Shown here: piece by piece, positions 1-64,000 of the stretch | Numbering within the stretch: position 1 is the stretch's first letter | How the letters are laid out: each line of letters starts with the position of its first letter | IMG/VR virus record: IMGVR_UViG_3300043256_000348 | Location: 1-64,000 of that record | DNA from: a virus | Direction: 5' to 3' (one strand) | DNA length: 64,000 nucleotides | Program-made: the position numbers and the translations under genes | The notes under the pieces: generated by a model | Databases searched by the model: none | Told to the model about the DNA's origin: nothing | What the model saw: the letters and a program-made list of their open reading frames with translations, nothing else

Positions 1-117
1 TGGAGTCAGGCGGGGGTCGGCAACGTGGCGGTAGCCGCGAAGTCAGGCGAGCCGGGCGAGAGCGAGTGGAGCCAAGCGGGCGTGGGGGCGGTGAGCGTGG
101 CAGCGAGGGAATCTTGA
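1..117 (+). CDS. 3' end of a truncated (probably virion) protein with a repeated WSQAGVGxVxVAA motif
   Basis: Frame 1 open from window edge to TGA 115-117; WSQAGVGNVAVAA and WSQAGVGAVSVAA repeat 22 codons apart. Confidence 0.55.
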   Translation, partial: WSQAGVGNVAVAAKSGEPGESEWSQAGVGAVSVAARES

Positions 118-118
118 A

Positions 119-517
119 ATGAGTTTCGAGGTCAAAGCATACGCCAATCGAACGGTTGACTTCACGGTCACGCTGAAGACGAACAGTGGGGATTATTTGC
201 AACTCCAGTCGGGCGACGTGGTGCGGGTGAAGGTCGGTCGGGTGGGAACGGTGGAGCTTGACCTGGACTCGGCAGCCGCGTCGGCGAACGGGTCGAGCGT
301 GACGGTAGACCAGCTAGGCGACGGTTCGGCGACGCACGCCTCAGTGACGGTGAGGCTGGCACAGGGGGACACGAACGGGATGCGGGGGGCTTATGACTGC
401 GAGGTGCTCGTTGTCGATGATTCAGAGACGAGCCCGGCGGATGCGATCAAGGCGGCGGAGATCGGTGTCATTCACGTTCTGGGGCCGCTGCAAGACGGCG
501 ACGTGGGGAAGACCTGA
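119..517 (+). CDS. Hypothetical virion-associated beta-rich protein (BppU-N-like)
   Basis: 132 aa ORF coupled (TGATG) to head-tail connector; TVRL...DT...G.YDCEVLV pattern. Confidence 0.5.
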   Translation: MSFEVKAYANRTVDFTVTLKTNSGDYLQLQSGDVVRVKVGRVGTVELDLDSAAASANGSSVTVDQLGDGSATHASVTVRLAQGDTNGMRGAYDCEVLVVDDSETSPADAIKAAEIGVIHVLGPLQDGDVGKT

Positions 518-1242
518 TGATCTGTGCGAGAGCTGAAATCCTGGCGTTTCTCGGCAAAGGGGGTTCGGTAACGGACCAGGAAGATGGCTTAATCAACCTG
601 CTCTCCCCGATGGTCGAGCAGTCGGTCAAGCGGTTCGTCGGCTACTCGATCGAGCAGGCCACGCACACGCACTTCCTGCCGAGGGACAGGCGGGGCGGGA
701 ACGTCGACCCGGCCGTGCGGTACTACGACGTGCAGGGCGGCAAGGCGGTGGGGGCGACGATCGGTGGGGTGGCCGAGGCGGCGATGCTGCTGGTGCCGGA
801 GATCCCGTTACGGAGCATCACGAACCTCTATGAGGATACGAGCGCCTACGCGGGCCAGGGAAGCAGCGACTTCACTGCATCGACTGAGCTGACAAGCGGC
901 TCCGACTTCTATGTGCAGTACGAGCCAGCGGGGTTGTCTATGGGCGGGATCATTCACCGGACCGGAGGTTACTGGCCGGCGAAGAACGGCACGGTGAAGG
1001 TGGTCTACGTGGGCGGCTACACGCAGGCGGAGCTTTCGACGGGTATTGCGGCGGACATCAAGCTGGCGTGCCTGCTGTCGATCCAGCACGCCTTCGGACA
1101 GCGGGGCGAGAGCGCGGGGACGATCAAGGCGGAGCGGCTGGGGGACTACGCGGTGACTTACGCGGTGGAGCGGGCCGCCCAGATGCCAAGGCAGGCGAGG
1201 AAGCTACTCGGGCCTTTTGTCTCTTTTGGCAAGTTTTTGTAG
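517..1242 (+). CDS. Head-tail connector/adaptor protein
   Basis: VKVVYVGGY...ADIKLACL and ERLGDYAVTY motifs typical of gp15/gp6-like adaptors; position. Confidence 0.8.
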   Translation: MICARAEILAFLGKGGSVTDQEDGLINLLSPMVEQSVKRFVGYSIEQATHTHFLPRDRRGGNVDPAVRYYDVQGGKAVGATIGGVAEAAMLLVPEIPLRSITNLYEDTSAYAGQGSSDFTASTELTSGSDFYVQYEPAGLSMGGIIHRTGGYWPAKNGTVKVVYVGGYTQAELSTGIAADIKLACLLSIQHAFGQRGESAGTIKAERLGDYAVTYAVERAAQMPRQARKLLGPFVSFGKFL

Positions 1243-1244
1243 GC

Positions 1245-1580
1245 ATGAGCATTCAGAGCCTTTGCGACAAGCTGGTGACGCCGTACCCCCGCGTAAGAAG
1301 CGAGGGCGGGGCCGGGAGCGCGTCGTTCACCTACCCGACGGCGGGCACGCCGTTCCGCGTGAGGATACAGCCGGCCTCGTCTTACGAGCGGATGATCGCA
1401 TTGCAGCGGGACACGGAAATCAGCCACATTATGTATTCTCCGACTGACCCAAATGTCGTAAGGGAAACCAGGATTGTGTACAACAGCCGCAACTTCGACG
1501 TGCAGGCCACGCCGACTAATACCGACGAGCAGGACAGGCTTTGGAAACTAGAGGTCCTGGAGACCGGGCAGGAGCAGTGA
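1245..1580 (+). CDS. Head closure (stopper) protein, SPP1 gp16-like
   Basis: ATG at 1245; RIQPAS..ER, RIVYNSRNFDV motifs; position after adaptor. Confidence 0.75.
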   Translation: MSIQSLCDKLVTPYPRVRSEGGAGSASFTYPTAGTPFRVRIQPASSYERMIALQRDTEISHIMYSPTDPNVVRETRIVYNSRNFDVQATPTNTDEQDRLWKLEVLETGQEQ

Positions 1581-1581
1581 C

Positions 1582-2142
1582 GTGGCGAAGAAGGCGACGA
1601 TAAGGTGGTACGGCAAGCAGGTCAGCGCCAAGGTGAAGGCGGCTGGGTTCAAGGGCCTCCGCCGGGCAACGGCCTACGTGCAGCGAAAGGTGAAGGTGGC
1701 GATCAGCAAGCCGGCGATGGTCGGTGGCGGGGGGGCGAAGAGTCCGAGCAGGAAGCGGAAAACAAAGCCGCGGCGATACCAACACAGCAAGGCGGGCCAG
1801 CCGCCCCGGGCGATCACGGGTAAGCTGCGGCAGTCGATATTCCAGAGCACGGATAGGAAGCGGATGCTCGGCAGCGTGGGGACGACGCTTAAGTACGGAG
1901 CTGGTTTAGAAAGGGGAACGAAGCCGCATGGAATACGGGCTAGGCGGAAGAAAGTGCTTGTGTTCGGGGGAGAAACGCCGGGCGGCTGGGGTTGGATATT
2001 CCGCAAGCGGGTGTCGCACCCGGGCGTGAAGCCGAGGCCGTACCTCTGGGCTACGGTGAAGAAAGAGAAGGCCAAGATCAAGTCGCTGATCTTCGGGGAG
2101 ATGAAGAAGGCGATGCACGGTCAGGTGAAGCTAGGGATATGA
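1582..2142 (+). CDS. HK97 gp10-like tail completion protein
   Basis: Basic protein with TGKLRQSI, KYGAGLERGT, HPGVKPRPYL motifs. Confidence 0.8.
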   Translation: MAKKATIRWYGKQVSAKVKAAGFKGLRRATAYVQRKVKVAISKPAMVGGGGAKSPSRKRKTKPRRYQHSKAGQPPRAITGKLRQSIFQSTDRKRMLGSVGTTLKYGAGLERGTKPHGIRARRKKVLVFGGETPGGWGWIFRKRVSHPGVKPRPYLWATVKKEKAKIKSLIFGEMKKAMHGQVKLGI

Positions 2143-2143
2143 T

Positions 2144-2542
2144 ATGGCGAGCTTCTTCGCGCAGATCAAGACGAAGTTCGACGCGGAGGGGACGCTGGTG
2201 GCATCGCCGTTCACCACGCTCTACATGGGCGAGGGGCCGGACAGCGAGACCTACCCGTTCTGCGTGATCGTGCCGGCCGAGGAGACCAAGCAATCGGGCA
2301 GCTTCGGCAGCAACTACCACGAGGAGTCGTTCGAGTTCCACGCGGTCGACCGGACTCAGGAGCTGGTCGAGGCGCACGGCGACCTGATCGAGGCGGCGTT
2401 CAAGGACTGCGAGACAAGCCTGACCGTGACGGGCCTGACGGTGATCCGGCTGGACCTGACTGCCCGCCGGTCGTCGCAGGTCGAGGAGAACCTTTGGGAA
2501 GAGGTCCTGGAGTACACGGCGGAGTACCAGAAACCGAGGTGA
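2144..2542 (+). CDS. Tail terminator protein
   Basis: Acidic 132 aa, YPFCVI motif, position between gp10-like gene and tail tube. Confidence 0.65.
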   Translation: MASFFAQIKTKFDAEGTLVASPFTTLYMGEGPDSETYPFCVIVPAEETKQSGSFGSNYHEESFEFHAVDRTQELVEAHGDLIEAAFKDCETSLTVTGLTVIRLDLTARRSSQVEENLWEEVLEYTAEYQKPR

Positions 2543-2545
2543 GAT

Positions 2546-3094
2546 ATGACGAGAAGCCTGACAGGAAGAGTGCGGACGCGGGTTGAGTGGACCTACGAGG
2601 ACACGCTTGACCTGAGCACGCCAAAGGACCGCGATCAGCTAAGCCTGCTGAAGTCGCTGACCAACGGGACGGGCAGCGACCAGGTCAACCGGATGTGGCA
2701 CGACCGGCGGCGGCTGTCGCAGTCAAGCGGCACTGACTCTCTGGACCTAGCGGGCGGGCTGACCGACGTGTTCGGCAACGTGCTGACGTTCACCAAGATC
2801 AAGGTGCTGTTCGTATTCAACAAGGGCGTGCGGAGCGGGTCAACCTGGGTGCAGACGGCGGGGCAGGACATCCTGGTTGGCGGGGCGGCGAGCAACGCAT
2901 GGGCGGCGTGGTTGAACGACAACCAGGCCGCGGAGGCGAGGGTCCGCAGCGGCGGCGTGCTGCTGATGACCTGTCCGGAGGAAGGCTGGCGGGTGAGCCC
3001 CGGGGCGAGTGACATCCTCCAGGTCACGTGGGACGGGTCGGCGGCGTCGGGGGACGACATCGACTACGACATTATTCTGATGGGCGTCGCGTAA
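2546..3094 (+). CDS. Hypothetical structural protein
   Basis: 182 aa beta-rich ORF within the tail operon. Confidence 0.55.
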   Translation: MTRSLTGRVRTRVEWTYEDTLDLSTPKDRDQLSLLKSLTNGTGSDQVNRMWHDRRRLSQSSGTDSLDLAGGLTDVFGNVLTFTKIKVLFVFNKGVRSGSTWVQTAGQDILVGGAASNAWAAWLNDNQAAEARVRSGGVLLMTCPEEGWRVSPGASDILQVTWDGSAASGDDIDYDIILMGVA

Positions 3095-3130
3095 AGGCGC
3101 CCGCGTCCCTTTGACTTTGGAGGAAGAGAT

Positions 3131-3529
3131 ATGGCCACCGTATCAGGCAAGTACGGCCAGGTGGACGTGGGCTCCAGCACGTTCACGGAGTGCAATCATT
3201 GGACCATGGAGATAGTCGTCGACGCGAGCCAGTTCGGCACGTTCGGCGGCGGCGGAGATAAGACCGGCAACGTCGGTCAGAGGTCCGCAACGGGCACGAT
3301 CGAGGGGCCCTACGACTTGGCCAACCCGGTCGAGCAGGATATCACGGCCGGCTCGTCCGTGACGCTGGTGCTGTACCTCTCAACTGCGGCGGGAGGCGAG
3401 GCTCGAAGCTACACGCTGACTGCCCAGATCACGAGCCTGTCGTTCGAGGTCGAGGGCGATACGGGCGAGAAGGTCTCGTGGTCGGCCAACTTCCAGAGCA
3501 GCGGCGCGATCACGCCGCCGACGGAGTAA
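3131..3529 (+). CDS. Major tail (tube) protein
   Basis: RBS GGAGGA; SGKYGQV...W.MEI...SATGTIEG...FQSSGAIT tube-protein pattern; precedes chaperones and TMP. Confidence 0.75.
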   Translation: MATVSGKYGQVDVGSSTFTECNHWTMEIVVDASQFGTFGGGGDKTGNVGQRSATGTIEGPYDLANPVEQDITAGSSVTLVLYLSTAAGGEARSYTLTAQITSLSFEVEGDTGEKVSWSANFQSSGAITPPTE

Positions 3530-3548
3530 ACAACCGGAGGACATTACG

Positions 3549-4052
3549 ATGGACGGTGCAAGCCGCATGTTCGCGGCGCCGATCGAGGAGACGATCGGCG
3601 GAAGGAAGCTGCGCATCAACCCCCAGGTGGCGGAGATGCGGGGGGAGGTGGAACAGCACATACTCTCCCTGCGCCCGAACCCGCTCCAGGTGGCGAGGGA
3701 CAACGTGGAGCTGTTCGCAGGCAGCCCCGCCCTACAGTCCGAGCTGATGCGCCTGGCTATGCAGGAGGCGTGCAGGATTAAGTCGGTAGCGCGTTTCGAG
3801 CTGGCCGAGTGGCTGGCCACGGTCGAGGGCACGGTCTACATACTGTGGCTCCAGTCGAAAGACTGCAACCAGCCTTCGCCGACGCTGGACGAGATCGGCG
3901 AGCTGTACGACGCCGAGGTTCAGTTGGCCATTGACGCGGCCGAAGGCGGCAATGCTAAAGAGGTCGCTGGAGACGTGCTTGAGCGCATACAAGAGAAGAT
4001 GAACAAGCCTTCCGGCGAGGACGAATTGGGAAACTCGACTGGCCCGCTGTAG
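3549..4052 (+). CDS. Tail assembly chaperone (gpG-like)
   Basis: Between tube and TMP; slippery G GGA AAC near 3' end. Confidence 0.75.
   Translation: MDGASRMFAAPIEETIGGRKLRINPQVAEMRGEVEQHILSLRPNPLQVARDNVELFAGSPALQSELMRLAMQEACRIKSVARFELAEWLATVEGTVYILWLQSKDCNQPSPTLDEIGELYDAEVQLAIDAAEGGNAKEVAGDVLERIQEKMNKPSGEDELGNSTGPL
4028..4034 (+). other. Programmed -1 ribosomal frameshift site (G GGA AAC)
   Basis: X XXY YYZ heptamer in correct phase; -1 frame is open to TGA 4286-4288. Confidence 0.8.
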
Positions 4053-4288
4053 AAAGCGGGCCGGACGACAAGTATGTGCCGATGCCTTGGCGGCGAATCT
4101 GCCGGACCCTGGCCCGGGAGTACGGCTTCACGCCGCAGCAGGTGGGCAAGATGACCACGTACCAGATTCGGACGTACATGGCCCCGGAGTCGGACCTGGG
4201 GCCGGGCACGTTCCGCGTCTCGGCCGAAGAGTCGGCGGCGGCGTCCGCCCGAATCCAAGAGAGCCACAGACTGCGAGGATTGACCTGA
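4034..4288 (+). CDS. Frameshift extension of the tail assembly chaperone (gpGT-like C-terminus)
   Basis: -1 frame LDWPAVESG...EYGFTPQQVGKMTTYQI, typical gpT-like motif. Confidence 0.7.
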   Translation, partial: LDWPAVESGPDDKYVPMPWRRICRTLAREYGFTPQQVGKMTTYQIRTYMAPESDLGPGTFRVSAEESAAASARIQESHRLRGLT

Positions 4289-4289
4289 T

Positions 4290-6491
4290 ATGGCCCTGAA
4301 GCTAGGAGAGGCGTTCGCCCTGATCGGCCTGAGGACCGGCTCGTTCGACGCCGGGCTGAAGAGGGTCCAGGCGTCGTTCCAGATGGGCATCAGGCGCATG
4401 GAGGCGGTCGCCGCGAAGGCCAGGATGGGGCTGTTGCTAGCCGGCGGCATGGCCGCGGTCGCAGTCAAAGCAGCCGCTGGCTTCGAGCAGGGCATGGCCC
4501 GCGTCGCTGCCTTGACCAGCGCGACGGGAGCCGAGTTCGACGCGCTGAAGCAGAAGGCGAAGGACCTGGGCCGCACGACGGTGTTCTCGGCCCGGCAGTC
4601 GGCGGAGGCCATGGGCTTCTTCGCTCTAGCCGGCTTCAAGTCCGACAAGATCCTCGCGTCTATGAAGCCGACGCTCGACCTGGCCGCGGCCGGGCAGTTG
4701 GACGTGGCTCAGGCTGCGGACATCGCCGCCAAGATTATGGCCGGCATGAAGCTGAGCGCGAGCGAGCTGACCCATACGGTGGACGTGCTGGCCAAGGCGT
4801 TCACCACCAGCAACACGGACCTGGTGCAGCTCGGCGAGGCCATGAGGCACGTCGGGCCGGTCGGCAAAGCGTCCGGCAAGAAGATCGAAGAGCTGGTCGC
4901 CACGATCCAGGTGATGAGCAACGCGGGCATCCAGGGCGCGTCGGCCGGCATGGCGCTGCGCAACATGCTGATCCGGCTCCAGGCCCAGCCGAGCGAGGTG
5001 AAGAAGGCGCTCAAGCTGCTCGGTGTCGAGATCGCCGACGAGTCGGGGAAGATGAAGCACCTCGGGCAGGTCGTCAACGAGGTCAAGGCGGGCCTCCAGA
5101 AGTACACGCTGACGGAGCAGCAGGCGATCATAGCCGCGTTGGCCGGGACCCGCGCGATGGCGGCGTTCAGCGCGATGATGAGCGAGGGGGGCGACGCGAT
5201 CCGCGAGATGGAGAGGCGGCTCCAGGACGCGGGCGGCACAGCCAAGCGGATTGCGGACATACAACTGAACACGTTCCAGGGGCGTCTGACGATACTGAAG
5301 TCGGCGGCCGAGGGGCTGGCGATCACGATCGGCGAGCAGCTTCTGCCGCCGCTGCGGAAGCTGGTCAACCGGATCACGAAGTGGACGAGCGTGTTGGCCG
5401 AGAGCGGCGAGGGCGCCGTGTCGCACGCCCTCGGCATCGCCAAGGTGATCGTCCAGTACGGGATACTGCTCCTGATTATGCCGAAAATCCTCGGGGCCAT
5501 GTCGGCATTGATGGGGCTGACGGCAGCGGGGGGCGCCTTGGCGCTGGGCCTGACAGCGATCGCGGGGATGCTCGGCATGTACGCAATGGCGGCGGCGTCT
5601 GCGGCCGCGTCAGGGAAGGATTTCAATGAGGTCCTGTACGAGCAGCTCACGAACATGACGGGGCTGCGCAACCGATTCAAGGAAATGAGGGAGGAGCAGG
5701 CAAAGCAGGTTGCCGCGACAAAAGATCTGCACAAGATGCAGACGACGGAGACCAAGGGCGGGGAAGCGGCCGCAGACCAATGGTTCGATGAGGTTAAAGC
5801 CCAAGAGGAGCGAGTTAAGGCATCGCAGAAAGTAGTGTCCCAGCGGCGGAAAGACTTGGAGCAATTTGAGAAAAGAAAGGCAGCCGAGGGATTCTTCGCG
5901 AGGGGCGCAAAGTGGCGAGGGGAAGAGCGTGCCCTGAAAGATGAACTCAGGGACGCCTCAGTTCGAGTTCGGGCAGCGGAAGCGGCTTTGGCCGAGGCGC
6001 GGGCCGGGGCAGCCGAGGCCCAAGGAAGAGAGATGCAACGGCAGCTCGTGGAATCACTAGGTCCCCGAACTAAGGACACGAAGTTTGCCAAGCTAATGCA
6101 AACGGTGGCCGAGCAGGAGATGGGCCTGGACGTAGCCCGCGAAGCAAAGCTGGAGGCCGCCCAGCGAAAGCAGTTCGATGCTTTCATGGCGAAGGCCGGT
6201 GGGATGTTGTGGCTCGGCAAAGAGCGGCTAGGAACCATGATGGGGCTACGCGGCATCGGCGGACGGATCGAGGAAGCCGAGGGCCGGGCGAAAGCGGCCC
6301 GACGCACGCCGGAGTTCACGGCCATCGCGGACTTCGCCAAGTCGATCCAGACGCGCATACAGGACAAGAAGGCCATCAACGTGGCCGAGAAGCAATTGGA
6401 GGTACTGAAGAAGCAGCGGGAGATCCAGGAGAAGCGGCTGGTGTCGATCGACGAACAGTTGAAAAAGGGACTCGTGGGGAGGGCTGGCTAA
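4290..6491 (+). CDS. Tail tape measure protein (TP901 family core)
   Basis: FEQGMARVAA, TTVFSARQSAEAM, SNTDLVQLGEAM, GIQGASAGMALR motifs; 733 aa. Confidence 0.92.
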   Translation: MALKLGEAFALIGLRTGSFDAGLKRVQASFQMGIRRMEAVAAKARMGLLLAGGMAAVAVKAAAGFEQGMARVAALTSATGAEFDALKQKAKDLGRTTVFSARQSAEAMGFFALAGFKSDKILASMKPTLDLAAAGQLDVAQAADIAAKIMAGMKLSASELTHTVDVLAKAFTTSNTDLVQLGEAMRHVGPVGKASGKKIEELVATIQVMSNAGIQGASAGMALRNMLIRLQAQPSEVKKALKLLGVEIADESGKMKHLGQVVNEVKAGLQKYTLTEQQAIIAALAGTRAMAAFSAMMSEGGDAIREMERRLQDAGGTAKRIADIQLNTFQGRLTILKSAAEGLAITIGEQLLPPLRKLVNRITKWTSVLAESGEGAVSHALGIAKVIVQYGILLLIMPKILGAMSALMGLTAAGGALALGLTAIAGMLGMYAMAAASAAASGKDFNEVLYEQLTNMTGLRNRFKEMREEQAKQVAATKDLHKMQTTETKGGEAAADQWFDEVKAQEERVKASQKVVSQRRKDLEQFEKRKAAEGFFARGAKWRGEERALKDELRDASVRVRAAEAALAEARAGAAEAQGREMQRQLVESLGPRTKDTKFAKLMQTVAEQEMGLDVAREAKLEAAQRKQFDAFMAKAGGMLWLGKERLGTMMGLRGIGGRIEEAEGRAKAARRTPEFTAIADFAKSIQTRIQDKKAINVAEKQLEVLKKQREIQEKRLVSIDEQLKKGLVGRAG

Positions 6492-7339
6492 TGGCAGTGT
6501 CATTCACTGAGAAGAAGCGGTCGCTGACCTTGGGCATGGACGGGGCGACGGCGACCCGCGTGTTGGAGATCGCTGGGGCGGACTTGGAGGCGCTGTGCGT
6601 GGAGCTATTCTCCGTGGAGTTCCTGGCCGGGCTCGGCTATACGGTGGGCAACCGGGCCCGGCACCCGCAGTACAACTGGCTGAGAGCGGAGGGGCTGAGC
6701 TTCGAGGCGGGCGATCCGGAGAACCCGCCGGCCGTCGCCGGTACGGAGTACGCATTGCTTGACGCGACGGTCACGTACCGCGGCAGGCTGGTGTCCGTTG
6801 ACCTGATGGCCGGCCAGTTCGAGCCGGAGGTGCCGACAGGTACATACCTGTCGCACACCCGCACGGCGACGGCCGAGATGATGACGCTGCCGGGGCACGG
6901 GTTCACCTGGCAGAATGCGGCGGGTGACCCGGTGGGCGAGGACATCGACGCGGGCATCATCATCCCGACGATCACGCACGAGTGGACGTGGTACTACGTC
7001 CTCGACCCGCCCTGGACGAACCTGCGTAAGTATATGGGGTCGGTCAACCGGGCCAACACGCCGTACAACGAGGCGAAGGCCGAGACGCTGCTGTTCGCCG
7101 GCTACTCGGCCAGCCGCGACTGGACGTTCGAGGGGGGCGAATTCTGGAACCTCTCGCTGACGGTGATCGAGAAGTACATCGACCTGACGCCGGACGACGT
7201 GGGCGGTACGATCTACGGCTGGAACCACTTCTGGCATCCGAACGCCGACCCGCCCTGGCAGAAGCTCTGGAACCCGGCGGCGGCTACGGACGAGGTGTAC
7301 CCGCTGGCGAACTTCACCAACCTGTTCCGGGGAGAGTGA
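6491..7339 (+). CDS. Tail tip / distal tail-hub protein (putative)
   Basis: ATG 6491 overlapping TMP stop; position; GWNHFW motif. Confidence 0.6.
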   Translation: MAVSFTEKKRSLTLGMDGATATRVLEIAGADLEALCVELFSVEFLAGLGYTVGNRARHPQYNWLRAEGLSFEAGDPENPPAVAGTEYALLDATVTYRGRLVSVDLMAGQFEPEVPTGTYLSHTRTATAEMMTLPGHGFTWQNAAGDPVGEDIDAGIIIPTITHEWTWYYVLDPPWTNLRKYMGSVNRANTPYNEAKAETLLFAGYSASRDWTFEGGEFWNLSLTVIEKYIDLTPDDVGGTIYGWNHFWHPNADPPWQKLWNPAAATDEVYPLANFTNLFRGE

Positions 7340-7340
7340 C

Positions 7341-8249
7341 GTGGGCCCGCTGACGCCGTGGGAACAGGGCGACTTCATCACTCACCGCCGGCTGAACGAC
7401 ATGCAGCGGCGGGCCGAGCTGGCGGGCAAGGTCCGCGGAGCCGGCGATACCACCGTAGGCGTCAGCATGACCGGCGTGCGGATCGCCTCGCCCCGCGCGA
7501 GCAAGACGATCCCCTTCCTGCTCCAGAACGGGTTGACGTACCCTGCCTTCTCCTTGCAGCCGCCCTATACCGAGGACGCGCAGGCTGTCTACCTGGACAC
7601 ACCCAACACCGACTACTTGGGGCAGACGTCGCGGACGGCCACGCTGTACTACCTGCTCGCATTGCGGGATTCCGGCGACAATTACGTCGGGCTTCCGGCC
7701 TGGCGGTCCGGTATGATCGTATACGCCATTTGGAGCAAGCAGAGCGGGCGGTGGGAAGTGGTTGCTCCTGAGCCGCAGACAACTTGGCCGTTCGAGTTGA
7801 CTGAGAATTTGATATTCGGCAGCAACGCGACGGCTAAGGTGCTGATCCTTTCTGGCGGCACGTACTCAGTTGACGACGATGTGACGTTCGAGGTCTACGA
7901 CCCGTTCAGCAAGTTCAACCAGAACGACAAGCCTACCGGGCAGGGCGGGGCAAGGGGGTACGCGAAGTGGTTGCCGGACAGCGCCCAGTTCGAGATCGTC
8001 GAGCTTGAGCACCAGGCGCGGTGGATCAAGTTCATTTTGAACGCAGCCTTGGCGACTACTGACGCAAGTGTTGCTTGCGACAATGTGACCTACGTCGATG
8101 GCTACCAGCCCGATACGGCAGTCACGACGGTTTACAACGAACCGGCCAGCAGCGATTACATTTACGAGGGGGACAACAACGACAAGGGTCAGGCCGTCTA
8201 CGATCCGGGCAACGACAAATACTGGATTAGAATGGTGGAGTGCCCGTGA
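7341..8249 (+). CDS. Tail tip / fibre-like protein (putative)
   Basis: PWEQGD...RLND N-terminus; three internally similar modules ending WEVV, FEIV, YWIR. Confidence 0.55.
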   Translation: MGPLTPWEQGDFITHRRLNDMQRRAELAGKVRGAGDTTVGVSMTGVRIASPRASKTIPFLLQNGLTYPAFSLQPPYTEDAQAVYLDTPNTDYLGQTSRTATLYYLLALRDSGDNYVGLPAWRSGMIVYAIWSKQSGRWEVVAPEPQTTWPFELTENLIFGSNATAKVLILSGGTYSVDDDVTFEVYDPFSKFNQNDKPTGQGGARGYAKWLPDSAQFEIVELEHQARWIKFILNAALATTDASVACDNVTYVDGYQPDTAVTTVYNEPASSDYIYEGDNNDKGQAVYDPGNDKYWIRMVECP

Positions 8250-8758
8250 TGCCTCGCCACTGGGCAAAACTCCAGAGCGGGCTGTACGTGCCGCCGTTCA
8301 TTGGCCGGTTGGTGCCGAAGATTCCGATGATGACTTTTGCACCGTGGTATCCGTGTGGTTGCTGCGGTGGGGAACCCTGTACGCATTGTTCGGGCACGAC
8401 GCCTTTGCAGTATCAACTCGATGTAAGCGGTGTCGCGGATGAAGATTGTGCCCTTTGCGATGAGACGTATGATGGACAGTTTATATTGACGCAGAGCGGG
8501 GTGGGTAATTGTCGCTGGACATACGATTTTGATTCGGCAGCTTGCGGCGGGCCGCTCAACGACAATTATACTCTGGATATTGGGGCACCAGTAAACAAAA
8601 CCACGTTGGGTTTATCGTTTGGCGGCGTGGGAATTATGGTGTGGAATAAGGTAATCAGTCCGCCCATAGATTGCAGTAGTTTTCAATTGTTATATTCCTC
8701 ACGTAGTCAAACTGAGTGCGCTGGTGTTGGCTCAACTGCCGACCTAACAGCTTTGTAA
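8249..8758 (+). CDS. Cys-rich tail-associated protein with low-GC variable C-terminus
   Basis: PCGCCGGEPCTHC motif; TGATG coupling; AT-richer 3' half. Confidence 0.6.
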   Translation: MPRHWAKLQSGLYVPPFIGRLVPKIPMMTFAPWYPCGCCGGEPCTHCSGTTPLQYQLDVSGVADEDCALCDETYDGQFILTQSGVGNCRWTYDFDSAACGGPLNDNYTLDIGAPVNKTTLGLSFGGVGIMVWNKVISPPIDCSSFQLLYSSRSQTECAGVGSTADLTAL

Positions 8759-9183
8759 TGGACTGCCCCTTCCAACTCAACACCGACGGCCTCTGGCAAT
8801 GCCCGCAATGCAAGTGGGTTTACAAACTGAAAGCCGACAAGCCGCCCCGCCGCAACTGCCCGAAGGCTCCGAATCTTCGCCCGGCAGCCGAGAAACTAGG
8901 GATTGAATGGAAAGATGTAGAGCACTACGCCCAAGCGCTCGCGCGTTGGCGGGCAGCCGGTTATCCGGTGCGAACGGAAGAGGAAACCGCAATATGCTTT
9001 CGGATTTGCGGAGGTGGTTGTGGCACTGGCGGTTGCCAGAAACCGTGTGAGCACTACCGCGCAGGAAAGATATTCGACGGTGGACGCTGTAAACTGTGCC
9101 GCTGCGGCGTGTCCGAGAGCCGCTTCGCTCTGGTGAACAAGATCAAGATGGTAACGGAGAGTTGCCCAGATGGGAGGTGGTGA
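8758..9183 (+). CDS. Cys-rich zinc-binding protein
   Basis: TAATG coupling; several CxxC motifs and C-terminal ESCPDGRW. Confidence 0.6.
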   Translation: MDCPFQLNTDGLWQCPQCKWVYKLKADKPPRRNCPKAPNLRPAAEKLGIEWKDVEHYAQALARWRAAGYPVRTEEETAICFRICGGGCGTGGCQKPCEHYRAGKIFDGGRCKLCRCGVSESRFALVNKIKMVTESCPDGRW

Positions 9184-9297
9184 TGAGCGTTCACGTCGTC
9201 GAAGGCGGAGCCGGTCCCATGATCCACGTTTGTAATCCCCTATTTTTGGCTCATGGAGTGGTTGTGGATATTGTCGTGGTGGTTCAGCCCGTCGCCC

Positions 9298-10242
9298 TTA
9301 CCGTCCTCCCATGCTTTGGCCTTCCCTGGCAATCTTTCGGGACTCAAGATAGTTGTTGCCCTTGGCTACTTCCATCGTGGTGATCAGCCCCGTCTGCGGG
9401 TTCAACGTCACCCAGAGATTTTTCAGGTCCTGCCAGTTGGTCAAGCTGTCCTCGGCCGTGCCGGCCGGGACCCGCTCCTGCTTGCCGACCAGCAGAAAGA
9501 TCGGTTCGGCCCCTGAGTGGACGTGACCATCATGGTAGACGCGCTCCAACGATCCATTGGGCGAAAACATGATGTAGACGCGCGAATTCGTTTGCGCGCC
9601 GATGGAATGCGAATCAGTCCCCGAGAATTCCAGATCGATGATTGTGCGGGCGGGCAATTGGAGGGAACTAACAGCCGACTTGCTGGGCTGCCGGGTGATC
9701 TGATAGGCCACCGGCGCGGATTGCGCTGGGGCCTTAGGCCAAGGCAACCTCTGCCCCTGAGACAGATCGATTTGAAGCGTCAATGAATCGGCGGTGCGCT
9801 GTACGATTTCATACATCGGCCCCTGATAGTTGAACTGTACAAGATCCCCTTGGCTGACTAGGCTGATATTGATTGGTGAGGTGAGTTGTGCGAGCACGGT
9901 TGCCATACCGCCAGATAGGGAATCCACCCGCAATTGCGCAGCCGCATCGAGCGTCTCGCCAGCGTACGGGGGCGGCACTTCGACCTGTTGGAGCACCGCG
10001 GCGCACTGCGGCAGGCCGTCCATCCGCCGGATCATCACGCCGCAGGGCCGCCCGGTCTCCATTGCCCGGTTCCGGGCCGAGGAGAAATAAATGTTGACTT
10101 GCCGGGCCGCCTCGCGAGTTCGCCGCTCTTCCATCGAGAAGTCTATCATCCGGGCACCGACCGCCAACAGGACCACGATGATAGAAATCGCTACCAGCAA
10201 CTCGACCAGCGTGAAACCACTCTGCTTTGTTCTGGCCCTCAT
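9298..10242 (-). CDS. Type IV prepilin-like (minor pilin/pseudopilin) protein with N-terminal cleavage/methylation site
   Basis: Class III signal MRARTKQSG-FTLVELLVAISIIVVLL with E5; AAGGGAG RBS; ARNRAMETGRPCGV as in GspH/FimT-like proteins. Confidence 0.9.
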   Translation of the reverse strand: MRARTKQSGFTLVELLVAISIIVVLLAVGARMIDFSMEERRTREAARQVNIYFSSARNRAMETGRPCGVMIRRMDGLPQCAAVLQQVEVPPPYAGETLDAAAQLRVDSLSGGMATVLAQLTSPINISLVSQGDLVQFNYQGPMYEIVQRTADSLTLQIDLSQGQRLPWPKAPAQSAPVAYQITRQPSKSAVSSLQLPARTIIDLEFSGTDSHSIGAQTNSRVYIMFSPNGSLERVYHDGHVHSGAEPIFLLVGKQERVPAGTAEDSLTNWQDLKNLWVTLNPQTGLITTMEVAKGNNYLESRKIAREGQSMGGR

Positions 10243-10276
10243 CGTTTTGCTCCCTTGAGTTCAGCCCCGCTTAGCC

Positions 10277-10284
10277 ATTATACC
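10277..10284 (-). promoter_or_regulatory. GGTATAAT -10 element upstream of the pilin gene
   Basis: ATTATACC on + strand, about 35 nt upstream of pilin ATG; same octamer recurs across the window. Confidence 0.6.
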
Positions 10285-10331
10285 CAATTGGCACCGCAGA
10301 TACCCCCGAAATCCGCCAGAGAGTCAGTTCG

Positions 10332-11015
10332 ATGATCCAAGTCGGCATCACCGCATCGCCCCGGCCCGTGGACTACCTGCCGGCCACCGTGGCGAGCCTC
10401 CGGGCCGCCGGCTGGCCCGATCCCGTAGTGTTCGCCGAGCCCGGCACGCCCGCACCCCCGGACTGCCGCTTTGTCGCCGCCCAGCGCCGCCTGGAGCCGT
10501 GGTTTGCCTTCCAAACGGCTCTCGGCAGCCTCTTGGCAACCGGCCCGCAGGGAGCGAGCCTGGCCATCTTTCAGGATGATGTGCTCGCGGCCCGGAACCT
10601 GCGGGCGTGGCTGGACGCAGAGCCGTGGCCCCCGGACGCGGGGGTGGTGTCGCTCTACCTGTCGGAGGCGCAGGCGGAGGGGCGGCCGCTCGGCTGGTCT
10701 GCCCTCGACCCGGACGCCAACCCCTACGGGGCCTGCGGGGTCGTGATGAGGCCGGAGGTCGCCCGGAGGCTCTTGGACGACCCTCCCCACCGGGGCAACG
10801 GCCGGATGACGGACACCTGGCTCGGCGTGTTCTGCGAGCAGGCCGGGCTACGGTTTTGGCAACACAAGCCGAGCCTGATCCGGCACGTCGGCCGGGAATC
10901 TTCGCTGTCGCGGAAGGGGCACAGGCCGATCGTCCGGCCGTGGATTCCCGCTAGGCACGAAGGGGATTTCGTCGAGGACGCCGCGCTGTTAGCCCACGGG
11001 CGGATCACGGTATAA
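10332..11015 (+). CDS. Glycosyltransferase, GT-A fold (GT2/GT25-like)
   Basis: LAIFQDDV DxD-type motif; YGACGVVM; PSLIRHVG. Confidence 0.7.
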   Translation: MIQVGITASPRPVDYLPATVASLRAAGWPDPVVFAEPGTPAPPDCRFVAAQRRLEPWFAFQTALGSLLATGPQGASLAIFQDDVLAARNLRAWLDAEPWPPDAGVVSLYLSEAQAEGRPLGWSALDPDANPYGACGVVMRPEVARRLLDDPPHRGNGRMTDTWLGVFCEQAGLRFWQHKPSLIRHVGRESSLSRKGHRPIVRPWIPARHEGDFVEDAALLAHGRITV

Positions 11016-11016
11016 T
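11009..11016 (+). promoter_or_regulatory. GGTATAAT -10 element, probable leaderless transcript
   Basis: 6 nt upstream of ATG 11023. Confidence 0.5.
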
Positions 11017-11022
11017 GGGGGC

Positions 11023-11706
11023 ATGGACGGAATCTACAAAGCCTCCGCTGTGGTGCTGAGCTACCGGCGGCCCCGGAACGTCGAGCGGATCGTCGGGGAG
11101 CTTGTCGCCCTGGACTTCGTTGACGAGGTGGTGGTCTGGCACAACGGGCCGCACGAGCAGCCGAAGCTGCCGATGGGCGGGAAGTGCACGATGCTCGCGT
11201 GGGGCGAGAACAAGTTCGTCTACGCCCGGTTCCTGGCGCTGCGGTTCTGCCAGCATAACATAATACTAACGGTCGACGATGACTGTCTTGTTAAAAATTG
11301 GAGGGCGATCCTGGACGAGCACCTGTCGCACCCCGAGGTCGTCACGGCAGGCCTGACGCCGGGACACTACAACGCAGACAAGAACAACCGCTGGCGAACT
11401 TGCCACGAGATTCTACTTGGTTGGGGAGCCTGCTTCGACAAGCGGCTGGTCGAGCCGACGCTGGCGAAGTACATCGATGTCCACGGCCACGACGAGATAC
11501 TCCACCGCAAAGCGGACCGGCTGTTCACGATGCTGCTGAACCGGCACCACAACGTGCTCAAGGCGGACGCGGAAGAGTTGCCCTTGGCGCGCGACGATGA
11601 CGTGGCCCTGTACCGGCGAGAGGACCACTACCCTTTGACGATCGAGGCCCGGCGGCGGGCGTGGAAGATACTCGGCATGAGCCCCAACGATGGAGCCACC
11701 GGATGA
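11023..11706 (+). CDS. Glycosyltransferase, GT-A fold (GT2/GT64-like)
   Basis: VVLSYRR, EVVVWHN, ARF...ILTVDDDCLV motifs. Confidence 0.8.
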   Translation: MDGIYKASAVVLSYRRPRNVERIVGELVALDFVDEVVVWHNGPHEQPKLPMGGKCTMLAWGENKFVYARFLALRFCQHNIILTVDDDCLVKNWRAILDEHLSHPEVVTAGLTPGHYNADKNNRWRTCHEILLGWGACFDKRLVEPTLAKYIDVHGHDEILHRKADRLFTMLLNRHHNVLKADAEELPLARDDDVALYRREDHYPLTIEARRRAWKILGMSPNDGATG

Positions 11707-12632
11707 AGCTGCTGATCCTATACGACCGCGACGGCTGGGCATATTGCAGACGGGCGGAGGCTTTGCGGAAGCATTCGCCGGAGGGCTGGCAAGTCACAGT
11801 GGCCCGGCTCGGCACTTCATGGCCAGACATGGGCAGTCCCGCAGACATCACCCTTTTACTTGATTACGCCAGCATCGTACCTATCCGACACCGGATGATT
11901 CACGGATGGACTTGCCCGCTTGTCGTCTCGTTCAACGCCGGCCCGATGCGCCGCCGGGGCATGTGGCAACGGGTCTACGACGCGGCCGACTTCGTGATCT
12001 GCAACAGCCAAGCGACATACGAGTCGTGGGGCGAGTATCCCCGGCGGTGCTGCATATCAAACGGCGTGGACCTGGAGACGTTCAAGGTCGTCCGGCCGAT
12101 TCAAGAGCGGGCCGACAAGTGCCTCTGGTACGGCCGGGCGAGCAAGCACTGGAAGGGGCTGCGCGAGGTCTTGCAGCCCTTGGCGAAACTGCTCGGCGAG
12201 CACGGCTTCACGTTTGACTTCCGTGAGCTGCCGGCCGGCGACCCGCCGATGGACACGCCGGGGCTTGTCGAGTGGTACAATTCCGGGGCGTACGTCTTGT
12301 GCGCGAGCGAGGCCGGGTACGAGGGCACGCCGAATCTGGTCACGGAGGCGGTGGCCTGCGGGTGCGTGGCCGTGACGACGCGGACGGGCAACGTGCTGGA
12401 GTGGGGCGTGGACGGCGAGAACTGCCTGCTGGCGGACCGCAACCCGGTGTCGTTCCTGGATAAGCTGTTTGAGGCGCGGGCTCGGCGGGCGGAGCTGTCG
12501 AAGGCCGGCGTCGCTGCGTTGCAGTCATGGGACTGGGGCGAGCGGGCCCCGTGGTTCTACCGGCTGTTCGGTCGGATCGTAAACGAGGGGGCTGGGGCCG
12601 TCGAGCCGTTCAGCTATATGGACAACGGCTAG
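11703..12632 (+). CDS. Glycosyltransferase, GT-B (GT4-like)
   Basis: ISNGVDLETF; YEGTPNLVTEAVACG Ex7E motif. Confidence 0.85.
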   Translation: MKLLILYDRDGWAYCRRAEALRKHSPEGWQVTVARLGTSWPDMGSPADITLLLDYASIVPIRHRMIHGWTCPLVVSFNAGPMRRRGMWQRVYDAADFVICNSQATYESWGEYPRRCCISNGVDLETFKVVRPIQERADKCLWYGRASKHWKGLREVLQPLAKLLGEHGFTFDFRELPAGDPPMDTPGLVEWYNSGAYVLCASEAGYEGTPNLVTEAVACGCVAVTTRTGNVLEWGVDGENCLLADRNPVSFLDKLFEARARRAELSKAGVAALQSWDWGERAPWFYRLFGRIVNEGAGAVEPFSYMDNG

Positions 12633-12730
12633 GGGTATTTCTAAAATACTGAGCACTTAACTGTTTACGAGGTATAGGGTTACGGGGCGAAAATCCCGCT
12701 ATTAGATTGGGCTCATCCCCAGGTATAATT
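12632..12730 (+). promoter_or_regulatory. 99-bp promoter/operator element, copy A
   Basis: Ungapped 78/99 match to reverse complement of 45573-45671; ends in GGTATAAT. Confidence 0.8.
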
Positions 12731-12737
12731 GAGCATC

Positions 12738-14111
12738 ATGGTGAGTGACTATCAGGCATTCCTTGACAACAAGAGCCAGGGCGGGGAGGACTCCGGATTC
12801 GCCCCCATCTTCCTGCCAGACTTCCTCGTCGACTTCCAGAAGATGCTTACGGAGTGGACTGTACGTAAGGGGCGAGCGGGGCTCTATGCCGATACTGGGC
12901 TTGGCAAGACCCCAATGCAGTTGGTTTGGGCCGAAAACATCCGCCGAAAAACAGGCGGGTCAGTGCTGATCTTGACGCCGCTCGCAGTGTCCCACCAGAC
13001 GGAACGCGAGGGCGAGAAGTTCGGCATCGAATGCAAGCGGTCGCCCGATGGCAAGCACCGGGGCGGGATCGTTATAACCAACTACCAGAGGTTGCACTAC
13101 TTTGACCCCTCTGATTTTGCAGGCTGCGTGTGTGACGAGAGTTCGATCCTAAAGAACTTCGATGGAAAGACCAAGGCGACGGTCACGGAATTCATGCGGC
13201 GGATTCCCTACCGGTTGCTGTGTACAGCCACGGCTGCGCCGAACGACTACTTCGAGCTAGGCACGTCATCGGAGGCCCTAGGCTACCTCGGCTTCCAGGA
13301 CATGCTTACTCGCTTTTTCAAGGAACAGACGAAGAAGGATTATCTCGGCTGGGGTCGGAAGAGCTATAGGTTTCGCGGCCATGCGGAGCAGCCGTTCTGG
13401 AGGTGGGTATGCTCGTGGGCAAGGGCGTGCCGGAAGCCTTCCGACTTCGGATTCGACGACGGCAAGTTCAAGCTGCCTCCGCTAAACGAGGTGGAGCACG
13501 TCATTGAGTGCAGTCGTCCCCGCCCCGGCATGCTGTTCGCCGTTCCCGCGAAGACGCTCGAAGAGCAGAGGGAAGAGCGGCGGCACACCTTGCCCGAACG
13601 GTGTGAGGCGGCTGCGAAGTTGGCTGCCGGCAACGGCTCCGCTTCTGTCGTCTGGTGCCACCTGAACAAAGAGGCCGATCTGATCGAGCGGCTGATACCG
13701 GGGGCGTTGCAGGTCAGCGGCTCCATGTCGGACGACCAAAAAGAGGAAAGGCTGCTGGCGTTTCAGTCGGGCGAGCTACAGAAGCTTATCATCAAGCCGA
13801 AGATCGGAGCGTGGGGGCTGAACTGGCAGCACTGCCACAACATCGTCACGTTCCCATCTCACAGCTTCGAGGCCCACTACCAGTCCGTCCGTCGCTGCTG
13901 GCGTTTCGGACAGGAGCATCCGGTCACGGTCTCAATCATCACTACGGAGGGCGAGCAGGCCGTCCTACGGAACCTGCAACGCAAGGCAAGGCAAGCCGAC
14001 CGGATGTTCGATGCACTGGTGGCCCACATGAACGAGGCAATGCACGTTGACAGGACAACGGAGTTCCCCAAGCAAGAGGAGGTGCCATCGTGGCTGTCAT
14101 CGACCAAGTGA
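12738..14111 (+). CDS. SNF2-like / SF2 helicase (phage type)
   Basis: DTGLGKT, VCDESSILK, TATAAPND, GLNWQHC, QSVRRCWRFGQ motifs. Confidence 0.9.
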   Translation: MVSDYQAFLDNKSQGGEDSGFAPIFLPDFLVDFQKMLTEWTVRKGRAGLYADTGLGKTPMQLVWAENIRRKTGGSVLILTPLAVSHQTEREGEKFGIECKRSPDGKHRGGIVITNYQRLHYFDPSDFAGCVCDESSILKNFDGKTKATVTEFMRRIPYRLLCTATAAPNDYFELGTSSEALGYLGFQDMLTRFFKEQTKKDYLGWGRKSYRFRGHAEQPFWRWVCSWARACRKPSDFGFDDGKFKLPPLNEVEHVIECSRPRPGMLFAVPAKTLEEQREERRHTLPERCEAAAKLAAGNGSASVVWCHLNKEADLIERLIPGALQVSGSMSDDQKEERLLAFQSGELQKLIIKPKIGAWGLNWQHCHNIVTFPSHSFEAHYQSVRRCWRFGQEHPVTVSIITTEGEQAVLRNLQRKARQADRMFDALVAHMNEAMHVDRTTEFPKQEEVPSWLSSTK

Positions 14112-15049
14112 TCGGCGAGCGTTACGCGATTTACAATTCAGATTGTTTGGAGGTTCTACCCACCCTGCCTGACGAGTCGGTCCACCTGTCGATCTACTCT
14201 CCGCCTTTCGCGGCCGACGGGGGCGGCTGTCTTTACCACTACTCCTCGTCCGAACGCGACTTGTCCAACTGCCGGACCCACGCGGAGTTCTTTGAACACT
14301 ACGAGTTCGTGGTGCGCGAGGTCCACCGGCTGACCATGCCCGGCCGGATCAGTGCCGTGCACTGCATGGATATTCCACGGAAGGGAGAGCGGGGGCTGGC
14401 CGATTTCCCCGGTGAGATCATCCGCTTGCATGAGAAGCTCGGCTGGTGGTTCTGGGCTCGTCATTTCGCGTGGAAGGAACCGCTCGGCGTTCGCAACCGG
14501 ACGATGGCAAGGGGGCTGGCCCACCGGCAGGTCGTCGAGGATTCGTCGCTGTGCGATGTAGCGTCGGCTGACCACCTGTTGCTGTTCCGGAAGAAAGGCG
14601 ACAACCCGGTGCCGATAGAGCACCCGACCGGCTTGCAAGAGTACGCCGGCGAGCGAGAGGTGCCGCACGAGCTTTTATCGTACCGGAACTGGGAGGGCAA
14701 GCAACGCGACAACCGCTATTCCCACTGGATCTGGCGGCAGTATGCCTCGGCATTCTGGGACGACATACGGATCGAGAGGACGCTGCCGTACAAAGAGAGC
14801 AAGCAGGGTGACGACGAAAGGCATGTGCACCCTTTGCAACTTGACGTGATCGACCGGCTGTTGGTATTACGGTCGAATCCCGGCGAGACGGTGCTCACCC
14901 CGTTCATGGGCATCGGGTCCGAGGTCTACGGGGCGTTAGTGAACAACCGGAGGGGCGTGGGGATCGAACTCAAGGCAGCCTACTACAATCAGGCGAAGAA
15001 AAACGTGGAGGCAGCCCTTGTCAACGAGCGGGAAGGATTGCTGTTCTGA
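14090..15049 (+). CDS. DNA methyltransferase (N4-cytosine/N6-adenine)
   Basis: YSPPF catalytic motif; TPFMGIGSE SAM-binding motif; GVGIELK. Confidence 0.9.
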   Translation: MAVIDQVIGERYAIYNSDCLEVLPTLPDESVHLSIYSPPFAADGGGCLYHYSSSERDLSNCRTHAEFFEHYEFVVREVHRLTMPGRISAVHCMDIPRKGERGLADFPGEIIRLHEKLGWWFWARHFAWKEPLGVRNRTMARGLAHRQVVEDSSLCDVASADHLLLFRKKGDNPVPIEHPTGLQEYAGEREVPHELLSYRNWEGKQRDNRYSHWIWRQYASAFWDDIRIERTLPYKESKQGDDERHVHPLQLDVIDRLLVLRSNPGETVLTPFMGIGSEVYGALVNNRRGVGIELKAAYYNQAKKNVEAALVNEREGLLF

Positions 15050-15206
15050 CGAGTGGAGTGAGGGCCCGGCTATAAACTACGTTCCGATCTGCAAGCACCC
15101 GCGAGACTTCATGTTCACGATGGGACCGTTGGGGTACGAGCTGGTTGATGTGGTGACGGAATCGCCCATACTAATTCGGACGGACAAGCCGAAACCGGAG
15201 GGACGA

Positions 15207-15932
15207 GTGACCGACCGACGGAACGACCTACCGCTACGGCCCGTGCCCCGAGAGGACTGGCAGCAGGACTTCGACCGCCTGATGCGGGACGAATACCTTC
15301 GCCGGAAGTACGAGCGGACGGCGAGGGTGGCCGAGCACCTGGCCTACATCCGCTACCACTGCCCGGAGCTGACGAAGAGCGGCGAGGGGCTGGTTGTGGA
15401 CGTGGGCCCCGGCCCGGGCGAGTTTCTGGAATGGTGCCGCAAGTTCGGTTGGAAGACGCTCGGCGTGGAGGCGATGAGCGGGGCGGGCGGCATGGGGGAT
15501 GGCTACCTGCAACTGTCGAGGCTGATGCTCGAGCGGCAGGGGATCGACGTGCGGTACTGCGGCTGGAGGCAGTTCGTCACGCACCTGCAAGCCGACTCGT
15601 GCGAGCTGGAGGTGGCGTTCTTCGGGTTCCGCGGGTCATGGGCCCAGTGCTACGCGGAGTTCGTCGGCGGACCGCCTCACCATACGCACCACGACGTAAA
15701 GCGTCAGTTCTGGCAGTTCGACTACCACCTTCGCTCGGCCTGGCTGGACGCTTTCGAGGCGATGGAAAAGCGGCTCGTGTGTGGCGGTTCCGTACTGATC
15801 GCAGCGAACAGGCTCGGCGAGCAGTCCGGGCAGGACCAATACTGCCGGGAGATACGACGGGTTGCGGAGCGTGCTGGGCTGACGTTGGTTAAGCGCGAGG
15901 ATAACTGGGTCCACCAGTGGAGGAAAGCATGA
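15207..15932 (+). CDS. Class I SAM-dependent methyltransferase-like protein
   Basis: RBS GGAGGG then GTG 15207; VVDVGPGPGEFL motif I. Confidence 0.65.
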   Translation: MTDRRNDLPLRPVPREDWQQDFDRLMRDEYLRRKYERTARVAEHLAYIRYHCPELTKSGEGLVVDVGPGPGEFLEWCRKFGWKTLGVEAMSGAGGMGDGYLQLSRLMLERQGIDVRYCGWRQFVTHLQADSCELEVAFFGFRGSWAQCYAEFVGGPPHHTHHDVKRQFWQFDYHLRSAWLDAFEAMEKRLVCGGSVLIAANRLGEQSGQDQYCREIRRVAERAGLTLVKREDNWVHQWRKA

Positions 15933-16468
15933 CAGCTATCGTCGCGATCAAAACCAGCAGCCGCGTGGTGATGGGCTGCGACTCGGCGGCCATTGGCGGT
16001 TGGCACCTGCAATTACGAGCGGATCCCAAGGTTTTCCGTGTCGGCCAGTTCCTACTCGGTTGCTGCGGGTCGATTCGGATGGCGCAACTGCTTCAATTCG
16101 GCGAAGGCCGGTTGTCGCTGAGGTCGCTCCGGCCGAGGGGCGACAGCCTGACATTCATGGTCCGGCACTTCGTCCCGAAGATGCGGGCGATCCTCAAAAA
16201 GGGCGGGTACGCCAAGGTACTGAATAACGTGGAGGAGACCGGGGAGTTTCTGATTGCTTGGCGGAATCACTTATTTACTATCCACGCCGACATGCAGGTG
16301 GCGCAGCTTCACGATCACTATGCGGCTTGCGGCTGTGCCTGGGAGATCGCGCTGGGATCGTTGTTCAGCACCCACGGCCGAGCGGAGGAGCGCATCGCGC
16401 TGGCCCTCGAAGCAGCGGAGCATTGCTCAGCCGGAGTGCGGCGGCCCTTTGTGATCGAGAGCACATGA
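15929..16468 (+). CDS. Ntn-hydrolase, HslV/proteasome beta-like peptidase
   Basis: M-T-A-I-V-A N-terminal Thr nucleophile, MGCDS, PKVF, IALGSL, ALEAA. Confidence 0.7.
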   Translation: MTAIVAIKTSSRVVMGCDSAAIGGWHLQLRADPKVFRVGQFLLGCCGSIRMAQLLQFGEGRLSLRSLRPRGDSLTFMVRHFVPKMRAILKKGGYAKVLNNVEETGEFLIAWRNHLFTIHADMQVAQLHDHYAACGCAWEIALGSLFSTHGRAEERIALALEAAEHCSAGVRRPFVIEST

Positions 16469-17061
16469 CGTTCAAGTGGAGGAACGTGATCCCTGGACAG
16501 ACGCGGAGCGGGCTGTTCATCCACATCCCCCGGACCGGCGGCCGCGCCCTGTTGCGGGTGCTCAACTGCCCCAGCTCGCACTACCCGGCTGCCGAGCACA
16601 GACGGCGGATACCGGAAGACGTGTGGGACTCGCTCTGGAAGTTCGCCGTCGTGCGGAACCCCTGGGACCAGTACGTCTCGATGTGGCTCTGCTCACACGG
16701 GCGCGGGGACCCCGGCGATCTGCACGGCGAGGTCCCCGTGTTCCGCCGCTGGATCGCCGAGGGCGGGCTGAGCTTGAAAATCTGGGGCGGCAGTACGCGG
16801 ATAAGCGCGGTTGACCAAATGGCCTTCATCACCGACAATGACGGCAAGCTGCTGGTGGATCGCGTATATGTCTTCCCACGGTTACAAGACGCTGCCGATG
16901 ACGCCCACCGGATACTGAAGATACGTGCGGCGGAGGTGCCCCACGTGGGCCGCTCGCCGCGGCTGCACTACCGGGAATACTACGACGACGAAAGCAGGCG
17001 GGCCGTAGCCGAGTGGCGGAAGGCCGAGATTAAGCACTTCGGATTCGAGTTTGGGAAATGA
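16465..17061 (+). CDS. Sulfotransferase (family 2-like)
   Basis: FIHIPRTGG 5'-PSB and VVRNPWDQYVS 3'-PB motifs; YREYYD...FGFEF C-terminus. Confidence 0.85.
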   Translation: MTFKWRNVIPGQTRSGLFIHIPRTGGRALLRVLNCPSSHYPAAEHRRRIPEDVWDSLWKFAVVRNPWDQYVSMWLCSHGRGDPGDLHGEVPVFRRWIAEGGLSLKIWGGSTRISAVDQMAFITDNDGKLLVDRVYVFPRLQDAADDAHRILKIRAAEVPHVGRSPRLHYREYYDDESRRAVAEWRKAEIKHFGFEFGK

Positions 17062-18056
17062 GCAAGACAGCGATGATAACCGGGGCGGGCGGGCAAGACG
17101 CCGCGTGGCTGGCCAAGCTGCTGCTGTCGAAGGGCTACCGCGTCTGCGGCACGGTCCGCCGGCATTCTGTGGCCGAGACCCAGGACTGGCGGCTGAAGCA
17201 GTTGGGTATCGCTGACCAGGTGGAGACGTGCTACGCTGACCTGACCGACTACGGCTCGATCGTGGACGCCGTGCAGCGGTTCGAGCCGGACGAGATTTAC
17301 CACCTCGCGTCGATGAGCCATGTTCGCGTCTCATTCGACAAGCCGGTCTACACGGAGCAGGTCAACGCGGGAGGCACACTGCACGTCCTGGAGGCATACC
17401 GGAAGTTCGCGCCGAAGGCCAAATTCTACTTCGCGGCGAGCAGCGAGATGTTCGGCCGGTCGGTCGACCCGGACGGATACCAGAGGCTCACGACGCCGTT
17501 CGATCCGGTGAGTCCGTACGGCGCGGCGAAGGTTTTTGGCTACCACCTCACCCGCCACTACCGCCGGGCCTACGGGCTGTTCGCCGTCAACGGAATCTTG
17601 TTCAACCACACGGGCCCGCTGAGAGGCAGTTCCTTCGTGGAGGCGAAGATCGTCAAGACAGCCGTGCAGATCAAGCGGGGCTTGAAAGATACACTCGTGC
17701 TCGGCAATGTGGATAGTAAGAGGGATTGGGGCGACAGCCGCGATTACGTGAGGGCGATGTGGGCGATGCTCCGTGCACAGGAACCGACCGATTGGCTGAT
17801 TGCCAGCGGGACAACACGGTCAGTCCAGTGTGTCTGTGAAATGGTATTTCGCATGCTTGGCCTGGATTGTTGCGAGTATGTGGAACGAGACAAACGCTAC
17901 GTGCGGCCGGAGGAACTGCCCGTCCTGCGTGGCGATGCCATCAAGGCAAAGACGTTCCTCGGTTGGGAGCCGATGTACAGCTTCCAGCAAACATTGCGGG
18001 AAATGGTCGATCACTGGGAAGGAGTCTTCGATGGAAAGGATATGGTCCAAGGCTGA
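17058..18056 (+). CDS. gmd: GDP-mannose 4,6-dehydratase
   Basis: ITGAGGQDA, SHVRVSF, ASSEMFG, SPYGAAK, NGILFNH, KRDWG motifs. Confidence 0.93.
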   Translation: MSKTAMITGAGGQDAAWLAKLLLSKGYRVCGTVRRHSVAETQDWRLKQLGIADQVETCYADLTDYGSIVDAVQRFEPDEIYHLASMSHVRVSFDKPVYTEQVNAGGTLHVLEAYRKFAPKAKFYFAASSEMFGRSVDPDGYQRLTTPFDPVSPYGAAKVFGYHLTRHYRRAYGLFAVNGILFNHTGPLRGSSFVEAKIVKTAVQIKRGLKDTLVLGNVDSKRDWGDSRDYVRAMWAMLRAQEPTDWLIASGTTRSVQCVCEMVFRMLGLDCCEYVERDKRYVRPEELPVLRGDAIKAKTFLGWEPMYSFQQTLREMVDHWEGVFDGKDMVQG

Positions 18057-18483
18057 GCCGGGCAAGCTGCTGCACTTGATCCACCGCAAAGAGGACTTCG
18101 GAAAGGAAGAGCGGGCAAGGCTTTCACCGTCCGCAGAAACGCTAATGTGCGCCGCAATCAGTATGGATTGCGGCAAAGCGTTCCAGCCGCACCGCCACCT
18201 CCCGCAAGATCGCCAAACAGATCACACGCAAGAAATATGGATTGTGATTCGCGGAATGGTCACTGTGGCATACTACGATACGGACGATTCGTATCTATGC
18301 TCAAGGGACTTGCACGACGGGGACTGCACGATCACGCTGGCCGGCGGCCATGGATACCAAGCTGGCGAAGAAACACTCGTGTATGAAATTAAAACCGGCC
18401 CGTACCACGGAAGGGATCGGGATAAAGTTTACGTTGACGGCGGGGAGTGGGCTAATGATACCGACCACCAACTTGGCGGATGA
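18031..18483 (+). CDS. Cupin-fold sugar-nucleotide-associated protein (WbuC-like)
   Basis: PHRH...TQEIW...GGHGY...YEIKTGPY. Confidence 0.7.
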   Translation: MERIWSKAEPGKLLHLIHRKEDFGKEERARLSPSAETLMCAAISMDCGKAFQPHRHLPQDRQTDHTQEIWIVIRGMVTVAYYDTDDSYLCSRDLHDGDCTITLAGGHGYQAGEETLVYEIKTGPYHGRDRDKVYVDGGEWANDTDHQLGG

Positions 18484-18991
18484 TGGCTGCTTTATGATGC
18501 AGGCCGTGGACTTAGCTCGCCGCAACCGTGATCCCAATCGCAGGAAAGCAATCGCCGCGTTGATCGTCAAAGACGGCATGGTGATTGCCAGCGGCGTGCG
18601 GACGACGCGGAAAGATCAAGGCAGCGGACTAATAGATACGTGCCACGCCGAGGACGCGGCTCTACAAGTCGCGGGGCATGGTAGTCGCGGCAGTACCTTG
18701 TACACAACGCTTGCCCCTTGTGCGGAGCGGGCGAACCTGAAGTGTGATGTCCCGAAGCGACCCTGCTGTCAACTGGTGGCTGATGCAGGAGTGGCCCGCG
18801 TCGTAATAGGGGCGTTCGACGAGGACTTCGGCAAGGGCGGCGTCGAGTACCTCATCGAACGCGGCGTATGCGTGGAGCAATATCCTCTTCCTGAGTCAGT
18901 GGTGCAGATGCTGCTGGGCAAAGAGCGTGGGCGCCCCGTGGAGGGGCCTGGTAACCAATCTGCTGACAAGAGGTTCCTGGACGAAAGATAA
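18455..18991 (+). CDS. Zn-dependent deaminase (cytidine/dCMP/RibD-N superfamily)
   Basis: HAEDAAL and YTTLAPC...PCC motifs. Confidence 0.8.
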   Translation: MIPTTNLADDGCFMMQAVDLARRNRDPNRRKAIAALIVKDGMVIASGVRTTRKDQGSGLIDTCHAEDAALQVAGHGSRGSTLYTTLAPCAERANLKCDVPKRPCCQLVADAGVARVVIGAFDEDFGKGGVEYLIERGVCVEQYPLPESVVQMLLGKERGRPVEGPGNQSADKRFLDER

Positions 18992-19407
18992 TGGCGATTG
19001 CTTGCACCGGAAAACTCGGCTGGGTTTCGCCGCTCCAAGGTCCGGGGCTGGAGATCAAGAGCTTTAACATCTCCGATGACCGCATGACGGTGATACTCGC
19101 AGGATGCTTTGAGGGGGAGGTTGGTGCTCGCGTGACCGTAACCATACCTGGGGCTACGCTCGTGTCTTACGGGATAGTTGAACAGGCGAATGTATTTCAT
19201 CGGGTTATGGAGGGAGTTTTAGAGACCGAGGTCACGATAGTCCTAAGCGACGTAATGGTAACGGGCACGGGAGCCGAGCCTCCGGGGGGCATGCTGACTC
19301 CAATCAACCCCCAACCTCCGGCCGCACCGGAGCCCGCACCGAAACCTACACCGGCCGCCGAACCGATACGCCTGGACAACAAGCGGCTAATCACACTGGA
19401 GGATTGA
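18991..19407 (+). CDS. Hypothetical protein with Pro-rich tail
   Basis: TAATG-coupled ORF ending KRLITLED. Confidence 0.5.
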   Translation: MAIACTGKLGWVSPLQGPGLEIKSFNISDDRMTVILAGCFEGEVGARVTVTIPGATLVSYGIVEQANVFHRVMEGVLETEVTIVLSDVMVTGTGAEPPGGMLTPINPQPPAAPEPAPKPTPAAEPIRLDNKRLITLED

Positions 19408-19408
19408 C

Positions 19409-20443
19409 GTGATCCGACTGTTTCAACCGAACGTAGGCTGGCGCGAGGCGTGGGCTGTCGCCCGGCAGGTACGGTCCGGCTGGATCGGGCCGGGCAAAAA
19501 GGTCCGCCAGTTTGAGCAGGAGTTCGCCGACGCGGTCGGCCGCAAGCACGCGCTGGCAGTCACCTCCGGCACGACGGGGCTACTGCTATCGCTGTGGGCG
19601 AGCAACCTCAAGTCGGGTGGCACCGTGGTCTTTCCGGCCTATACGTTCCTAGCCGGGGCCAACGCGGCGAAGCTGGCCGGATACGGCGTCGAGCTGTGCG
19701 ACGTGGCAGAAGATGGCTGCCTTGACCTGTCGCCTTTCCGCCGTAGCGTCCTGCCCGGCGTCGTCATGTTCGTCGGGCACAACGGGCAGGGCTCCGCCTT
19801 GACCGCGAGGCAGTGGTGCGATTCCAGGGAGTGCTTGTGCATCGAGGACGCCTGCCAGTCCCTGGGCTGTCCGGAAGCCGGGTCGCACGGTCACATGGCA
19901 GTGTTCAGCTTCTCGCCGCAGAAGCTAATCACTACGGGGCAGGGAGGGATGGTCGTGACGGACGATGACGAACTGTACGACAGGCTCGACGCCTTCAGGG
20001 ACCACGGCGGGGCGGACTGGCGATCGTCGAACTGGCACAGGCGCGTCGGCGGGAACTTCCGCATGACGGACATTCAGGCGGCGATGGGACTGACCCAGTT
20101 GAGGCGGCTGCCGAAACTCGTGAAGCGGCGGAGGAGGATACTGGATTGGTACGTCTACCACGGGCTGTCATCTATTCCCGCGTGGAATACCGACGCTTGG
20201 TGCGCGGCGTACCGCACCCGGCGACCCGGCGACGTGATCGAGGCGTTGCAGCGTTGCGGGGTGGATGCCCGCAAGCTCTATCGAGCCGTACATCAGCACG
20301 GACCGTACGCAGCGGAAGACCGGCTCTTTCCGGTGGCGACGAAGCTGGCCCACGAACTGATCTACCTTCCGTCCCACCTCAGCGTGACCCGGCAGGAAGT
20401 GAAACGCATCTGCGAACTTGTCCGTCAATTCGAGGGAGCGTAG
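19409..20443 (+). CDS. DegT/DnrJ/EryC1/StrS PLP aminotransferase (perosamine synthase-like)
   Basis: TSGTTGL, IEDACQSLG, FSFSPQKLITTGQGG (PLP Lys), NFRMTDIQAAMG. Confidence 0.92.
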   Translation: MIRLFQPNVGWREAWAVARQVRSGWIGPGKKVRQFEQEFADAVGRKHALAVTSGTTGLLLSLWASNLKSGGTVVFPAYTFLAGANAAKLAGYGVELCDVAEDGCLDLSPFRRSVLPGVVMFVGHNGQGSALTARQWCDSRECLCIEDACQSLGCPEAGSHGHMAVFSFSPQKLITTGQGGMVVTDDDELYDRLDAFRDHGGADWRSSNWHRRVGGNFRMTDIQAAMGLTQLRRLPKLVKRRRRILDWYVYHGLSSIPAWNTDAWCAAYRTRRPGDVIEALQRCGVDARKLYRAVHQHGPYAAEDRLFPVATKLAHELIYLPSHLSVTRQEVKRICELVRQFEGA

Positions 20444-20444
20444 C

Positions 20445-21215
20445 ATGGCCGACGTTTTGCGAGTCCGACCGTCGAGCGGCATGTGCAGCCGGCTCCGAGT
20501 GATCGTGGGGGCGATGGCTCAGGCAGAGGCCGAGGGCCGCGAGCTGGAAGTGCTCTGGGACTGGACGCCGGGCGGTTCATCCTCTGGGCAGATGCCGCTG
20601 GGCCTCTCTGAAATCTGGCAGGCGCCATTCAGAATTCTGCAAGCCGCTCCACCAGACGAGCCATGCCTGGAGACGTGCCACCTGGAGCCGTTTCGTGAAT
20701 TCATCCAAGACGGGCAATTCGTCAGGCACTTCCTCAGGCTCACCCTACGGCCGAAACTCGCCGAGCGCATCGCAGCGGCCTCGGCGCTGCTGTCGTCGCC
20801 TATCATGGGCGTTCATATCAGGACATCGGAGAAGCACCGCGACATGGTCGGGCTGACTTGGTTCCGACATCGACTAGAGCAGTTGCGGCTCTCCGATCCA
20901 CAGTGCACCTTTTACCTGTCGGCCGACGATCCGGTGACGAGCATGATGATTCACGACATATTCGGCCCGGCGGTGATTGAGCAGAGCAAGACGTACCGCT
21001 ACGACCGCGATGGGGCTCTAGCCCATGCCGCTGATCTGTATGTACTGATAAGATATTGTAAGCGTGTCATCGGCACGAACTGCTCGGCGTCGTCGCAAGT
21101 AGTCGCATTAGCAAGGGGAGCGAAATACAATGGGCCGAGCCACCGGCCGGGCGGAGTGTCCGGCGGCGGCTACGAGGACGCCTGGAACCCGCCGGCGGAA
21201 GGTGGACGCGGATGA
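20445..21215 (+). CDS. Fucosyltransferase-like GT-B (NodZ/GT23/O-FucT-like)
   Basis: GMCSRLR, GVHIRTSE, FYLSADD, ADLYVL...IGTNCSASS motifs. Confidence 0.7.
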   Translation: MADVLRVRPSSGMCSRLRVIVGAMAQAEAEGRELEVLWDWTPGGSSSGQMPLGLSEIWQAPFRILQAAPPDEPCLETCHLEPFREFIQDGQFVRHFLRLTLRPKLAERIAAASALLSSPIMGVHIRTSEKHRDMVGLTWFRHRLEQLRLSDPQCTFYLSADDPVTSMMIHDIFGPAVIEQSKTYRYDRDGALAHAADLYVLIRYCKRVIGTNCSASSQVVALARGAKYNGPSHRPGGVSGGGYEDAWNPPAEGGRG

Positions 21216-21844
21216 TCGTACTCGTGGCAGGAAGGCACCGTAGCGGCACAAGCATGGTTGCAGGCATCCTACACAAGCTGGGCGTCACGATGGTCGACGC
21301 AATGGCCCCGGCCGACCGGTGGAACGCCGCGGGCAACTACCAGGACCTTGAGTTCTCCCGGCTGCTGATGCTGGCCATGCCCAACTGGAAGTCTCCACGG
21401 GAATGGTCGCTCGCCCCGTACCGGGAAGAAATGCAGGCGTACCTCAGAGGAAAGCAGGCGGCGCACAAGCACTGGGGACTGAAGCACCCGCGGATGTGTT
21501 ATATGCTGGACGAAATCGTGGCCATGATCGGCAAGCCGGTGAAGCTCATCGTAACGAGCCGCGATATTCACGCATCGATCAGGAGCATCATGCGGTGCTT
21601 CGACTCGTTGGACTGCGAGACGGCGGAGCGGTTGGAGAGGGACTGCGATACCGCGTTGCGTGAACAGAAGGCATTCCGGACCTTGCCGAAACTACAGGTC
21701 AGGTACGAGGACGTTGTATCGTGCGCCTCCCCTCGCATCTTTGTCCGGAGGATCGCGGAGTTCGTGGGCTGTGGCTGTGAATACTCAAGGGAGGCGGTGG
21801 CCGCAATCCGGCCGGAGCTAAACCACGAAGGGAGGGCGAGGTGA
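21212..21844 (+). CDS. Sulfotransferase
   Basis: VAGRHRSGTS PAPS-binding loop; WGLKHPR; VRYED. Confidence 0.85.
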   Translation: MIVLVAGRHRSGTSMVAGILHKLGVTMVDAMAPADRWNAAGNYQDLEFSRLLMLAMPNWKSPREWSLAPYREEMQAYLRGKQAAHKHWGLKHPRMCYMLDEIVAMIGKPVKLIVTSRDIHASIRSIMRCFDSLDCETAERLERDCDTALREQKAFRTLPKLQVRYEDVVSCASPRIFVRRIAEFVGCGCEYSREAVAAIRPELNHEGRAR

Positions 21845-22674
21845 GCACCTTTCACTTGCAGGTCAACGGCGGACTGGCGAGCCGCCTGCGGGTGGTCGTG
21901 GGCGGCATCGCGTACTGCGAGGCGACGGGAAGGCGGCTGCACGTCGACTGGCCGCTGATTGAGAAGTCGGAGACCAGCGGGAAGTTCCCGATCCGGTTTG
22001 GCGACATCTGGAAGTACGACCTGGAGGAGACGAACGGCACGGTGATCTGGGGCGGGGCGAAAAACGCGAACCTCGACTGCGGCGGGGACGTGCGGCTGCG
22101 TACCTGCCACATTGAGCCGTTCCTGCCCTACCTTAAGCGGCCCTTTCGGCACTATGTCAACCAGCTCTCAATGCAGCCTAAGACAGCAGCCATGGTCGAT
22201 TCGATGCTTCCCCGCCTGAAGGCCGTACTCACCGCCGGGGTGAACATCCGCTGCGCAATCAGCGATCCGCACACGAAGAAGCCCGACTGGTTCTGGGAGC
22301 GAATGGAGAAAGTTCAGTCCGGCTCGGCGCTCCCGATGCAGTTCTTCCTCTCGACGGACGAGAAAGAAGTCAGCGACGCGACCAAGGCGAGGTTCTTGGT
22401 GATCGAGCGGCCGCAGACCTTCCTCTACGACACGGAGGGGATACGAGGCCGGGCTGCGGACATCTATCTCTTGGACGCCTGCGACTGGGTGATCGGCAGC
22501 AACCACAGCAGCTACTCGCAGTTCGTCGCTATGCTTAGGGGGGCCGAGTATCTCGGCTCGCATGAAAAGCCGGAAGGACTGAAGGGAGGGCGATATGAGG
22601 ATGCGTGGAACGAGGCAGATAAAGCGGAGCTATGCAAGGCACGAGGTAGTAGCCATTCAGCCTGGGTACGGTAG
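21841..22674 (+). CDS. Fucosyltransferase-like GT-B, paralog of 20445-21215
   Basis: GGLASRLR, GVNIR, FFLSTDE, ADIYLL..CD.VIGSNHSSYS; shared TCHxEPF and GGxYEDAWN. Confidence 0.7.
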   Translation: MSTFHLQVNGGLASRLRVVVGGIAYCEATGRRLHVDWPLIEKSETSGKFPIRFGDIWKYDLEETNGTVIWGGAKNANLDCGGDVRLRTCHIEPFLPYLKRPFRHYVNQLSMQPKTAAMVDSMLPRLKAVLTAGVNIRCAISDPHTKKPDWFWERMEKVQSGSALPMQFFLSTDEKEVSDATKARFLVIERPQTFLYDTEGIRGRAADIYLLDACDWVIGSNHSSYSQFVAMLRGAEYLGSHEKPEGLKGGRYEDAWNEADKAELCKARGSSHSAWVR

Positions 22675-22686
22675 CGGTTAAATAAC

Positions 22687-23313
22687 GTGCCGGAAACACA
22701 GAACTTTTACAGTCAGTTCAAGACCGAATCACTGGTCGCCGAGCTGCTTAAACGGGTTGGAGTAAAGCACCAGGTCTGTTGCGAACTGGGCGCGTGGGAC
22801 GGTATCAAGTTCAGCAATATCGCACACCTCGTTCGGCACCAGGGCTGGTCGGGCGTCTTTGTGGAAGGCAATGAGGAGCGGGCGATACAATGTAAAATGA
22901 ATTATGCAGACTATCCGCAAGCTACTGTCATCCACGCCTGGGTGACCAGCGACAATGTGGACGATCTGGTTCCGAAGGACTGCGATTTTTTAAGTGTCGA
23001 CATAGACGGCAACGACTATTGGGTATTTAAGAGTTTGTCGCATCGGCCACGCCTGATCGAGATAGAATATAATCACAGGAAGAAGGGTGTCGAGCCGTAT
23101 CCCTATGATCCGCATTTTAACTTCAGGAAGCAGGGCATAGACAAAAGGCATGTTCAGGCCGGGGCCGCAGCGTTTATTTTACTGGCCGAATCACTCGACT
23201 ATTATTTCCTCACTAGTGACGGGCAATGTAACTTGTTTTTCGCTCCGGAGGAAGTAGTGTGTCCCCGCGATCATTTCTGGGGCCGACCAACCATAGCGGC
23301 GAGTGACAAATGA
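22687..23313 (+). CDS. FkbM-like SAM methyltransferase
   Basis: CELGAWDG..FSN, WSGVFVEG, DFLSVDIDGNDYWV, IEYN; lower GC. Confidence 0.8.
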   Translation: MPETQNFYSQFKTESLVAELLKRVGVKHQVCCELGAWDGIKFSNIAHLVRHQGWSGVFVEGNEERAIQCKMNYADYPQATVIHAWVTSDNVDDLVPKDCDFLSVDIDGNDYWVFKSLSHRPRLIEIEYNHRKKGVEPYPYDPHFNFRKQGIDKRHVQAGAAAFILLAESLDYYFLTSDGQCNLFFAPEEVVCPRDHFWGRPTIAASDK

Positions 23314-23409
23314 TAGAGTTGCGTCTTGAAGCACGTGGTTGTGGATCTGGATAGTGAAGAATGGAAAATCGTCGATTCACAGAAAACTCATAACGACTGA
23401 GATACCCCA

Positions 23410-24021
23410 ATGGCCGACGAAGCATGGGAAGAGTTACTACGTCAGTTTCCGTGGCCAGCGGAGCGGCCGAGTGTGACGGGCCCTCACGTCAACCGAATCC
23501 ACGGCTGGCTTGCCGAAGGTACGAAGGAAATGATCCGCAAGCACCTGCCATCGTCCGGGCTGGTCATGGAGCTGGGAACGTGGATGGGCAAGTCGGCGCA
23601 GTACATGCTCGGCATGGCCCCCGGAATACGGCTCGTGTGCATCGACCACTGGCTCGGCTCGCCGGACATCAACCAGATGCAGGCGCATCGGGACATGCTG
23701 CCGACGATATACGATCACTGCCGGTACCACCTCTGGCCGTACCGCGACCAGATCGTGCTGCTGCGAATGGATATGGCGGACGGCATGAGGAAAGTGCATG
23801 AAGCCGGCCTGCAACCAGGGATGGTTTACGTGGACGGCGCCCACGACGCCAAGAGCGTGGAGGCCGACGCAAGCGGGGCCGGGTCACTGTTTCCTGCGGC
23901 CGACCTTGTAGGTGATGACTGGGAACGTGAAAGCGTGAGGCAAGGCGTACTTAGGGCTGTAAGGGAATTTCCGAAGCGGCGGTTGTCTGACAACGGCAAG
24001 GCGTGGGTTATGGAGCTGTAA
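23410..24021 (+). CDS. Class I SAM methyltransferase (Methyltransf_24-like)
   Basis: MELGTWMGKS, CIDHWLGS, VYVDGAH, VGDDW. Confidence 0.85.
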   Translation: MADEAWEELLRQFPWPAERPSVTGPHVNRIHGWLAEGTKEMIRKHLPSSGLVMELGTWMGKSAQYMLGMAPGIRLVCIDHWLGSPDINQMQAHRDMLPTIYDHCRYHLWPYRDQIVLLRMDMADGMRKVHEAGLQPGMVYVDGAHDAKSVEADASGAGSLFPAADLVGDDWERESVRQGVLRAVREFPKRRLSDNGKAWVMEL

Positions 24022-24022
24022 T

Positions 24023-25048
24023 ATGCTCGTGGTAGTCAATCCAACCGTGCGACGCGGTGAGCCGGGCGGAAACCGACGTAAGACGAGGCGGCTGGTCTAC
24101 CTTGCATGGATCGCCCGAGACATGGGGCACGAGGTGAAGATACACCTCCCGTCCAGCCCGCGCGTTCGCAGCCTACGCAACAGCGAGGGACGGTACGAGT
24201 TCGTGGACATCGTAGACGACCTGCCCGTGGTCGACAACGCGAGGGACCTGCCCGCCGATGCGGTGTACCTTTGCTCTTCCGGCCAGGCCCTCGTGTCGGA
24301 GAACGAGCTGCCGAAGCGGGCCAAGGTCGTGATCTTCAAGGAGTACCTCGGCACGACGCACGAGCGGCGATTGGTGGACGTGTGCGACCTGCTCGTGGCC
24401 TACGTCAGGCTGGTGACGGATTTCAGCGTCACCGTGAAACGGCCGGCCGATCCGTCCGGCTTCGACAAGGCCACCAGGGCCAAGGCGTTCTCCGTTCCAT
24501 GGCGGCCGCACGAGAAGGTCACACAGGTGATCCACGACGACGGCATAGTGGTGCCCTTCCTGCGAGACGAGCTGGGGGCGATCCGGGCGAAGTACGGGGC
24601 AGCCGACAAGGCCCGCGACGTGGGGTTCATCGGCGAGAACGTCCCGCCGCGGTCGCGAATCACGGCCCACTACGCGAATGACGACAGATTTATCGTGCAA
24701 TGGGCGGGTGGGCATCATCCGTCGATCCCGGCCCAGCAGTACCTCTGGTGGATTTCTGAGTGCCGGATCGTGCTGGGGCTGCCGGGCGACACCTGGAAGT
24801 GCTCGCGCTTCTGTGAGGCGGTGATGATGGGGGTTCCGGTGGTCCAGCAAGCGGGTACAATTGAACTTACGCCGCCAATGACGCGGGAGAACACGGTGCT
24901 GCTTGACGAGTGGGCCGACAAGGGTGAGATCATTTCCCGGCTGGATGACACTGAGGCTATCGTGGCAGCGGCCGATAAGGCGTACCGGGAGGGCTGGAGC
25001 CTACGGGGGCAACTGGGCCAGATATTCAAGCGGCTAGGGGTTGAGTGA
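24023..25048 (+). CDS. Putative glycosyltransferase (GT-B)
   Basis: DVGFIG...LGLPGDTWKCSRFCEAVMMGVPVV C-terminal domain. Confidence 0.6.
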   Translation: MLVVVNPTVRRGEPGGNRRKTRRLVYLAWIARDMGHEVKIHLPSSPRVRSLRNSEGRYEFVDIVDDLPVVDNARDLPADAVYLCSSGQALVSENELPKRAKVVIFKEYLGTTHERRLVDVCDLLVAYVRLVTDFSVTVKRPADPSGFDKATRAKAFSVPWRPHEKVTQVIHDDGIVVPFLRDELGAIRAKYGAADKARDVGFIGENVPPRSRITAHYANDDRFIVQWAGGHHPSIPAQQYLWWISECRIVLGLPGDTWKCSRFCEAVMMGVPVVQQAGTIELTPPMTRENTVLLDEWADKGEIISRLDDTEAIVAAADKAYREGWSLRGQLGQIFKRLGVE

Positions 25049-25734
25049 TGCTGATCGTGGACGACAAGTGGCTGCTGATCGGACCGAACCGGCACGGGTC
25101 GCTGTACTGCCGTGATGTGCTTTCGGCGGCATTCGAGTGCCGGCCCAGCTCCGGCGACAAGCCCCACCACACGCCGCTGTGCCGGATACCGCCCGAGGTC
25201 CGAGCGGGTAAGATCATCGTCGGCATCGTACGCTGCCCGCTGCGGTGGTACCTCAGCAAGTGGCGGGTATTCTGGGAGCACGCCCCGCCGGAGAAGCGCT
25301 ACAACTTTTCGGCCTACTTCTGGAAGCACTGGACGAACCCACACGGGCCGATCGGCAAGGCGACCGAAGACTTCCCGCTAGCCAAGGCCGAGATCGGCGG
25401 CTGGAGCTACCAGCACATCGCCTACCATTGCGAGTCAGCAGAGGGGATGCTCACTGAGTGGACGCGACGGGAACTCGCTGAGGGTTTCGGAGCGGAACGG
25501 TCGGTCCGTTACATGCTCCACACGGAGACGCTGACCGACGATCTAATCCGACTGTTCGGCGACAAGGTTCGGCCGCACCTCGACAAGCCCCGGAACGCCA
25601 CCGACTCCGGCGACGTGCTGAGCCACTACACGGTGGAAATGCTGGAGGCGATCCGGAAACGCGACGGCTGGCTGGCCTACCACTACCCCGAACTCGACTA
25701 CCACAAGTTCATGGAGAAGAAGCTATGCTTCTAA
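25048..25734 (+). CDS. Sulfotransferase-like protein (divergent)
   Basis: IGPNRHGS loop and IVRCPLRWYLS parallel the two PAPS motifs of 16465-17061. Confidence 0.6.
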   Translation: MLIVDDKWLLIGPNRHGSLYCRDVLSAAFECRPSSGDKPHHTPLCRIPPEVRAGKIIVGIVRCPLRWYLSKWRVFWEHAPPEKRYNFSAYFWKHWTNPHGPIGKATEDFPLAKAEIGGWSYQHIAYHCESAEGMLTEWTRRELAEGFGAERSVRYMLHTETLTDDLIRLFGDKVRPHLDKPRNATDSGDVLSHYTVEMLEAIRKRDGWLAYHYPELDYHKFMEKKLCF

Positions 25735-26261
25735 TGTCGCGGCACCTGACCGAGTACAACGTCGTGCCCGCGGGGGCGGTCGTGCGGATCAACCTCGCGT
25801 GGGAGGCGTCGCTGGAACAGTTGGAGGCGCACCTTGCAGAGCTGACGCACTACGTCTTTCTCGATGTGCCCGTGGGCCGGGTCAAGCCGCCGGTGCAGTC
25901 GTGGCAGCCGGACCTTGTCGAACTTGTCAAGCGGCACCGGAACATTTGGTACGTCGGCGTGTCGAACGTCGGCGAGCCCGACGACCTTATGTTCTACCTA
26001 ACGAAGCTGCCGAGGCGCGTAGTCGTCGTGCCGAAGATCGAGTCGGTCTGGGCGTGTCAGAACATCCGGCAGATCGAGCAGGTGCTGCGGCCGCCAAAGA
26101 CGATCATGCTGGACCACGACGACCTGTTCCACGACATGGTGCAGAAGGGCGAGTCACCGGGCAACCTGTACGCAAACTACATCGACGGGCTGGTGGACTT
26201 CTGCCGGCGGAACGATATTCGCCTGCTACGGACGGCGGGCGTGGTGTTCTCTGATAAATAG
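25725..26261 (+). CDS. Short pyruvate kinase/HpcH aldolase-like TIM-barrel protein
   Basis: VRINLAW, FLDVPVGRVKPP, VPKIES, IMLDHDDL. Confidence 0.6.
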   Translation: MLLMSRHLTEYNVVPAGAVVRINLAWEASLEQLEAHLAELTHYVFLDVPVGRVKPPVQSWQPDLVELVKRHRNIWYVGVSNVGEPDDLMFYLTKLPRRVVVVPKIESVWACQNIRQIEQVLRPPKTIMLDHDDLFHDMVQKGESPGNLYANYIDGLVDFCRRNDIRLLRTAGVVFSDK

Positions 26262-26273
26262 GAGGCGTGTTTA

Positions 26274-27245
26274 GTGAAGGTCTTACTTGTCGCCGACGTG
26301 ATAAATTGGTGCTGGGGCTTCCGAGCCACTGATCTTAGCAATCACGCCCCCGATGGCGTCGAGGCCGTGGTCACCGTGCAGGCGGACGTAAAGAAACACG
26401 ATCCAGCCAAGTACGACGCGGTGTACTGGATGCCCTGGCAGTTCCCCGACTGGAGCTGGCTCGACCGCTGCAAAAGGCGGGTGACGCTGCTGACGTGCAA
26501 CGGGCTCCAGTTCGACCGGGTTGACGACACCAACTGGCAGTCGTGGGTCTACACGCCGAATCGTGGCTCGCAGAGCGCGGGGGAGAACCTGCCGAGGTTC
26601 AACGCGGTGGTCGCGGTCAACCGGCAGCTCCACGAGGCGTGCAAGCGGCACAACCCGAACACGCACCTTGTGCCGAGCCCGGTGAACATCGATCTGTTCA
26701 CGCCCGGCCGCATAATGGAATTCCCGCCGCTGCAAGACCGCAAGCTGCGAGTCGGCTGGTGTGCATCGCCCCGCGGACACCGGAGCGTCAAAGGATACAA
26801 GGAAGTTCTCCTCCCGCTGGTGGAACGCACCTTTGAGAAATACGACTGGGTGACGAACACGCGCGACTACCGCGACGCCCTGACCCGCGAGCAAATGGTC
26901 GAGTGGTACCACGGGATCGACGTGTTGGTGTGCACCTCGATCAACGAGGGCACGCCGAGCCCGATCTTCGAGGCGGCTGCCTGTGGTCGGGCGATCATCT
27001 CGACCGACGTGGGTTGCGTGGCCGACTGGGAACTCCCACACTTGCAGGACGTGGTCACGGGGACCTACTACAATCAAGCGGGGGCTGATCGAATAATCGA
27101 AGCGACTGTTGATCGGCTGGACCGCTTCGACAGGAATCGCAGCCTAATGGATGCCATGGGCTTCGACTTACGAAGGTCGGTCGAGCAGAACTACAGCTAC
27201 TGCGTCTTGGCCCCGAGGTACTTCGAGGCGATACTGGGGGAGTGA
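26274..27245 (+). CDS. Glycosyltransferase (GT4-like)
   Basis: LRVGWC, TSINEGTPSPIFEAAACGRAIISTDVG. Confidence 0.88.
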   Translation: MKVLLVADVINWCWGFRATDLSNHAPDGVEAVVTVQADVKKHDPAKYDAVYWMPWQFPDWSWLDRCKRRVTLLTCNGLQFDRVDDTNWQSWVYTPNRGSQSAGENLPRFNAVVAVNRQLHEACKRHNPNTHLVPSPVNIDLFTPGRIMEFPPLQDRKLRVGWCASPRGHRSVKGYKEVLLPLVERTFEKYDWVTNTRDYRDALTREQMVEWYHGIDVLVCTSINEGTPSPIFEAAACGRAIISTDVGCVADWELPHLQDVVTGTYYNQAGADRIIEATVDRLDRFDRNRSLMDAMGFDLRRSVEQNYSYCVLAPRYFEAILGE

Positions 27246-28210
27246 TGAAGAGCGTCTTAATCGTGGCTGACGTGAAGTTCTGGGCCCAGTGGCGGTGTGC
27301 AACCGGCGTGCAGAAGTACAGGCCGGACTATCAGTACGCCGTCGAAATCACCGACCTGTCCGGCTACAAGAACTACACGCCCGACCGGCTGGCCCAGTTC
27401 GATGTGGTCCACGTACTCTACCTTGGCTCGGCGACAAGGCGGCAGGGAATCCGGCGGCTGACGGGCATGCTGGCCTCGCACGCCTGGATGTACCCGGAAC
27501 TCAAAAAGAATGACTGGCGTACGCGGGGCGTCACCCAGGGGCGGTGCCGGGCGGTCGCCGAGCAAATGCTGCCGGGGCTCGATGCGGTGGTCGCCAGGAA
27601 CGGTGAGCTGGAGCGATTCGGCTGCAAGCACAACCCTAAGACAAGGTACATCCCAGTCGGCGTGGACCTGGAAGTTTTCAAGCCCGCAGAACGCGAGCGA
27701 TCCGGGAAGCTGCGGGTCGGCTGGTGCGGCCAGATCGGCGGCAAGACCTCGTTCAAGGGCCACGCCGAGATTCTGGTGCCGCTAATGAAGAGGCTCGGGG
27801 ACGCCTGCGATTGGCAGGTAAACACGCGGGACGCCGCAAGTGCACGTTCGATCGTGGATATGGCCGCCTGGTACCAGTCGCTCGACGTATTCCTTTGCAC
27901 CGCGTCCGCTGAGGGAACCCCTAATCCACCTGTCGAGGCTGCCGCGTGCGGCGTGCCGGTCATATCGACCAACGTCGGGACGATCCGCCACTGGGCCGTG
28001 CTGCAAGAACTGGGCCTGCGGGTGCGTGACTACGGCAACCAGGACGATGCCGACAGGGTGGTGGGCGATATGGCCCTCTGCCTGGACTGGCTGCGACACA
28101 ACGGCAGGTACCGGCGGGAGTGCGGCGTCGTCTTACGGGAGTGGATCGAGCGGGAACACGACTACCGGATCGTCGCACCGAAACTACTGGAGTTCATCTG
28201 CAATGCCTAG
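27245..28210 (+). CDS. Glycosyltransferase (GT4-like)
   Basis: GVDLEVF, LRVGWCG, EGTPNPPVEAAACGVPVISTNVG. Confidence 0.88.
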   Translation: MKSVLIVADVKFWAQWRCATGVQKYRPDYQYAVEITDLSGYKNYTPDRLAQFDVVHVLYLGSATRRQGIRRLTGMLASHAWMYPELKKNDWRTRGVTQGRCRAVAEQMLPGLDAVVARNGELERFGCKHNPKTRYIPVGVDLEVFKPAERERSGKLRVGWCGQIGGKTSFKGHAEILVPLMKRLGDACDWQVNTRDAASARSIVDMAAWYQSLDVFLCTASAEGTPNPPVEAAACGVPVISTNVGTIRHWAVLQELGLRVRDYGNQDDADRVVGDMALCLDWLRHNGRYRRECGVVLREWIEREHDYRIVAPKLLEFICNA

Positions 28211-29201
28211 AATCCTGTTAGTGCACCCAGATATTTTCTGGTGCTTCAAGTGGATGGCCGAGGAGATCGCACGCTACGCTGGCCCCGACAACTTCGTGTT
28301 CGCGATGGGACAGTCGGACTTCGAGGCGGTCGCCAAGCACGCGGGTCCGAAGTCGCTGGGCCACCTGGACGCGGCGTTCCACTTCTCGCTCAGCTCGGCG
28401 TCTATCCTGCGGCGGGTGAACGCGGACCGCTACGGCTCGCTGCTAGCGAACGAGGGCTGGTGCTATGACGAGTTCAACGCGGGGAACTGGCGGACCAACG
28501 CGGTGGCCCCGGAACGCAACGCGGTCTTCGGCAAGCAGGTATCGGCCGGGCTCGACGTGCTGATCTGCCTGACCGAACGGATAAGGGAGACAGCCTCGCA
28601 GTGGAACGAGGGCGCGGTTTGCATTCCCCAGGGGCTCGACACCAGGACGTGGTATCCGCCCGTGAAGCAGCATCCGAAGCCGCAGCTCGACGGCATTCGC
28701 GTCGGCTGGTGCGGCGACAAGGGCGGCAAGCGGTCATTCAAGGGGTACGACGAACTGTTAGTACCACTCAGGGAGCGACTACGTCACGGCGTAACGTGGG
28801 ACGTGAACGACCGCGACCACACCAGCGCGAAGTCGCGGGCTGAGATGCGGCAGTGGTACGGCGGCCTGGACCTTTTCGTCTGCACGGCGATCAACGAGGG
28901 CGGGCCGTACCCGCCGTTTGAGGCGGCGGCATGCGGGACGGCGGTGGTGAGCACCAACGTAGGGATAGTGACAGCGTGGAAGCAGGCCCACGACCTGGAG
29001 CTGATCGCCAAGCCGTGCTGGAACGACAAGATGGCGAAGATCACACTAGACGAGCTGGAGGCCAGAATCGTGTGGCTGCGGGACGACCCGGTGCGGCGGG
29101 AGAAGGTGAGCAACTGCCTACGAAACTCGGTGATCGAGAAGTACAACTGGGAGCGTCTTGCAGCCAAGTGGATCGGAGCGATGGTAGGGACGGCTAAATG
29201 A
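28203..29201 (+). CDS. Glycosyltransferase (GT4-like)
   Basis: IRVGWCG, EGGPYPPFEAAACGTAVVSTNVG. Confidence 0.88.
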   Translation: MPRILLVHPDIFWCFKWMAEEIARYAGPDNFVFAMGQSDFEAVAKHAGPKSLGHLDAAFHFSLSSASILRRVNADRYGSLLANEGWCYDEFNAGNWRTNAVAPERNAVFGKQVSAGLDVLICLTERIRETASQWNEGAVCIPQGLDTRTWYPPVKQHPKPQLDGIRVGWCGDKGGKRSFKGYDELLVPLRERLRHGVTWDVNDRDHTSAKSRAEMRQWYGGLDLFVCTAINEGGPYPPFEAAACGTAVVSTNVGIVTAWKQAHDLELIAKPCWNDKMAKITLDELEARIVWLRDDPVRREKVSNCLRNSVIEKYNWERLAAKWIGAMVGTAK

Positions 29202-29725
29202 ACCCGATAACCCAAAAAGCGTGGGATGTATTTCGAGCATCATTTCAGGATGGCGAGAGCGTTGTGGCCGAAGACGATGTGGGCCGGTTCTTCTACGGTA
29301 AGTTGCAAGCCGAAGAGGAGGGTATAACGTTGGTACGGCCCAGCAAATCGACGTTTCTTGAGTGGGATGAAATCGAGTTTATCGCTCACGATGGATTTCC
29401 TGTACAGCCAATTATGGGTATGAGTGCTGAAGAGGCAGAACTCCGAGCCAGCATGGAACCCACGGACATTGTAAGGGCAATGCTGGAGCAATCGATTGAC
29501 AGGCCACGCGAACGGAAAGTAAAGACGAAGGCAGTGCATTTCGGCGGCGGCTGCCCGTGGTTTGCCGGGCCGGTACGACTGTTAGCTATACATAACCGGC
29601 GAAACAGTGGCCCGAAGTTCTGGTGTTGGCCTTATGATTCATTAGGTGAGGTGATGGTATTCGGCTCTGGTGATGGCGCGGTGATGCATAGTTACGACTC
29701 AGAACACCTTTTCCTGGAAGTATAA
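29198..29725 (+). CDS. Hypothetical protein (lower GC)
   Basis: 175 aa ORF coupled to upstream GT. Confidence 0.55.
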   Translation: MNPITQKAWDVFRASFQDGESVVAEDDVGRFFYGKLQAEEEGITLVRPSKSTFLEWDEIEFIAHDGFPVQPIMGMSAEEAELRASMEPTDIVRAMLEQSIDRPRERKVKTKAVHFGGGCPWFAGPVRLLAIHNRRNSGPKFWCWPYDSLGEVMVFGSGDGAVMHSYDSEHLFLEV

Positions 29726-29728
29726 CCA

Positions 29729-30352
29729 ATGAGTCTCGTAATCCCCGACGAATGCCGAGATTTGATGGCTCGGCAAGTTACACAGTACCCGGACGACCTG
29801 GACTCGCCGGAAAAACTGGCGCAGGCCGAGCGGGACCTGTACTATTGCTGGCTGCCGGGGATGCCGAAGGCGGTACTCGACCTAGCGGGCGGACTCGGCC
29901 GGACGACGGTGTCGCTGCACAACTGGTACTGTTCGCCGCGAATCCACTACCACTTGGTTGACGGCGACAAGGTGTGCGAGAATCTTGTCGGGGGCTGGGA
30001 GCCGGAGCAGCAAGAGTGGTGCAACGACTTCGGCCTGACATGGAAGTTCCTGCGGGCGAACGGCCTGAAGGCCGGGCAAGTGTTCACGCACGACCTGACC
30101 GGGCCGCACGACTGCTTTGCAGAGATCCCGCCGGTAGACCTAGTGATTAGCACGCTTGCTGTCGGCTTCCACTGGCCGATCGAGCCGTGGCTGGAGCGGC
30201 TGCGGCCGGTGTGCCACGAAAACACGCGGCTGATCTTCGGCGTCCGCCACGGCAAGTACGGGCCTGAGAGCAGGTTCGATGGCTTTGAGTTCATGGGCTT
30301 CGCCGAGTCCGGATGGAAACAGGACTTCCTGGCGTTGAAGCTACGGCAATGA
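29729..30352 (+). CDS. Class I SAM methyltransferase
   Basis: VLDLAGGLGR motif I; DLVISTLAVGFHWP. Confidence 0.75.
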   Translation: MSLVIPDECRDLMARQVTQYPDDLDSPEKLAQAERDLYYCWLPGMPKAVLDLAGGLGRTTVSLHNWYCSPRIHYHLVDGDKVCENLVGGWEPEQQEWCNDFGLTWKFLRANGLKAGQVFTHDLTGPHDCFAEIPPVDLVISTLAVGFHWPIEPWLERLRPVCHENTRLIFGVRHGKYGPESRFDGFEFMGFAESGWKQDFLALKLRQ

Positions 30353-30705
30353 TTGCGATCCCAACGCAATTCGACGTGAAGAAAGACGACTGGTACGGGG
30401 AAAAACTCTTGCTACCGGATGGATCGCTCGTACTTTTACGTTTCCGCGGCTGGACTGTCGCAACTTCCTTTCCCGGCTGCCATTCATGCCTCGCATTGCA
30501 GTTGACCGGCCGGACCAACGCCTATCGCTACTGCGACGCAGGTGCCGAACACCTCCTATGTGTCAACGTGGCCCCCGGCGTCTGGCCCGCCCTGAAAATT
30601 AAATTCATAGAACGCAGCATGGGCTGGAATGCGTTCTGGACCTACGATGGTTCGCCGTTTCGCGCTGAAGTATACGAGCGGATTGACTTCGGCCGCCTGC
30701 TATGA
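30349..30705 (+). CDS. Hypothetical protein
   Basis: ATGA-coupled on both sides. Confidence 0.5.
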   Translation: MIAIPTQFDVKKDDWYGEKLLLPDGSLVLLRFRGWTVATSFPGCHSCLALQLTGRTNAYRYCDAGAEHLLCVNVAPGVWPALKIKFIERSMGWNAFWTYDGSPFRAEVYERIDFGRLL

Positions 30706-31949
30706 TATTTTTGTTTCATCCAAAGCCCTATCTGATCCAGCCCAACGCACAGGTGGGCCTCGGGCTGCTCTGCTTGGCGACCTACGCGAGGGAGCTTGGG
30801 GCCGAGGTCCGGGTGGTCAACGCGCAGGCGTGGACGATTGACCGGGCAGTGGAAGCGGTGCCGTCGGACGTGACTGTGTGCATGGGCGGCTGCCTGGTCG
30901 ACCGGCCAATCATCGACGATCTCTCAGCGAAGCTGCGGGCGAAGGGATGCTACGTCGTGGCCGGCGGGCCGGTGGCAGACGGCGAGGCCCTGGGGCCGAG
31001 GTGCGCGAGCCTGATCGTGCGGGGCGCAGGGGAGCCGTTCGTCCACCGGTACGTGCAGGAGGGCTGGCGGCCGAAGGGGCGGGTCAACTCACCCTACATC
31101 GTCGACTACGGGGCGTACCCGATCCCCGATCGTCGGCTGCTCGGCGGGCAGTTCGGCGGGAACATCTATCACCCGCGGTCGGGCAGGCAGACGCCGGTAT
31201 CGACCACGCTCCTGACGGCGAGGGGCTGCCGGTACTCGTGCGCCTTCTGCCGGTCGGGCTCCCGCCGCGAGTTCTACGAGTACCCCCGGTCGCGGATTAG
31301 GGCCGAGCTGGAACAGATCGTGGAGCTTGGTATCCGCGACGTGCGGCTGGCGGACGACAACCTGGCATCCGGCCAGTCGAGATTCGCACGCCTGTGTGAG
31401 TTGCTGGGACAGCATGGCATCCACTGGCGGGCGAGCCTACGTACCTATCCTAACGATGTGTCTCTGTACCGGACGATGGCCGAGAGCGGCTGCATAGAGG
31501 TGAGCCTCGGCGTCGAGAGCGCTGACCCCGCCGTGCTGAGGACGCTCCGGAAGGGCAGCCGCGTGGAATCGAACGAGCGGGCCGTGGCGAATGCTGTGGC
31601 CAGCGGAATCCCGCACGTCCGGGCCCTGATGATGATGAGCACGCCAGGGGAGACGGCCGAGACCCTCGACCTGAACAAGCGGTGGGCGGAAGCCCATCCC
31701 GAGGTGACGATCTGCCTAAGCGCCTTCGTGCCGTTCCCAGGCACGGCGATATTCCAATCGCCGGAGCGGTTCGGCTGCCGACTGGAAATGGACCTGGACA
31801 ACCTGAACTTCTTCGCATTCCAGGGCGACGGGGCTTTGCCAGGGGCTCATGTGGGTATAATAAATGGTATGAGCCGTGATGAGCTGACGCGGCAGTTGCG
31901 GGCTTTCCGGGGATTTCTCGAAGAGCGGGGACAGATCAATGAAGGATAA
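30702..31949 (+). CDS. B12-binding radical SAM protein
   Basis: LGLLCLATY and VAGGP (B12 domain); RGCRYSCAFC; LGVESAD; PFPGT. Confidence 0.92.
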   Translation: MIFLFHPKPYLIQPNAQVGLGLLCLATYARELGAEVRVVNAQAWTIDRAVEAVPSDVTVCMGGCLVDRPIIDDLSAKLRAKGCYVVAGGPVADGEALGPRCASLIVRGAGEPFVHRYVQEGWRPKGRVNSPYIVDYGAYPIPDRRLLGGQFGGNIYHPRSGRQTPVSTTLLTARGCRYSCAFCRSGSRREFYEYPRSRIRAELEQIVELGIRDVRLADDNLASGQSRFARLCELLGQHGIHWRASLRTYPNDVSLYRTMAESGCIEVSLGVESADPAVLRTLRKGSRVESNERAVANAVASGIPHVRALMMMSTPGETAETLDLNKRWAEAHPEVTICLSAFVPFPGTAIFQSPERFGCRLEMDLDNLNFFAFQGDGALPGAHVGIINGMSRDELTRQLRAFRGFLEERGQINEG

Positions 31950-32193
31950 CAGCGAGCAGCCGCCAGATCCTCTTGTGGACCGATTGGCTTGTGCCCTGAA
32001 ACGTGAATTGAATGTGTGGACTGAAACCGACAGCCGTATCCTTGAGGTGACCAAGGGAACGTGGCTACGGGCTCGCGTCGAATGCCGATTGGCATTGGAA
32101 GACTTGCGGACGGCAATTCGCAACGAATATCAACGCACTGCTATCGTCCTGGGTAAATGGCTTCTGGCTTTGTGGCGACGAAAGAAACCGTGA
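31939..32193 (+). CDS. Small hypothetical protein, paralog of 57551-57769
   Basis: ALKRELNVW...TKGTWLRARVECRLA. Confidence 0.7.
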   Translation: MKDNSEQPPDPLVDRLACALKRELNVWTETDSRILEVTKGTWLRARVECRLALEDLRTAIRNEYQRTAIVLGKWLLALWRRKKP

Positions 32194-32227
32194 ATCCAGG
32201 CGTTCCTTGAAGAGAGAGGACAGATCA

Positions 32228-32959
32228 ATGTCGGATAGGGAGCCGAAGTTTCAGGTTGGGGACCTTGTGCGTCACCGGGCGAGCGGTACGCCGGTCGTGA
32301 TCAGTCAGGTGCATACCGGATGCAAACTACATGGCTCCGGTACCGCCTCTTGTAGCGTAAACTGCGGGTCAGGCGCGTTCATTGGCTCCTATACGCTCCA
32401 TAGGGAATTCGGTGATTCATTTTCGTGTGACGAACTGCTCTTAGAATTAGCAGAGATAGACTCGCCGGAACCGTCCCCTAAACCAGAACCACCCAAGATA
32501 GAGGTTCTCAGGGAAGACCAGACGAGAGTGGAGGAGGCGGGCCCGCGTCAACACCTTCTTTCTGCGGACGATTGCCAGAGAATCCTAAATGAAGTCACCT
32601 GCACTATCGTGAGGCACGCCATTTCGGTAGAGCAGTTATTGCCATGGATAAGACTGGCAGGAAACATGCAGGACAGAGGCATACACGCCCGTACTGCCAG
32701 CGGACTGTTAAACAACGTGATTTCCGGAAGCCCACGCCATCGGGCCAGGGAGATTAAGAGCGAGTATCCTAAACCGGAGCCGCCGGAGAATGATGTTCTC
32801 AGAGAGGACCAAACAAAGGTGGCGAAACCGGAACCCCCTCCCAACCGCGACACGACACAAGGTAAGGTGCCGGAGCCTCCGCCGAACCGCGAAACACGCG
32901 AGGGCGATGTGCCGCCACCGGCAGATTTCGACCCTTACAGAATCCCGAAAGGGAAATGA
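32228..32959 (+). CDS. Hypothetical protein with YodC-like N-terminus and Pro-rich repeats
   Basis: KFQVGDLVRHRASG; repeats PKPEPPxxxVLREDQT and PEPPPNR. Confidence 0.6.
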   Translation: MSDREPKFQVGDLVRHRASGTPVVISQVHTGCKLHGSGTASCSVNCGSGAFIGSYTLHREFGDSFSCDELLLELAEIDSPEPSPKPEPPKIEVLREDQTRVEEAGPRQHLLSADDCQRILNEVTCTIVRHAISVEQLLPWIRLAGNMQDRGIHARTASGLLNNVISGSPRHRAREIKSEYPKPEPPENDVLREDQTKVAKPEPPPNRDTTQGKVPEPPPNRETREGDVPPPADFDPYRIPKGK

Positions 32960-32983
32960 TGCACGAGACATAAGGAATCCAAG

Positions 32984-33247
32984 ATGACTCCCAAGCAAGT
33001 ACACAACGAACTTGAGCTTATGCGCGGCGTTCGCAGTGAAGCCATCACAATCTGCGGCGTTGACGCTACCTTATTGCCCAAAGAAACTTTAATCCTGGCC
33101 TTGCAGGTCCAGGAAGACTCGCACAGGCAGCGACTTGATATGATGAAGAAATCGGCCGGGGTAGGCGGCATGTTGCACGCCGCCGCCCAGTTCGCTAAAG
33201 ACGGGAGGTTGCTTGATGCACGAGAACTGCAAGCTGATCTTCCTTGA
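32984..33247 (+). CDS. Hypothetical protein
   Basis: RBS TAAGGA; flanked by TGATGCACGAGA direct repeats. Confidence 0.5.
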   Translation: MTPKQVHNELELMRGVRSEAITICGVDATLLPKETLILALQVQEDSHRQRLDMMKKSAGVGGMLHAAAQFAKDGRLLDARELQADLP

Positions 33248-33356
33248 CCGCTGCCTCGGCTGTTTCCTGCCGGGGATGTTTATGCTTGCCCCCGGCGACT
33301 GGCGGGGACCGGACACGGTGCATGTTGACTCCCTGCTGATTGCGAGGAAGCCATGA
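33216..33356 (+). pseudogene. Possible internally deleted methyltransferase remnant (46 aa)
   Basis: RBS GGAGG; MHENCKLIF...PGM start and DSLLIARKP end resemble termini of class I methyltransferases (from recall). Confidence 0.3.
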
Positions 33357-33826
33357 GATTCGTCTTCGGTTGGTTGTCATGCCTGCTCGGTCTGCACCGG
33401 AAGGTCTACTGGTCGCCGGAAGACTGTGAACGTGAGCGAGCCATGGGCGGCATGTGTACGCCCTGGTCATGTTCACGTTGCGGCCACCAATCACAGATAT
33501 TCCGTTATCCTCTGTGCCCGCCTCGGCCTGGACGGGAAGCCATGAGTGATTCAGTCGGTGACCGGATCGTTGAGGGGCTGCAAGACTTCACCGAAACTCT
33601 GAAGTGCTACAGAGGAGAATCGCTGGAGAAATTGTATTCCATTATCGCCATCCACCCATTGGCCGTCGGCATTCATACATATCCGCATGCCGACAAGAAC
33701 AACCAACGTATCCACGCAGGTTGCGAAGAGCTTGAGCGGCAGGGCAGGATCTACCGCAAGACTGACGAGCCGAATCACTGCTTCTGGCTGCCGACAAAAC
33801 AAGAGGACACTACCGATGGCGACTGA
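33353..33826 (+). CDS. Hypothetical protein, possibly two fused cassettes (second start 33542)
   Basis: GGAAGCCATGAG occurs at both 33346 and 33535, with in-frame ATGs. Confidence 0.45.
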   Translation: MRFVFGWLSCLLGLHRKVYWSPEDCERERAMGGMCTPWSCSRCGHQSQIFRYPLCPPRPGREAMSDSVGDRIVEGLQDFTETLKCYRGESLEKLYSIIAIHPLAVGIHTYPHADKNNQRIHAGCEELERQGRIYRKTDEPNHCFWLPTKQEDTTDGD

Positions 33827-34778
33827 CATCCGACTCGCCTTCGTGTTCAACCCCGACAACCCGTACCTCTGCGGCAAGCGATACCAGGTGAACTTCCGCA
33901 AGTGGTTCCTGGAGGCGCTGCCACGTGCCGAGGGTCTGCGGGTGGACTTCATCACCAACGCCCAGCGGCTGGACTTGCAGCCCGTGTCCAAGCTGTACGA
34001 CGCCTGGCTCTTCTTCGACGCGATGGAGTGGGGCCTGCCGCCTGTGCTCACCGGGGTCGATAAGATCAAGGCCGTGAAGGTCTGCCACATCGGGGACGCG
34101 CACGGCGTCAACAAGCTATCGAAGGCGTTCGGCGGCACGAAGCTGGACTGCTGCCAGCGGTTCGGCTTCGACTACTACTTCTTCCAGCACTCGCCGAGCT
34201 ACTTTTACCGGCACTACCCGGCCGACTTCCGCTACTGGTGGATTCCGATGGGGGTGGACGCGGAGCTGTACCGCGAGGTCAAGCCGTGGAGCGAGCGGCG
34301 GTTCGATAAGGTGCTGCTGACCGGCTGCCTTGGGTCGGAGTATTATCCACTGCGAACGCGGCTCGCCGATCACCCAATGGTCCGCTATGAGAAGCCCGGA
34401 TCGTACAGCGGGTGGGACAGCTACGCACCGGGCAAGTGGGACGAGGATCGGTACAAGCTGCTGCTGGAAGAGTGGGGGGCATCGATCGCGTCCGGCTATT
34501 CCGTGGTGAATAAGTATTTCGAGATACCGGCTGCGGGGTGTTTGACGTTCGCGCACATCGACGGGGACAACGGATGCGGCGTGATAGAATTCGATCCGGA
34601 CGAAGTGGTGCTGGTCAACAACGCGACGGCCGACGCGAAGATTGCTGAGTTCTTGGAGAGGCCGGCTGATCCGAAGTGGAACGTCCGGGCCGCCCTCGGC
34701 CGAAACTACGTGATGGAAAACTTTTGCCACGACAAGACCGTGCAGATGCTTGTCGAGAAACTGAGGGAGGCGTTATGA
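33816..34778 (+). CDS. Glycosyltransferase (CgeB/Glyco_trans_1_2-like)
   Basis: VLLTG...YYPLR; VNKYFEIPAAGCL. Confidence 0.8.
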   Translation: MATDIRLAFVFNPDNPYLCGKRYQVNFRKWFLEALPRAEGLRVDFITNAQRLDLQPVSKLYDAWLFFDAMEWGLPPVLTGVDKIKAVKVCHIGDAHGVNKLSKAFGGTKLDCCQRFGFDYYFFQHSPSYFYRHYPADFRYWWIPMGVDAELYREVKPWSERRFDKVLLTGCLGSEYYPLRTRLADHPMVRYEKPGSYSGWDSYAPGKWDEDRYKLLLEEWGASIASGYSVVNKYFEIPAAGCLTFAHIDGDNGCGVIEFDPDEVVLVNNATADAKIAEFLERPADPKWNVRAALGRNYVMENFCHDKTVQMLVEKLREAL

Positions 34779-35791
34779 GAATCCTAGTCTTGTGCCCACA
34801 ACCGCTTTGGGGCAGCCGATTATCCGCCAGTCGCCGGCACGACGTGAAGGCCCTGGAGCGACGGCCCGACGTGACGCTGAAGATGTCCGGCTACGGCTGG
34901 CCGGACTGGCAACAAAACGACACTGCCCTGGCGAACGTGCGGCGGATCATGCGCGACGCGGACTGCGTGTACACCTATAAAATCGGAGGCAACCCCCGCA
35001 AGGGAGTGCCGGCGGCGAACGATCCCGGCAGTATAGCGGACGGCTACCTCGTTGTCCAGAAATGGCAGGAAATGTGGTGGACCGGCACGGGGCCGAACGA
35101 TCCGGAGCCGGCGTGGAAGCAGGCTGTCGCCGAGCGTGTCGGCTTGGCGATTCTATCCCACGCGAACGACGTGCCCCGGATGATGGAGGCTGCCAAGCGG
35201 GGCGTGCAGGTCGCGGTGATCCCCCACGCCGCCGAGCCCCAGGTGTTCGCCCAAGCAGCACAGGAATGGCCCGGCCGCAAGATCGACGTGCTGTTGACGG
35301 GGAGCATCGGCGAGAACCACTACCCCCTGCGGGGCCGCTGGCAGAAGCTCATGCAGGACGGCAGGCTGCCGGGGGCGTGCTACCAGCATCCGCACCCGGG
35401 CTACTGGTTCAACGGCGAGCAGCAGGCCGAGGCCCGGGTCCGCGACTACGCACAGAACCTCGGCAAGTCGAAGATCGTGCTGGGCTGCACGAGCCGCCAC
35501 AGGTATGAACTGGCCCGCTTCCCGGAGGCCGCGATGGCGGGGGCCATCCACGTCTCGGACATGCCGGAGATTCCGCTGAAGGGATACGAGGATTTCATCG
35601 TGCCGGTCGAGGCTGACTGGTCGGACGAGCGACTGATCCAGACGGTGGCCGACCTTCTGGCGGACAAGCAAAAACTGAGCGTGATGAGCGAGCGGGCGCA
35701 GGCCACTGCCCGGCAGTCGTTCACTTGGGAAAAGTGGGCTGATCGATTCGTGGACGCGGTGAAGCGAACACTAGGAGGACCCAATGGCTAA
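34775..35791 (+). CDS. Glycosyltransferase (CgeB/Glyco_trans_1_2-like)
   Basis: IDVLLTG...HYPLR; SKIVLGCTS; RFPEAAMAG. Confidence 0.8.
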   Translation: MRILVLCPQPLWGSRLSASRRHDVKALERRPDVTLKMSGYGWPDWQQNDTALANVRRIMRDADCVYTYKIGGNPRKGVPAANDPGSIADGYLVVQKWQEMWWTGTGPNDPEPAWKQAVAERVGLAILSHANDVPRMMEAAKRGVQVAVIPHAAEPQVFAQAAQEWPGRKIDVLLTGSIGENHYPLRGRWQKLMQDGRLPGACYQHPHPGYWFNGEQQAEARVRDYAQNLGKSKIVLGCTSRHRYELARFPEAAMAGAIHVSDMPEIPLKGYEDFIVPVEADWSDERLIQTVADLLADKQKLSVMSERAQATARQSFTWEKWADRFVDAVKRTLGGPNG

Positions 35792-36143
35792 CCAGCTTAA
35801 AGACTGGAAAGACGACTACGATTGGAAGAATGCGTTTTCCATGGCCGTCGATGGGATAGAGTGCCCTTATGACGTTCGTGGTCCGATCGAAAACGTCCGG
35901 CGGGTTATTGCCTGTGATGAGGGGGAAAACGACGGCGCTGAGTGGATTGCTGTTGTAGAATGGAGCGATGGCAAATTCGCCGTGATGGCCGCTGGCTGCG
36001 ACTACACGGGATGGGACTGCCAGGCCGGGGGAACTATCGAGTTCTACGATAGCGAGGAAGTCGCGTTGGTCGAACTAACGCCCGAACAAGCTGCTCGCTT
36101 AGGCGTGCCCCACGATGCCAATAAAGGAGGACCCGATGCCTGA
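35784..36143 (+). CDS. Hypothetical acidic phage protein
   Basis: RBS AGGAGG; GCDYTGWDCQAGG. Confidence 0.65.
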   Translation: MANQLKDWKDDYDWKNAFSMAVDGIECPYDVRGPIENVRRVIACDEGENDGAEWIAVVEWSDGKFAVMAAGCDYTGWDCQAGGTIEFYDSEEVALVELTPEQAARLGVPHDANKGGPDA

Positions 36144-36543
36144 CCAACTGCAAGCCGGCTCGGAGCTTGTGGCGCGCGTCGCGGTAGAGGTCATGGGCTA
36201 TGAGTGGTGCCCACCTTACACGCCTCGCATCGGCGGGCAGAATCCGCCGTATCATCCTGGCGGTGCATGGAAGCTACCAGACGGGTCATATCGAATCAGC
36301 TTTCGGCCGGACCTGTACTGGTCGGCTGCGGGGGAAGTGCTGGAGAAATTACGAGAGATGTGGACCGAGGCGACCAACGGCGCGAGTGGTTTTGATGACG
36401 ACTTTCCAAAACCCTTCGATGATGGTGCGTTCTTCAATTCGCTGCATCGGCACGCGGATCGGCGATGGCCGTGGGCGTTCTTGTACGCGACGCCCCTGGC
36501 AATCTGCCGGGCGGCCCTGGCTGCCGTGGAGGCAAAGCAATGA
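36136..36543 (+). CDS. Phage ABA sandwich domain-like protein
   Basis: AAGEVLEKL...TPLAICRAALAA signature. Confidence 0.7.
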   Translation: MPDQLQAGSELVARVAVEVMGYEWCPPYTPRIGGQNPPYHPGGAWKLPDGSYRISFRPDLYWSAAGEVLEKLREMWTEATNGASGFDDDFPKPFDDGAFFNSLHRHADRRWPWAFLYATPLAICRAALAAVEAKQ

Positions 36544-37490
36544 GAATCCTCTACCTCAGCAGCCAGCGATGGTATGAGCAGAAGATGGACCGCACTCGCG
36601 TTCTGAATGTCGAGGCCGTACGCAGGCAGCCGAGCGTCAACCTGCACATCTGGGGCAACGGCTGGCCAGATTACGTCGAGGGCGAACTACTGGAGCAAAA
36701 CATCCGCCGCAGGGGCATTGAGTATCCCGACCTTGTGTGGTGCTTCAAGGCGAACGAGCACAAAGGCGTGGCTGAGTTCCCACGGCCGAAAGCCATCGAG
36801 CTAAACGACTGCTACGACGCCAAGATTGCTGACGAGGTACGGGCTGCCGCCCCGTCGCTTGTCGTCTACCACCACGAGAACGACTGGCAATCGGAGAACA
36901 TGAGGGACGGAGCCCGACCGGGGTGTGATTTCATCCACGTTCCGCACTGCGCAGACAAGGCCGTTTTCTACCGCGAGGGCGACTGGGACCGGCCGATCGA
37001 CTGCCTCTTCGCCGGCGCGCTTCACGAGACGATCTACCCGCTCCGCTCGCGGTACGTGCAGCTCATCAAGGGCGGCGCGATTCCAGGCGAGGTCCGCCGC
37101 TTCCCAGGACACCGGACGCGAACTGCCGGTGAGGGGGAGGCCCAGCACCACAGTTTCTCGAACCACCTGCGGCGGTCGAAGGTGGCCCTCTGCTGCTCCT
37201 CGACTTACAAGTACGCCCTAAGCAAGTACGTCGAGGCCATCGCGGCTGGATGCGTGGTGGTGGGCGATATGCCAGACGACCAGTTGTTCCGGGACACGCT
37301 AGGGCGGGCACTCGTTGAGGTGAACAACAGCATGGCAGACGACCAGATCATGCGAATCGTGAAGGAAACACTGGCCGATCCGGCCGAGCTAGAACGGCGA
37401 CGGGAGTTCGGATACGCCGAGTACCTAGCCGCCTACACTACGGAGCACTGGGCTCGCCGGTTTCTGGAGGCTGCCAGTCGAGTCGTTTGA
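36540..37490 (+). CDS. Glycosyltransferase (CgeB/Glyco_trans_1_2-like)
   Basis: IDCLFAG...IYPLR; SKVALCCSS; KYVEAIAAGC. Confidence 0.8.
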   Translation: MRILYLSSQRWYEQKMDRTRVLNVEAVRRQPSVNLHIWGNGWPDYVEGELLEQNIRRRGIEYPDLVWCFKANEHKGVAEFPRPKAIELNDCYDAKIADEVRAAAPSLVVYHHENDWQSENMRDGARPGCDFIHVPHCADKAVFYREGDWDRPIDCLFAGALHETIYPLRSRYVQLIKGGAIPGEVRRFPGHRTRTAGEGEAQHHSFSNHLRRSKVALCCSSTYKYALSKYVEAIAAGCVVVGDMPDDQLFRDTLGRALVEVNNSMADDQIMRIVKETLADPAELERRREFGYAEYLAAYTTEHWARRFLEAASRVV

Positions 37491-37713
37491 TGTGCTCGAC
37501 CATCTTCGGCTCCCGCTTTACTATCGCGAGAACCTCCGGCCGGCTGAAGTGCCGCCCCATGATCCATAGCGGCTCGTCAACCAGCTCCTGCAATTCAGAG
37601 TCAGGCATTTCTGTCTTGAGAGTGCCGCACCGGGGGCACCAGAATACGCGGCGTGCGTCCCCGGTCGGCACGCCGACGTTCTGTAAAGTATGGTCGCAAA
37701 TCGAACAGGCCAT
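37438..37713 (-). CDS. Small zinc-ribbon protein
   Basis: CSIC...WCPRCG. Confidence 0.6.
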   Translation of the reverse strand: MACSICDHTLQNVGVPTGDARRVFWCPRCGTLKTEMPDSELQELVDEPLWIMGRHFSRPEVLAIVKREPKMVEHIKRLDWQPPETGEPSAP

Positions 37714-37714
37714 G

Positions 37715-37954
37715 TCATTTCTCCTTCGCCTTGGTGGCTTGCTGATCTTTCCACGCGGCGGTCCGCTCAACACACTCGTCGCAGTAGTATCGCTGGAAGC
37801 ATCCCCGGCTCTGGAGCCAGTGCGCAACGGCGGTCTTGCACCGGCTGCACATCGCAGTGCGGTGCTCGTAGCCGCGTCCGTAGCCCCCCCTGCTGAATGT
37901 CCGCACCAAAGGCCGGGCGAAGCGCTTCACAGGATTTGTTACTACGAGGGCCAC
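37715..37954 (-). CDS. Small zinc-finger protein
   Basis: GTG start after GGAGGAG; CSRC...YCDEC. Confidence 0.5.
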   Translation of the reverse strand: MALVVTNPVKRFARPLVRTFSRGGYGRGYEHRTAMCSRCKTAVAHWLQSRGCFQRYYCDECVERTAAWKDQQATKAKEK

Positions 37955-37955
37955 G

Positions 37956-38423
37956 TCACTCCTCCGCCTTGACTGTTTCACTAGCTCGCCAGTCGCCGGG
38001 AGGGCGGTAGTCACGGACTTCGTCTGCGGTTAGTCCGCCATCCCTGGACAATGCCGCGTCCAGTAGCTTCCACTCGTCATTGCCCATTTCTCCCTTCCAT
38101 GAGTCCCACCAGCGAAACCACTTCCAGTAGTCCGGGCTCGCTCCACCCTTGTCGTCAATCGGTTCTTCCACCCCGAACCGCACGCATTGACGTACGGCTT
38201 GGTGCTGTTGCTCACGGGCCGTAACGATGGAGCTGTCTATGCCCGCGTGGTGCTCGGCGGGGATACGACCGTCCCCCATGTCGTGGTTCATTCGCCAGAT
38301 GAATCCACCGATATAGTCAATCATCATGTAGAGTTCAATCTCCGGTCCGTTCATGATCTTCTCAGTAAAGTCGGGTTCCTTGAACATCGCAACCGCCTTT
38401 CTGTTTAGTTCAGGCCACTTCAC
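37956..38423 (-). CDS. Hypothetical protein
   Basis: 155 aa ORF, Trp-rich YWKWFRWWDSW. Confidence 0.6.
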   Translation of the reverse strand: MKWPELNRKAVAMFKEPDFTEKIMNGPEIELYMMIDYIGGFIWRMNHDMGDGRIPAEHHAGIDSSIVTAREQQHQAVRQCVRFGVEEPIDDKGGASPDYWKWFRWWDSWKGEMGNDEWKLLDAALSRDGGLTADEVRDYRPPGDWRASETVKAEE

Positions 38424-38923
38424 TCTTCACTCAGCATGATCGCCCGGGTGGCCTTCTCGACGGCGCCGGACACCTGCGCCCCTAGTTGCTCCGTTGACAC
38501 CACGCCTACGCGGAGCATGCCCTTGATCGCCCCCTTGCGGGGCACCGGCTTGGCGGGGCTTACCGCTGCGATCGCCATCTCGGCCTGGGCGTTGTACTTC
38601 TGGTCGACCTCCGGGACCGTGCCCGACGCCGTGTCCGCGCACGCCCGCAATTTGGCGAGTACCTGGGGCTTCTTCACTTCGTCGATCAGGTCCAGGGACA
38701 GCAGCCATGCGAGCAGGGCCTTGGCGGTCGGCGTCTGCCGCCGCGCGCTCTGGCCGTCTTCGCCGACGTCCACGGTGCCCTGCACCCGCAGCAGCAGGTC
38801 CACCGGCTGGCTGCTGCCCGGCTCCAGCCCGTCGCGTGCTAGGTCCGCGTGCCGCCCCAGCACCTTGACCGCCTGCCACTCGACGGGCGTGAGCTTACAC
38901 TTGTTCTCTTCAATCACTGGCAT
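38420..38923 (-). CDS. Hypothetical protein
   Basis: ATG 38923 overlapping RecT end; ends RAIMLSEE. Confidence 0.6.
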   Translation of the reverse strand: MPVIEENKCKLTPVEWQAVKVLGRHADLARDGLEPGSSQPVDLLLRVQGTVDVGEDGQSARRQTPTAKALLAWLLSLDLIDEVKKPQVLAKLRACADTASGTVPEVDQKYNAQAEMAIAAVSPAKPVPRKGAIKGMLRVGVVSTEQLGAQVSGAVEKATRAIMLSEE

Positions 38924-39725
38924 CGGTACCACCCTCCGCTTCTTCGTCCATCGCCCCCAGGTTGATCGTCTTGTCGCCGGACGGCGGCGGCAACAGGTTC
39001 GCCCCCAAGTCCTGCGGCTCGCCAAGTTCCCCCTGCTCGTCTAGCCGGAGGGCCATGGAAAGCTCGGATGTGAGCCGCCAGTAGTTCGCCGCCGCCCGGA
39101 CCGGCGTTTTGCGGACCATCGCGGGGTAGAACTCGCCCTTCCAGAGCGGGCCGCCCCGCTCTTCGATCTGGTTGATCTCCTGCCTCGACTGATACCGGTG
39201 GGCCACGCCACCGCTCACCGTCTCGTACAGGCAGTATGCCCCCACGAGCCGGTCCCTGACGGCCTTCGCCGACAGCACGCGGTCCGGCGGCACCTTGTGC
39301 TCGACCACCGGCCGCGACTCCCGTACGCCGACGAAGAACTCCTCGCCCTGCAACACTAGGTCCGCGTAGACCCACTTCAGGTACTCGTTGCGGGTAGCCA
39401 AGTTGATGTAGCCCTGGTACGAAATCTCCAGGTTGCACCGCGCCTTCGGGTCGGACCGTCGGAGCTTGCGGGGCACGAAGTAGGCCAGCTTCATCATCCG
39501 GCCGGGCACGATCCCGACCATCGCCGCGTGGGCGGCCGACACCAGCACCGACTCCGGCGTGCACGAGCCTTCCTTCAGCTCGTTGCAGGCGACGATCACG
39601 GCGGCCGCGAACTGCTGCCGGTCGAGCGAACCCGTGTTGAGCAGAGGCACGATCCTGTGGATGTTCCCCGAGACGTACTTCGCCAGCTCGTTTTTCGCGG
39701 CCGGCAGTATCAGGTCGGTTCCCAT
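38910..39725 (-). CDS. recT: RecT-family ssDNA annealing recombinase
   Basis: CTPESV, AYFVP, ISYQGYINLA, GAYC, W...YPAMVRKT motifs; adjacent to RecE-like nuclease. Confidence 0.85.
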   Translation of the reverse strand: MGTDLILPAAKNELAKYVSGNIHRIVPLLNTGSLDRQQFAAAVIVACNELKEGSCTPESVLVSAAHAAMVGIVPGRMMKLAYFVPRKLRRSDPKARCNLEISYQGYINLATRNEYLKWVYADLVLQGEEFFVGVRESRPVVEHKVPPDRVLSAKAVRDRLVGAYCLYETVSGGVAHRYQSRQEINQIEERGGPLWKGEFYPAMVRKTPVRAAANYWRLTSELSMALRLDEQGELGEPQDLGANLLPPPSGDKTINLGAMDEEAEGGTDASD

Positions 39726-39726
39726 A

Positions 39727-40698
39727 TCACGTCCCTTCATGTTCGGCTTGTTGCTTTGCCCACCAACTCAGCCCCCCGCGATGAATCGTTGGGTACCCTC
39801 CAGGCCAGAGGCCCGTGTCCAACGACGCCGCGTAGAGCGACAGCAGCTTCTGGTATTTCTTCCGGCCCGCCTCGATCGTCTCCACGTCCGCCTGCACGCA
39901 GTTCACGTCGAACGGCGGCCCGTCTTCCAGCACGACCCACACGAACTGCCGGTCGATCCCGTCAACGGTTTTCAGCCCGTCGACGTACAACGCGGCCTGC
40001 GTGTCGTAGTGCCACCTCTCGATCGACCGGGCGAACGCCGTGTCGGTGTGCTGGCCACGCTGCACCTTCTTTAGGTCTACCGCGCAGGGCGGGATCGTCT
40101 GCGGGTGCGATATGTCCTTGTCCGTCCGGCCCTTCATGCGGATGACCGCGTGCCGCTCCTGCCCCTGCACGAAGTACGTCACCGGCTGGTCCCAGACGAA
40201 CGAGACCTCGACCCCGCCCTGCGCCTTGAGGAGCTTGACCGCCGGGTGTTGCTGGACCTCGACGACCAGCTCCTCGATCAGGGCGGCCTCCAGCGATGTG
40301 ATCGTGCCGTCCGGCCGCTCGGCGCCGTCCGGTGCGTGGACGCCGCAGTACCACTGGCCGTCCCACTTCTCGGAGCCATTGTAGACGCAGACCTGCCCCT
40401 TGTTCTCGCCGCTGCTGAGCACCGCCTGGCACTGCCCGGCTACCGGGTGCCGCTCAGCGTACTTGTCCGGCTCCAGGAGCCGCGTGTGGATCGCCCTGCC
40501 GTAGTCCTTATCCTTCGAGGACGTGACCTCGATCTTGCCGTCGAGAAACGCCTTGAGGTGTTTCATGCTCACCGTGCCGTCGTCAAGCAACGCCCGTCCG
40601 AGCAGGGAGTTGTCGACGTGCGGCCATGCCAGGTACTCGGGCATCGGCACGCCCGGGTAAATGCCCGGCTGCGGTTCGGCTGTCGGCGGATCAATCAT
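39727..40698 (-). CDS. RecE/Exo VIII-like PD-(D/E)xK nuclease with a zinc-finger insertion
   Basis: GIYPGVPMPEY, G.AIH..LLEP, KGRTD, VDLKK, YDTQAALY. Confidence 0.85.
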   Translation of the reverse strand: MIDPPTAEPQPGIYPGVPMPEYLAWPHVDNSLLGRALLDDGTVSMKHLKAFLDGKIEVTSSKDKDYGRAIHTRLLEPDKYAERHPVAGQCQAVLSSGENKGQVCVYNGSEKWDGQWYCGVHAPDGAERPDGTITSLEAALIEELVVEVQQHPAVKLLKAQGGVEVSFVWDQPVTYFVQGQERHAVIRMKGRTDKDISHPQTIPPCAVDLKKVQRGQHTDTAFARSIERWHYDTQAALYVDGLKTVDGIDRQFVWVVLEDGPPFDVNCVQADVETIEAGRKKYQKLLSLYAASLDTGLWPGGYPTIHRGGLSWWAKQQAEHEGT

Positions 40699-40779
40699 CG
40701 CGTCCCCTTATTCGCCCCCGCCGCGAGCCCCGGAGGGCAGTTCGGGGCCCTTGTCGTACGGCGGAGGCTTCAGCTTTCT

Positions 40780-40787
40780 ATTATACC
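40780..40787 (-). promoter_or_regulatory. GGTATAAT -10 element upstream of the recE/recT block
   Basis: ATTATACC in intergenic gap. Confidence 0.55.
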
Positions 40788-40796
40788 CGAATGCCG

Positions 40797-41372
40797 CTAA
40801 AGCAGCCTCTCCCATCGCTGCTTCCGGGACTTGGTCTGTGGCGGGGCAGTTGCTCGTGTCTTGCGATTTACGTTACTAAACCGCTGGGGCCTTGCGTTGA
40901 CGATCTCCCCACCGGGTTTCCATCCGGCGGCCTTGTATATCGTGCCTGAATGTACGTCAACAGCCAAGTAGCTTACCGCCCGATTAAGGAACGGCCATTT
41001 CCGCTTAACGAGTTTCGCCATCACGGCAAGCATCCGGGAAGCCGTGTTCTTCGGGGCATCATCGCAAATCGCCAACCGTCGCAACTCGATAGTCTTCCCA
41101 TCGCACATCGCCCGGATAATCGGCTGGGACCATATCGCCACCGCGTAATAGTTCCCGCCGTGCTCGGCTGCGTACGCCACGCTCGTGTGGCCACAAAGCA
41201 GATTGCCAAGATCGGTCTTCGGGAGCATGCTGTGCCACTTCATGTTCAGCTCGCGTGCCCGGCGCATACCGATTTCGACAATGTCAAACTGAAGCGGCGA
41301 GGTCGGAATCGAACCGCCCGTTTCCGCTTGGAAGAGCGGAAGTGCTGCCTCTACACTATCGCCGCGTACCAT
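40797..41372 (-). CDS. Mom-like DNA adenine-modifying acetyltransferase (GNAT)
   Basis: GGSIPTSPLQ, IELRRL...APKNTASR, VSY...HSGTIYKAAGW. Confidence 0.75.
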   Translation of the reverse strand: MVRGDSVEAALPLFQAETGGSIPTSPLQFDIVEIGMRRARELNMKWHSMLPKTDLGNLLCGHTSVAYAAEHGGNYYAVAIWSQPIIRAMCDGKTIELRRLAICDDAPKNTASRMLAVMAKLVKRKWPFLNRAVSYLAVDVHSGTIYKAAGWKPGGEIVNARPQRFSNVNRKTRATAPPQTKSRKQRWERLL

Positions 41373-41383
41373 CGTAGCTCCAA

Positions 41384-42061
41384 TTATCCAATTAAGGACA
41401 ATGCTTCCTCTACGATCTTCTCAAAGTCAGCCGTAACTTGCCACTCAATACGGAAAGCAGCGAACATGACATGTGTTGGATAAAACCATTCCCGTTCGGT
41501 GCCATGAACTTTATATCTCGCCCACCTCGCATGTTCCGCCTTTTCTTCGGTACGTCCACCGCATCGTGTGCCGAATAGAAATGGTTGGTGCGCAATCTCT
41601 TTCGATTTAAGATATGTCCGTAAATCCTGTGTAGTATACCCGATCTTCACCAAACATCTGTGCCGCCGGGCATTGTGTCCCCAATAGGCGTACACCGTAG
41701 CCACAGGATTAGTTTCTTCGATGTCTGCGGTTTCTGGGAACAATGATAACGTATCGTTGCTGTGCCGAATAGCCTCTCCATCCCGCAACGTCTCAAAGTT
41801 TTTTTTGCGAGCCTGTGAATACAAATCAAGAATGACCTCCATGCTAAGTGAACAGACCTCGCCATATCGCTCCATATATCTACGGGAGAGAAGCATGTGT
41901 AATTCATTCCTGCCCTCAGAATGGATCAGCATACGTTCTGAGCCATAGGTCCATCCGGCAACTGTCGTACGGGACAAGCTAAGATAAGACAACATGTCTT
42001 CGCAAACGCGACCCATTTGCCTAACATCAGCCTTACAGCGACTCATTGATTCGAGCACCAT
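41384..42061 (-). CDS. Low-GC protein with C-terminal T5orf172/GIY-YIG-like domain
   Basis: VYAY...VKIGYT...EK..H...EREWF. Confidence 0.55.
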   Translation of the reverse strand: MVLESMSRCKADVRQMGRVCEDMLSYLSLSRTTVAGWTYGSERMLIHSEGRNELHMLLSRRYMERYGEVCSLSMEVILDLYSQARKKNFETLRDGEAIRHSNDTLSLFPETADIEETNPVATVYAYWGHNARRHRCLVKIGYTTQDLRTYLKSKEIAHQPFLFGTRCGGRTEEKAEHARWARYKVHGTEREWFYPTHVMFAAFRIEWQVTADFEKIVEEALSLIG

Positions 42062-42198
42062 ATGAATACATTCCTTCCCGGTACATCAACTGAAACCCGC
42101 CCGACCAGTGCCAGGAAACCCCCGGCGTGAACATGAGGATCGCTCGTTGCTTCTCCCAGTTCAGGTGAGTGTTGACCGGCCGGGCGGGCGTGTTCGCG

Positions 42199-42378
42199 TC
42201 AGCCCCCCTCTGTCTCCAGCACATCCAGTAGCCGCCTCAACTTGTCGCGATGCTGCCGGTACGGCTTGCCGAGCTTGTCCAGCATCGCCTTTCGCTGAGC
42301 ATTGTAGCCTTCCTCCAGCTTGAATAGCTCGGCCTTGACCTGGTCGGCCGTCACGCCAGTTCGCTCTGTCAACGTCAT
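42199..42378 (-). CDS. Small coiled-coil hypothetical protein
   Basis: RBS AAGGAGA; 59 aa. Confidence 0.5.
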   Translation of the reverse strand: MTLTERTGVTADQVKAELFKLEEGYNAQRKAMLDKLGKPYRQHRDKLRRLLDVLETEGG

Positions 42379-42443
42379 AGCTCTCTCCTTTCGTTTGCCG
42401 CCGCGTCCGGCGCTAACGCCAAAACGCGAACTTAGTACCGCTT

Positions 42444-42704
42444 TCATAGAGGCCGCAAGAGTGCCTCTTTTTCAGCATCGGTTAGCTTCGCCAGGGCGGA
42501 TTCCCTTAGTACGTGTGGGGAAGTCCACTCACTGGCCTTCTCACACATTTCGATCTCTTCAAGAGTAACAAGTACGGGGTAAGGTCTGTGGTTACATGCC
42601 AGCTTTGCTTCACTGGCTGCTGCCTCAGTCGTGAACCTAGCTGCCAAATGGATACTCCCGTCGTTCGTTACCACCTCCAGCCTCCAGCAGTTAATCGTCT
42701 GCAT
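42444..42704 (-). CDS. Hypothetical protein (low GC)
   Basis: ESALAKLTDAEKEAL C-terminus common in phage small proteins; flanked by 22-bp repeats. Confidence 0.55.
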   Translation of the reverse strand: MQTINCWRLEVVTNDGSIHLAARFTTEAAASEAKLACNHRPYPVLVTLEEIEMCEKASEWTSPHVLRESALAKLTDAEKEALLRPL

Positions 42705-42756
42705 TTGATTACCCTTTCCGGTAAGCCAGTAATGTGAATTGACACCGCGTCTGGCC

Positions 42757-44646
42757 CTAACGCCAAGCCAATACTTTGACCGCGTACATCTTACATTGTA
42801 CCGCGAGATCATATCCGCCTCGCCTGAAAATCGCGCCTTCGTCCGTCCGCTCGGCCACCTCGTGGAACTTCGACTCGTGCGCCGTCTCATAGGGCAGCCA
42901 GTCCTGGCCCTCCCGGCGGATGCGGCATTCGACGCCCTTCGCTACCGTGTACTCCAGCTCCAGGTCGCCGAACCGGAACAGCCTGCCCCGCCGCTTCGCC
43001 ATCGCCCGCCGCCTGCCATCCTCCGACTGGAAATTCCAGCCGCCCGGCCGCGTGGCGATGTGCGTCATCACGTCGGAAGCCTCGGCCAAGGTCATGCTCG
43101 GATCGAAGCCTCGCGCCTTCAGCATCCGAGCCTGCTTGTACGTTGACAGCTTCCCGCGAGACCGCCTCGCAGCCTCGCCGATCAACTGCCGGGCCTGGTT
43201 GTACGTGAGCCCCTTGTCCGGAATGCCGATCTGCTTCAGCCTAGCCTTCTGCTCGTCGTCGGGCGGCAGGTTCTTCCACCAGCCGGGCGACTCCGACTCG
43301 CTGAGCCCCACGGCGTCGCCGAACACGCAGAACGGATCGACGGTCTTCCGCGTGGCCTTCGCCTCGGCTATGATCCTGGCCCGGTCGGCCGCCCGTATCT
43401 CGTCCGCCCTCGCCTGGCAGGCCAGTACCTCCTCCAGCACGTCGGCCGGCTTGTCCCCGGCGGCCTCGAATACGCGGGCCCGGCACTCGTCTCTCACTAC
43501 AGAGTCGAGCTTGCCCCCGAGCAGGTCAGCCGTTGATTGCAGCTTGTGCTTCATCGACGATCCAACGAGGTCGATCACTAGGCAGTCGCTCTTGCCCTCC
43601 ACCGGGGCGAGCGGCCCGCCGCGGAGGCCGCGACCGATCATCTGGGCGTGGAGCATCCGGCTGAGCGTCGGCCTCGCGATGACGATGCACGACACGGCCG
43701 GGAAGTCGGTGCCCTCAAGGTAGACGCCACAATTCACGGCCACCTGAAATTCTCGCCGCCGAAACGCCTCCGCGATTGCCCGCCGCTCGTCCTCCGGTGT
43801 TTTCGCCGAGACGCACTGCGCGCCGCCCTTGCAGTAGCGGGCCATGACCTCGGCCACCATTTCGGCCACGCGAACGGATGGCGTGAAGATCAACGTCTGC
43901 CGGTCGCCGATCATCGGCGCGATAGGCGACACGATCTTGTGTATCGCCTCTTCCTGCCCGATCACCGCGTCCAGGTCCTCGGCCGACAGGTCGCCGCTCC
44001 CCGTCTTGCGAACGCTCGACCAGTCGAGATCGTCCACCCTGACGAACTGCTGCTTGATGGGGGCAAGCCAGCCGTCCTGAATCGCGTCGATCAACTCGTA
44101 GTGGTAGGCCACGTCGTCGAAGAATTTCCCTAGCGGCACCTCGTCCGCCCTATCCGTGGTGGCGGTGGCGCCTAGAATTTTCGCCGGCTGGAAATAGTCG
44201 AGTACGGTCTGCCAGCTCTCGCAGATAACGTGATGCGCCTCGTCGACGAAGATCATGCCGAAATCATCCGGTGAAAAGAACTCCCTTCGGTTCGGCCGCA
44301 GCATCGTCTGGATCGACGAGACCACTACGGAGCTGCCCATCAGCTTCGGGGACTTGACGATCGACCGCTCGCCCTTCTCCACCGCCACCGGCTCGCCCAT
44401 CCAGTCCTCGCACGCCTCGGCGGCCTGGTCGATAAGCTCGTCCCGGTGTGCCAGCCAGAGCACGCGGGCCGGCAGCTTGTAGTTCGATGCGAGGTCGTGG
44501 TTGCACCAGGCGTCGGCAAGGTAGGCCCCGACGGCCGTCTTGCCCGAGCCGCAGGGCATAGAAATAAGTACGCGCGCGTGGCGGTGCCACTTCTGGCACA
44601 CCTCGTACACCGCGTCGTTCTGGTACGGCCGGAGTTCAAGCGTCAT
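42757..44646 (-). CDS. SF2 DEAH helicase (ResIII/IRC3-like)
   Basis: LRPYQ, PCGSGKT, VDEAHH, GATAT, EGTDFP, QMIGRGLR. Confidence 0.92.
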   Translation of the reverse strand: MTLELRPYQNDAVYEVCQKWHRHARVLISMPCGSGKTAVGAYLADAWCNHDLASNYKLPARVLWLAHRDELIDQAAEACEDWMGEPVAVEKGERSIVKSPKLMGSSVVVSSIQTMLRPNRREFFSPDDFGMIFVDEAHHVICESWQTVLDYFQPAKILGATATTDRADEVPLGKFFDDVAYHYELIDAIQDGWLAPIKQQFVRVDDLDWSSVRKTGSGDLSAEDLDAVIGQEEAIHKIVSPIAPMIGDRQTLIFTPSVRVAEMVAEVMARYCKGGAQCVSAKTPEDERRAIAEAFRRREFQVAVNCGVYLEGTDFPAVSCIVIARPTLSRMLHAQMIGRGLRGGPLAPVEGKSDCLVIDLVGSSMKHKLQSTADLLGGKLDSVVRDECRARVFEAAGDKPADVLEEVLACQARADEIRAADRARIIAEAKATRKTVDPFCVFGDAVGLSESESPGWWKNLPPDDEQKARLKQIGIPDKGLTYNQARQLIGEAARRSRGKLSTYKQARMLKARGFDPSMTLAEASDVMTHIATRPGGWNFQSEDGRRRAMAKRRGRLFRFGDLELEYTVAKGVECRIRREGQDWLPYETAHESKFHEVAERTDEGAIFRRGGYDLAVQCKMYAVKVLAWR

Positions 44647-44655
44647 CGGAACAGT

Positions 44656-45546
44656 TCATGCCAGGTAGTTCTTTTCATACTGAGGTTTCGTCAGCCAGCC
44701 CCCGCCCTTGCAACGGCTGCACGACGGCCGCAGCTTGCCCGCGTCTTTGCACTCCGGGCAGACGCAGTGAGGCATCTCGTCGCGGACGTGCTTGCGGATC
44801 TCGTTCAGCCAGCCGGCAATGGCCTTCGGCTCGATCCGCTTGCCGCCCTTCAGCTTCGCCAGTCGCTCGGCCGGGGCGATCACGTTAGCCGACAGTCCAT
44901 TCCAGTAGTTGGCGATTTCCACCCGGTCGACGAACACTTCGCGGCACCAGTCCGGCACCTCGTCATTCATGGCGTCAAAGACCGGGGCCCCGGGGGCCGC
45001 CTTCTTTTTCTTCTTCGGCCCTTTCTTTTTCTTGCGGCCGCCGCCCACCGTGACGACCTTGCCTGATTTCGTGACACGCTCCGTCGGCGCGGGCTCGCCC
45101 GTCTCGCCCGCCAGCTTCGCCCGCGTGGTGACCACCAGCGTCGATCCCACCCCGCACTGCTCGGCGATGGTCGCGTCCACGTTCTTCGCGACCTCCGGAT
45201 CGGCAAGGCAGTTGAGCACGGCCTGTTTTTTCTCCGCGTTGGTCAGGCGGACGCCGTGCTCCCGGTTGGCACCGCTGGCGTAGAACACCGCCTCGCTGCG
45301 GCTGCCCTTGCGGACATCGCAGACCGGCGAGTCCACGCCGATCCGCCTGAACGCGGCCAGCCGCCGACAGCCGTCTGCAAGCCAGTTCGCTTTGCTGTCG
45401 AAGAATACGACCGGCGGCTCCATGGCCTTCGGGTCCAACCGCAGGATCGCCTCGTAGTCGTCAACCACCGAATCATCCTGCTTCACGCGAGGCAGCACGG
45501 CAGGGTCGATCTTGATCGACTTGATCGGTAGCGGCAGCTTTGGCAT
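44656..45546 (-). CDS. ParB/Srx-like protein with HTH and C-terminal zinc finger
   Basis: WLADGCRRL, ANREHGVRLT, IAEQCGV, CPEC...CSRC. Confidence 0.75.
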   Translation of the reverse strand: MPKLPLPIKSIKIDPAVLPRVKQDDSVVDDYEAILRLDPKAMEPPVVFFDSKANWLADGCRRLAAFRRIGVDSPVCDVRKGSRSEAVFYASGANREHGVRLTNAEKKQAVLNCLADPEVAKNVDATIAEQCGVGSTLVVTTRAKLAGETGEPAPTERVTKSGKVVTVGGGRKKKKGPKKKKKAAPGAPVFDAMNDEVPDWCREVFVDRVEIANYWNGLSANVIAPAERLAKLKGGKRIEPKAIAGWLNEIRKHVRDEMPHCVCPECKDAGKLRPSCSRCKGGGWLTKPQYEKNYLA

Positions 45547-45572
45547 GGCTCACCTCCATGTTGAGTTTCCCT

Positions 45573-45671
45573 AATTATACCCGGCCGCGGGCCCAATCTA
45601 ATAGGCGGATTTTTGCGCCGTAACCCTTTGCGGTGCAAACAGTTAAGTAGGGGGTATTTTAGAAATACCCC
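45573..45671 (-). promoter_or_regulatory. 99-bp promoter/operator element, copy B (inverted relative to copy A)
   Basis: Matches 12632-12730; overlaps palindrome GGGGGTATTT-TAG-AAATACCCCC (45650-45672). Confidence 0.8.
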
Positions 45672-45730
45672 CGGCCGATCCGGGTTTCCGGCGGTGTTTG
45701 CCCATTCGGGAGCTGTGGTAGAATACTGGT

Positions 45731-46321
45731 ATGGGCCGCGTGGAATTTACACTGCCGTACCCGCCGTCCGCGAATCGCCAGTGGCGAATGCGCGGGGGCG
45801 GCATCAAGTCGTCCACGGCCGTCAAGGTGTACCGGGAGAACGTCTACGCGGCCGTGGTAGACCAGGGAATCAAGCCGATCCCCGGGCCCGTGTCAGTATA
45901 TCTATTGGCGCACCCGCCGGACCAGCGACGGCGGGATCTGGACAACTGCCTCAAGGTTACGCTTGACTCGCTGCAATCGTCTGGTGTAGTGGAAGACGAC
46001 TCGCAGGTGGTCGAGATTCACTCGGCTTGGGGTAGGCTCGACAGGCCCCACGGCCGCCTGACGCTTGCCCTGACGCGATTGGATGAGCAGCACGACAAAG
46101 CGTACGCGATGGAGGACCGCCGCCCCCTGGCCCTCCTGCTGCACGCTGCGGCCCGGCTGCAAGAGTCAGACAACGAACTGGGCCGCCGAACGTGCCCAGC
46201 CGAGCGGCGGGCCGAGATCCTGGAGGCCATGGCGACGCACCTGCACGACCTGCGGTTCCAGGTCGGGGACCTCGCGGCGGAGGTGGCGACCGGATACCCC
46301 GAGCCGCTGGCCGATCCATAA
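45731..46321 (+). CDS. rusA: RusA-family Holliday junction resolvase
   Basis: LPYPPSAN, PPDQRRRDLDNCLK..LDSL, DDSQV; TAGAAT -10 lies 6 nt upstream of ATG. Confidence 0.88.
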   Translation: MGRVEFTLPYPPSANRQWRMRGGGIKSSTAVKVYRENVYAAVVDQGIKPIPGPVSVYLLAHPPDQRRRDLDNCLKVTLDSLQSSGVVEDDSQVVEIHSAWGRLDRPHGRLTLALTRLDEQHDKAYAMEDRRPLALLLHAAARLQESDNELGRRTCPAERRAEILEAMATHLHDLRFQVGDLAAEVATGYPEPLADP

Positions 46322-46326
46322 TAGTA

Positions 46327-46355
46327 TTGTGGACCGGACGGAATTGCGGTATAAT
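46327..46355 (+). promoter_or_regulatory. Sigma70-type promoter TTGTGG-17-TATAAT
   Basis: GGTATAAT at 46348-46355 with -35-like hexamer at 17 bp spacing. Confidence 0.6.
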
Positions 46356-46411
46356 AAAATGACAAGTGCCTTTTCGCAGAAGGCTTTCAGTTTCCCTAAA
46401 CGGAGGACGTG

Positions 46412-46861
46412 ATGAGCGAACTGTACGAAACGGTCAAGGCGGAGTTCCAGCAGATTACCGCTGCCCTAAAGTGGCGGCTGGACGACGGGTTCCAATTGAG
46501 CGACGTGCTGCCCACGATCCGGGATTTTGTCGGCGCGGCCACGGTGATCGCCGAGACGCTGGACGTACCGGGCCCCGAGAAGAAGGCGTTGGTCGTCGAG
46601 GCGGCCGTTGCCTGGTGGCAGAAGGGCATGCGGCCGTGGCTGGAGCGAGTGGACGCAGAAGGGAAGCCAGTATTCAATCTGCCTGGCCCAGACTGGATGT
46701 ACTGGAACATGGTGGGCATGATCCTGCCCACGCTGGTCGGCTTCATGGTGGACTGGATCGTCAAGGACCGCAACGGCGTGATCGGCGGCTGGCCGAGCGT
46801 CGGAGAGGCCCTGTCCCGTTTGGCTCCGCCAGAGCCCACACCTGGCTCGGAGACGGCCTAA
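46412..46861 (+). CDS. Hypothetical protein with hydrophobic segment
   Basis: RBS GGAGG; 149 aa. Confidence 0.65.
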   Translation: MSELYETVKAEFQQITAALKWRLDDGFQLSDVLPTIRDFVGAATVIAETLDVPGPEKKALVVEAAVAWWQKGMRPWLERVDAEGKPVFNLPGPDWMYWNMVGMILPTLVGFMVDWIVKDRNGVIGGWPSVGEALSRLAPPEPTPGSETA

Positions 46862-46924
46862 GCAGAACCGAGCGGCGTCGTGCGATTTCAGTATTGTGCA
46901 ACCCCATTTCACAGGAGACGTGTT

Positions 46925-47356
46925 ATGAAATTGCTTACTGCGAGACCTCTTGCCGTATGCCTGGTGTTTACGGTTCTGGTCGGATTGTTGACCAATGCCT
47001 TAACGGCCCCCAGTGCCGAACCGGAAAAGACGGCCGGCTGGCTGAGCCCCGCTGCCGTTGCGGTGTCTGCGCCCGCGGCAGAAGAGGAGAGAGTCGAACG
47101 CAGGCTCGGGTACCGCGAGCGCAGGGCCTTGGGCTTGACCTTCCGGAACGTCCGCCGCGTATTGGATGAGATGGACCAGGATGGCGAACTGGAAGGCAAG
47201 AGCTCGTCGATGCTCGCCGTCGAAGTGTTCGACCATCTGGTGGATGAAAACCCACAGGAATTCAGCGCGGTGGCAGAGGTGGACTGGGATGCGATCCTGG
47301 ATTTCCTGACGAAGCTGATCGAATTGATCCTCAAGTTGCTCATTCTATTCAGCTAG
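46925..47356 (+). CDS. Membrane/secreted protein with C-terminal amphipathic helix
   Basis: N-terminal signal/TM; WDAILDFLTKLIELILKLLILFS. Confidence 0.65.
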   Translation: MKLLTARPLAVCLVFTVLVGLLTNALTAPSAEPEKTAGWLSPAAVAVSAPAAEEERVERRLGYRERRALGLTFRNVRRVLDEMDQDGELEGKSSSMLAVEVFDHLVDENPQEFSAVAEVDWDAILDFLTKLIELILKLLILFS

Positions 47357-47389
47357 CCAACCCAACCCCAACCTTCGCGGAGGCGTGAC

Positions 47390-48064
47390 ATGTACAGATT
47401 GCTTTTTGCGGCTGTGGCCTGGTTGAGCCTGTCGGGGACGGGCGCGGTCGCAGGACTGGAGATCAGCCAACCGCCGGACGAGGTGGCACCAGGTGACGAT
47501 GTTGAACTAATCGTCAGCGGGATCAACTACCAGCAGTTGCCCCAAGCTACGCTCCGCTACTTTCCACGCAATCAGGTACGAGTACGCGGGACTCTTTCAT
47601 GGGGCCTTGAACCACGTATCGACTTCCGGGCACGGTTGCCAGGCGAATATCTGGTGTTCGTATCGGCCACGATCGACGGCAAGAACGAGTATTCTGAAGT
47701 CATTATCGTTGTTGGCGACAAGCCCCCAGATCCACCCCCGCCTCCGCCTCCTCCGCCACCGTCAGACCTTTCAGCGTTCGTGGCAGACCTCATCGAAGAG
47801 CTTGACATCGAGACCGGGACCAGCGAAGTCGCGGGATTCTTTCAAGACGCCGTGCCGAAAGTTGACAGTGACGAGCTGCGCGGCTCGAAGGCGATCGTCG
47901 AGGCGGTCACGAAACGCATTGCCGCGATGAACTCGACCAAGTGGAAAGCGTTCTCCAGCCTGCTCTACGGCCATCTGCTCAACGAGCTGCAACTCGTCAG
48001 CCAGAGTCAGTGGTCAGACGCCTACAAGGAAGTCGTGCTGGGACTGGGAGGAGTGAAGCCATGA
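47390..48064 (+). CDS. Secreted two-domain protein with poly-Pro linker
   Basis: Signal peptide MYRLLFAAVAWLSL; PPDPPPPPPPPPP. Confidence 0.7.
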   Translation: MYRLLFAAVAWLSLSGTGAVAGLEISQPPDEVAPGDDVELIVSGINYQQLPQATLRYFPRNQVRVRGTLSWGLEPRIDFRARLPGEYLVFVSATIDGKNEYSEVIIVVGDKPPDPPPPPPPPPPSDLSAFVADLIEELDIETGTSEVAGFFQDAVPKVDSDELRGSKAIVEAVTKRIAAMNSTKWKAFSSLLYGHLLNELQLVSQSQWSDAYKEVVLGLGGVKP

Positions 48065-48243
48065 CGAACCAACGTGACAAACCGACAATTGGGCGGCCCA
48101 ATCCGTGGCCGGACGAAGACGTGATAACTCACGTTGACGGCGATGTGGGAGCGCCACTCCCGCCAGATTGCAAGCGGGAGTGGCCCGAGGCGTGCAAAAC
48201 CGACACCCCGGAGCGAGTGGTAGTAGAGGGGGTAAAGCCATGA
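48061..48243 (+). CDS. Small hypothetical protein
   Basis: ATGA-coupled both sides; ends EGVKP like upstream GGVKP. Confidence 0.45.
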   Translation: MTNQRDKPTIGRPNPWPDEDVITHVDGDVGAPLPPDCKREWPEACKTDTPERVVVEGVKP

Positions 48244-49154
48244 AGACAGATCGAGAAATTATCGAACTGCTTGAGTGGACGGGACACCTACAATACCCGT
48301 TTGGGAAATACGTAGGTACCATTACGGCAGATGACATTGGATTGCTTTCGTTAACCGATCCGGTCGTCAAGGAAGCAATTCGCAGCTACCAGGATCTCCT
48401 AGTTGTCAGTCTCGAACCACTCGCACTGCGTCATCACGGGCGGTCCGTGTGTTGCGACGGCGACTGCGGGATCGCGACCCGGGAGTTGTTTGAGCAACCC
48501 CGGTGTGGCTGTCCTGATTACGGCCCGCAGGTACAGCCGGCCGTCGGGACCGGCAGTTGGAAACGGTGCCACAGCATCGGCGACTTCCACGCGGCGACCG
48601 TGTACGTTCACGAATCCGGTATGGCGTCGTGGCTGAAGCCGAAGTTCGATGAGGTATGGAAGCTCACCGTGGCGGCCTACGAGGCGTTGGGCCTGCGGTG
48701 GATTCGGACCGACAACCGGAATGCCAACATCGACTTCTCGTTCGTGACCGGATCGCGAGGCTGGATCGGCCTGGCCATCGTCGGCTCCGGGCAATCCTGC
48801 GGTAGCCAAATTTGGTGCAAGTACCTGGCGAGCTGGCGGCCGTCAAACGTTGTGCGAGAATGGGCCATCCTGGTGATGCACGAGCTGGGCCACAATGCAG
48901 GCCTCTACCATACGCGCGGCGGGGTAATGAACGCAGGGATAATCTACGGCTTACCCGCTAGTTGGGCGGGGGATCCGGCCGAAAGCATTCTCAAGAGATA
49001 TTACGGCGGTCAACCGATCGAGCCGGAGCCGCCGGTACCTCCGCCTCCGCCTCCCCCGCCACCTGGCCCAGAAGACGAAGAGTACGGGAGCCTGAAGATG
49101 TTCAGGGAGGGTAAGTGGAAAGATTTTGATGTACTTGAACGGGCGAAAGTTTGA
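48240..49154 (+). CDS. Matrixin-like (M10) zinc metallopeptidase with cysteine-switch prodomain
   Basis: PRCGCPD (48498-48518); HELGHNAGLYH (48879-48911); Met-turn GVMN. Confidence 0.88.
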   Translation: MKTDREIIELLEWTGHLQYPFGKYVGTITADDIGLLSLTDPVVKEAIRSYQDLLVVSLEPLALRHHGRSVCCDGDCGIATRELFEQPRCGCPDYGPQVQPAVGTGSWKRCHSIGDFHAATVYVHESGMASWLKPKFDEVWKLTVAAYEALGLRWIRTDNRNANIDFSFVTGSRGWIGLAIVGSGQSCGSQIWCKYLASWRPSNVVREWAILVMHELGHNAGLYHTRGGVMNAGIIYGLPASWAGDPAESILKRYYGGQPIEPEPPVPPPPPPPPPGPEDEEYGSLKMFREGKWKDFDVLERAKV

Positions 49155-49165
49155 AAGGTGGATGA

Positions 49166-49366
49166 ATGAGCGAAGGTATATCGATGTCCGAAGGCCGCGA
49201 TGATACTAACTTGCATTCTCTTGTCTGTCCACACTGCAAACAGACGACTTCGATTCCGGAAGTGCAAGCATTTGAGAAACAGCAGCTAGTTTACGTGCGC
49301 TGCGGGCATTGTAATGCAGGTATCACCAAAGAGCAAATCGCCAATACCTACCGGGAGTACAAGTAA
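49166..49366 (+). CDS. Small zinc-ribbon protein
   Basis: CPHC...CGHC. Confidence 0.5.
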   Translation: MSEGISMSEGRDDTNLHSLVCPHCKQTTSIPEVQAFEKQQLVYVRCGHCNAGITKEQIANTYREYK

Positions 49367-49390
49367 CCTTTTTCCAAAAGGAGAGTCATT

Positions 49391-49966
49391 ATGTGGAGTC
49401 TAATTCTCACCGCGTTGTTGACGGCGACCCCAGCCCCCGTCGCCGACAGTCCAACCGTCTGGACCATCGCGGCGGACGGCTCGATGGTGGAGTTGTGGCC
49501 AGGGCCTGTAGAAGTCGTACCGGAAGAGGAAGAGGCGGACAAGAAGGTGAAGGAATCACCTCAGCAGCAGGACATCCGGGTAGTGGCCTTCACGGCGACA
49601 TGGTGTGCCGCCTGCTCCGAAGTGAAGTCGATCGTGCGGGAGATGCAGGAGCGCAGCTACCCTATCGAACTGGCCGACGCGGACGAGCCGAAGAACAGGG
49701 CAACGTTGCGGAAGTACCGGATCGAACAGCTACCGGCGTACATCATCTATTACAGGGACAAGCCGGTGGAGTATTGCGAGGGACCGCGGTCGCGGGCGGC
49801 CCTGGTCGATTGGATCAGTGACGAGCAGATCAAGCGGGCCAAGAGTGGGCCGTTGACCAACCCTGAAGACGCGCGGTTCTTCCGCGAGAAACATTGGGTG
49901 TTGTCGCGGGGGACGTGCGGCATGTTGGGTTGTTCGATTCACGGCGGAGGCTGGGTGCTGCGGTGA
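49391..49966 (+). CDS. Secreted thioredoxin-family protein
   Basis: Signal peptide; AFTATWCAAC; IEQLPAY cis-Pro loop. Confidence 0.8.
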   Translation: MWSLILTALLTATPAPVADSPTVWTIAADGSMVELWPGPVEVVPEEEEADKKVKESPQQQDIRVVAFTATWCAACSEVKSIVREMQERSYPIELADADEPKNRATLRKYRIEQLPAYIIYYRDKPVEYCEGPRSRAALVDWISDEQIKRAKSGPLTNPEDARFFREKHWVLSRGTCGMLGCSIHGGGWVLR

Positions 49967-50226
49967 CACCGAAGCAGGCTGCACATATCGCCGCGGCGAT
50001 GCTGGAGTGCCAACCCAAGGAGTTGTCCGAGGGACTGATTGCCCACCTTGAAACGCTCGACCGCTTGATGCGGAAGAGTTGCAGGCCAAACGGTCTAGAA
50101 AGCGTGGATCTCATCGCCGAAGCGGTGATCCAGGATCAACTGGGCCTGGCTGCGGTCGTGACGGACATCAACGACCGGCTAATGGAATTGGAAACACAGA
50201 TCAGAGATTTACGGGAGAAGGGATGA
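49963..50226 (+). CDS. Hypothetical coiled-coil protein
   Basis: GTGA-coupled ORF. Confidence 0.5.
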   Translation: MTPKQAAHIAAAMLECQPKELSEGLIAHLETLDRLMRKSCRPNGLESVDLIAEAVIQDQLGLAAVVTDINDRLMELETQIRDLREKG

Positions 50227-50843
50227 TTTGGCTCTACGGAATCCTGATCGTATTGGCAGTCCTGTATGTCGTCGGTGCCGTGATCCTTTTCGCGGTGATG
50301 GTCCGCCAGCATTGGCACGGCACCGGACGGGAAGCGGTGTTCATCTCGTTGAGGATGGCCTTGCGGTGGCCAGCCTATATGTGGTTTGCATTAAACCTTA
50401 TGGGCATCCTGAAGGATTCGTACTTCGTGTTGCTGCTACCGTTCGCAGCGATGACCGCCGTACTGGCAGCAATGGGCCGGCCGTGGTGGTGCGGCTGTGG
50501 AGGCTGGGAGCTGTACATCGTTAGCTCGCCCCACTATAGTCAGCACCTCTTCGATTCCTGGTCGTTCAGTCACTTCGCCCAGGGCGGAGCCTATTACGCG
50601 GCTGTCCGCGGTTTTACGCTACAGCGTTCCCGCCTCTTCGCCTTGGTGGGTTCGCTAGTGCCGGGCATCGTCTGGGAATTTGCCGAGAACAGCCGTTGGA
50701 TCATTGGGGCATACCGCGACAGTGGTGCCCGCTGGTACGACGGCGACACGATCGCAAACGCCAACGGCGATCTGCTGTCCTGCCTCCTCGGCGCGCTGGT
50801 GATGTGCCTGATCCTGAAGACTGCAAAGGGGAGCCGGGCATGA
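50223..50843 (+). CDS. DUF2585 (UPF0314)-like membrane protein with extra N-terminal TM segment
   Basis: SQHLFDSWSFSH, WEFAENS, YDGDTIANANGDLL. Confidence 0.7.
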   Translation: MIWLYGILIVLAVLYVVGAVILFAVMVRQHWHGTGREAVFISLRMALRWPAYMWFALNLMGILKDSYFVLLLPFAAMTAVLAAMGRPWWCGCGGWELYIVSSPHYSQHLFDSWSFSHFAQGGAYYAAVRGFTLQRSRLFALVGSLVPGIVWEFAENSRWIIGAYRDSGARWYDGDTIANANGDLLSCLLGALVMCLILKTAKGSRA

Positions 50844-51109
50844 AGAAACTCGGCCGATACGTGGTCAACGTCCTAATCAGCTTAGATCAGTTAGCCAATT
50901 CCATACTGCTCGGGGACCCCGACGAAACGATCTCCTCTCGCCTCGGCAGGATCAAGGTCAAGTGGGGTGGCGAGATTCCCTGGACCCGTCCAGTATCACG
51001 AGTTACAGACCGGCTGCTTGATTGGATTGACCCTAATCACAGCAGGGATAGTATTGAGCATAACGAAGGAAATAACGGCCTGGTCGATAGGCCGCATAAA
51101 CCATTCTAG
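50840..51109 (+). CDS. Conserved hypothetical phage protein
   Basis: LISLDQLAN..L.GDPDETISSR motif. Confidence 0.7.
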   Translation: MKKLGRYVVNVLISLDQLANSILLGDPDETISSRLGRIKVKWGGEIPWTRPVSRVTDRLLDWIDPNHSRDSIEHNEGNNGLVDRPHKPF

Positions 51110-51120
51110 AGGAAAACGAC

Positions 51121-51525
51121 GTGAACGACATTCCGAAAATGCATGCCGTTCCAAACACCACCATCGGCGTCGGCGGTCCGGCCACGAACAGCCGGCCCAT
51201 CCTGGTCGGTTGCGTGCGACAGGAGCATCACGGAGAGAGGCATTGCGAAAAGGGCCTGCTATCGACCTACTCCGTACTGTATGCCGATGGCCTGTTTTTG
51301 ACGCACCCGATGTTGACGGCGGGGTGGAAGACCAAACACGAGGCGGCGAGGGGCCAAACGAACGACATTGGTCGCGGTGCGGTCGAGGTCGATGATGAAT
51401 CGGTCTTGCTCGCGTTGGCGAAGATATACCAGTCAACGCTGAAGCGAGTTGAAGATGGTTGTTTTGAGGGTGCTGTACATGGGCACCTGGATCTTCATAG
51501 TCACGAGACACTTAACAAGGAGTAA
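51121..51525 (+). CDS. Hypothetical protein
   Basis: RBS GAGG; 134 aa. Confidence 0.5.
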   Translation: MNDIPKMHAVPNTTIGVGGPATNSRPILVGCVRQEHHGERHCEKGLLSTYSVLYADGLFLTHPMLTAGWKTKHEAARGQTNDIGRGAVEVDDESVLLALAKIYQSTLKRVEDGCFEGAVHGHLDLHSHETLNKE

Positions 51526-51528
51526 ACC

Positions 51529-51795
51529 ATGAACGCTTTACTATTCGCCGTCCTGCTGGGCGGCATCCCCGGATGTGAGAGCTGCACCACGTCCGTCAGC
51601 GAGACCGAGGCCCTGGAGGCCCGCGTGTCGTGCCAGGTTACGGTAGGCCATTCGCACAGTACGGTCGTGGCCCACGCGCCTGCGCTGGTCTATCGTCCGC
51701 TGTTCCGGCGTCCGCTGTATCATTTCCAACATCGTCGGTTCGCCCCGCTGCGAAGGCTGTGGCTGGCTCGGCCGGGGCTGGTTTTCAGGCGATGA
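51529..51795 (+). CDS. Small secreted Arg-rich protein
   Basis: RBS AAGGAG; hydrophobic N-terminus; RPLFRRPL/APLRRL. Confidence 0.55.
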   Translation: MNALLFAVLLGGIPGCESCTTSVSETEALEARVSCQVTVGHSHSTVVAHAPALVYRPLFRRPLYHFQHRRFAPLRRLWLARPGLVFRR

Positions 51796-51957
51796 TGACG
51801 AATGAAATACCTATGTGCTTTTGCCCTTAGCTTGCTTTCCATTGGGTATATCGGATTCTTGGCTGGCCAGTTGGTTGCTGACCATCAGGCCGATCAGCGA
51901 GCTAAGGAATTTTGGCAAAGGCCCGCCACAGAGGTCGCGGAAGAATAGCCGACCGAT

Positions 51958-52161
51958 ATGACTGAAAAAATCTACAGCCCGATTGAAGTTGCCGAACTGC
52001 TCGACGTCGGGGAGGTCACGGTTTGGCGATGGTGCCGTCGCCGTGGGCTCGGCCGGAAGGTACGCGGCCGCTGGGAGATCACGGCCGGCGAGCTGCGGAT
52101 ATTCCGGAAGAACCTGCCGAAACCGGGGAGGCCACCGGGGAAAACCGGAGGAAATCCCTAG
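51958..52161 (+). CDS. Excisionase-like HTH DNA-binding protein
   Basis: YSPIEVAELLDV...TVWRWCR...GRWEI; AT-hook-like KPGRPP. Confidence 0.8.
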   Translation: MTEKIYSPIEVAELLDVGEVTVWRWCRRRGLGRKVRGRWEITAGELRIFRKNLPKPGRPPGKTGGNP

Positions 52162-52245
52162 TGGACTGAGGCGAAATGTCATAACTGTAGGCCATGTAAA
52201 CACTTAGGTACAGGAGGAAATTTCCGGAAATCCGCCCGATTGCTA

Positions 52246-52274
52246 TTGTAAATCTGTCCGCTCCAGTGTACACT
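52246..52274 (+). promoter_or_regulatory. Sigma70-type promoter TTGTAA-17-TACACT
   Basis: Direct reading; preceded by CTA as in other promoters of the window. Confidence 0.55.
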
Positions 52275-52328
52275 ATAGGCTGAATCCTGGAGCGGGACGA
52301 TGCGACCCACAAACCCAACCCGAACTCG

Positions 52329-52385
52329 ACGAAGCCCCGGCGGCCGGTCCCGCTCCAGCAGGATACCGGTTGTCGGGGTTTTCGT
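52329..52385 (+). terminator. Long hairpin / attenuator in the leader of the early operon
   Basis: ACGAAGCCCCGGCGGCCGG pairs with CCGGTTGTCGGGGTTTTCGT (G-U pairs). Confidence 0.5.
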
Positions 52386-52404
52386 TGGCTGAAGGGAAAA
52401 GGAA

Positions 52405-52695
52405 ATGACAAGCCAAACCCAAATGCGAAAAACGGAGAATGGAAAGATGAAAGCTGTAATCGAATCACGCTTGATGGATTTCTACGGGCAATTGCCAGCT
52501 ACAAAACGCCAACCCTACGGCCGCATCATTAACGCCTACCGTGCTGGTCGTGTGGCCGAGGCCGTAGATGCCGCCCGATGTTGGTGGGACGAAGTTCGGC
52601 AGCAGTTCAAAGTTAAGGGAAACGATTTCTGGGCATCGGACTTCGGAGCTGCTGGATGCTTGTTGAATATCCTAACTGGAATTTCAATCAATTGA
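52405..52695 (+). CDS. Hypothetical protein
   Basis: First ORF after leader; RBS AAGGA. Confidence 0.5.
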   Translation: MTSQTQMRKTENGKMKAVIESRLMDFYGQLPATKRQPYGRIINAYRAGRVAEAVDAARCWWDEVRQQFKVKGNDFWASDFGAAGCLLNILTGISIN

Positions 52696-52709
52696 ATCAA
52701 GAGAAATCC

Positions 52710-52928
52710 ATGAGTGATCAAAATACAGAAAGACGCGGTCATTTGATTGCAACATCTATATGGAATTTTCTGGAAAGGCAGAAGTCGGTCAAGCTGGTCC
52801 CTTGGGTAGCCGAGTTAACGTCTCCACGGTATGACCCTGAGAAAGTTGCTCATATGGCTGGATACAAGCAAGCCCTCGAAGACATCAGGCAGATTGTAAT
52901 CGAGGAAACCGAACGACTGAAAACCTAA
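52710..52928 (+). CDS. Hypothetical protein (low GC)
   Basis: 72 aa ORF. Confidence 0.45.
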   Translation: MSDQNTERRGHLIATSIWNFLERQKSVKLVPWVAELTSPRYDPEKVAHMAGYKQALEDIRQIVIEETERLKT

Positions 52929-52943
52929 TTGGAGAAGGATACC

Positions 52944-53228
52944 ATGGCGGACGCGACCCACCGCCGAAACACTGAGGCCCCGGACGCCGCGCCCATCGGG
53001 TCGCACTGCGGGCAGGCGTTCGGGGTCGTTTTTGCGGAGGGCGTGATGGATCCAACGACACTGGCACGGCTGCTCGATCGGTACGGGCAGCAACTCAGCG
53101 GAATCCTGACGGTGCAGGCCGGCTTCGTCGACCTGCTTGACGAGCAGCGGGCCGAACTGGAGCGGCTCCGCGAGCGAGTCCGCAAGCTAGAAAGGTGGGT
53201 AGCCGATGGCGCTAGCAGTAATGACTAG
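52944..53228 (+). CDS. Hypothetical coiled-coil protein
   Basis: RBS GGAG/AAGGA. Confidence 0.5.
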   Translation: MADATHRRNTEAPDAAPIGSHCGQAFGVVFAEGVMDPTTLARLLDRYGQQLSGILTVQAGFVDLLDEQRAELERLRERVRKLERWVADGASSND

Positions 53229-53700
53229 CCGACAGGTCCGCAACGGGCAGTTGCGGGCGATGGGCATCCCGGCCGACGCAAGCTACCACCGGCACGTTGG
53301 TCCGGGCGACGAGGTCGCGGTGTCCCAGGTACAGGAGCAGCCGTTCCGGGCCGAGCGGTTCCTGGCCCGGGTCACGAGCGTGGCCGAGCACGGCCACTAC
53401 ACGGTCGTCAGATACGATCGGTGCGAGGGCGACGGCACGGGCGTGGCCCGGCTGTTCGATTCTGGCCCGCCGGACTGGGGCGTGATCGAGTTCCGCGTGG
53501 TACGCAAGGTTCACCGCCCGCCCTCGTCCCGGCAGGAGCGTGGCGGCGGGATGCTGGCGTCGCCGGAGAACCCCTTGGTGCGGCTGCGCCGGCCGGAGCT
53601 GTGCCCGGCGTGCGGTGGGCTCTGCGGCTGGCGGCCGAAGCTCGGCTGGCCGTGCCTTGCCTGCCGGACGGACAACTCAGACGCCGAAGATGTTGAGTGA
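53221..53700 (+). CDS. Hypothetical protein with C-terminal zinc ribbon
   Basis: CPACG...CLAC. Confidence 0.5.
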   Translation: MTSRQVRNGQLRAMGIPADASYHRHVGPGDEVAVSQVQEQPFRAERFLARVTSVAEHGHYTVVRYDRCEGDGTGVARLFDSGPPDWGVIEFRVVRKVHRPPSSRQERGGGMLASPENPLVRLRRPELCPACGGLCGWRPKLGWPCLACRTDNSDAEDVE

Positions 53701-53751
53701 GTGAGGGGCAAACCAGCCTGGGCGACCGGGCGTAGGAAAAGGGGGAAAGCG

Positions 53752-53940
53752 ATGCACATTCATTTTGATCATTTCGACTGTCGGTCTTCCGTTACCACGA
53801 TTCCTGTAGATCAAGAGATCCGCCTGAATGTAGAGGGCGACAGCATTATTGGTATTTCAATGAGCGTTGAGGAGGCACAGGAATTAACGGTTGCTTTACA
53901 AGGGGCAATCGAAGAAGGTGTAAAGTGGAAAACGACTTGA
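53752..53940 (+). CDS. Small hypothetical protein
   Basis: RBS GGGGG; ISMSVEEAQELT. Confidence 0.45.
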   Translation: MHIHFDHFDCRSSVTTIPVDQEIRLNVEGDSIIGISMSVEEAQELTVALQGAIEEGVKWKTT

Positions 53941-53969
53941 ATCGCCGGCGACGGCGGGGAGGTGAGAGG

Positions 53970-54167
53970 ATGAGCCTGCAAGGCATTAAACAATTTGCCA
54001 ACCTACTACGTACCATGCAGACCGTGCGTAATGAATTGCTACGAATGGGATGCGCCGAGAAACGAACGGACAAGCAGGATATTCGGCTTGCCCGCCTGGT
54101 GTCCGACGCTGACGAATGCGTCAAGGGGCGATTTACAGCCGAAACGCTCAAAATCGAACACGACTAA
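53970..54167 (+). CDS. Small hypothetical protein
   Basis: RBS GGAGGTGA. Confidence 0.45.
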   Translation: MSLQGIKQFANLLRTMQTVRNELLRMGCAEKRTDKQDIRLARLVSDADECVKGRFTAETLKIEHD

Positions 54168-54198
54168 CCCCAGCCAGCCCAACGGGCAGGAGGATAAG

Positions 54199-54450
54199 GT
54201 GAGTGAGCATATGAGCGCGTACGTCGCAGCTACGCACTGCGAGACACACGCCCAGGCAGCCCGAGAGGGTCGCTATCTACAGAATGGCTGTATCATCTGC
54301 GAGGCAGCCAAACTGGAGCAGAGCCATGCCGACCTGCTGGCCGCGTGCGAGGCAACCCTCGCCTGCGTGGGGCCACGCTTCGACACTTACCGACAACTCA
54401 CTGCCGCCATCGCCAAAGCCAAGAAACCGGAGGGCAAAGATGCTGATTGA
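54199..54450 (+). CDS. Small hypothetical phage protein
   Basis: DLLAACE...AAIAKA motif common in phage small proteins. Confidence 0.55.
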   Translation: MSEHMSAYVAATHCETHAQAAREGRYLQNGCIICEAAKLEQSHADLLAACEATLACVGPRFDTYRQLTAAIAKAKKPEGKDAD

Positions 54451-55999
54451 GCAACTCAAACACGCACGCCGGGTGAGCGTGCCGCTCGTGGCGGTGCAGA
54501 CGCCAGACCCGGCCGCGACGATGCGAGTGATCGCGTCGGGACTGAACGGCAAGCCAGCACCTGTGGTGGCCTGGGACATCGTCCGGGGCTGCTGGCCGGT
54601 CAACGAGGCAGGCCAAGAGGTCGCGGCCCTCACAGGAAGCGGCGATGACGACCAGACCATCAGGCAGCCGGTGGCTTACCTGGAGTACGCGGTCAAGTTC
54701 CCGCCACGCACGATAGCATTCGCGTGCAACGCGCAAGAGTATATGGACGACCCCGCGTTCCGGCAAGGGATTTGGAACCTCCGGGACGAGTTCAAGCGGG
54801 ACCGGCGGATGCTGATCCTGCTGGCCCCGTCGATCGACCTGCCCGCGTCACTGAAGGACGACGTGGTGATGCTCGACGAATCCCTGCCGGACGGCGAGGT
54901 GCTACAGAAGATCGTCTGCGAGCAAGACGCGGCTGCCAATGCCTGCCAGGCGTGTGGCGGGGGCGGCACCGATGCCGGACTGGAGTGCGAGGACTGCCAC
55001 GGGAGCGGCCAGAGCAATCGGAAGTCCGCCGACGAAGAGACTGTCGACCAGGCGGTGGCAGCGACGCAGGGGCTCTCGGCCTTCGCCGCCGAGCAGGCCG
55101 TGGCGATGTCGCTGCGTCCCGAGGGGATCGACCTGGACCACCTCTGGGAGTCGAAGCGGCGGCAGATCGAGCAGACGCCGGGGCTGTCGGTCTGGCGGGG
55201 CGGTGAGACATTCGCCAGTGTCGGCGGGTTGGCTCATATCAAGGAATTCATCGGGCGGGTGCTGACCGGCAAGCGGAAGCCTACTGCTATCGTGATCGTC
55301 GATGAGTTGGAAAAAATGATTGCCGGAGCCGAAGGGCAAATGAGCGATTCGTCCGGCGTATCGCAAGGTATCTTGCAGGCGTTACTGACGCACATGCAAG
55401 ATCACGAATCCCGCGGGCTGATTTTAGTAGGCCCCCCAGGTACAGGGAAGAGTCTTGTCGCAAAGGCCACCGGCGGAGAAGCGGGCATACCGACGATTTC
55501 CTGGGATAGCAACGCGATGAAAGGATCGCTAGTCGGAGAATCGGAGGGGAATGTTCGGACAGGTCTGAAGGTTATCTCTGCGGTCAGTGGCGACCATACG
55601 TTATGGGTTGCAACGTGCAACTCAGTTCGCGGAATCCCAACGGCACTGCGTCGCAGGTTTTCATATGGGACTTACTACGTCGATCTTCCGGATAGCACAG
55701 AGAAGACTGCTATCTGGAAATACTACCTTGCCGACTACGGAATCAAGTCACGCAAGTGTCCCGATGATGCGGGCTGGACGGGTGCGGAAATCAAAACGTG
55801 CTGTGAACTTTCGGATGATCTAGGCTGTACATTAAAAGAGGCGGCTGGCTACTTCGTCCCCGTGGCGAAGGCCATGCCGGACGAGATCGAGAAGCTACAG
55901 GCAGAGGCGGACGGCAAGTACATGTCGGCCAGCCACCCGTCGGTGTATCGCCGCGACGTTCGCGACGACGGTGGGCGGGGCCGGAAAATCCAGGTATAA
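54440..55999 (+). CDS. Ycf46-like AAA+ ATPase with swapped Walker A/B segments and DnaJ-type Zn-finger insertion
   Basis: FASVGGL; IVIVDELEK (55289) before GPPGTGKS (55430); SLVGESE; VATCN; RRRF; GWTGAEIK. Confidence 0.88.
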   Translation: MLIEQLKHARRVSVPLVAVQTPDPAATMRVIASGLNGKPAPVVAWDIVRGCWPVNEAGQEVAALTGSGDDDQTIRQPVAYLEYAVKFPPRTIAFACNAQEYMDDPAFRQGIWNLRDEFKRDRRMLILLAPSIDLPASLKDDVVMLDESLPDGEVLQKIVCEQDAAANACQACGGGGTDAGLECEDCHGSGQSNRKSADEETVDQAVAATQGLSAFAAEQAVAMSLRPEGIDLDHLWESKRRQIEQTPGLSVWRGGETFASVGGLAHIKEFIGRVLTGKRKPTAIVIVDELEKMIAGAEGQMSDSSGVSQGILQALLTHMQDHESRGLILVGPPGTGKSLVAKATGGEAGIPTISWDSNAMKGSLVGESEGNVRTGLKVISAVSGDHTLWVATCNSVRGIPTALRRRFSYGTYYVDLPDSTEKTAIWKYYLADYGIKSRKCPDDAGWTGAEIKTCCELSDDLGCTLKEAAGYFVPVAKAMPDEIEKLQAEADGKYMSASHPSVYRRDVRDDGGRGRKIQV

Positions 56000-56014
56000 T
56001 GAAAGGGATCATCA

Positions 56015-56296
56015 ATGGTCGTCTGGAAGTTTGTAATTCCCATGCGCGATGTATTGTCTATTCCGATGCCAATCGGTGCGGTAATCCTGCACGTAGACTG
56101 CCAGGGAGTGAAGCCGCTGCTTTGGGCACTTGTTGATCCAGAGTCGCCTGATGAACGTCGCGACTTTTGTTTCGTGAGAACGGGGCATCCTATCGAACCT
56201 CCCTCGCCGGGGCGGCAACTGGTGCATAGGGGCAGCATGCTGATGAGTCAAGGAGCATTGGTTTGCCACTTGTTTGAATATGCGAAAAGAGACTGA
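56015..56296 (+). CDS. Conserved small phage protein
   Basis: VWKF...MPIGAVILHV..Q...LWALVDP...TGH; GGTATAAT at 55993-56000 upstream. Confidence 0.65.
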   Translation: MVVWKFVIPMRDVLSIPMPIGAVILHVDCQGVKPLLWALVDPESPDERRDFCFVRTGHPIEPPSPGRQLVHRGSMLMSQGALVCHLFEYAKRD

Positions 56297-56657
56297 ACCG
56301 ACAAGGCATGCGGATGCCGTTTAACACTTCCTGAAACCGCGTTATAATGGAGGGTGCTATGCGACTCACACTAGACATCCTCGTGCTGGCGACGGCGACG
56401 CTCGTAGCGACGCTGACGTTGCTGGCCGGACTGCACTAACCAGGGGCCGCTGTGGCCCCGCAAACCGGAGGGCAAAGGATGAGCGCGTATACTGCAATTT
56501 TCTGTTTAATTGGTGCCACCTTATCTGTGGGGTATGGCGTTGCCGGAATTCTCGCATTAGCCAGGGCAAAATACGACAAGGCCGCTGCTTTCCTCGCCGC
56601 GGCTTGCTTATTCGAGATCATAGTAAGTCGATGGCTTTGAAAGGAGGGCAATCGACG

Positions 56658-57551
56658 ATGGCTGACCAAGCACAAGCACTCCAAAACGGAACGCTTATCC
56701 TGGAGGTGATCTTCCACAAGCCGGGGATCACGCGTCGCGGCGACCTTGGCAAGGTCGAGACCGCCGCCGATAAGAAGCAGCTCGGCCTGTCGAAGAAGAT
56801 CATCGACTCGCCCCAGTACAGGGCGGTGCTGCACGTCGCGAACGCCTGCCGCGAGTACCTCAAAAGCCTGGAGTTGGAGGCCCCGTTCAAGACCGGGCGG
56901 CACCTGCTGCCGCTGAAGCTGCTGGAGCGTGCGTACACCCGCGTGGAGGAAGCCGAGGTCGCGTACCACGAGGCGGCGGACGCATTCATTGCCGCGTACC
57001 CGGCGCAGGTCCAGGCCGCCAGGCAGTCGCTAGCCGACCAGTTCGACGACGGCGACTACCCCGGCCTGGAGACTCTGCGAGAGCAATTCTGGGTCGAGCG
57101 CCGGGTCACGAGCTGGGACACGCCCGGCGAGGCGAAGATCGGCGAGTACCTGTACGAGAAGGAAAAGAGCCGCGTGGCCGAGGAGCTGTCAAGCGTGGCC
57201 GAGGACGCGAAGTTGGCCCTCCGCGAGGGACTGCGAATCCTCACCGGCAAGCTGGCCGAAAGTTTGGGGCCGAAGCCGGACGGCAAGCGGCGGCGGCTGA
57301 GCGAGTCCACCGTAAAGAAGGTCACCGACTGGCTGGCATCATTCGACGCCCGCAACGTGCTGGGCGACGCGGACCTGGGGGCCGTGGTGACCGACCTCAA
57401 GAGCGTGCTGAACAATCGCGGCGTGAAGGAACTCCGGACGAACGAAGGGATGCGAGCCGCCGTCAAGACCGAGCTGGAGCAGACAGGCAAGGCGCTGGAG
57501 GCCCTGCTTGTGGACGTGCCCGCACGGGCGATCAGCTTGGGGGACGAGTGA
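56658..57551 (+). CDS. DUF3150-like helical protein
   Basis: RBS AAGGAGG; LSKKIIDSP, FDDGDYP, GPKPDGKRRRL, FDARNV; context next to AAA and DUF1257. Confidence 0.6.
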   Translation: MADQAQALQNGTLILEVIFHKPGITRRGDLGKVETAADKKQLGLSKKIIDSPQYRAVLHVANACREYLKSLELEAPFKTGRHLLPLKLLERAYTRVEEAEVAYHEAADAFIAAYPAQVQAARQSLADQFDDGDYPGLETLREQFWVERRVTSWDTPGEAKIGEYLYEKEKSRVAEELSSVAEDAKLALREGLRILTGKLAESLGPKPDGKRRRLSESTVKKVTDWLASFDARNVLGDADLGAVVTDLKSVLNNRGVKELRTNEGMRAAVKTELEQTGKALEALLVDVPARAISLGDE

Positions 57552-57769
57552 TGGAGCAGGATGAGATCAACAAAGCCCGGCTGGTACTGGCCCTTAAACG
57601 CGAGCTTGACGTGTGGGAGTGTGATGACGAACAGGTGCTCGCAGCTACAAAGGGGACGTTTTTTAGGGCGCGAGTAGAGGTGCGGCTAGCTGTAGGCGAT
57701 CTGTGCCGCGTACTCCGAAACGAGCTTCAGAACATCCTCATTGCAATCGGTAAATGGTTTCGGCAATGA
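57551..57769 (+). CDS. Small hypothetical protein, paralog of 31939-32193
   Basis: ALKRELDVW...TKGTFFRARVEVRLA. Confidence 0.7.
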   Translation: MEQDEINKARLVLALKRELDVWECDDEQVLAATKGTFFRARVEVRLAVGDLCRVLRNELQNILIAIGKWFRQ

Positions 57770-57950
57770 CCAGATTCCTATTCAGCCCGATAACCGTAGG
57801 CGTCGGCCGTCCTCAGCGGCAATGTCGGGTGGGGCGAGTTGCCCCTGACATCGCCGATCAGCCGATGGGTAACGGCCGTGAAATCGACCGTCGGCTCCTT
57901 ACTTCAACGACACGAGGCTGGGCGACCGGCCGCAACCGGAGGGCGTAACC

Positions 57951-58403
57951 ATCTCGCACGTAGCTCTACTCGACCTGACTATTGACTCGCTCGACACGCT
58001 CGCTAAGGCGTGCGAGGCGATGGGCTTCACGTTCGATCGTGAAGGGACCAACTGGAAATGGTACGGGCGCTGGGTTGGAGATTACAACGTCAAAGACGCC
58101 GCGTACAATCAGGGCATCGCGGTAGAGCGGTACGGCACGTCCGACGCGGGCGTGATCCGTGTCCCTGGTGCCGCGTATGAAGTCGGCGTCTACAAGTCGC
58201 CGAACGAGCCGGGCAAGTACCGGCTGGTCTACGATAACTTCTCGGCGGGCAAGGGACTGCACGACAGGTGCGGCCCCGGGCTCGGCCTGCTGAAGCAGCG
58301 CTATGCCGCCGAGCGAAGCAAGAAAGAAATGAAAAAGGCTGGCTGGCGTGTCCGCGAACAGAAACAAGACGACGGGCAACTGCGGCTCGTCTGCACAAGG
58401 TAA
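57951..58403 (+). CDS. DUF1257 (Ycf35)-like protein, apparent ATC start codon
   Basis: RBS GGAGGG 57938-57943 then ATC-SHVALLDLTIDSLDTLAKAC; YEVGV, LKQRYA, GWRV...DGQLRL. Confidence 0.7.
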   Translation: MSHVALLDLTIDSLDTLAKACEAMGFTFDREGTNWKWYGRWVGDYNVKDAAYNQGIAVERYGTSDAGVIRVPGAAYEVGVYKSPNEPGKYRLVYDNFSAGKGLHDRCGPGLGLLKQRYAAERSKKEMKKAGWRVREQKQDDGQLRLVCTR

Positions 58404-58407
58404 AATC

Positions 58408-58713
58408 ATGGACCGCAACACCTTACGCAGAGCACTGGCCCGCGTGCCATACTATATGCGGCAAGGCGTGCTGGACTACCTGTATCAGGGCTGCCCGCCC
58501 GGCGACTTCCTGCGGGCCGTGTTAGAAAACGATCTTCACTTGGCCGGCTTGCAGGCGGACAACGAAAACCAAAGGGCTCTCATTGATTGGGTTGCCGTAC
58601 TGGACGCATTGCCATTGACGATCTGGGGCAGCCGAAAGAAGGTCGACGCCCATCTGGCCAGCCACATCCTTCGTAAACAACGAGAGGAGCAAGAAGCGTC
58701 ATGCAAAAGGTAA
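58408..58713 (+). CDS. Conserved hypothetical phage protein
   Basis: PPGDFLRAVLENDL...AD..N...WGS. Confidence 0.65.
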   Translation: MDRNTLRRALARVPYYMRQGVLDYLYQGCPPGDFLRAVLENDLHLAGLQADNENQRALIDWVAVLDALPLTIWGSRKKVDAHLASHILRKQREEQEASCKR

Positions 58714-58880
58714 CCATCACCATCGACACGTCAGGCAGCCCCAAGATCGAGGTCGAGGGCGTCGCCGGGCCGGAGTGCAATACCGCGACCGAGGCCCTGG
58801 AGAAGGCCCTTGGCGAGGTCCGCTCGGACAAGTTGACGGCCGACTTCCATCGACGGGAGCGTGCCCGTGTCAAGCATTGA
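58701..58880 (+). CDS. DUF2997-like small protein (59 aa, absent from ORF track)
   Basis: MQKVTITIDTSGSPKIEVEGVAGPECNTATEALEKALG...TADF. Confidence 0.75.
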   Translation: MQKVTITIDTSGSPKIEVEGVAGPECNTATEALEKALGEVRSDKLTADFHRRERARVKH

Positions 58881-59115
58881 GCTGACGATCGACACGGACG
58901 GTCTGGTGTCGGCGATATGGGACGATGCCCTGGCCGATCTGGTACAATTAGGCGAGTGCCGCGTCGAGCGGGCTTCATTGGTCGAGTGGGACGGCACGGG
59001 CTGGTCAGCAGACCTTTCGCCGGTAGACGGGCCCGTACTTGAAAGTGTTCCCCGCCGCGAGGATGCTCTGGCGGCCGAGAAGGATTGGCTCAAACGAAAC
59101 TGGAGGGCGCAATGA
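58867..59115 (+). CDS. Small conserved partner of the DUF1257/DUF2997 module
   Basis: LG...ERASLVE...WSADLSPVDGPVL...R.DALAAE..WL. Confidence 0.65.
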   Translation: MSSIELTIDTDGLVSAIWDDALADLVQLGECRVERASLVEWDGTGWSADLSPVDGPVLESVPRREDALAAEKDWLKRNWRAQ

Positions 59116-59567
59116 ACCTGATTCAACAGGCTCGCGAGATAGTCGCGGGCAAGTCGCTGTACCTGGCAGAGGTCGGTCACCTCCGGGCCCTGCTGGACGA
59201 GATCGACAGGCTTTCGAGGCCGGGCGACAAGCGGCTCGTGCGTTGCCAGGAGTGCGGCAATGAGATCCTCCTGGACAAAGGCGACTCGGAATGCTACTAC
59301 TGCCACAAGCCGCTGCCAAAGCCGTGCCCCTTGTCGGAGCCGGACCGCACAAGGTTCGCCGCTTTCGCTGGGGCGGCGGCAGTGAGCATCCAACTGCACC
59401 TCGATAGAGGGGTGTCGCCGAACCGAGCCACAATGGAATCACTCGGTGAAGCGATCTTGCGGATGGCGGAGCTTGTAGGAATTTCAACTTCCGAGGCTGC
59501 GGGCTACGGCCGGCAGTTCCACGCATCCCACGACCCAAAGCGATGGCTGGAAGAAATGACAAACTGA
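59112..59567 (+). CDS. Hypothetical protein with zinc ribbon
   Basis: CQEC...CYYC. Confidence 0.5.
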   Translation: MNLIQQAREIVAGKSLYLAEVGHLRALLDEIDRLSRPGDKRLVRCQECGNEILLDKGDSECYYCHKPLPKPCPLSEPDRTRFAAFAGAAAVSIQLHLDRGVSPNRATMESLGEAILRMAELVGISTSEAAGYGRQFHASHDPKRWLEEMTN

Positions 59568-59962
59568 CGGACGGCCGAGGCGTTCGCTTCTGCGATTACG
59601 GGTTGTCGTTGCCTACGCGAACCGCCGACTGGCCGCCGGCCGGGATTGTGCGGAGCCCGCGAACCGTACAGTCTTGCCGTTTCAACTGGCTCAAGTGTCA
59701 GATATGCGGCAGGTCGCTGCCGTTGACAGAAGATGGGCAGGTGCATCACATCATCGGAGGCGCTGGCAGGAGCGATGAGGAGACAAATCTGTTGCGCCTC
59801 GGGGGACCCTTTGAGTGCGGCTGCCACGACGAGAGCTGGAGCGTGATGCTACCGCTGTCGCTGTGGGCGAAGTGGAAGACGGACCGTGAGAACCTTGACT
59901 GGGCCCGGCTGGCCGTGCTGCTTGGGCACCACCTGCCGGAGCCGAAACCGCCGGGGAGGTGA
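59543..59962 (+). CDS. HNH-like nuclease
   Basis: CQICG...VHHI...NLLRL...CH. Confidence 0.6.
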   Translation: MAGRNDKLTDGRGVRFCDYGLSLPTRTADWPPAGIVRSPRTVQSCRFNWLKCQICGRSLPLTEDGQVHHIIGGAGRSDEETNLLRLGGPFECGCHDESWSVMLPLSLWAKWKTDRENLDWARLAVLLGHHLPEPKPPGR

Positions 59963-59965
59963 GCT

Positions 59966-60391
59966 ATGTCGTTGACTAAGATCGCACTCAAGGCAGAACT
60001 TGCGTCTTTCAAGGAAGCCTTGCAACGATCTAAGGGCAACGCCGAGCGGCTGGCACGCGAGGTGGATCGGTTGCAAGGAATGGTGGACGAGGTTCAAAAC
60101 GAAGCCAGCGCTTGCCGTTCCGAGGCAGTGGACAACAAGCTCAAGCTACTTGAACTACAAGCCATCGTGGACAAGCTACCGAAGACGGCGGACGGCGTGC
60201 CGGTTGTTCCGGGAATGTCCCTTTACGTTGATGGCCCATGGGAAGTGCAAACCGCCTTAATGCTGAAGGGCGGAAGTCAACCAAGTCGTGGAGACACATG
60301 GTTGCGATTGTCTACGGGAAATTACTACAGCACTCGCGAAGCCGCCGAAGCAGCAGCCAAGGAACGCGAAGGAAATGCTTTACAATCCTGA
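59966..60391 (+). CDS. Hypothetical coiled-coil phage protein
   Basis: RBS GGAGGTGA; LPKTADGVPVVPGM...YSTREAAEAA. Confidence 0.6.
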   Translation: MSLTKIALKAELASFKEALQRSKGNAERLAREVDRLQGMVDEVQNEASACRSEAVDNKLKLLELQAIVDKLPKTADGVPVVPGMSLYVDGPWEVQTALMLKGGSQPSRGDTWLRLSTGNYYSTREAAEAAAKEREGNALQS

Positions 60392-60579
60392 CGATTTACC
60401 CGACCAGCGAATCGACCCGCCGCGGGAGGAAGAGCTAACCGATGAGGAGCGGCAGGACGAACGGGAGACTGCCGGAGACGCGGACTACCATTTCTGGAGG
60501 GAGCAATGATTGGCGTGATAATCTTGACGATGCTGGTGGCTGTAAGCATCGAACTAGGCATGCGGCTGGAGGCGATGCG

Positions 60580-60879
60580 GTGGAGCTGAGCCTGACGCCG
60601 AAGATCGCCCTGGACTTGGCAACCGGCAAGCCCGCCGGCAACTTCGGCCCGTTCGCATACTGGGGGACGGCCAGCGCGGCGATCCGCAACGCTGGGGCCC
60701 CTCACGACGTGGTCGACCTGGTCGACGGCCGGTACTTTGCTTGGTGGCGGGGCCGGCTGGTGGCCATGTACGATTCGGCGACGAGCGGGCTGCGGGTGGA
60801 CTTCCCGGCGGTGGCGTCCAGGGCAGAAGAGCTGTTAGTTCACCATGAGGTCAAGAATGACGTACAACGATTTCAGTGA
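60580..60879 (+). CDS. Hypothetical protein
   Basis: RBS GGAGG then GTG. Confidence 0.45.
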   Translation: MELSLTPKIALDLATGKPAGNFGPFAYWGTASAAIRNAGAPHDVVDLVDGRYFAWWRGRLVAMYDSATSGLRVDFPAVASRAEELLVHHEVKNDVQRFQ

Positions 60880-61168
60880 GCGGATCTGCAATGCCGGGCT
60901 CCGGGCCCGCCGGTGCAGTGAATTCCACTGGCAGATTTCCGGGGGCGACCGGATCGTCAACTGCTGGCCGAACTCAAAGCGGGGCTTCGTGTTCCAGTCG
61001 GATCTGGGGGGCAAGGCCAAGCTCGGCAGCCTAGACGAGGCCATACAGGCTTCCGGTGGGCCCGGGCTGTCGCGAGATGCCCCGTTCGACGCCGACCCTA
61101 AGAAACTACCCTCGCCGGAAAGCCGGCCACCGGGCGTAATCAGGCGGTTCTGGCGGTGGTTCTGGTGA
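60857..61168 (+). CDS. Hypothetical protein
   Basis: HWQISGG..VNCWP motif. Confidence 0.55.
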   Translation: MTYNDFSERICNAGLRARRCSEFHWQISGGDRIVNCWPNSKRGFVFQSDLGGKAKLGSLDEAIQASGGPGLSRDAPFDADPKKLPSPESRPPGVIRRFWRWFW

Positions 61169-61193
61169 ACATGAGCTGGCCGAGAATCTGCTA

Positions 61194-61222
61194 TTTACGG
61201 CTCCCGGGAAAGACGGTATAAT
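61194..61222 (+). promoter_or_regulatory. Sigma70-type promoter TTTACG-17-TATAAT
   Basis: CTATTTACG...GGTATAAT; followed 7 nt later by ATG ACA TCC ACA TGA mini-ORF. Confidence 0.6.
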
Positions 61223-61438
61223 CGGCAGCATGACATCCACATGAGACAAAAAGACGGGCCCGACCTGACGGCCGAGCCCTGAGTGGCCGGCGGCGGAACG
61301 AACGCCGGGCGGCCAGCCACGAAAGCAGGATGGGTGCAACCGTGACTCTAACAGTCAGTATACCAGAAATCCCCTTGGCAGCAAGGCCCATTCGGGCGGG
61401 TACTTTTCAGACGACTCCCCCGATCTTCGGACCGGGTT

Positions 61439-61468
61439 GGGCCGGCCTATATGACCGGCTCTTTTTTT
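61439..61468 (+). terminator. Rho-independent terminator
   Basis: GGGCCGG-N9-CCGGCTC followed by T7. Confidence 0.65.
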
Positions 61469-61660
61469 ACTCCACGGATACAGTCGTTCCCGCTGGGCCG
61501 TCCCCGATCTATTCGGCGGTGGCCCTTTTCTATGCGCCCGGGGCCGGAACAGCGTACACGGGGGGTCGCGTCCCCGCCGGCCCTCTCGGCGGTTGGCAAC
61601 AGCGGCAAGAGACCCGCCCGCGACGGACGCGGCCAGCCGCCCTGACCTTCCTGTTGTGGA

Positions 61661-61806
61661 TGTGCGGCGGCGGCGTGGCAGCGCCGGGTAAGGGGTTGTC
61701 TTTAGTGACAGCCTGTGGAGGGAAGATTGAAAGCGATACGCCTACTGCCAAAGTCACTAAGAGTATCGCACCATGGAGCCGGGTGGGGAATCCGGCCCGC
61801 CGTGCA
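61661..61806 (+). ncRNA. Cloverleaf/tRNA-like structured RNA, copy 1 (C4/CI-antisense-like candidate)
   Basis: Outer stem TGTGCGGCGG/CCGCCGTGCA; GGCGT/ACGCC arm; GCCGG-loop-CCGGC arm; 23/24 match to 63908-63931. Confidence 0.55.
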
Positions 61807-62231
61807 CTTTTCACCCCGCCAGCGTACAGCAGGACTCGCGACCTGCCGGGGTGCTTGCCGGCTCTGCGTGGAGAACCCACGATCGTTGCCGAAGACATAG
61901 CCCCGAATACATGGGCAAGGGAATGGTATCCCGACGCGGCTCACGACTCAGTGGCCCGGAAGCATCTTAGGTAGGCGTAAGCCAGACGGATGCAATACTG
62001 AGACAGTTCGCAGTTTGGCGGCTTCGATCAGGTCGCATCCGCTGCGGAGGTCGAACGGCAGGCCGCAACGCTGGGACAGCGCAGCGAATCGCCTGGGTCG
62101 GCACACTGGAGGTGACCTTGGCATGGAGATTTTCTGCTTTGCCCTGCCGGAAGACGGAGTAAAATGGATGGCCGGGCGGCACGTCGAAAGGCTAGCGATG
62201 GTGCGACGTAAAATCCAGTCCGGCATCGGGG

Positions 62232-62286
62232 ATTCTGTGCGTGCTACCGCGTCGCCCGTAGGGTGACGCGGTAGCAGGTACAGAAT
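62232..62286. repeat. Long inverted repeat (about 26-bp stem, 3-nt loop)
   Basis: ATTCTGTGC-G-TGCTACCGCGTCGCCC GTA GGGTGACGCGGTAGCA-G-GTACAGAAT. Confidence 0.8.
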
Positions 62287-62320
62287 ACAACAGTTCTTCA
62301 GTTGTCAGGACGAACGAACC

Positions 62321-62515
62321 ATGAGCGTATCGAAACGGCGATACTACGAGTCTACGATCCGCAGCACGGGATTCGTGACTGAGCGGCTGGTGGAAGAGAC
62401 CGGGATGGCTCCCGAAGCACTTGACGAGGTAATCAGCGGCTACTTCGCTGAGGTAACTGCCGGGGCGGAGCGTGAACCTGGACTGCCGCCGGCCGCCTTC
62501 GGGTCGGACGTGTAG
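62321..62515 (+). CDS. Small hypothetical protein
   Basis: 64 aa ORF after hairpin. Confidence 0.45.
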   Translation: MSVSKRRYYESTIRSTGFVTERLVEETGMAPEALDEVISGYFAEVTAGAEREPGLPPAAFGSDV

Positions 62516-62540
62516 CTTGACCTATTCCAAGAGGGCAGCG

Positions 62541-62768
62541 ATGGACGATGACCAGCCGGGTGCGCAGGCGACCTTAGAGGAAAAACTGTGCTGGATCGAC
62601 CGGCACCGGCCACCGCCGTACAAGCCGCCGCACTCCGGATCGTGCGACTTGCAGGACGTGGTGATGTCGAGCCGGGAGAAGGGCGGCAAGCCGGACCCGA
62701 ACGGGAAGTGGATTCGCCGGAGCTGCCGGCTGTGCGGGCGGTTCCACAGCTACCGGAGGCGGGCATGA
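62541..62768 (+). CDS. Small zinc-finger-like protein
   Basis: RBS GAGGG; CRLCGRFHSY; ATGA-coupled to primase. Confidence 0.5.
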   Translation: MDDDQPGAQATLEEKLCWIDRHRPPPYKPPHSGSCDLQDVVMSSREKGGKPDPNGKWIRRSCRLCGRFHSYRRRA

Positions 62769-63679
62769 CGAACACCGCGTGGGTACGGGTATCGAAGGCC
62801 GAGCCTTGCGTCATTTGTGAGCGACCAGATTGGTGTCGCGTCTCAGCTTGTGGAGGGACGGCCCATTGTATGAGGCGGGAAAGTGACAGGAAGTGGCCAG
62901 GCCCGGCTGGCGGTTTTCTTCACCGGCTGAATGGTGAGCAGGTAAGGGCTGTGCAGAGAACGCCAGCGAAGGCGACAAAACCGAAAAAGCCCGTCGCCTA
63001 CTGGACCGCGGTAGCGAAGCGGTGCTACGAGCACCCTGAGGCGACCGGCATGCGCGAGTACGTCGCGGAGGTTCTCGGGTTGTCGGTCGACGTGGTGAAG
63101 CGGTTCCGTGTCGGCTGGGGCGACGACAGGTACCGCGGCCTGGACTACTCGACGTGGCCGTCGCGGGACGCCGCGGGGAGGATCGTCGGGATCACGCGGC
63201 GGTACAGGGACGGGGCGAAGCTGACGGCCGAGGGCGGGACACCAGGACTGTTCTACTGTTATGGCTGGCACAGGCTGTCCGGGACGATCCTACTGCCGGA
63301 GGGGGCTTCTGACACGGCAACCCTGGTACAATTAGGATTGTCGGCGGTCGGTCGGCCGAGCAACGTGTCGGCGCCGTGGCTACCTGAGTTGCTGGGGCCG
63401 TACCGGGAACGGGAGATTATTGTGCTAGGCGAGCACGACAGAAAAGAACCGGGCGTGCGACCGGGGTGCCGTGTGGACTGCCGGGGCTGCTCGGCGTGCT
63501 GGCCAGGTCGTTTCGGGGCGGAGGCGGTCGCCCGGCTGTTGGCGGAACAGTTGAAACGCTCTGTCACTTGGTGGATCCTGTCGGTGAAAGATGTGCGCGT
63601 GTGGCTCGCCGAGAACGACGGAGCAGTGGACGTGAGGCTGGAGGACTTCGAGCCGGCGATGGTCGGTACAGTTCGGTAG
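62765..63679 (+). CDS. DNA primase-like protein (Zn finger + TOPRIM)
   Basis: CVICERPDWC...HCMR; GRIVGITRR; LPEGASDT...LGLSAVGRPS; IIVLGEHD. Confidence 0.8.
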   Translation: MTNTAWVRVSKAEPCVICERPDWCRVSACGGTAHCMRRESDRKWPGPAGGFLHRLNGEQVRAVQRTPAKATKPKKPVAYWTAVAKRCYEHPEATGMREYVAEVLGLSVDVVKRFRVGWGDDRYRGLDYSTWPSRDAAGRIVGITRRYRDGAKLTAEGGTPGLFYCYGWHRLSGTILLPEGASDTATLVQLGLSAVGRPSNVSAPWLPELLGPYREREIIVLGEHDRKEPGVRPGCRVDCRGCSACWPGRFGAEAVARLLAEQLKRSVTWWILSVKDVRVWLAENDGAVDVRLEDFEPAMVGTVR

Positions 63680-63682
63680 ACA

Positions 63683-63762
63683 AGCACGGCGGCGGCCTGG
63701 CGAACCAGGACGTTAAATGGCCCCGCGCCATAGAAGCCGGGGGAGAACCGGCCCGCCGTGTT
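63683..63762 (+). ncRNA. Cloverleaf/tRNA-like structured RNA, copy 2
   Basis: AGCACGGCGG/CCGCCGTGTT closing stem; CCTGG-CGAA-CCAGG; TGGC/GCCA; GCCGG-7-CCGGC. Confidence 0.6.
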
Positions 63763-63784
63763 TTTCAGAAAGGAAAACGAGAAG

Positions 63785-63901
63785 GTGTCAAACAGCAAAG
63801 GCAGTAAGGAAAGGTGCTCAGTCTGTGGGTTACGCAAGCGCGGGTCGAATCATAATAACGGGCAACATCACAAAAAGGCCCTAATGAAACAGAAAGGATA
63901 G
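63785..63901 (+). CDS. 38-aa basic CCHH zinc-finger peptide (absent from ORF track)
   Basis: GTG SNSKGSKERCSVCGLRKRGSNHNNGQHHKKALMKQKG TAG. Confidence 0.5.
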   Translation: MSNSKGSKERCSVCGLRKRGSNHNNGQHHKKALMKQKG

Positions 63902-63903
63902 AC

Positions 63904-64000
63904 AGCACGGCGGCGGCGTGGCAGCGTCGGGCGACTGGTCACACGTATCCGAGAACTGGCTGACCAACAGCGGAGAAGGTGACTTTTAGTGGAGCCGGTG
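63904..64000 (+). ncRNA. Cloverleaf RNA, copy 3 (truncated by window end)
   Basis: AGCACGGCGGCGGCGTGG...ACACGT; ends in GAGCCGGTG, the start of the conserved last arm. Confidence 0.5.

Follow-up and report, generated by a model that had tools for sequence, protein, structure and literature searches.

How a complete host-like prepilin gene came to lie between the tail genes and the surface-glycan genes of a virus, and what it may do there, are the questions raised by the first 64,000 nucleotides of IMG/VR record IMGVR_UViG_3300043256_000348 (the window). The record represents a complete virus of 93 kb with terminal repeats, and its source is a marine-sediment sample. The features of the locus are collected in Table 1; the tail module ends at the site occupied by the pilin gene, and a large surface-glycan module adjoins the gene on the other side.

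Table 1. Features of the pilin locus and its surroundings (positions in the window)
Feature	Position	Strand	Remarks
Tape measure protein	4290..6491	+	Marker of the tail module, whose end is the pilin slot
Last tail-side gene	8758..9183	+	Cys-rich, 141 aa from ATG 8758
Repeat copy 1	9208..9229	+	Relic of the downstream gene's start region (spacer, ATG, 8 nt)
Remnant of host gene-2 pilin	9229..9294	-	Last ~18 codons, stop, 12 nt of downstream DNA
Prepilin gene P0001	9298..10242	-	Phage-borne, 314 aa; host gene-3 orthologue, FimU/GspH-class fold in the model, inserted beta-barrel at ~residues 91-240
Class III signal leader	10216..10242	-	9 residues, Gly at the end, then F-T-L-V-E; predicted prepilin-peptidase site
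Ribosome-binding site AAGGGAG	10249..10255	-	6 nt 5' of the pilin ATG
-10-like motif GGTATAAT	10277..10284	-	34 nt 5' of the pilin ATG
Repeat copy 2	10321..10342	+	Working start region of ORF 10332-11015
First glycan-module gene	10332..11015	+	GT-A-like by Atlas lead only; 80% identical to the L002/L003 orthologue

The frame of P0001 is open for 314 codons and begins M-R-A-R-T-K-Q-S-G followed by F-T-L-V-E, with glycine at -1, phenylalanine at +1 and glutamate at +5. The product matches the N_methyl family PF07963 (5.1e-8; 32.6 bits against a cut-off of 21.2) as well as TIGR02532 (27 bits, cut-off 16.3), and by its class III signal it is a predicted type IV pilin or pseudopilin; the intact antisense prepilin of the original prediction is present as described. 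The AF2 model (pLDDT 89.7) has a long N-terminal helix (residues 12-63), and when it was compared with 48,161 chains by VIA-align the best match was FimU (4ipu; Z 11.5, rmsd 2.6, 130 residues aligned), followed by EpsH (4dq9, Z 11.1) and GspH (2knq, Z 9.0), every remaining chain scoring 7.9 or less. Foldseek gave probabilities of 1.0 for FimU and 0.98 for EpsH with all E-values above 0.001, and the fold call is taken from the VIA-align Z-scores together with these probabilities. The modelled fold places P0001 among the FimU/GspH-class minor pilins, which makes the earlier label of a host-type pilin correct but too generic. The protein shares the fold class of GspH without being a member of the GspH equivalog family, its match to TIGR01708 reaching 30.4 bits (cut-off 80) and covering residues 7-73 only, that is, the N-terminal helix. 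With FimU, EpsH and GspH it has in common the fold and the class III signal with glutamate at +5; it differs from them in an inserted barrel of 100-150 residues.

The relatives of P0001 point to planctomycetes. All of its 420 homologues that are named or located on genome contigs are planctomycete, except one on a contig binned as Candidatus Nealsonbacteria (L006). The orthologue is a single-copy gene of a conserved pilus cluster found at about 50 Pirellulales/Thermoguttaceae loci, in which genes for PilT-like, PilB(MshEN) and PilC proteins are followed by four prepilin genes and then by a gene of ~1700 aa; P0001 corresponds to the third of the four N_methyl genes. It is 68-70% identical, with 99% coverage, to copies inside the host cluster (L005/L058), and P0004, among its closest protein matches, also lies in a host context, being located via the same two loci. 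In the tree it nests among host-type sequences (SH-aLRT of the clade 98-100). Judged by sequence, P0001 is therefore the full-length orthologue of gene 3 of this cluster; the phage copy does not stand third of four after PilT, PilB and PilC and is solitary, a displaced copy of the family. A scan of metagenomes for further pilin loci returned host-context loci only. Because the gene is orthologous to a planctomycete single-copy gene, retains this level of identity and nests among host sequences, its host origin is well supported, and the proposed capture from a host now has a donor lineage. No T2SSE ATPase and no A24 prepilin peptidase were found in the complete phage record, which holds one N_methyl gene only, and by its gene content the phage would depend on the pilus machinery of its host. 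A search of the same record for integrases and resolvases (PF00589, PF00239) gave no match, for which reason earlier talk of lysogens is doubtful.

The phage appears to have kept the gene in good order. Among the columns conserved in at least 90% of 31 orthologues P0001 retains 72 of 74, head domains included, which supports an intact and retained rather than decaying protein. Within the family, variation is greatest in the inserted barrel (59-61% identity against 70-78% in the helix and N-terminal core). Overall, P0001 is 66.5% identical to the host orthologues, which are 67.5% identical to one another; it aligns with them collinearly and is among the shortest members. Neither phage-specific loops nor a C-terminal extension relative to the host subunit were seen in the alignment, and identity in each region equals that between hosts. 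At such a between-host level of identity, P0001 may be simply a recent, ordinary host allele.

The gene also seems to be under phage control. The window has 9 copies of the -10-like motif GGTATAAT where 0.47 would be expected, and none of the shuffles reached 9. At 9 copies per 93 kb in the phage, compared with 4 per 656 kb in host loci, the motif is 16-fold enriched; it is also kept in the related phage L002, 5' of the second transferase gene. It is probably a phage-specific promoter element. The 117 nt 5' of the pilin gene lack likeness to host DNA and bear this motif, from which, with the adjacent ribosome-binding site, transcription and translation of the pilin may be expected. Both signals had been predicted, and the over-represented motif agrees with the view that the phage keeps the gene for use. 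A promoter and terminator scan at the pilin gene found no full sigma-70 site and no terminator, and folding of the region downstream of it revealed nothing unusual (z-score 0.30).

The cassette had been proposed to be bounded by an 11-nt repeat, and this repeat is present at 9219-9229 and 10332-10342 with 10 of 11 positions matching and 1113 bp between the copies. Taken alone as evidence of insertion it lies within chance (P 0.04 in shuffles, 0.11 in real window pairs of the same geometry), and it was accepted only once extended to 22 nt (9208-9229 and 10321-10342, 17/22 matching), for which shuffles give P 0.003 and genomic pairs 0.007, or about 0.005. The inner edge of the first copy is the exact end of the host-like DNA. 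Because the 22-nt duplication is significant, the host-like DNA ends at copy 1 and the flanking genes are adjacent in the close relatives L002 and L003, the sequence supports insertion of the cassette at the start of the downstream gene with duplication of about 22 nt, as had been supposed. Despite the direct repeat the cassette does not qualify as an insertion of the transposon or IS type: it has no terminal inverted repeats and no second gene such as a transposase, and no flanking motif common to the other phage pilin cassettes was found. Directly after the stop of the gene-3 pilin lies a 66-nt remnant of gene 2, a piece found upstream of gene 3 in hosts. Its identity to L058 2124-2189 is 91-95%, and the conserved gene-2 C-terminal DNIHNH motif is retained. 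The remnant suggests either that the cassette was formerly of gene-2 type and later became gene-3 type by conversion, or that a tandem duplication occurred in the donor.

The ATG of ORF 10332-11015 sits inside the second repeat copy, as expected from the original prediction, which called this a glycosyltransferase start codon; the glycosyltransferase identity comes from an Atlas lead only. The gene product has no Pfam, PHROG or NCBIfam match and no sequence-detectable relative of solved structure, and its interpretation as a paralogue of the second transferase was rejected on comparison. Deletion of the cassette was expected to restore a gene translationally coupled to the tail gene through TGATG at 9181-9185. 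The ATG at 9183 is indeed in frame with 9219, but the L002 orthologue lacks the 12-residue extension that a start there would add and begins at the ATG equivalent to that in repeat copy 2, and coupling at 9183 was abandoned. By this comparison the ancestral start is ATG 9219, with its own GAAGGCGGAG-type site.

In both L002 and L003 the two flanking genes are adjacent with no pilin between them, which bears out the predicted empty site in this respect. The stretch non-homologous to L002, however, begins at 8866, within the upstream gene, and the match of the Cys-rich upstream protein to L002 covers its first ~40 residues only. A search of L002 for leftovers of a lost cassette found none. These two relatives manage without a pilin gene. 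Morons of lambdoid phages are genes with their own signals set between two genes that are adjacent in relatives. By sequence comparison the pilin resembles them in being absent between the same two genes in L002/L003, in its opposite orientation and in its own -10 and ribosome-binding site; it differs in that the scan revealed no terminator, in a promoter motif that belongs to the phage instead of having been imported, and in a visible target duplication of ~22 nt.

Single pilins, of gene-2, gene-3 or gene-4 type, are carried by ten further IMG/VR contigs, and in at least six of these (at least seven of eleven records with the present phage) the pilin is found where the tail module ends or close to that point. 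In L004 a gene-3-type pilin is convergent with tape-measure and distal tail genes, without other homology to the window; this contig was the only one returned by a profile scan of IMG/VR with the pilin alignment. The other nine carry gene-2- or gene-4-type pilins, and a tape measure was confirmed in four of them. Distant homologues of the window's flanking genes adjoin those viral pilins, among them homologues of the Cys-rich protein next to the orphan pilins of L068 and L062; a scan of viral sequences with the Cys-rich protein itself brought up no relative. Distantly related Pirellulales/Thermoguttaceae siphophages may have in common a dedicated slot for pilins behind the tail module, into which gene-2-, gene-3- or gene-4-type subunits would be swapped by recombination, the gene-2 remnant being the footprint of one such switch; we put this forward tentatively and with more doubt than confidence. 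If it holds, such phages contest a pilus-tip receptor with interchangeable copies of the receptor's own parts, and the adjacent Cys-rich tail-side protein possibly travels with the pilin.

The role that we favour, with slightly more confidence than doubt, follows the analogy of a Pseudomonas system: the gene for the host-derived minor pilin would have its own promoter where the tail module ends, and its product would replace the host tip subunit and so stop other phages from adsorbing. The precursor would enter the host inner membrane and be cut after Gly9 by the host prepilin peptidase; the mature pilin would then join the minor-pilin complex that primes and caps the host type IV pilus, displacing the host FimU/GspH-class subunit. 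Since family members differ most in the inserted barrel, the phage allele would re-surface the pilus tip, and tip-binding phages, whether kin or competitors, would fail to adsorb to the infected cell. In a milder form, the surplus subunit would disturb pilus assembly. Transcription of the gene, maturation of the precursor, its entry into the pilus and the shutting-out of other phages are all inferred.

Before any role is considered, the gene has to belong to the phage, and it is very hard to credit that phage and host DNA were joined by the assembly. In Logan, where the probable source run was independently re-assembled, the locus is spread over two contigs, 7500-10009 and 9980-12000, both with 0 differences, at depths of 30.7 and 29.7 and with an overlap of 30 nt; they bridge both cassette junctions without a depth step, as the original prediction demanded of a genuine insertion, and as they probably come from the same read set as the record they are not fully independent evidence. 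A chimera could be suspected from the break between these contigs, inside the pilin gene near 9980-10035, where the 245-aa partial protein record P0002 breaks as well. Yet each contig holds phage genes together with part of the pilin at equal depth, the cassette borders lie well inside the contigs, and the joined ORF is in frame and conserved along its whole length. Logan contigs from two other studies contain parts of the cassette: in X2 a contig of 882 bp has ~93% identity over 881 nt and another has a joint 8811->9295, and in X3 a contig of 7,957 bp (depth 22) has both cassette ends (10193-10354 and 9207-9300). The joints, at 80% likeness, are leads only. The recurrence of these parts also speaks against a neutral passenger, a recently captured and as yet undecayed host fragment without a role in the phage, which we consider improbable. 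The identity of P0001 to host copies, equal to that between hosts, the still recognisable non-coding remnant of a neighbouring host gene and the absence of the pilin from close relatives are what such a passenger would leave. However, the two copies of the target now differ at 5 of 22 positions, so that the insertion is not very recent and yet nearly all conserved columns are retained; moreover, the 117 nt upstream of the gene are unlike host DNA and include the phage motif, and single pilins recur in the ten other viral contigs.

A functional gene could also act through quantity rather than surface. A strong phage promoter might skew the ratio of minor to major pilin and block or change assembly or retraction without re-surfacing the tip, the outcome being again fewer superinfections, or fewer progeny lost on infected cells. 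That the phage encodes only one of the four subunits and has a phage-type -10 motif fits this reading, as do the disruption of assembly by FimU over-expression (cited in PMC12952977), the control of V. cholerae pilus dynamics by minor-to-major pilin stoichiometry (PMC13249403) and the resemblance of P0001 to an ordinary host allele with unaltered surface loops. We nevertheless think it unlikely: conservation of the whole protein, head domains included, exceeds what a poison needs, for which truncated pilins would do, and over-expression in V. cholerae increased activity instead of blocking it. Less likely still is that the phage supplies a limiting subunit for pilus-dependent adhesion, motility or DNA uptake during infection. 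The native-like, fully conserved protein and the large surface-glycan module beside its gene would suit such support, but a single tip subunit of four cannot sustain a pilus once host synthesis stops, and that many unrelated phages have such a gene next to those of the tail tip suggests a connection with adsorption.

The proposed replacement of the tip subunit has its counterparts among known phage factors. Tip and Aqs1 are small cytoplasmic phage inhibitors of the motor ATPase PilB in Pseudomonas; as in the role proposed here, their target is the type IV pilus and their effect is to keep other phages out, but they are PilB inhibitors and not pilus subunits. P-PilA, copies of the major pilin in Xylella prophages and virulent phages (PMC12952977), is closer, since it too is a structural part of the pilus copied by phages, some of them non-temperate, and is presumed to act in the same way, whereas P0001 is a minor, tip-complex subunit. 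The closest is P-FimU of F10-like Pseudomonas aeruginosa phages (Sztanko et al., Cell Rep 2026, PMC12952977): its gene belongs to the tail cluster, and the protein becomes part of the pilus tip and blocks phages that bind there. Both are FimU/GspH-class minor pilins encoded with tail genes by phages without pilus machinery, and by analogy both would act by replacing the host tip subunit and stopping phage adsorption. The host phylum here is Planctomycetota, however, and P0001 is twice as long, with an inserted barrel also present in host orthologues. Its identity to host copies is 68-70%, where P-FimU reaches 28%; it has no phage-specific loops and lies antisense to the tail genes at the module end, whereas P-FimU lies between the tube and chaperone genes. 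P0001 is known from sequence and a model, and since no integrase or resolvase was found in the present phage, the prophage-defence setting of P-FimU is not directly applicable.

To our knowledge, replacement of a receptor by a phage-made pilus subunit was shown experimentally only in 2026, and only in Pseudomonas phages. The present locus indicates that a FimU/GspH-class subunit has also been taken up by phages of a distant and barely studied phylum, and the eleven viral records with three different subunits suggest that the practice is common in planctomycete phages. The finding is also a first, if indirect, hint that phages of Planctomycetes use type IV pili as receptors. The empty slot and the gene-2, gene-3 and gene-4 cassettes form a natural series for studying receptor competition among phages.

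The prepilin of the phage (P0001) has a 9-residue leader with Gly as its last residue, followed by F-T-L-V-E, and scores above the cut-offs of PF07963 and TIGR02532. A search of 5.8 billion proteins yielded 420 homologues, the named ones all planctomycete (Thermoguttaceae, Planctomycetes), with identities of 70, 68, and 68% at 99% coverage for the best non-self matches. Scanning species-representative genomes turned up 51 loci, nearly all assigned by name to Pirellulales, Thermoguttaceae, or Planctomycetaceae; one, L006, is on a contig from a bin labelled Candidatus Nealsonbacteria. Wherever the flanking sequence suffices, the order is a PilT-like ATPase, a PilB-like ATPase with an MshEN domain, PilC, four N_methyl genes (genes 1–4), and a ~1700-aa gene, and the P0001 homologue is the third of the four N_methyl genes. 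The closest genome match, L005 (68%; identical to the metagenome contig L058), is located in the same host pilus cluster. Given this conserved position and the host context of L005/L058, the phage gene is, on sequence grounds, an orthologue, displaced from its cluster, of a single-copy core subunit in a type IV pilus-like system of planctomycetes, in agreement with the original prediction of a captured host pilin.

An AlphaFold2 model of P0001 built from 32 orthologues (mean pLDDT 89.7) was compared, independently of Foldseek, with 48,161 chains. Three of these stood apart, Pseudomonas aeruginosa FimU (4ipu; Z 11.5, rmsd 2.6 Å, 130/137 residues aligned), Vibrio cholerae EpsH (4dq9; Z 11.1), and Escherichia coli GspH (2knq; Z 9.0), while the remaining rows (Z ≤7.9) matched only an inserted six-stranded barrel at about residues 91–240. 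Foldseek gave probabilities of 1.0 for FimU and 0.98 for EpsH, with weak E-values. The GspH sequence models matched only the N-terminal helix, below the cut-off, and the class is therefore assigned by fold: in the model P0001 is a FimU/GspH-class minor pilin with an extra barrel domain, also present in the host orthologues.

The IMG/VR record of 92,947 bp, the first 64 kb of which constitute the window, has exact direct terminal repeats of 127 nt and a CheckV completeness of 100%. Over the complete 93 kb, searches detected neither a tyrosine integrase nor a resolvase, and the phage may be virulent, or lysogenic by unrecognised means. The coordinates, repeats, reading frame, ribosome-binding site, and -10 motif described originally all proved correct when checked against the sequence. 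A 67-codon ORF (9183-9383, +) begins at TGATG and runs antisense across the pilin gene's 3' end, with the relic start (9219) inside it; there is no sign that it is a real gene.

Features of the pilin region and positions of the GGTATAAT motif in the window
Feature	Coordinates	Strand	Content
Distal siphovirus-type tail module	4290-9183	+	Tape measure, three genes without family match, Cys-rich gene
Tape measure protein	within 4290-9183	+	PF10145 (1.6e-45); phrog_1533 (1.6e-94)
Cys-rich gene	8758-9183	+	End of tail module
Repeat, copy 1	9208-9229		22 nt
Gene-2 remnant	9294-9229	-	66 nt directly 3' of the pilin stop
Pilin ORF (P0001)	9298-10242	-	314 aa; opposite strand, between tail and glycan modules
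Repeat, copy 2	10321-10342		22 nt
Downstream gene	10332-11015	+	
Glycan module	from 10332 on		Transferases, GDP-mannose dehydratase, DegT aminotransferase, radical-SAM enzyme; also methylases, helicases
GGTATAAT sites	10277(-), 11009(+), 12722(+), 31854(+), 40780(-), 45574(-), 46348(+), 55993(+), 61215(+)		-10-like motif

Relatives without the pilin exist. Two nearly identical IMG/VR fragments, L002 and L003, share with the window the downstream gene (80% identity), a 302-aa tail protein (55%), a 172-aa protein (33%), and the Cys-rich protein (68%, in the first 41 residues only); in both, the orthologue of the downstream gene follows the Cys-rich gene at 13–25 nt, and neither a pilin nor a pilin remnant is present at that junction or elsewhere in the fragments. 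The 11-nt repeat originally taken to bound the insertion is by itself within chance (P 0.04 in shuffles, 0.11 in real window pairs). Extended to 22 nt, with 17/22 positions matching, it reaches P = 0.003 to 0.007 in the same tests and duplicates the region where translation of the downstream gene begins. The host-derived DNA stops at 9229/9230, exactly the inner edge of copy 1, and the L002 orthologue starts at the equivalent ATG, with a similar GAGC..GC.ATG stretch ahead of it. Taken together, the repeat, the host-DNA edge, and the L002 start support an insertion at the start of the downstream gene with a putative duplication of ~22 nt. The five mismatches suggest either that the event is not recent or that a related phage supplied the inserted DNA together with a copy of this start region. 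The proposed ancestral coupling of the downstream gene to the TGATG at 9183 finds no support, as the L002 protein has no corresponding extension.

Profile scans of IMG/VR revealed further solitary pilins, of gene-2 type in six viral contigs (L062–L067) and of gene-4 type in three (L068–L070), the gene-3 type being represented by the window and L004; no further pilus-cluster gene lies within 6 kb of the pilin in these contigs. In most of them the pilin is alone on its strand, convergent with a gene run headed by a 600–800-aa ORF, which is a tape measure protein in L004, L062, L064, L068, and L069. Distant homologues of the genes flanking the window's pilin accompany these pilins: the Cys-rich protein in L068 (37%) and L062 (40%), the 172-aa protein in L062 and L064, the downstream gene in L067, and the third transferase in L063. 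In L064 a UDP-glucose dehydrogenase flanks the pilin on its other side, which resembles the tail, pilin, glycan layout of the window. The L004 pilin (5986-6966) has Ala instead of Gly before its F-T-I-I-E motif; its placement elsewhere in the tree, on a very long branch (1.82), suggests an independent, older capture. From the shared position and neighbours, distantly related planctomycete siphophages thus appear to keep a single host pilin, of varying type, at the end of the tail module.

Homology with L002 ends at 8866, within the Cys-rich gene, and contigs from another study likewise stop matching at 8863-8867, which indicates a separate recombination breakpoint; it looks like a recurrent recombination site, in a gene that also accompanies the pilins of L068 and L062. 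In this gene (8866-9183; L002 5833-5963) the first ~40 residues are kept and the C-terminal part is unrelated in L002.

The remnant next to the pilin matches the 3' terminus of host gene 2 (L058/L005) at 91–95% identity and comprises the final ~18 codons, including the conserved DNIHNH motif, the stop codon, and 12 nt beyond; in the hosts this stretch precedes gene 3 instead of following it. Recombination with the host cluster may have turned an older gene-2-type cassette into one of gene-3 type, or the donor may have carried a tandem duplication; the varying pilin type at the end of the tail module fits both explanations. A circular intermediate is a further possibility. The host intergenic regions flanking gene 3 (L058 2180-2225 and 3190-3260) are tandem heptamer arrays, ATTGCA(A/G) before and GGCGGAA after the gene; translation of the first array accounts for the 'QIADCKLQI' leaders in many database entries.

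Of the 74 alignment columns in which the other 31 orthologues are ≥90% conserved, P0001 keeps 72, and both changes are conservative. In an ML tree of 120 sequences it groups with P0006 and P0007 (support 98), beside P0003 and P0004, the latter a host-context copy, and its terminal branch (0.24) is not longer than those of its neighbours. DNA likeness to the host locus (74%) extends over 10214-9297, while the 117 nt upstream, which hold the leader, ribosome-binding site, and -10 motif, show no such likeness. The GGTATAAT motif occurs 9 times in the 93-kb phage (0.47 expected in the window) versus 4 in host loci totalling 656 kb, mostly just before gene starts; it is absent from the last 29 kb of the genome and from the tail genes, and is kept in L002 ahead of the second transferase gene. 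It probably marks a class of phage promoters serving non-structural genes. Sites 12722 and 45574 have a longer upstream stretch in common. The non-host upstream DNA and the phage-enriched, gene-start-linked motif place the pilin under a phage-type signal, and it is presumably expressed; scanning and folding of the pilin region detected no complete sigma-70 site and no terminator.

That the cassette is an assembly chimera is very unlikely. In a Logan re-assembly of what is probably the source run, from marine sediment, a 12.8-kb contig (depth 30.7) covers 7500-10009 and a 37-kb contig (depth 29.7) covers 9980-12000, neither differing from the window; both cassette borders, the junctions singled out originally for checking, are internal to these contigs, and the break falls at 9980-10035, with a 30-nt overlap, inside the pilin gene. 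This break explains P0002, a 245-aa partial database record of the pilin beginning at residue 70. The conserved pilin helix (10176-10218) draws matches from many unrelated contigs. As leads from two other studies, an 882-nt contig is about 93% identical to 9311-10191, and a 7,957-nt contig agrees with the two ends of the cassette, 9207-9300 and, apart from a 21-nt insertion, 10193-10354, the body between them having no match at 80% likeness.

The phage genome encodes no second N_methyl protein, A24 prepilin peptidase, or T2SSE ATPase, so the pilin could act only via host machinery. The closest known system is P-FimU, a FimU copy among the tail genes of F10-like Pseudomonas phages, which is built into the pilus tip, leaving the pilus functional and blocking tip-binding phages; phage PilA copies, some in virulent phages, were also listed (PMC12952977). 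The two pilins are alike in fold class, kind of location, and dependence on host machinery, which favours the same mechanism: by analogy, the phage-made minor pilin would replace the host tip subunit and block tip-binding phages. This reading has slightly better than an even chance, lowered because the planctomycete phage copy, unlike P-FimU, has no extra loops and because the complete record yielded no integrase or resolvase. The phage copy is 66.5% identical to the host orthologues, which are 67.5% identical to one another, and is as close in every region. In favour of the reading, variability within the family is highest in the inserted barrel (59–61% identity), as fits an exposed surface under diversifying pressure, and a different allele alone could change recognition. 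That an excess subunit disturbs pilus assembly or dynamics (compare PMC13249403) is improbable; support of pilus function by the phage pilin is rather more doubtful, and equally so a neutral passenger.

A phage-borne minor pilin is of a kind already known and published; what goes beyond the published case is the recurring slot with a changing pilin type, together with the gene-2 remnant.

Follow-up and report, generated by a model that had tools for sequence, protein, structure and literature searches.

Short direct repeats around single genes at the gene junctions of a marine sediment phage: possible footprints of gene gain by recombination between relatives

Introduction

How does a phage without a recognizable integrase come to carry single small genes, each placed between two copies of a gene junction? 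The question is raised by the window analysed here, a stretch of 64,000 nucleotides (positions 1 to 64,000 of the IMG/VR record IMGVR_UViG_3300043256_000348) from a phage genome of ~93 kb obtained from marine sediment, which is complete and has direct terminal repeats at its ends. An earlier note on this DNA had listed nine pairs of direct repeats, each flanking one accessory gene at a junction of stop codon, ribosome-binding site (RBS) and start codon, and had proposed an accretion of genes that needs no integrase, for example as one-gene circles inserted through the encoded RecE/RecT. All nine pairs were found again at their coordinates and with the identity given for them; several proved longer than described, namely pair 2, pair 5 (21/25) and pair 7 (24/28). 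Taken overall, the observation is partly confirmed by the present analysis and its interpretation partly supported.

A profile search of the complete genome gave no match to PF00589 or PF00239, the tyrosine and serine recombinases, in agreement with the integrase-free character of the proposed route. A single HNH match, below threshold, lies at 59696-59791. Candidate recombination functions are encoded on the minus strand at 38910..40698, where RecT (38910-39725, Pfam PF03837) adjoins a RecE-like nuclease of the PDDEXK type (39727-40698, Pfam PF12684), and the RecE/RecT pair of the earlier note is thereby recovered. RecT is also encoded by the relative G001, whose genome is complete.

Repeats at gene boundaries

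Exact direct repeats of at least 11 nt were counted independently of any gene model, with the expectation taken from offsets of 3-20 kb. At offsets of 200-400 there were 26, against ~10.8 expected (Poisson P 6e-5), and matches of the 19/22 type reached 0.047 per offset (d 200-350) versus ~0.0005 at long range. The comparison with random boundary pairs, which had been suggested as a check, was run with a 157-gene model, windows of +-45 nt at both gene ends and a null of 3000 random boundary pairs. It returned 11 genes with a score of at least 12, where 0.58 were expected, and 19 with a score of at least 10 (3.4 expected). Since this null is built from real boundary pairs, it already contains the RBS/ATG bias.

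At 64.4-67.3 kb of the genome, nine starts in a row have an extended Shine-Dalgarno sequence and a stop/start overlap in common, and this common sequence alone gives high scores at any bracket size. When the 63-70 kb array was left out, one-gene brackets numbered 11 (score of at least 10) and 5 (at least 12), compared with means of ~3.3 and ~0.7 for brackets of 2-8 genes (P ~7e-4 versus one-gene brackets). The bracketing of single genes thus holds: the inserts are gene-sized and lie at gene junctions, the junction is duplicated, and the excess is limited to one-gene brackets. Run on control genomes at the same two thresholds, the boundary pipeline gave 1/0 for lambda, 7/1 for L5 (near expectation) and 19/12 for G001; the bracket excess is also present in G001 and is absent from lambda and L5.

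The repeat pairs exceed chance as a set. Against the boundary null, the individual p values are <3e-4 for pairs 2 and 7, 7e-4 for pair 5, 0.004 for pairs 3 and 4, 0.009 for pair 6, 0.011 for pair 8 and 0.03 for pair 9, so that pairs 4, 6, 8 and 9 are weak when taken individually. Pair 1, a 10/11 match (9219..10342) around an antisense prepilin-like gene with an N_methyl motif (9298-10242), does not stand as a bracketed insertion: its left copy is 79 nt from the end of the pilin gene and its p is ~0.08, which is not above chance. The chance level of pair 1, the p values of 0.01-0.03 for pairs 6, 8 and 9 among 157 genes and the behaviour of the start array whatever the bracket size are what would be expected if short matches arose merely from stop/RBS/start constraint or by chance.

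The repeats are 12-45 nt long and each is restricted to its own pair, as had been claimed in arguing against one att site; the sole exception is a 9-mer core common to pairs 4 and 8, whose four occurrences in the genome all lie at these two pairs. As these pairs are distant from each other, the shared core hints that the junction sequence itself may matter. Just outside each repeat, identity falls to the background of 25-30% and the borders are sharp, which fits discrete joints and not old tandem duplications. The GC3 of the inserts is 0.55-0.69, versus ~0.8 for core genes.

Inserted genes and empty sites in relatives

The most informative junction is that of pair 2, anchored by a radical-SAM gene of 415 aa (30702..31949, plus strand, PF04055) that ends, in alignment, with the conserved C-terminus of its family. 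The last 44 nt of this gene form the first junction copy, J1 (31906-31949). The inserted gene X (31939..32193, plus strand, 84 aa, GC3 0.55) starts inside J1 and is missing in the relatives L081 and L082. A paralog of X lies at 57551-57769 (56% aa identity, E 3e-19), the differences between the two being mostly at third codon positions (22/19/43), and X is a real gene. The second copy, J2 (32195..32238, plus strand), is a non-coding relic of a radical-SAM 3' end that retains the open C-terminal frame with its own stop, and it contains the RBS and start of gene Y (32228..32959, plus strand, 243 aa). Y itself carries an internal segment of ~97 codons, not found in the Y' of the relative and flanked by 54-nt direct repeats (32477-32530 / 32768-32821).

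The pair-2 repeat extends to 34 matches over 43-45 nt (31906/32195), that is ~76% identity. The earlier note was right that both copies encode FLEERGQIN and that all differences there (4/4) are synonymous, one of them an arginine codon pair, CGG/AGA. J2 agrees better with the tail of the L082 gene (40/45) than with J1 (34/45); where the resident radical-SAM gene has Gly and Glu, it carries Ala and Val as in the P0002/L082 allele, to which its version of the family C-terminus also corresponds. As J2 bears the residues of another lineage's allele, at least the pair-2 repeat would derive from two parents, and this allele points to diverged relatives recombining out of register more than to a newly duplicated target.

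Upstream of the radical-SAM gene lies an ORF of 118 aa (30349..30705, plus strand) that was missing from the earlier list. It separates the 29729-30352 gene from the radical-SAM gene, and a relic of the latter's 5' end makes up the first ~22 nt of the ORF; 30349-30370 and 30702-30750 have ATGAT and a 9-mer in common. In L081/L082, the 29729 homolog runs straight into the radical-SAM start without this ORF, and Y' comes immediately after the radical-SAM gene (79% aa identity of the protein), X being absent and the junction present once. Between the radical-SAM gene and the gene at 33816, the slot holds 0 to 5 different ORFs across six relatives; donors with different neighbours of one anchor therefore exist. 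At 69621-69665 of the genome, a methyltransferase tail relic is found behind a 116-aa ORF, in a pattern like that of pair 2.

Pairs 3 and 4 follow on the plus strand. The first copy of pair 3 (32957..32968) consists of the stop of Y and the first 10 nt of a gene M, left as a relic, and the second (33214-33225) is identical to it over 12/12 positions. The 245-bp insert holds a putative ORF, Z (32984..33247, 87 aa), which reads through copy 2 and for which no match was obtained in Pfam or PHROG. In the relative L089, the 12-mer occupies its native place, at the junction and start of a complete gene M of ~190 aa, of which the window carries an internally deleted remnant of 46 aa (33216-33356). 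The copies of pair 4 (33346 and 33535, 12/12; 33346..33546) flank 189 nt that read as 63 codons in the frame of the ORF 33353-33826.

On the same strand, the copies of pair 5 (35773 and 36125, 21/25; 35773..36149) flank the ORF 35784-36143 (119 aa, GC3 0.60), to which copy 2 supplies a C-terminus resembling that of the upstream glycosyltransferase; the proteins on either side of the pair are not paralogs. Pair 8 (15/18; 48050..48246, plus strand) flanks an ORF of 60 aa (48061-48243) that shares its last four residues with the upstream gene, each with an ATGA overlap. The minus-strand pairs are pair 6 and pair 7. Pair 6 (14/16; 37949..38428) comprises a stop, 1 nt and a GTG start around the ORF 37956-38387 (143 aa). 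The copies of pair 7 (42739-42766 and 42395-42422, 24/28; 42395..42766) consist of the 3' end of a helicase gene, assigned by Pfam, with 18 nt beyond it. They flank the ORFan 42444-42704 (86 aa, GC3 0.55), for which no homolog was found, and the relic stands upstream of the RBS of a 59-aa gene (42199-42378). Pair 9 (11/12; 58392..58713, plus strand) flanks the ORF 58408-58713 (101 aa) between DUF1257 and DUF2997, both assigned by Pfam.

In G001, the genes for AAA, DUF3150, DUF1257 and DUF2997 adjoin directly, and the window adds five small ORFs at three of these junctions. DUF1257 and DUF2997 are 22 nt apart there with no ORF between them, which bears out the statement that the pair-9 gene splits the two. 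This comparison concerns adjacency only, an aa identity of 36-48% being too distant to show the repeat; judged from G001, moreover, the two copies of pair 9 belong natively to the coding sequences of the genes on either side, as a reading without any insertion would have it. Comparison with relatives thus confirms four insertions (pair 2, the 30349 case, pair 3 and pair 9), and the single junction copy anticipated for relatives lacking the insert was seen for pair 2 and the 30349 case in L081/L082 and for pair 3 in L089.

Translational coupling had been supposed at every site; it is preserved at pairs 2, 4, 5, 8 and 9 but not clearly at pairs 3 and 7. In pairs 5 and 8, both the start and the stop of the insert are supplied by the repeats; the pair-2 insert brings a stop of its own, and the pair-7 insert an RBS, a start and a stop. 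This mixed architecture is more readily reconciled with joints that arose by recombination and were then sorted by selection than with a single precise cassette mechanism.

Origin of the duplicated junctions

We propose, with about an even chance of being right, that the repeats record the gain of genes at hypervariable slots flanked by conserved genes, through out-of-register recombination of diverged relatives. Two such relatives infecting the same cell would have an anchor gene A in common but different neighbours, A-x and A'-y. If they recombined with a small shift in register, at a point of microhomology or of no homology, the product would be A-x-[end of A']-y, in which both neighbours are retained and a short piece of the anchor's end is present twice; the mirror-image event would leave a relic of the start of the downstream gene. 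Because neighbouring genes overlap or have coupled translation, the RBS and start that serve the next gene lie within the end of A. Survival would be limited to recombinants with A and the initiation region intact, which would explain why the duplicated piece measures 12-45 nt and is centred on the stop/RBS/start. The generating event would thus be a single unequal crossover, selection would be the reason why the repeats centre on the junction, and the RecT/RecE-like pair of the phage may take part.

Several observations speak against parts of this scheme. The site pattern of pair 2 is mixed, two synonymous sites placing J1 with L082, and allele-level evidence of two parents is confined to the 45 nt of this pair. 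The stop codon of X lies 1 nt ahead of J2, an unexplained precision for a random joint. As the pair-7 relic is upstream of a separate RBS, selection on the initiation region fails to explain its retention.

An unlikely alternative is that a one-gene circle bearing one junction copy enters a similar junction when the RecT/RecE-like pair recombines the short homologies, and can be excised precisely, an integrase-free analogue of the PeSL mini-circles of T4-type phages, which are documented to form between flanking repeats (PMC2839356). Such a circle predicts two junction copies around the insert here and a single one in relatives, and it would account for the common core of pairs 4 and 8 as well as for pairs 5 and 8, where the ORF begins exactly at the start codon of copy 1, ends at the stop codon of copy 2 and would be a closed ORF on a circle. 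It also agrees with the presence of RecT and the RecE-like nuclease here, of RecT in G001, and with the lack of an integrase match in the phage. However, 12-25 nt of homology, at an identity of 80-88%, is very little for recombination by annealing proteins, and lambda has Red-beta/Exo yet no enrichment. The paralog of X sits at another junction without any flanking sequence in common, so X is not bound to one junction sequence. A circle, furthermore, needs a pre-existing gene between two junction copies, which leaves the first origin of the structure unexplained. No excision joints were seen in the sole public run, that of the source sample, which is kept as contigs and was ill suited to reveal them.

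Distinctly unlikely, in our view, is an insertion in situ with target duplication, in which the entry of foreign DNA, through a staggered break or template switching, left the junction copied on both sides, the copies diverging later. Repeats of variable length, unique to their site and without linked mobility genes agree with it, as do the identical 12-mers of pairs 3 and 4 and the frequent overlap of the repeats with a gene 3' end, known also from restriction-modification genes (PMC2853133). Against it, the pair-2 copies are no closer than the identity given above and the relic matches the allele of another lineage; most differences of J2 from the resident sequence are synonymous, even though J2 no longer codes for protein; and most pairs are 80-88% identical, which is close to the divergence between lineages (79-83% to L082).

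It is very unlikely that the stop/RBS/start junction serves as a generic attachment site free of integrase, which single-ORF circles enter and leave by the action of the RecT/RecE-like pair on 12-45 bp of homology; if true, this would amount to an integron-like accretion of genes in a non-integrating phage. The reading without any insertion footprint is hardly probable, given a null that carries the RBS/ATG bias, an excess limited to one-gene brackets outside the array and absent in lambda and L5, and the coding relics of neighbouring genes in pairs 2, 3, 7 and the 30349 case; for pairs 2, 3, 5 and 7 it is already ruled out.

Relation to known systems

Integron-type cassettes and site-specific integration differ from the present case, in which no integrase was found by the profile search and there is no common recombination site. 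In the sequential displacement arrays of T6SS effector/immunity genes, new genes are said to push older ones downstream and to leave relics of the 3' end of the upstream gene, and homology-anchored recombination is reportedly invoked. Those arrays (Kirchberger et al. 2017, PMC5361080) are bacterial toxin/immunity loci; here, the sites are operon junctions of a phage.

Another known kind comprises the morons and novel joints of mosaic phage genomes (Hendrix, Juhala and colleagues). Their origin is attributed to illegitimate recombination, after which selection retains the joints that fall at gene boundaries, and classical morons have their own promoter and terminator. The inserts described here are likewise extra genes of atypical composition between genes adjacent in relatives, but they are translationally coupled and accompanied by duplicated junction relics; in pairs 2, 5 and 8 the insert start overlaps the upstream stop with zero intergenic space, unlike morons bearing a promoter and terminator. 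The relaxed homologous recombination by Rad52-like/RecT-type phage recombinases of De Paepe et al. (2014; PMC3945230) resembles our proposal, since the phage encodes RecT and the driver proposed is a mosaic exchange of diverged sequences. That work concerns exchange between diverged homologous regions, not junction duplications around single genes (PMC3945230).

The closest known kinds are PeSL cassettes and insertion with long target duplication. PeSL cassettes and mini-circles of T4-type phages (Arbiol et al. 2010, PMC2839356; Comeau et al. 2014, PMC4122927) also involve ORFans in hyperplastic regions between direct repeats, indels among relatives that leave one copy, and a proposed excision and re-insertion of circles without integrase. 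They constitute, however, one family of conserved promoter and stem-loop terminator motifs present at many sites, whereas the repeats here are site-specific, consist of coding ends and RBS of the neighbours, and apparently carry no promoter/terminator. The PeSL layout is approached only by structured repeats at 61.6-64.3 kb of the genome.

Insertion with long target duplication was reportedly described by Nobusato et al. in 2000. It was documented for restriction-modification genes in bacterial chromosomes by Furuta et al. (2010), with a criterion of >30 bp and repeats that are usually near-identical (PMC2853133). Measured against this length, pair 2 has 43-45 nt, pair 7 has 28 nt (~40 when gapped), and pairs 3-6, 8 and 9 have 12-25 nt. 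Common to both are the lack of a linked integrase in what was found here, unique direct repeats of variable length that often lie over a gene 3' end, one copy at the empty site of a relative, and an atypical composition of the insert. The present case is distinguished by being found in a phage, with about ten sites per 93 kb, by repeats of 12-45 nt centred on translationally coupled junctions, and by at least one relic (pair 2) that appears to come from a different allele, not from a single resident target.

Repeats at single-gene brackets

All nine pairs of direct repeats that the earlier note had described as bracketing single genes (pairs 1–9) are present as described, and several are longer than first listed. 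An excess is also seen when no gene model is used: exact direct repeats of at least 11 nt at offsets of 200–400 number 26, where the long-range rate predicts ~10.8 (P 6e-5), and the longer imperfect matches lie nearly all at short range. The proposal that the two boundaries of a gene resemble each other more than random boundaries do was borne out with a 157-gene model, using ±45-nt windows at both gene ends and a null of 3000 random pairs of real boundaries, which have the same RBS, start and stop bias as the test pairs. A score of at least 12 was reached in 11 genes against 0.58 expected, and of at least 10 in 19 against 3.4. This excess belongs to single-gene brackets: outside an array at 63–70 kb, 11 such brackets score at least 10 and five at least 12, whereas brackets of two to eight genes give means of ~3.3 and ~0.7, respectively (P about 7e-4).

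In the same pipeline, phage lambda gave one gene at the lower threshold and none at the higher (no excess), and phage L5 seven and one, near expectation. The complete 90-kb genome of a related phage, G001, gave 19 and 12 where 3.6 and 0.3 were expected. Genome G002 gave seven and four, with brackets of 2–4 genes scoring similarly, and G003 four and three, a modest excess. These scores in control and related genomes indicate that the signal is real and no artefact of the method; it is a mark of this phage group, not of phages generally. Taken individually, pairs 2 (between the radical-SAM gene and gene Y), 5 (35773/36125) and 7 (42401/42745) are strong, 3 (32957/33214) and 4 (33346/33535) moderate, and 6 (37949/38413), 8 (48051/48230) and 9 (58392/58702) weak. 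Pair 1, around the pilin gene (9219/10332), does not stand, its match being at chance level.

Several other repetitive features were recorded. Nine consecutive small genes at genome positions 64435-67250, past the window end, have near-identical extended Shine–Dalgarno sequences and stop/start overlaps at their starts; this array by itself raises boundary scores for brackets of any gene number. In the AAA/DUF3150/DUF1257 module, one 11-mer leader is present in three exact copies (54425, 56463 and 57934, the third copy with no start codon after it); with at most one mismatch there are eight matches against 2.0 expected, a number reached in 0 of 100 shuffles. A perfect 30-nt direct repeat (genome 78439-78468 and 78693-78722, 254 nt apart, past the window end) lies within a 1024-aa ORF (77749-80823). 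Related structured elements are found at 61661-61808, 63682-63763 and 63904-64000 (to ~64030 in the genome), with a fourth copy near 64276. Their common 5' and 3' strands close a multibranch fold whose 13-bp stem precedes a U-run (copy 2: -43.2 kcal/mol, z -3.6). They bracket micro-ORFs, have no Rfam or tRNA match, and are laid out like PeSLs, the promoter/stem-loop cassettes of T4-type phages (PMC2839356; PMC4122927).

Genome and inserted genes

The record is one virus sequence of 92,947 bp, the window being its first 64 kb, and is classified by IMG/VR as a complete genome with direct terminal repeats. The sole public run containing the window sequence is a marine sediment metagenome, probably the source sample. 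GC content is 62%, with GC3 of ~0.8 in core genes and 0.5–0.7 in many small ORFs. Annotated genes include a radical-SAM enzyme, several glycosyltransferase-like paralogs, RecT, a PDDEXK RecE-like nuclease, a Mom-like protein, a superfamily-2 helicase, a prepilin-like gene, DUF1257 and DUF2997. The only match of nuclease or mobility type that turned up in the genome is a below-threshold HNH endonuclease at 59696-59791 (19.9 bits against a cut-off of 21.4). Searches of the window gave neither an Rfam family nor a credible tRNA; a tRNA-like fold called by ARAGORN at 41293-41365 (-), within the Mom-like gene and with a two-base anticodon, is probably spurious.

Neither Pfam nor PHROGs assigned a function to any inserted ORF, and a large protein collection contains no homolog of the pair-7 ORF (86 aa); most inserts are therefore not proven genes. 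Copies of inserts elsewhere in this genome or in G001 are absent, except for an internal repeat of gene Y and for X2 (57551-57769; 72 aa), a paralog that shares 56% amino acid identity with the inserted gene X. X2 is itself an extra gene, lying between DUF3150 and DUF1257 and missing in G001.

Composition of the repeats

In pair 2, the radical-SAM gene (30702..31949) is followed by insert X (31939..32193; 84 aa), and the second repeat copy (32195-32238), which begins 1 nt past the stop of X, reads in frame, to a stop codon of its own, as the C-terminus conserved in the radical-SAM family; gene Y follows (32228..32959). The pair-7 repeat comprises the final helicase codons and a further 18 nt, and recurs between the 86-aa ORFan and the RBS of a native-looking 59-aa gene. 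In pairs 5 and 8, copy 1 supplies the start of the insert and copy 2 its last codons and stop, so that these last codons mimic the C-terminus of the upstream gene. The pair-6 repeat is a stop, one nucleotide and a GTG start. Past the window, a C5-methyltransferase-like cluster (genome 67486-69665) includes a copy with an internal deletion (67486-67880), a 357-aa gene (68222-69295) and, after a 116-aa ORF, a tail relic (69621-69665); the ends of these pieces agree at 57/65 and 55/63. Gene Y carries a segment bracketed by 54-nt direct repeats and absent from its shorter homolog Y'. Identity drops to background immediately beyond the borders of every repeat, which rules out an old tandem duplication followed by divergence; tandem paralogy is ruled out for pair 5, where the two proteins are unrelated.

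Relatives and empty sites

A radical-SAM protein profile retrieved 160 loci, and P0002/P0003 are relatives at 70–79% identity. Megablast against phages gave no close relatives, nor did single-protein scans of viral contigs with the radical-SAM, helicase and RecE-like queries or a scan of genome contigs, and a junction-pattern search of viral contigs gave no match. Wherever the comparison is close enough, relatives without the inserts keep a single junction copy, as the earlier note had predicted. In loci L081/L082 (79% amino acid identity in the radical-SAM protein), gene X is absent, Y' follows the radical-SAM gene directly across one junction copy, and the homolog of 33816-34778 comes directly after Y'. 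Upstream in these loci the preceding gene runs directly into the radical-SAM start, where the window has an extra 118-aa ORF (30349-30705) whose first bases are a relic of that start. In L089, a gene M is intact (~190 aa), and its native stop/start junction is exactly the 12-mer of pair 3; in the window, ORF 33216-33356 (46 aa) is an M remnant with an internal deletion, and the start of M has left a relic where Y ends, namely the first 12-mer copy. The slot between the radical-SAM gene and the gene at 33816 holds zero to five ORFs across six relatives. In G001, AAA, DUF3150, DUF1257, DUF2997 and the gene after them lie side by side; relative to it the window has five extra small ORFs, the pair-9 insert included, at three junctions of this region.

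The glycan-modification island (19409-37490) contains tandem paralog families (24023, 26274, 27242 and 28203; 34844 and 36540), and paralogy explains the 26274/27242 match. Each of the relatives examined (L001/L097, L088, L089, L081) has a different arrangement of these families around the radical-SAM gene. At 36146-36327, a contig from the same sample (~8x against 30x depth) shows 28 differences in 206 nt and lacks 180 nt, corresponding to the start of the 36136-36543 gene, which suggests that a relative with another gene head is present in the sample.

Origin of the duplicated junctions

Concerning mechanism, the pair-2 relic is the most informative case. It is non-coding today. Within FLEERGQIN it differs from the resident tail only synonymously, including a CGG/AGA arginine pair; it has the Ala and Val typical of the P0002/L082 allele, and it matches the L082 tail at 40/45 positions against 34/45 for the resident copy. 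These features suggest that each copy acquired its differences while serving as a gene end in a genome of its own, and that the two were joined later; they argue against a fresh target duplication. The simplest event giving A-x-[A' tail]-y would be one out-of-register crossover between co-infecting relatives carrying different genes in their slots, an explanation that we consider evenly poised. The gene end also carries the RBS and start of the next gene; survivors would therefore have to retain this piece on both sides, and this could account for the position of the repeats over the junction.

The same structure could come from one-gene circles integrating by short homology via RecE/RecT (39727-40698 and 38910-39725, both on the minus strand), as the earlier note had proposed. 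Such circles have a precedent in PeSL mini-circles and would suit inserts whose ORF spans exactly junction to junction. However, they presuppose a pre-existing insert between two junction copies and depend on very short, imperfect homologies; moreover, X2, the paralog of X, lies at an unrelated junction, and the boundary signal is absent in lambda despite its Red-beta/Exo. We regard this route as unlikely. Run contigs (an assembly, probably of the source sample) contain neither repeat-to-repeat deletion joints nor circles, and are uninformative either way. Duplication of the resident junction in situ at insertion is somewhat less likely still: identical 12-mers are compatible with it, but pair 2 contradicts it. 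Constraint or chance explains pair 1 and probably the extended Shine–Dalgarno array (genome 64.4-67.3 kb), and is improbable as the source of the repeats as a whole. Thus, the observation made in the earlier note is largely confirmed and its interpretation supported in part: gene gain independent of an integrase stands (the whole genome gave no tyrosine or serine recombinase), and the RecE/RecT circle route is hypothetical.

Phage genomes constantly gain small accessory genes, usually at joints that cannot be read afterwards. This 93-kb genome retains a relic at about ten joints, and the boundary statistic detects the signal in two related phages but in neither lambda nor L5. From the relics one can read the donor's neighbouring gene and, in one case, the lineage of origin too. 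With closer relatives, this genome family could discriminate between out-of-register crossover of co-infecting relatives and short-homology integration of circles, and could show how downstream expression survives insertion into translationally coupled operons.

Comparison with known systems

'Insertion with long target duplication' covers inserted genes flanked by target duplications that vary in length and are unique in sequence; mobility genes are lacking, and the duplication frequently overlaps the 3' end of a gene. It is known for restriction-modification genes, its mechanism being unexplained (PMC2853133). The present case is structurally the same, but it occurs in a phage, with shorter repeats and many sites per genome, and one relic here comes from a different allele. 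There is also a likeness to PeSL cassettes, although the repeats lack the common regulatory motif that defines these, and to classical morons, although the inserts appear to lack the promoter and terminator of their own by which morons are defined. The junction duplications of this phage illustrate a known phenomenon clearly and at many sites; they are not a new type of element.

Follow-up and report, generated by a model that had tools for sequence, protein, structure and literature searches.

Layout of the locus

The window, a stretch of 64,000 nt, covers the tail module and the genes behind it of a phage seen in metagenomes only. Its genome is a single virus record of 92,947 bp with direct terminal repeats and was rated 100% complete; its hosts are planctomycete bacteria. 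No recognisable integrase was found in the genome, and the phage appears to be non-temperate. The tail module and the two ends of the locus were as follows (positions in the window):

4290-6491, plus strand, tape measure protein, anchor of the tail module (PF10145 PhageMin_Tail, E 1.6e-45)
7341-8249, 8240-8758 and 8716-9183, plus strand, distal tail-module genes, the final structural genes ahead of the pilin
9298-10242, minus strand, FimU/GspH-type minor pilin (prepilin) of 314 aa (N_methyl PF07963, prepilin leader, predicted fold)
37487-37972, plus strand, last ORF of the plus-strand operon (161 aa)

The pilin gene (9298-10242, minus strand) diverged from an adjacent glycan island (from 10332, plus strand) and both lay behind the tail genes, as an earlier note on this DNA had described. 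From 10332 to 37972 all plausible genes ran in the plus direction, overlapping or separated by short gaps (293 nt at most), forming a 27.6-kb operon for ~37 soluble proteins; a minus-strand recombination module (RecT, PDDEXK exonuclease) started beyond it. Homologs of the tape measure protein were present in three relatives (G002, G003 and G007). A Pfam search of the distal tail genes gave zero matches, and their homologs directly preceded the first island gene in G002/L071 and G003.

The phage pilin

The pilin ORF matched N_methyl PF07963 above cut-off (E 5e-8) and began MRARTKQSG/FTLVELL, a prepilin leader (QSG/FTLVELL) with E5. By VIA-align, its AF2 model (pLDDT 87.6) resembled FimU (4ipu, Z 11.8), EpsH (4dq9, Z 11.7) and GspH (2knq, Z 9.3), the next matches having Z<8. 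An inserted beta-barrel of roughly 100-150 residues was common to the host family. More than 420 homologs were found, those named being all from Planctomycetota; the nearest were 68-70% identical, and one of these (L004) lay within a host type IV pilus operon. The family is the third pilin gene of a conserved Pirellulales operon with the order PilB-PilT-PilB-PilC-pilin-pilin-[phage pilin's family]-pilin-giant protein. Since the phage pilin kept 92 of the 96 strongly conserved family columns, it looks assembly-competent; it showed no phage-specific loops or extension. These results indicated that the phage pilin is a host-derived FimU/GspH-type minor pilin, most likely an intact, recently captured copy of the host gene.

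For the pilin, the divergent intergenic region (10243-10331) carries a TATAAT box and a ribosome-binding site (AAGGGAG) on the minus strand, as read from the sequence; a consensus promoter scan of the region gave no complete sigma-70 site. An imperfect direct repeat of 22 nt (77%) had its left copy at 9208-9229 (plus strand) and its right copy at 10321-10342, covering the ribosome-binding site and start of the first island gene. Thirteen other short repeat families occurred within the same 1.35 kb, and the 22-nt repeat might conceivably be an insertion scar of a pilin cassette.

We propose that the pilin, probably made from its own promoter, would be processed by the host prepilin peptidase and would then replace the host protein in the tip complex of the pilus. 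The swapped tip pilin would change the surface recognised by tip-binding phages and lead to superinfection exclusion, as for P-FimU of Pseudomonas phages. If this reading of the pilin is true, the pilus tip is probably also where phages of this lineage adsorb. The earlier note had suggested exclusion by substitution or decoration of the host pilus. Substitution fits the pilin in its FimU/EpsH/GspH fold, its position in the host operon and the P-FimU precedent, but decoration is without support because no oligosaccharyltransferase or any membrane protein was present.

The pilin might instead act as a poison, its high lytic expression jamming the minor-pilin priming complex or the prepilin peptidase and so abolishing pili or the type II secretion pseudopilus. 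Over-expression of FimU alone disrupts pilus assembly (PMC12952977), the phage pilin has no phage-specific surface loops, and its dosage need not match the host's because the phage appears non-temperate. Nearly all conserved family positions were kept, however, as expected of a working subunit, and the pilin alleles of two phages, which match their host clades, would suit poison and substitute alike. We regard poisoning as unlikely but not negligible.

The island and its product

Behind the pilin, the following island genes, all on the plus strand, were assigned from Pfam, NCBIfam and PHROG profile matches, except where another basis is given:

10332-11015, plus strand, GT-A fold glycosyltransferase, first island gene, with a DxD-like QDDV motif (AF2 model and Foldseek)
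11023-11706, plus strand, GT2-like transferase (Glycos_transf_2, E 3e-4, below cut-off)
11703 (probable start, refined)-12632, plus strand, GT4 transferase (Glyco_trans_1_4, E 1.5e-8)
12729-14111, plus strand, helicase-like gene (Helicase_C, E 9e-6)
14090-15049, plus strand, N6/N4 DNA methyltransferase (N6_N4_Mtase, E 2.8e-16)
15018-15932, plus strand, SAM methyltransferase (Methyltransf_23, E 8e-5, below cut-off)
15917-16468, plus strand, ORF of no assigned family
16465 (probable start)-17061, plus strand, Gal-3-O-sulfotransferase-like protein (phrog_3347, E 1e-7)
17058-18056, plus strand, GDP-mannose 4,6-dehydratase, Gmd (PF16363, E 1.5e-101)
18350-18991, plus strand, cytidine/dCMP-type zinc deaminase (PF00383, E 6e-14)
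19409-20443, plus strand, DegT/PseC-type sugar aminotransferase (PF01041, E 9e-71)
20418-21215 and 21841-22674, plus strand, two paralogous NodZ/FUT8/O-FucT-like putative GDP-sugar transferases (weak FUT8 Pfam match, Atlas)
21212-21844, plus strand, sulfotransferase between these two paralogs (Sulfotransfer_3, E 6e-8, above cut-off)
22687-23313, plus strand, FkbM-type methyltransferase (PF05050, E 1.4e-5)
23410-24021, plus strand, Methyltransf_24 methyltransferase (PF13578, E 8e-7; 39% homolog in G003)
24023-25048, plus strand, CgeB-like candidate transferase, followed by two ORFs of no assigned family
26274-27245, 27242-28210 and about 28203 (start refined)-29201, plus strand, three tandem GT4 transferases
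30702-31949, plus strand, radical SAM enzyme, nearest named families B12-binding methyltransferase types (PF04055, E 2e-15)
33816-34778, about 34775-35791 and 36465-37490, plus strand, three CgeB-like (PF13524) transferases, with two small ORFs between

At least 10 glycosyltransferases (GT-A, GT4, GT1, CgeB-like and fucosyltransferase-like) were counted. The first island gene had no Pfam or PHROG match; its AF2 model (pLDDT 67.8, pTM 0.73) gave 75 Foldseek matches at E<=1e-3, and the matches listed were nearly all glycosyltransferases of GT-A fold, headed by Mimivirus R655 (E 1.5e-8) and POMGnT1; PBCV-1 A64R was among them. Its homologs were 80% (G002), 39% (G003) and 35% (G004) identical. The transferase pair at 11023-12632 was conserved in G002 and G003. 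The two fucosyltransferase-like paralogs shared 34% identity (E 6e-40), and their Atlas features (0.95-0.96 to O-FucT/NodZ/FUT8 clusters) served as a lead only. At 24023-29201, Glyco_trans_1_4 and Glycos_transf_1 matches had E 1e-8 to 1e-10, and G003 homologs were 40-43% identical; the GT4 transferases there showed paralogy. PF13524 matches in 33816-37490 had E 2.9e-8 and 6.3e-12, and the product of 33816-34778 matched a PF13524 cluster by Atlas structure (TM 0.89).

Gmd (52% homolog in G003) had TIGR01472 gmd as its best NCBIfam match, at 316 bits under the equivalog cut-off of 415, and the best NCBIfam matches of the aminotransferase, PseC and LegC, were both below cut-off. Together the two enzymes predict a perosamine-like GDP-4-amino-4,6-dideoxyhexose, the identity of the sugar being inferred. 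For the radical SAM enzyme (50% homolog in G003), the best NCBIfam match was a PhpK-family radical SAM P-methyltransferase (E 1.7e-26, below cut-off). The region 15018-17061 had L071 homologs of 76% and 75%.

The glycan island of the earlier note was borne out, but the island was not purely glycan, a helicase-like gene, an N6/N4 methylase and a deaminase being interspersed. The first two had no homolog in the G003 island or in G002/L071, where a different methylase with an HNH repeat occupied the position; they are a DNA-metabolism insertion outside the conserved island core. The deaminase, whose best NCBIfam match was the RibD deaminase domain, had no G003 homolog and was also outside the core.

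We suggest that the operon, probably co-transcribed with the late genes, would be a cytoplasmic glycan factory: Gmd and the aminotransferase would make a GDP-6-deoxy-4-aminohexose, the soluble GT-A, GT4, CgeB-like and fucosyltransferase-like enzymes would assemble the glycan, and the methyltransferases, the radical SAM enzyme and the two sulfotransferases would tailor it. The acceptor would most likely be a virion protein, with a capsid-adjacent CgeB-like transferase taking part. This gene (83261-84271 of the genome, outside the window) belongs to the Pfam family of the island's PF13524 enzymes, and 18 of 20 IMG/VR loci, with capsid proteins as little as 30% identical, had such a transferase ~0.7 kb downstream of the capsid gene. 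No acceptor motif was identified; neither the capsid protein nor the candidate tail-tube proteins ended in an obvious Ser/Thr tail. A virion glycan coat, as the earlier note had put forward, is the best-supported reading of the island, though it fits the island only.

An alternative role of the island is remodelling of a glycan of the host envelope (LPS O-chain, capsule, S-layer or holdfast polysaccharide). Here the soluble transferases of the phage would work on an undecaprenyl-linked intermediate of the host, and the host would export the product, blocking adsorption of other phages or keeping progeny from sticking to infected cells. Perosamine-type pathways of Gmd and an aminotransferase and arrays of GT4 enzymes are typical of O-antigen loci, and island content differs among relatives, like serotype loci. 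None of the 38 island ORFs had a hydrophobic 19-residue segment, Bac_transf (initiating transferase) was absent across the genome, and no oligosaccharyltransferase, ligase or ABC transporter was found in the island, in agreement with the earlier note, which had seen no flippase, polymerase or initiating transferase. A host-envelope target keeps some weight despite this lack of membrane proteins, because the assembly of ABC-transporter-type O-antigens on host lipid carriers likewise uses soluble transferases, and its peripheral transferases require no membrane segments. Against it stand the missing initiating transferase, flippase, polymerase, ligase and ABC transporter, the placement of the operon after late structural genes, and a transferase of the same Pfam family fixed beside the capsid gene across the lineage; since no integrase was found, lysogenic conversion is not expected. 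Such remodelling is unlikely but not negligible.

The earlier note had favoured a cytoplasmic acceptor, protein or DNA. A virion protein is the most likely one, but DNA is unlikely because no thymidylate-synthase-type (ThyA-family) hydroxymethylase was found in the genome. Glycosylation of phage DNA (hypermodified bases) against restriction would place the helicase, methylase and deaminase in the pathway. DNA-metabolism genes are indeed interspersed in the island, DNA modification by the phage is shown by a Mom-family gene in another part of its genome, and, as cited in PMC12619734, known phage transferases decorate hydroxymethyl-pyrimidines (Pyle et al. 2024). However, no DNA polymerase was found among the ORFs scanned; the three DNA-metabolism genes were missing from the otherwise syntenic G003 island, and the closer relative had a different methylase. 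About 12 transferases plus sulfation exceed by far what is known of DNA glycans. We hold this explanation to be scarcely probable.

Relatives and known systems

The claim that pilin and island form one system was not supported by comparison with relatives. In the closest relative (G002/L071, 70-80% aa identity), the last tail gene was directly followed by the first glycosyltransferase, and a complete 90-kb relative (G003) kept 13 island genes in the same place; both had the island without the pilin. None of the 58 pilin-family loci examined shared another gene with the source phage. The distant relative G004 had a pilin of a different subfamily at the same tail/sugar-gene junction, therefore captured independently; the source-phage and G004 pilins formed a clade in 0 of 200 bootstrap trees, and the A/B split had 100/100 support. 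That the G004 pilin also lies between tail and sugar genes might point to a functional connection instead of a common insertion hot spot.

In three phages the island ran in the same direction as the tail genes and adjoined them. Its content differed from one relative to another: among the phages compared, the PF13469 sulfotransferase turned up in the source phage alone, the part of the L071 island that was sequenced yielded no Gmd, and PF13524 counts were 7 (source phage), 5 (G003) and 3 (G004). Pilin and island are two separable modules in these relatives, most likely independent ones sharing a variable slot behind the tail genes.

A single system would have the glycan on the phage pilin or host pilus, or a virion glycan as pilus-tip ligand with the route closed by the phage pilin. 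Adjacency in the source phage and the recurrence of a pilin at the G004 junction speak for it. Against it, pilin and island are unlinked in relatives; in 17.9 kb of IMG/VR contig L003, a member of the pilin family was accompanied by no island-gene homolog, neither an oligosaccharyltransferase nor any other enzyme facing the periplasm was found, and published phage minor pilins accompany tail genes, not glycan genes. We judge it very improbable. Our preferred account, held tentatively and at somewhat less than an even chance, is that of independent modules, the pilin re-surfacing the host pilus tip and the island glycosylating the virion.

The island resembled O-antigen/GDP-perosamine loci (Gmd-Per and GT4 arrays) in having Gmd and a DegT-family aminotransferase, then GT4 transferases and terminal methylation, but it lacked an initiating transferase, Wzx/Wzy, an ABC transporter and a ligase and was embedded in a phage late operon. 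Autonomous glycosylation is known from giant viruses, in the fibril glycans of Mimivirus (R655/R699) and the capsid glycosylation of chlorovirus PBCV-1 (A64R). As there, a virus-encoded cytoplasmic pathway would put unusual amino/deoxy sugars onto virion proteins, the presumed acceptor in this phage, and Mimivirus R655 was the best structural match of the first island enzyme among those listed, which also included A64R. The source is a bacterial tailed phage, however, and the likeness is at fold level only (TM about 0.5, 12-14% identity), implying no shared ancestry.

Mycobacteriophages of the cluster O Corndog type and the Che8 type glycosylate their virions, the glycans sitting on capsid and tail-tube subunits (Freeman et al. 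2023, as related in PMC11600133 and PMC12619734). Like those described there, this phage encodes tandem soluble glycosyltransferases and an O-methyltransferase without export machinery. Unlike their 3-4 genes, its system comprised about 37 genes in about 27 kb, adding Gmd, the aminotransferase, two sulfotransferase-like enzymes and the radical SAM enzyme. It lay behind the tail genes, and a further transferase was encoded next to the capsid gene; the virion acceptor is a prediction here.

Closest to the phage pilin among known cases is P-FimU of F10-like Pseudomonas aeruginosa phages (JBD68, F10 and LES phages). These FimU mimics, encoded among the tail genes, become part of the tip of the pilus and block phages that bind there (Sztanko et al., Cell Rep 2026, PMC12952977). 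The source phage has no recognisable integrase, and the function of its pilin is a prediction. Unlike P-FimU, the pilin has 314 aa, with the beta-barrel insertion (roughly 100-150 residues) also found in the host family, and lacks phage-specific loops or a C-terminal extension; its gene ends the tail module on the opposite strand, whereas that of P-FimU lies between tube and chaperone genes. In both cases a homolog of a host FimU-type minor pilin is phage-encoded, its gene lying within the tail cluster or at its edge, with alleles diverse among related phages, and overlays on FimU (4ipu, 130 residues) gave an rmsd of 2.6 A for the source-phage pilin and 2.7 A for P-FimU (PMC12952977). Such a phage minor pilin is here found in a new host phylum, Planctomycetota.

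Phage genome and prepilin gene

The virus record was a single sequence of 92,947 bp with direct terminal repeats and a completeness rating of 100%; the window covers its first 64 kb. Head genes lay at its far end, and the tail genes spanned the record start and continued into the window:

genome 74562-76850, portal (head genes, far end of the record)
between portal and major capsid in the gene list, protease-AAA fusion (head genes)
genome 80872-82587, major capsid (head genes)
genome 83261-84271 (= L002:3261-4271), CgeB-like glycosyltransferase, PF13524, past the capsid gene, outside the window
window 4290-6491, tape measure (tail module)
window 9298-10242 (-), prepilin, 314 aa
window 40797-41372 (-), Mom-family protein PF25680 (E 2.5e-10), inside a minus-strand early/recombination block

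The complete genome yielded neither a tyrosine nor a serine integrase, and the phage is one without lysogeny functions. Among 50,697 GenBank phage records, megablast with 50 kb of window sequence found zero matches, as did tblastn with the pilin and with the capsid-adjacent transferase. The Mom-family protein suggests an adenine-type DNA modification separate from the glycan island.

Four other loci were recorded along the genome. Immediately upstream of the first tail-module genes, a 98-aa ORF (genome 92641-92937, immediately preceding the window) contained three tandem copies of a ~22-residue motif (WSQAG[IV]G..[AV].VAAK..EPG.S.). Between the head and tail genes, a 529-aa protein (genome 86880-88469) had a signal-peptide-like N-terminus (MRRIMLTVLLSLWCFVCMA) and a Ser+Thr content of 22%, unusual for a virion-module protein. 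A thioredoxin gene (PF00085) followed by one for a three-TM DUF2585 protein (window 49391-50843, +) adjoined a membrane-protein cluster at 46409-48064; the pair may be part of the lysis region. Two Clp_N repeats (PF02861, E 7e-28) were encoded at genome 72906-73889, outside the window, overlapping the end of a putative terminase gene.

The pilin (leader MRARTKQSG followed by FTLVELL; sequence read as MRARTKQSG-FTLVELLVAISIIVVLLAV) carried the type IV pilin/pseudopilin motif, with a short basic leader ending in Gly, a hydrophobic alpha-1 helix and Glu at +5. N_methyl (PF07963, 32.6 bits against a cut-off of 21.2) was its sole Pfam match at E<=0.01, and in a PDB profile search the N-terminal helix alone was matched. 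Its AlphaFold model (pLDDT 87.6, helix at residues 12-63) was compared with known structures by VIA-align. P. aeruginosa FimU (4ipu) gave Z 11.8 with 130 of 137 residues aligned at an rmsd of 2.6, V. cholerae EpsH (4dq9) Z 11.7, E. coli GspH (2knq) Z 9.3 and FimT (7qyi) Z 6.5; the next unrelated structures were at Z<8, so that FimU, EpsH and GspH stood far above the rest. The middling matches in the list are explained by an inserted beta-barrel. Because the model matches FimU, EpsH and GspH, the pilin is predicted to be a minor pilin of the FimU/GspH type and not a major pilin.

More than 420 homologs of the pilin were found, and wherever named they were all from Planctomycetota (Pirellulales, Thermoguttaceae), many on megabase contigs. 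In several of these loci (L007, L008, L012, L014, L030 and others) a conserved host pilus block was seen in the order PilB/GspE-like ATPase, PilT, second ATPase (PilB), PilC, pilin, pilin, the family of the phage pilin, a further pilin and a 1550-1900-aa protein, the genes being named from N-terminal sequence signatures and not from profile searches. In the host chromosomal operons of Pirellulales and Thermoguttaceae (L004-L060), this terminal protein had an N-terminal hydrophobic helix; it may be a giant tip protein. In many of the ORFs called for the pilin in metagenomes, the N-terminus was a recurring "...CKLQI..." peptide; this points to a DNA repeat immediately ahead of the pilin gene.

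The phage pilin matched its family at 92 of 96 strongly conserved columns. No phage-specific insertion was present in the family alignment (A1), where divergence tracked the family-wide variable regions, and from its sequence the protein looks like a working subunit. Neither its GC (z -1.1) nor its GC3 (z -0.5) was unusual within the phage genome. A promoter and terminator scan around the gene revealed no consensus site, and a 22-nt flanking direct repeat did not stand out among the short repeats of the region, which included 13 further families, and was set aside. Scans of IMG/VR with the pilin alignments recovered only one locus of the window pilin's subfamily (L003, subfamily A) and the distant relative G004 itself (subfamily B); these scans depended on peptide patterns and are no census. 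A 1146-aa ORF beside the pilin of L003 was considered as a tape measure and was unconfirmed by PF10145.

Sugar-enzyme island and its linkage to the pilin

The earlier note had described a pilin adjoining a sugar-gene island, and this arrangement was confirmed: beyond the minus-strand prepilin, the plausible genes from 10332 to 37972 were all encoded by the plus strand, most of them overlapping their neighbours or separated by a few bases.

Genes of the island (plus strand)
10332-11015, GT-A fold transferase, first island gene (no Pfam match; structure prediction)
start 11023, weak GT2
starts 11703, 26274, 27242 and ~28203, GT4/GT1 transferases (domain searches)
12729-15049, helicase-like gene and N6/N4 DNA methylase, interspersed among the sugar genes
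starts 15018, 22687 and 23410, methyltransferases
start ~16465, Gal-3-O-sulfotransferase-like PHROG
start 17058, GDP-mannose 4,6-dehydratase (Gmd), E 1.5e-101
interspersed in the island, deaminase
start 19409, DegT aminotransferase, E 9e-71
starts 20418 and 21841, candidate NodZ/FUT8/O-FucT-like paralog pair (atlas feature searches, lead only)
start 21212, Sulfotransfer_3
start 30702, radical SAM enzyme, nearest to B12-binding methyltransferase types
33816-34778, candidate CgeB-like transferase (atlas feature search, lead only)
starts ~34775 and 36465, CgeB-like transferases (domain searches)

For the first gene, there were 75 Foldseek matches with E<=1e-3; those listed were almost all GT-A fold glycosyltransferases, with Mimivirus R655 the best among them and PBCV-1 A64R also matched. 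Gmd was the best NCBIfam match of the 17058 gene at 316 bits, below the equivalog cut-off of 415, and the 19409 aminotransferase belonged to the DegT family with no NCBIfam equivalog match. The two enzymes are candidates for a GDP-perosamine-type pathway, in which Gmd is joined by a C4 aminotransferase that uses GDP-4-keto-6-deoxymannose. PDB sequence searches with four uncharacterised island proteins gave no match, and a PHROG search with ten gave one. The sugar enzymes bore out the reading of a glycan island, but not of a purely glycan one, the helicase-like gene, the N6/N4 DNA methylase and the deaminase being interspersed among them.

In contigs of the closest relative (G001/G002 and L070/L071, 70-80% protein identity) no pilin lay between the last tail-side gene and the homolog of 10332-11015; the two were directly consecutive. 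In a complete relative of 90 kb (G003), whose capsid was 46% identical, the equivalent position held 13 of the island's genes with little change of order: GT-A, GT2-like, methyltransferase, Gmd, DegT, two GT4, Methyltransf_24, fucosyltransferase-like, three CgeB-like and radical SAM. No prepilin motif was present at any point of its genome, and no helicase, DNA methylase or deaminase in its island. None of 58 pilin-family loci shared other genes with the window phage. Thus, the pilin is not linked to the island, the outcome that the earlier note had named as refuting its proposal of one linked system.

The slot past the first GT4 (12729-15049) held different DNA-methylase cassettes in close relatives (L065:2-832 (-); L071:11841-13511), and the methylase there in G002/L071 also matched an HNH-associated repeat, weakly and below the cut-off. 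It looks like a swap-prone anti-restriction slot within the sugar operon.

The distant relative G004 (complete, 93 kb, capsid 33% identical) carried a prepilin of 356 aa with N_methyl where its tail operon ends, convergent with plus-strand sugar genes (DegT, methyltransferase and GT-A homolog). It aligned over its full length with the window pilin family at ~25% identity, and its nearer relatives (45-53% identity) were a different planctomycetal set. A maximum-likelihood tree placed the two phage pilins in two subfamilies across a 100/100 branch, each among non-phage sequences, and a single clade of both was seen in 0 of 200 bootstrap trees. Since the two lie in separate, fully supported subfamilies, these related phages captured or re-captured host-matched pilin alleles independently, each time beside tail genes. 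Subfamily B had no match at E<=1e-20 among the 6 candidates scored per genome in 301 Planctomycetota genomes, and when five genomes with subfamily A were searched, the A gene itself was the top match for B. This second result suggests that A and B may be orthologs in different host clades.

The recurrent association of the pilin is with tail genes, because the G004 copy ends a tail operon and the published genes for the FimU-like minor pilin of F10-like Pseudomonas phages (P-FimU) lie within the tail cluster (PMC12952977). Sugar genes adjoin the pilin because both occupy the same post-tail slot.

Acceptor of the island glycan

A hydrophobic 19-residue segment was found in none of the 38 island ORFs, and Bac_transf, the initiating polyprenyl-phosphate transferase, was absent from the genome. 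The island therefore lacked these marks of an exported polysaccharide or O-antigen, and the earlier statement that no flippase, polymerase or initiating transferase is visible holds. The glycan could possibly be attached to a host envelope glycan, as peripheral transferases can use host lipid carriers, but host initiation and export would be required, and the phage is without lysogeny functions.

A cytoplasmic acceptor, either virion protein or DNA, had been proposed, and the two fared differently. DNA is unlikely, because no ThyA-family dCMP/dUMP hydroxymethylase (PF00303), which could supply the acceptor hydroxyl of a hydroxymethyl-pyrimidine, was present, in a search that had its positive control in 10 genomes, no DNA polymerase was among the ORFs scanned, and the DNA-related island genes were non-conserved insertions among relatives. 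The TET/JBP dioxygenase family (PF12851) had no match in a search run without a positive control.

A virion protein is favoured, because all the enzymes are soluble and, in three phages, the operon runs on from the late structural genes, because gene content varies between relatives, as that for an exposed glycan would, and because a CgeB-like transferase stays behind the capsid gene across the lineage. Of 20 IMG/VR loci, 18 had this transferase ~0.7 kb past the capsid gene, including loci where capsid identity was as low as 30%. Against a virion acceptor, no acceptor motif was identified, and the C-termini of the capsid and candidate tube proteins were not clearly rich in Ser/Thr. Between the capsid gene and the transferase lay a small ORF on the opposite strand (82547-83170), 61% conserved in G001/G002.

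Comparison with known systems

F10-like Pseudomonas phages encode FimU mimics that are placed at the pilus tip; the pilus stays functional and tip-binding phages cannot adsorb, and pilin-like genes occur in virulent phages too (Sztanko et al., PMC12952977). The window pilin resembled P-FimU in fold, origin and location, lying 114 nt past the last tail-side ORF of a complete phage. It differed in having no extra loops or C-terminal extension, which P-FimU has relative to the bacterial protein, and whereas P-FimU is expressed from a prophage, the window phage had no detectable integrase and no prophage context. By analogy with P-FimU in fold, origin and location, the most likely function of the pilin is pilus-tip substitution for superinfection exclusion: the phage pilin would replace the host subunit at the tip, and tip-binding phages would be excluded. 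The main alternative is that it poisons pilus assembly outright. The pilus tip, as a probable receptor, would offer a handle on phage adsorption in Planctomycetota.

A joint reading, in which pilin and island are halves of one entry-and-exclusion strategy fitted to planctomycete biology, is very improbable. The virion coat would be a sulfated, methylated amino-deoxysugar mimicking the sulfated algal polysaccharides that planctomycetes catch with pili or fibres; the pilus tip complex would take the coated phage for "food" and reel it in, and the phage minor pilin would then change the same tip, so that further glycan-coated phages were kept out. That two related phages independently took up host-matched pilins where tail genes meet sugar genes would, on this view, reflect co-adaptation between coat, tail tip and pilus tip.

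To our knowledge, almost no phages of Planctomycetota are characterised, and virion glycosylation has so far been demonstrated only in actinobacteriophages. If the readings of tip substitution and virion glycosylation are true, two recently described phage strategies reach an uncultured ~90-kb phage lineage of this phylum. The exchange of a host subunit at the pilus tip for one encoded by a phage (P-FimU, 2026) would be either an old device or one that arose several times, host-matched alleles having been acquired independently; virion glycosylation would occur at a far larger scale, taking up 30% of the genome, with its own nucleotide-sugar synthesis and sulfation. The capsid-linked CgeB-like transferase offers a testable enzyme-substrate pair. 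No description of sulfation of a phage particle was found in the literature; sulfation here is predicted.

The island agreed with mycobacteriophage virion glycosylation in its soluble phage-encoded glycosyltransferases and methyltransferase without export machinery, and in that relatives keep a transferase linked with structural genes (capsid, 18 of 20 loci; tail, three phages). Mycobacteriophage glycans have been shown on capsid or tail-tube subunits at C-terminal sites, whereas a virion acceptor is predicted here. The island would be a greatly enlarged form of phage virion glycosylation, and the pilin is a further protein of the P-FimU kind, in a phylum new for that kind.
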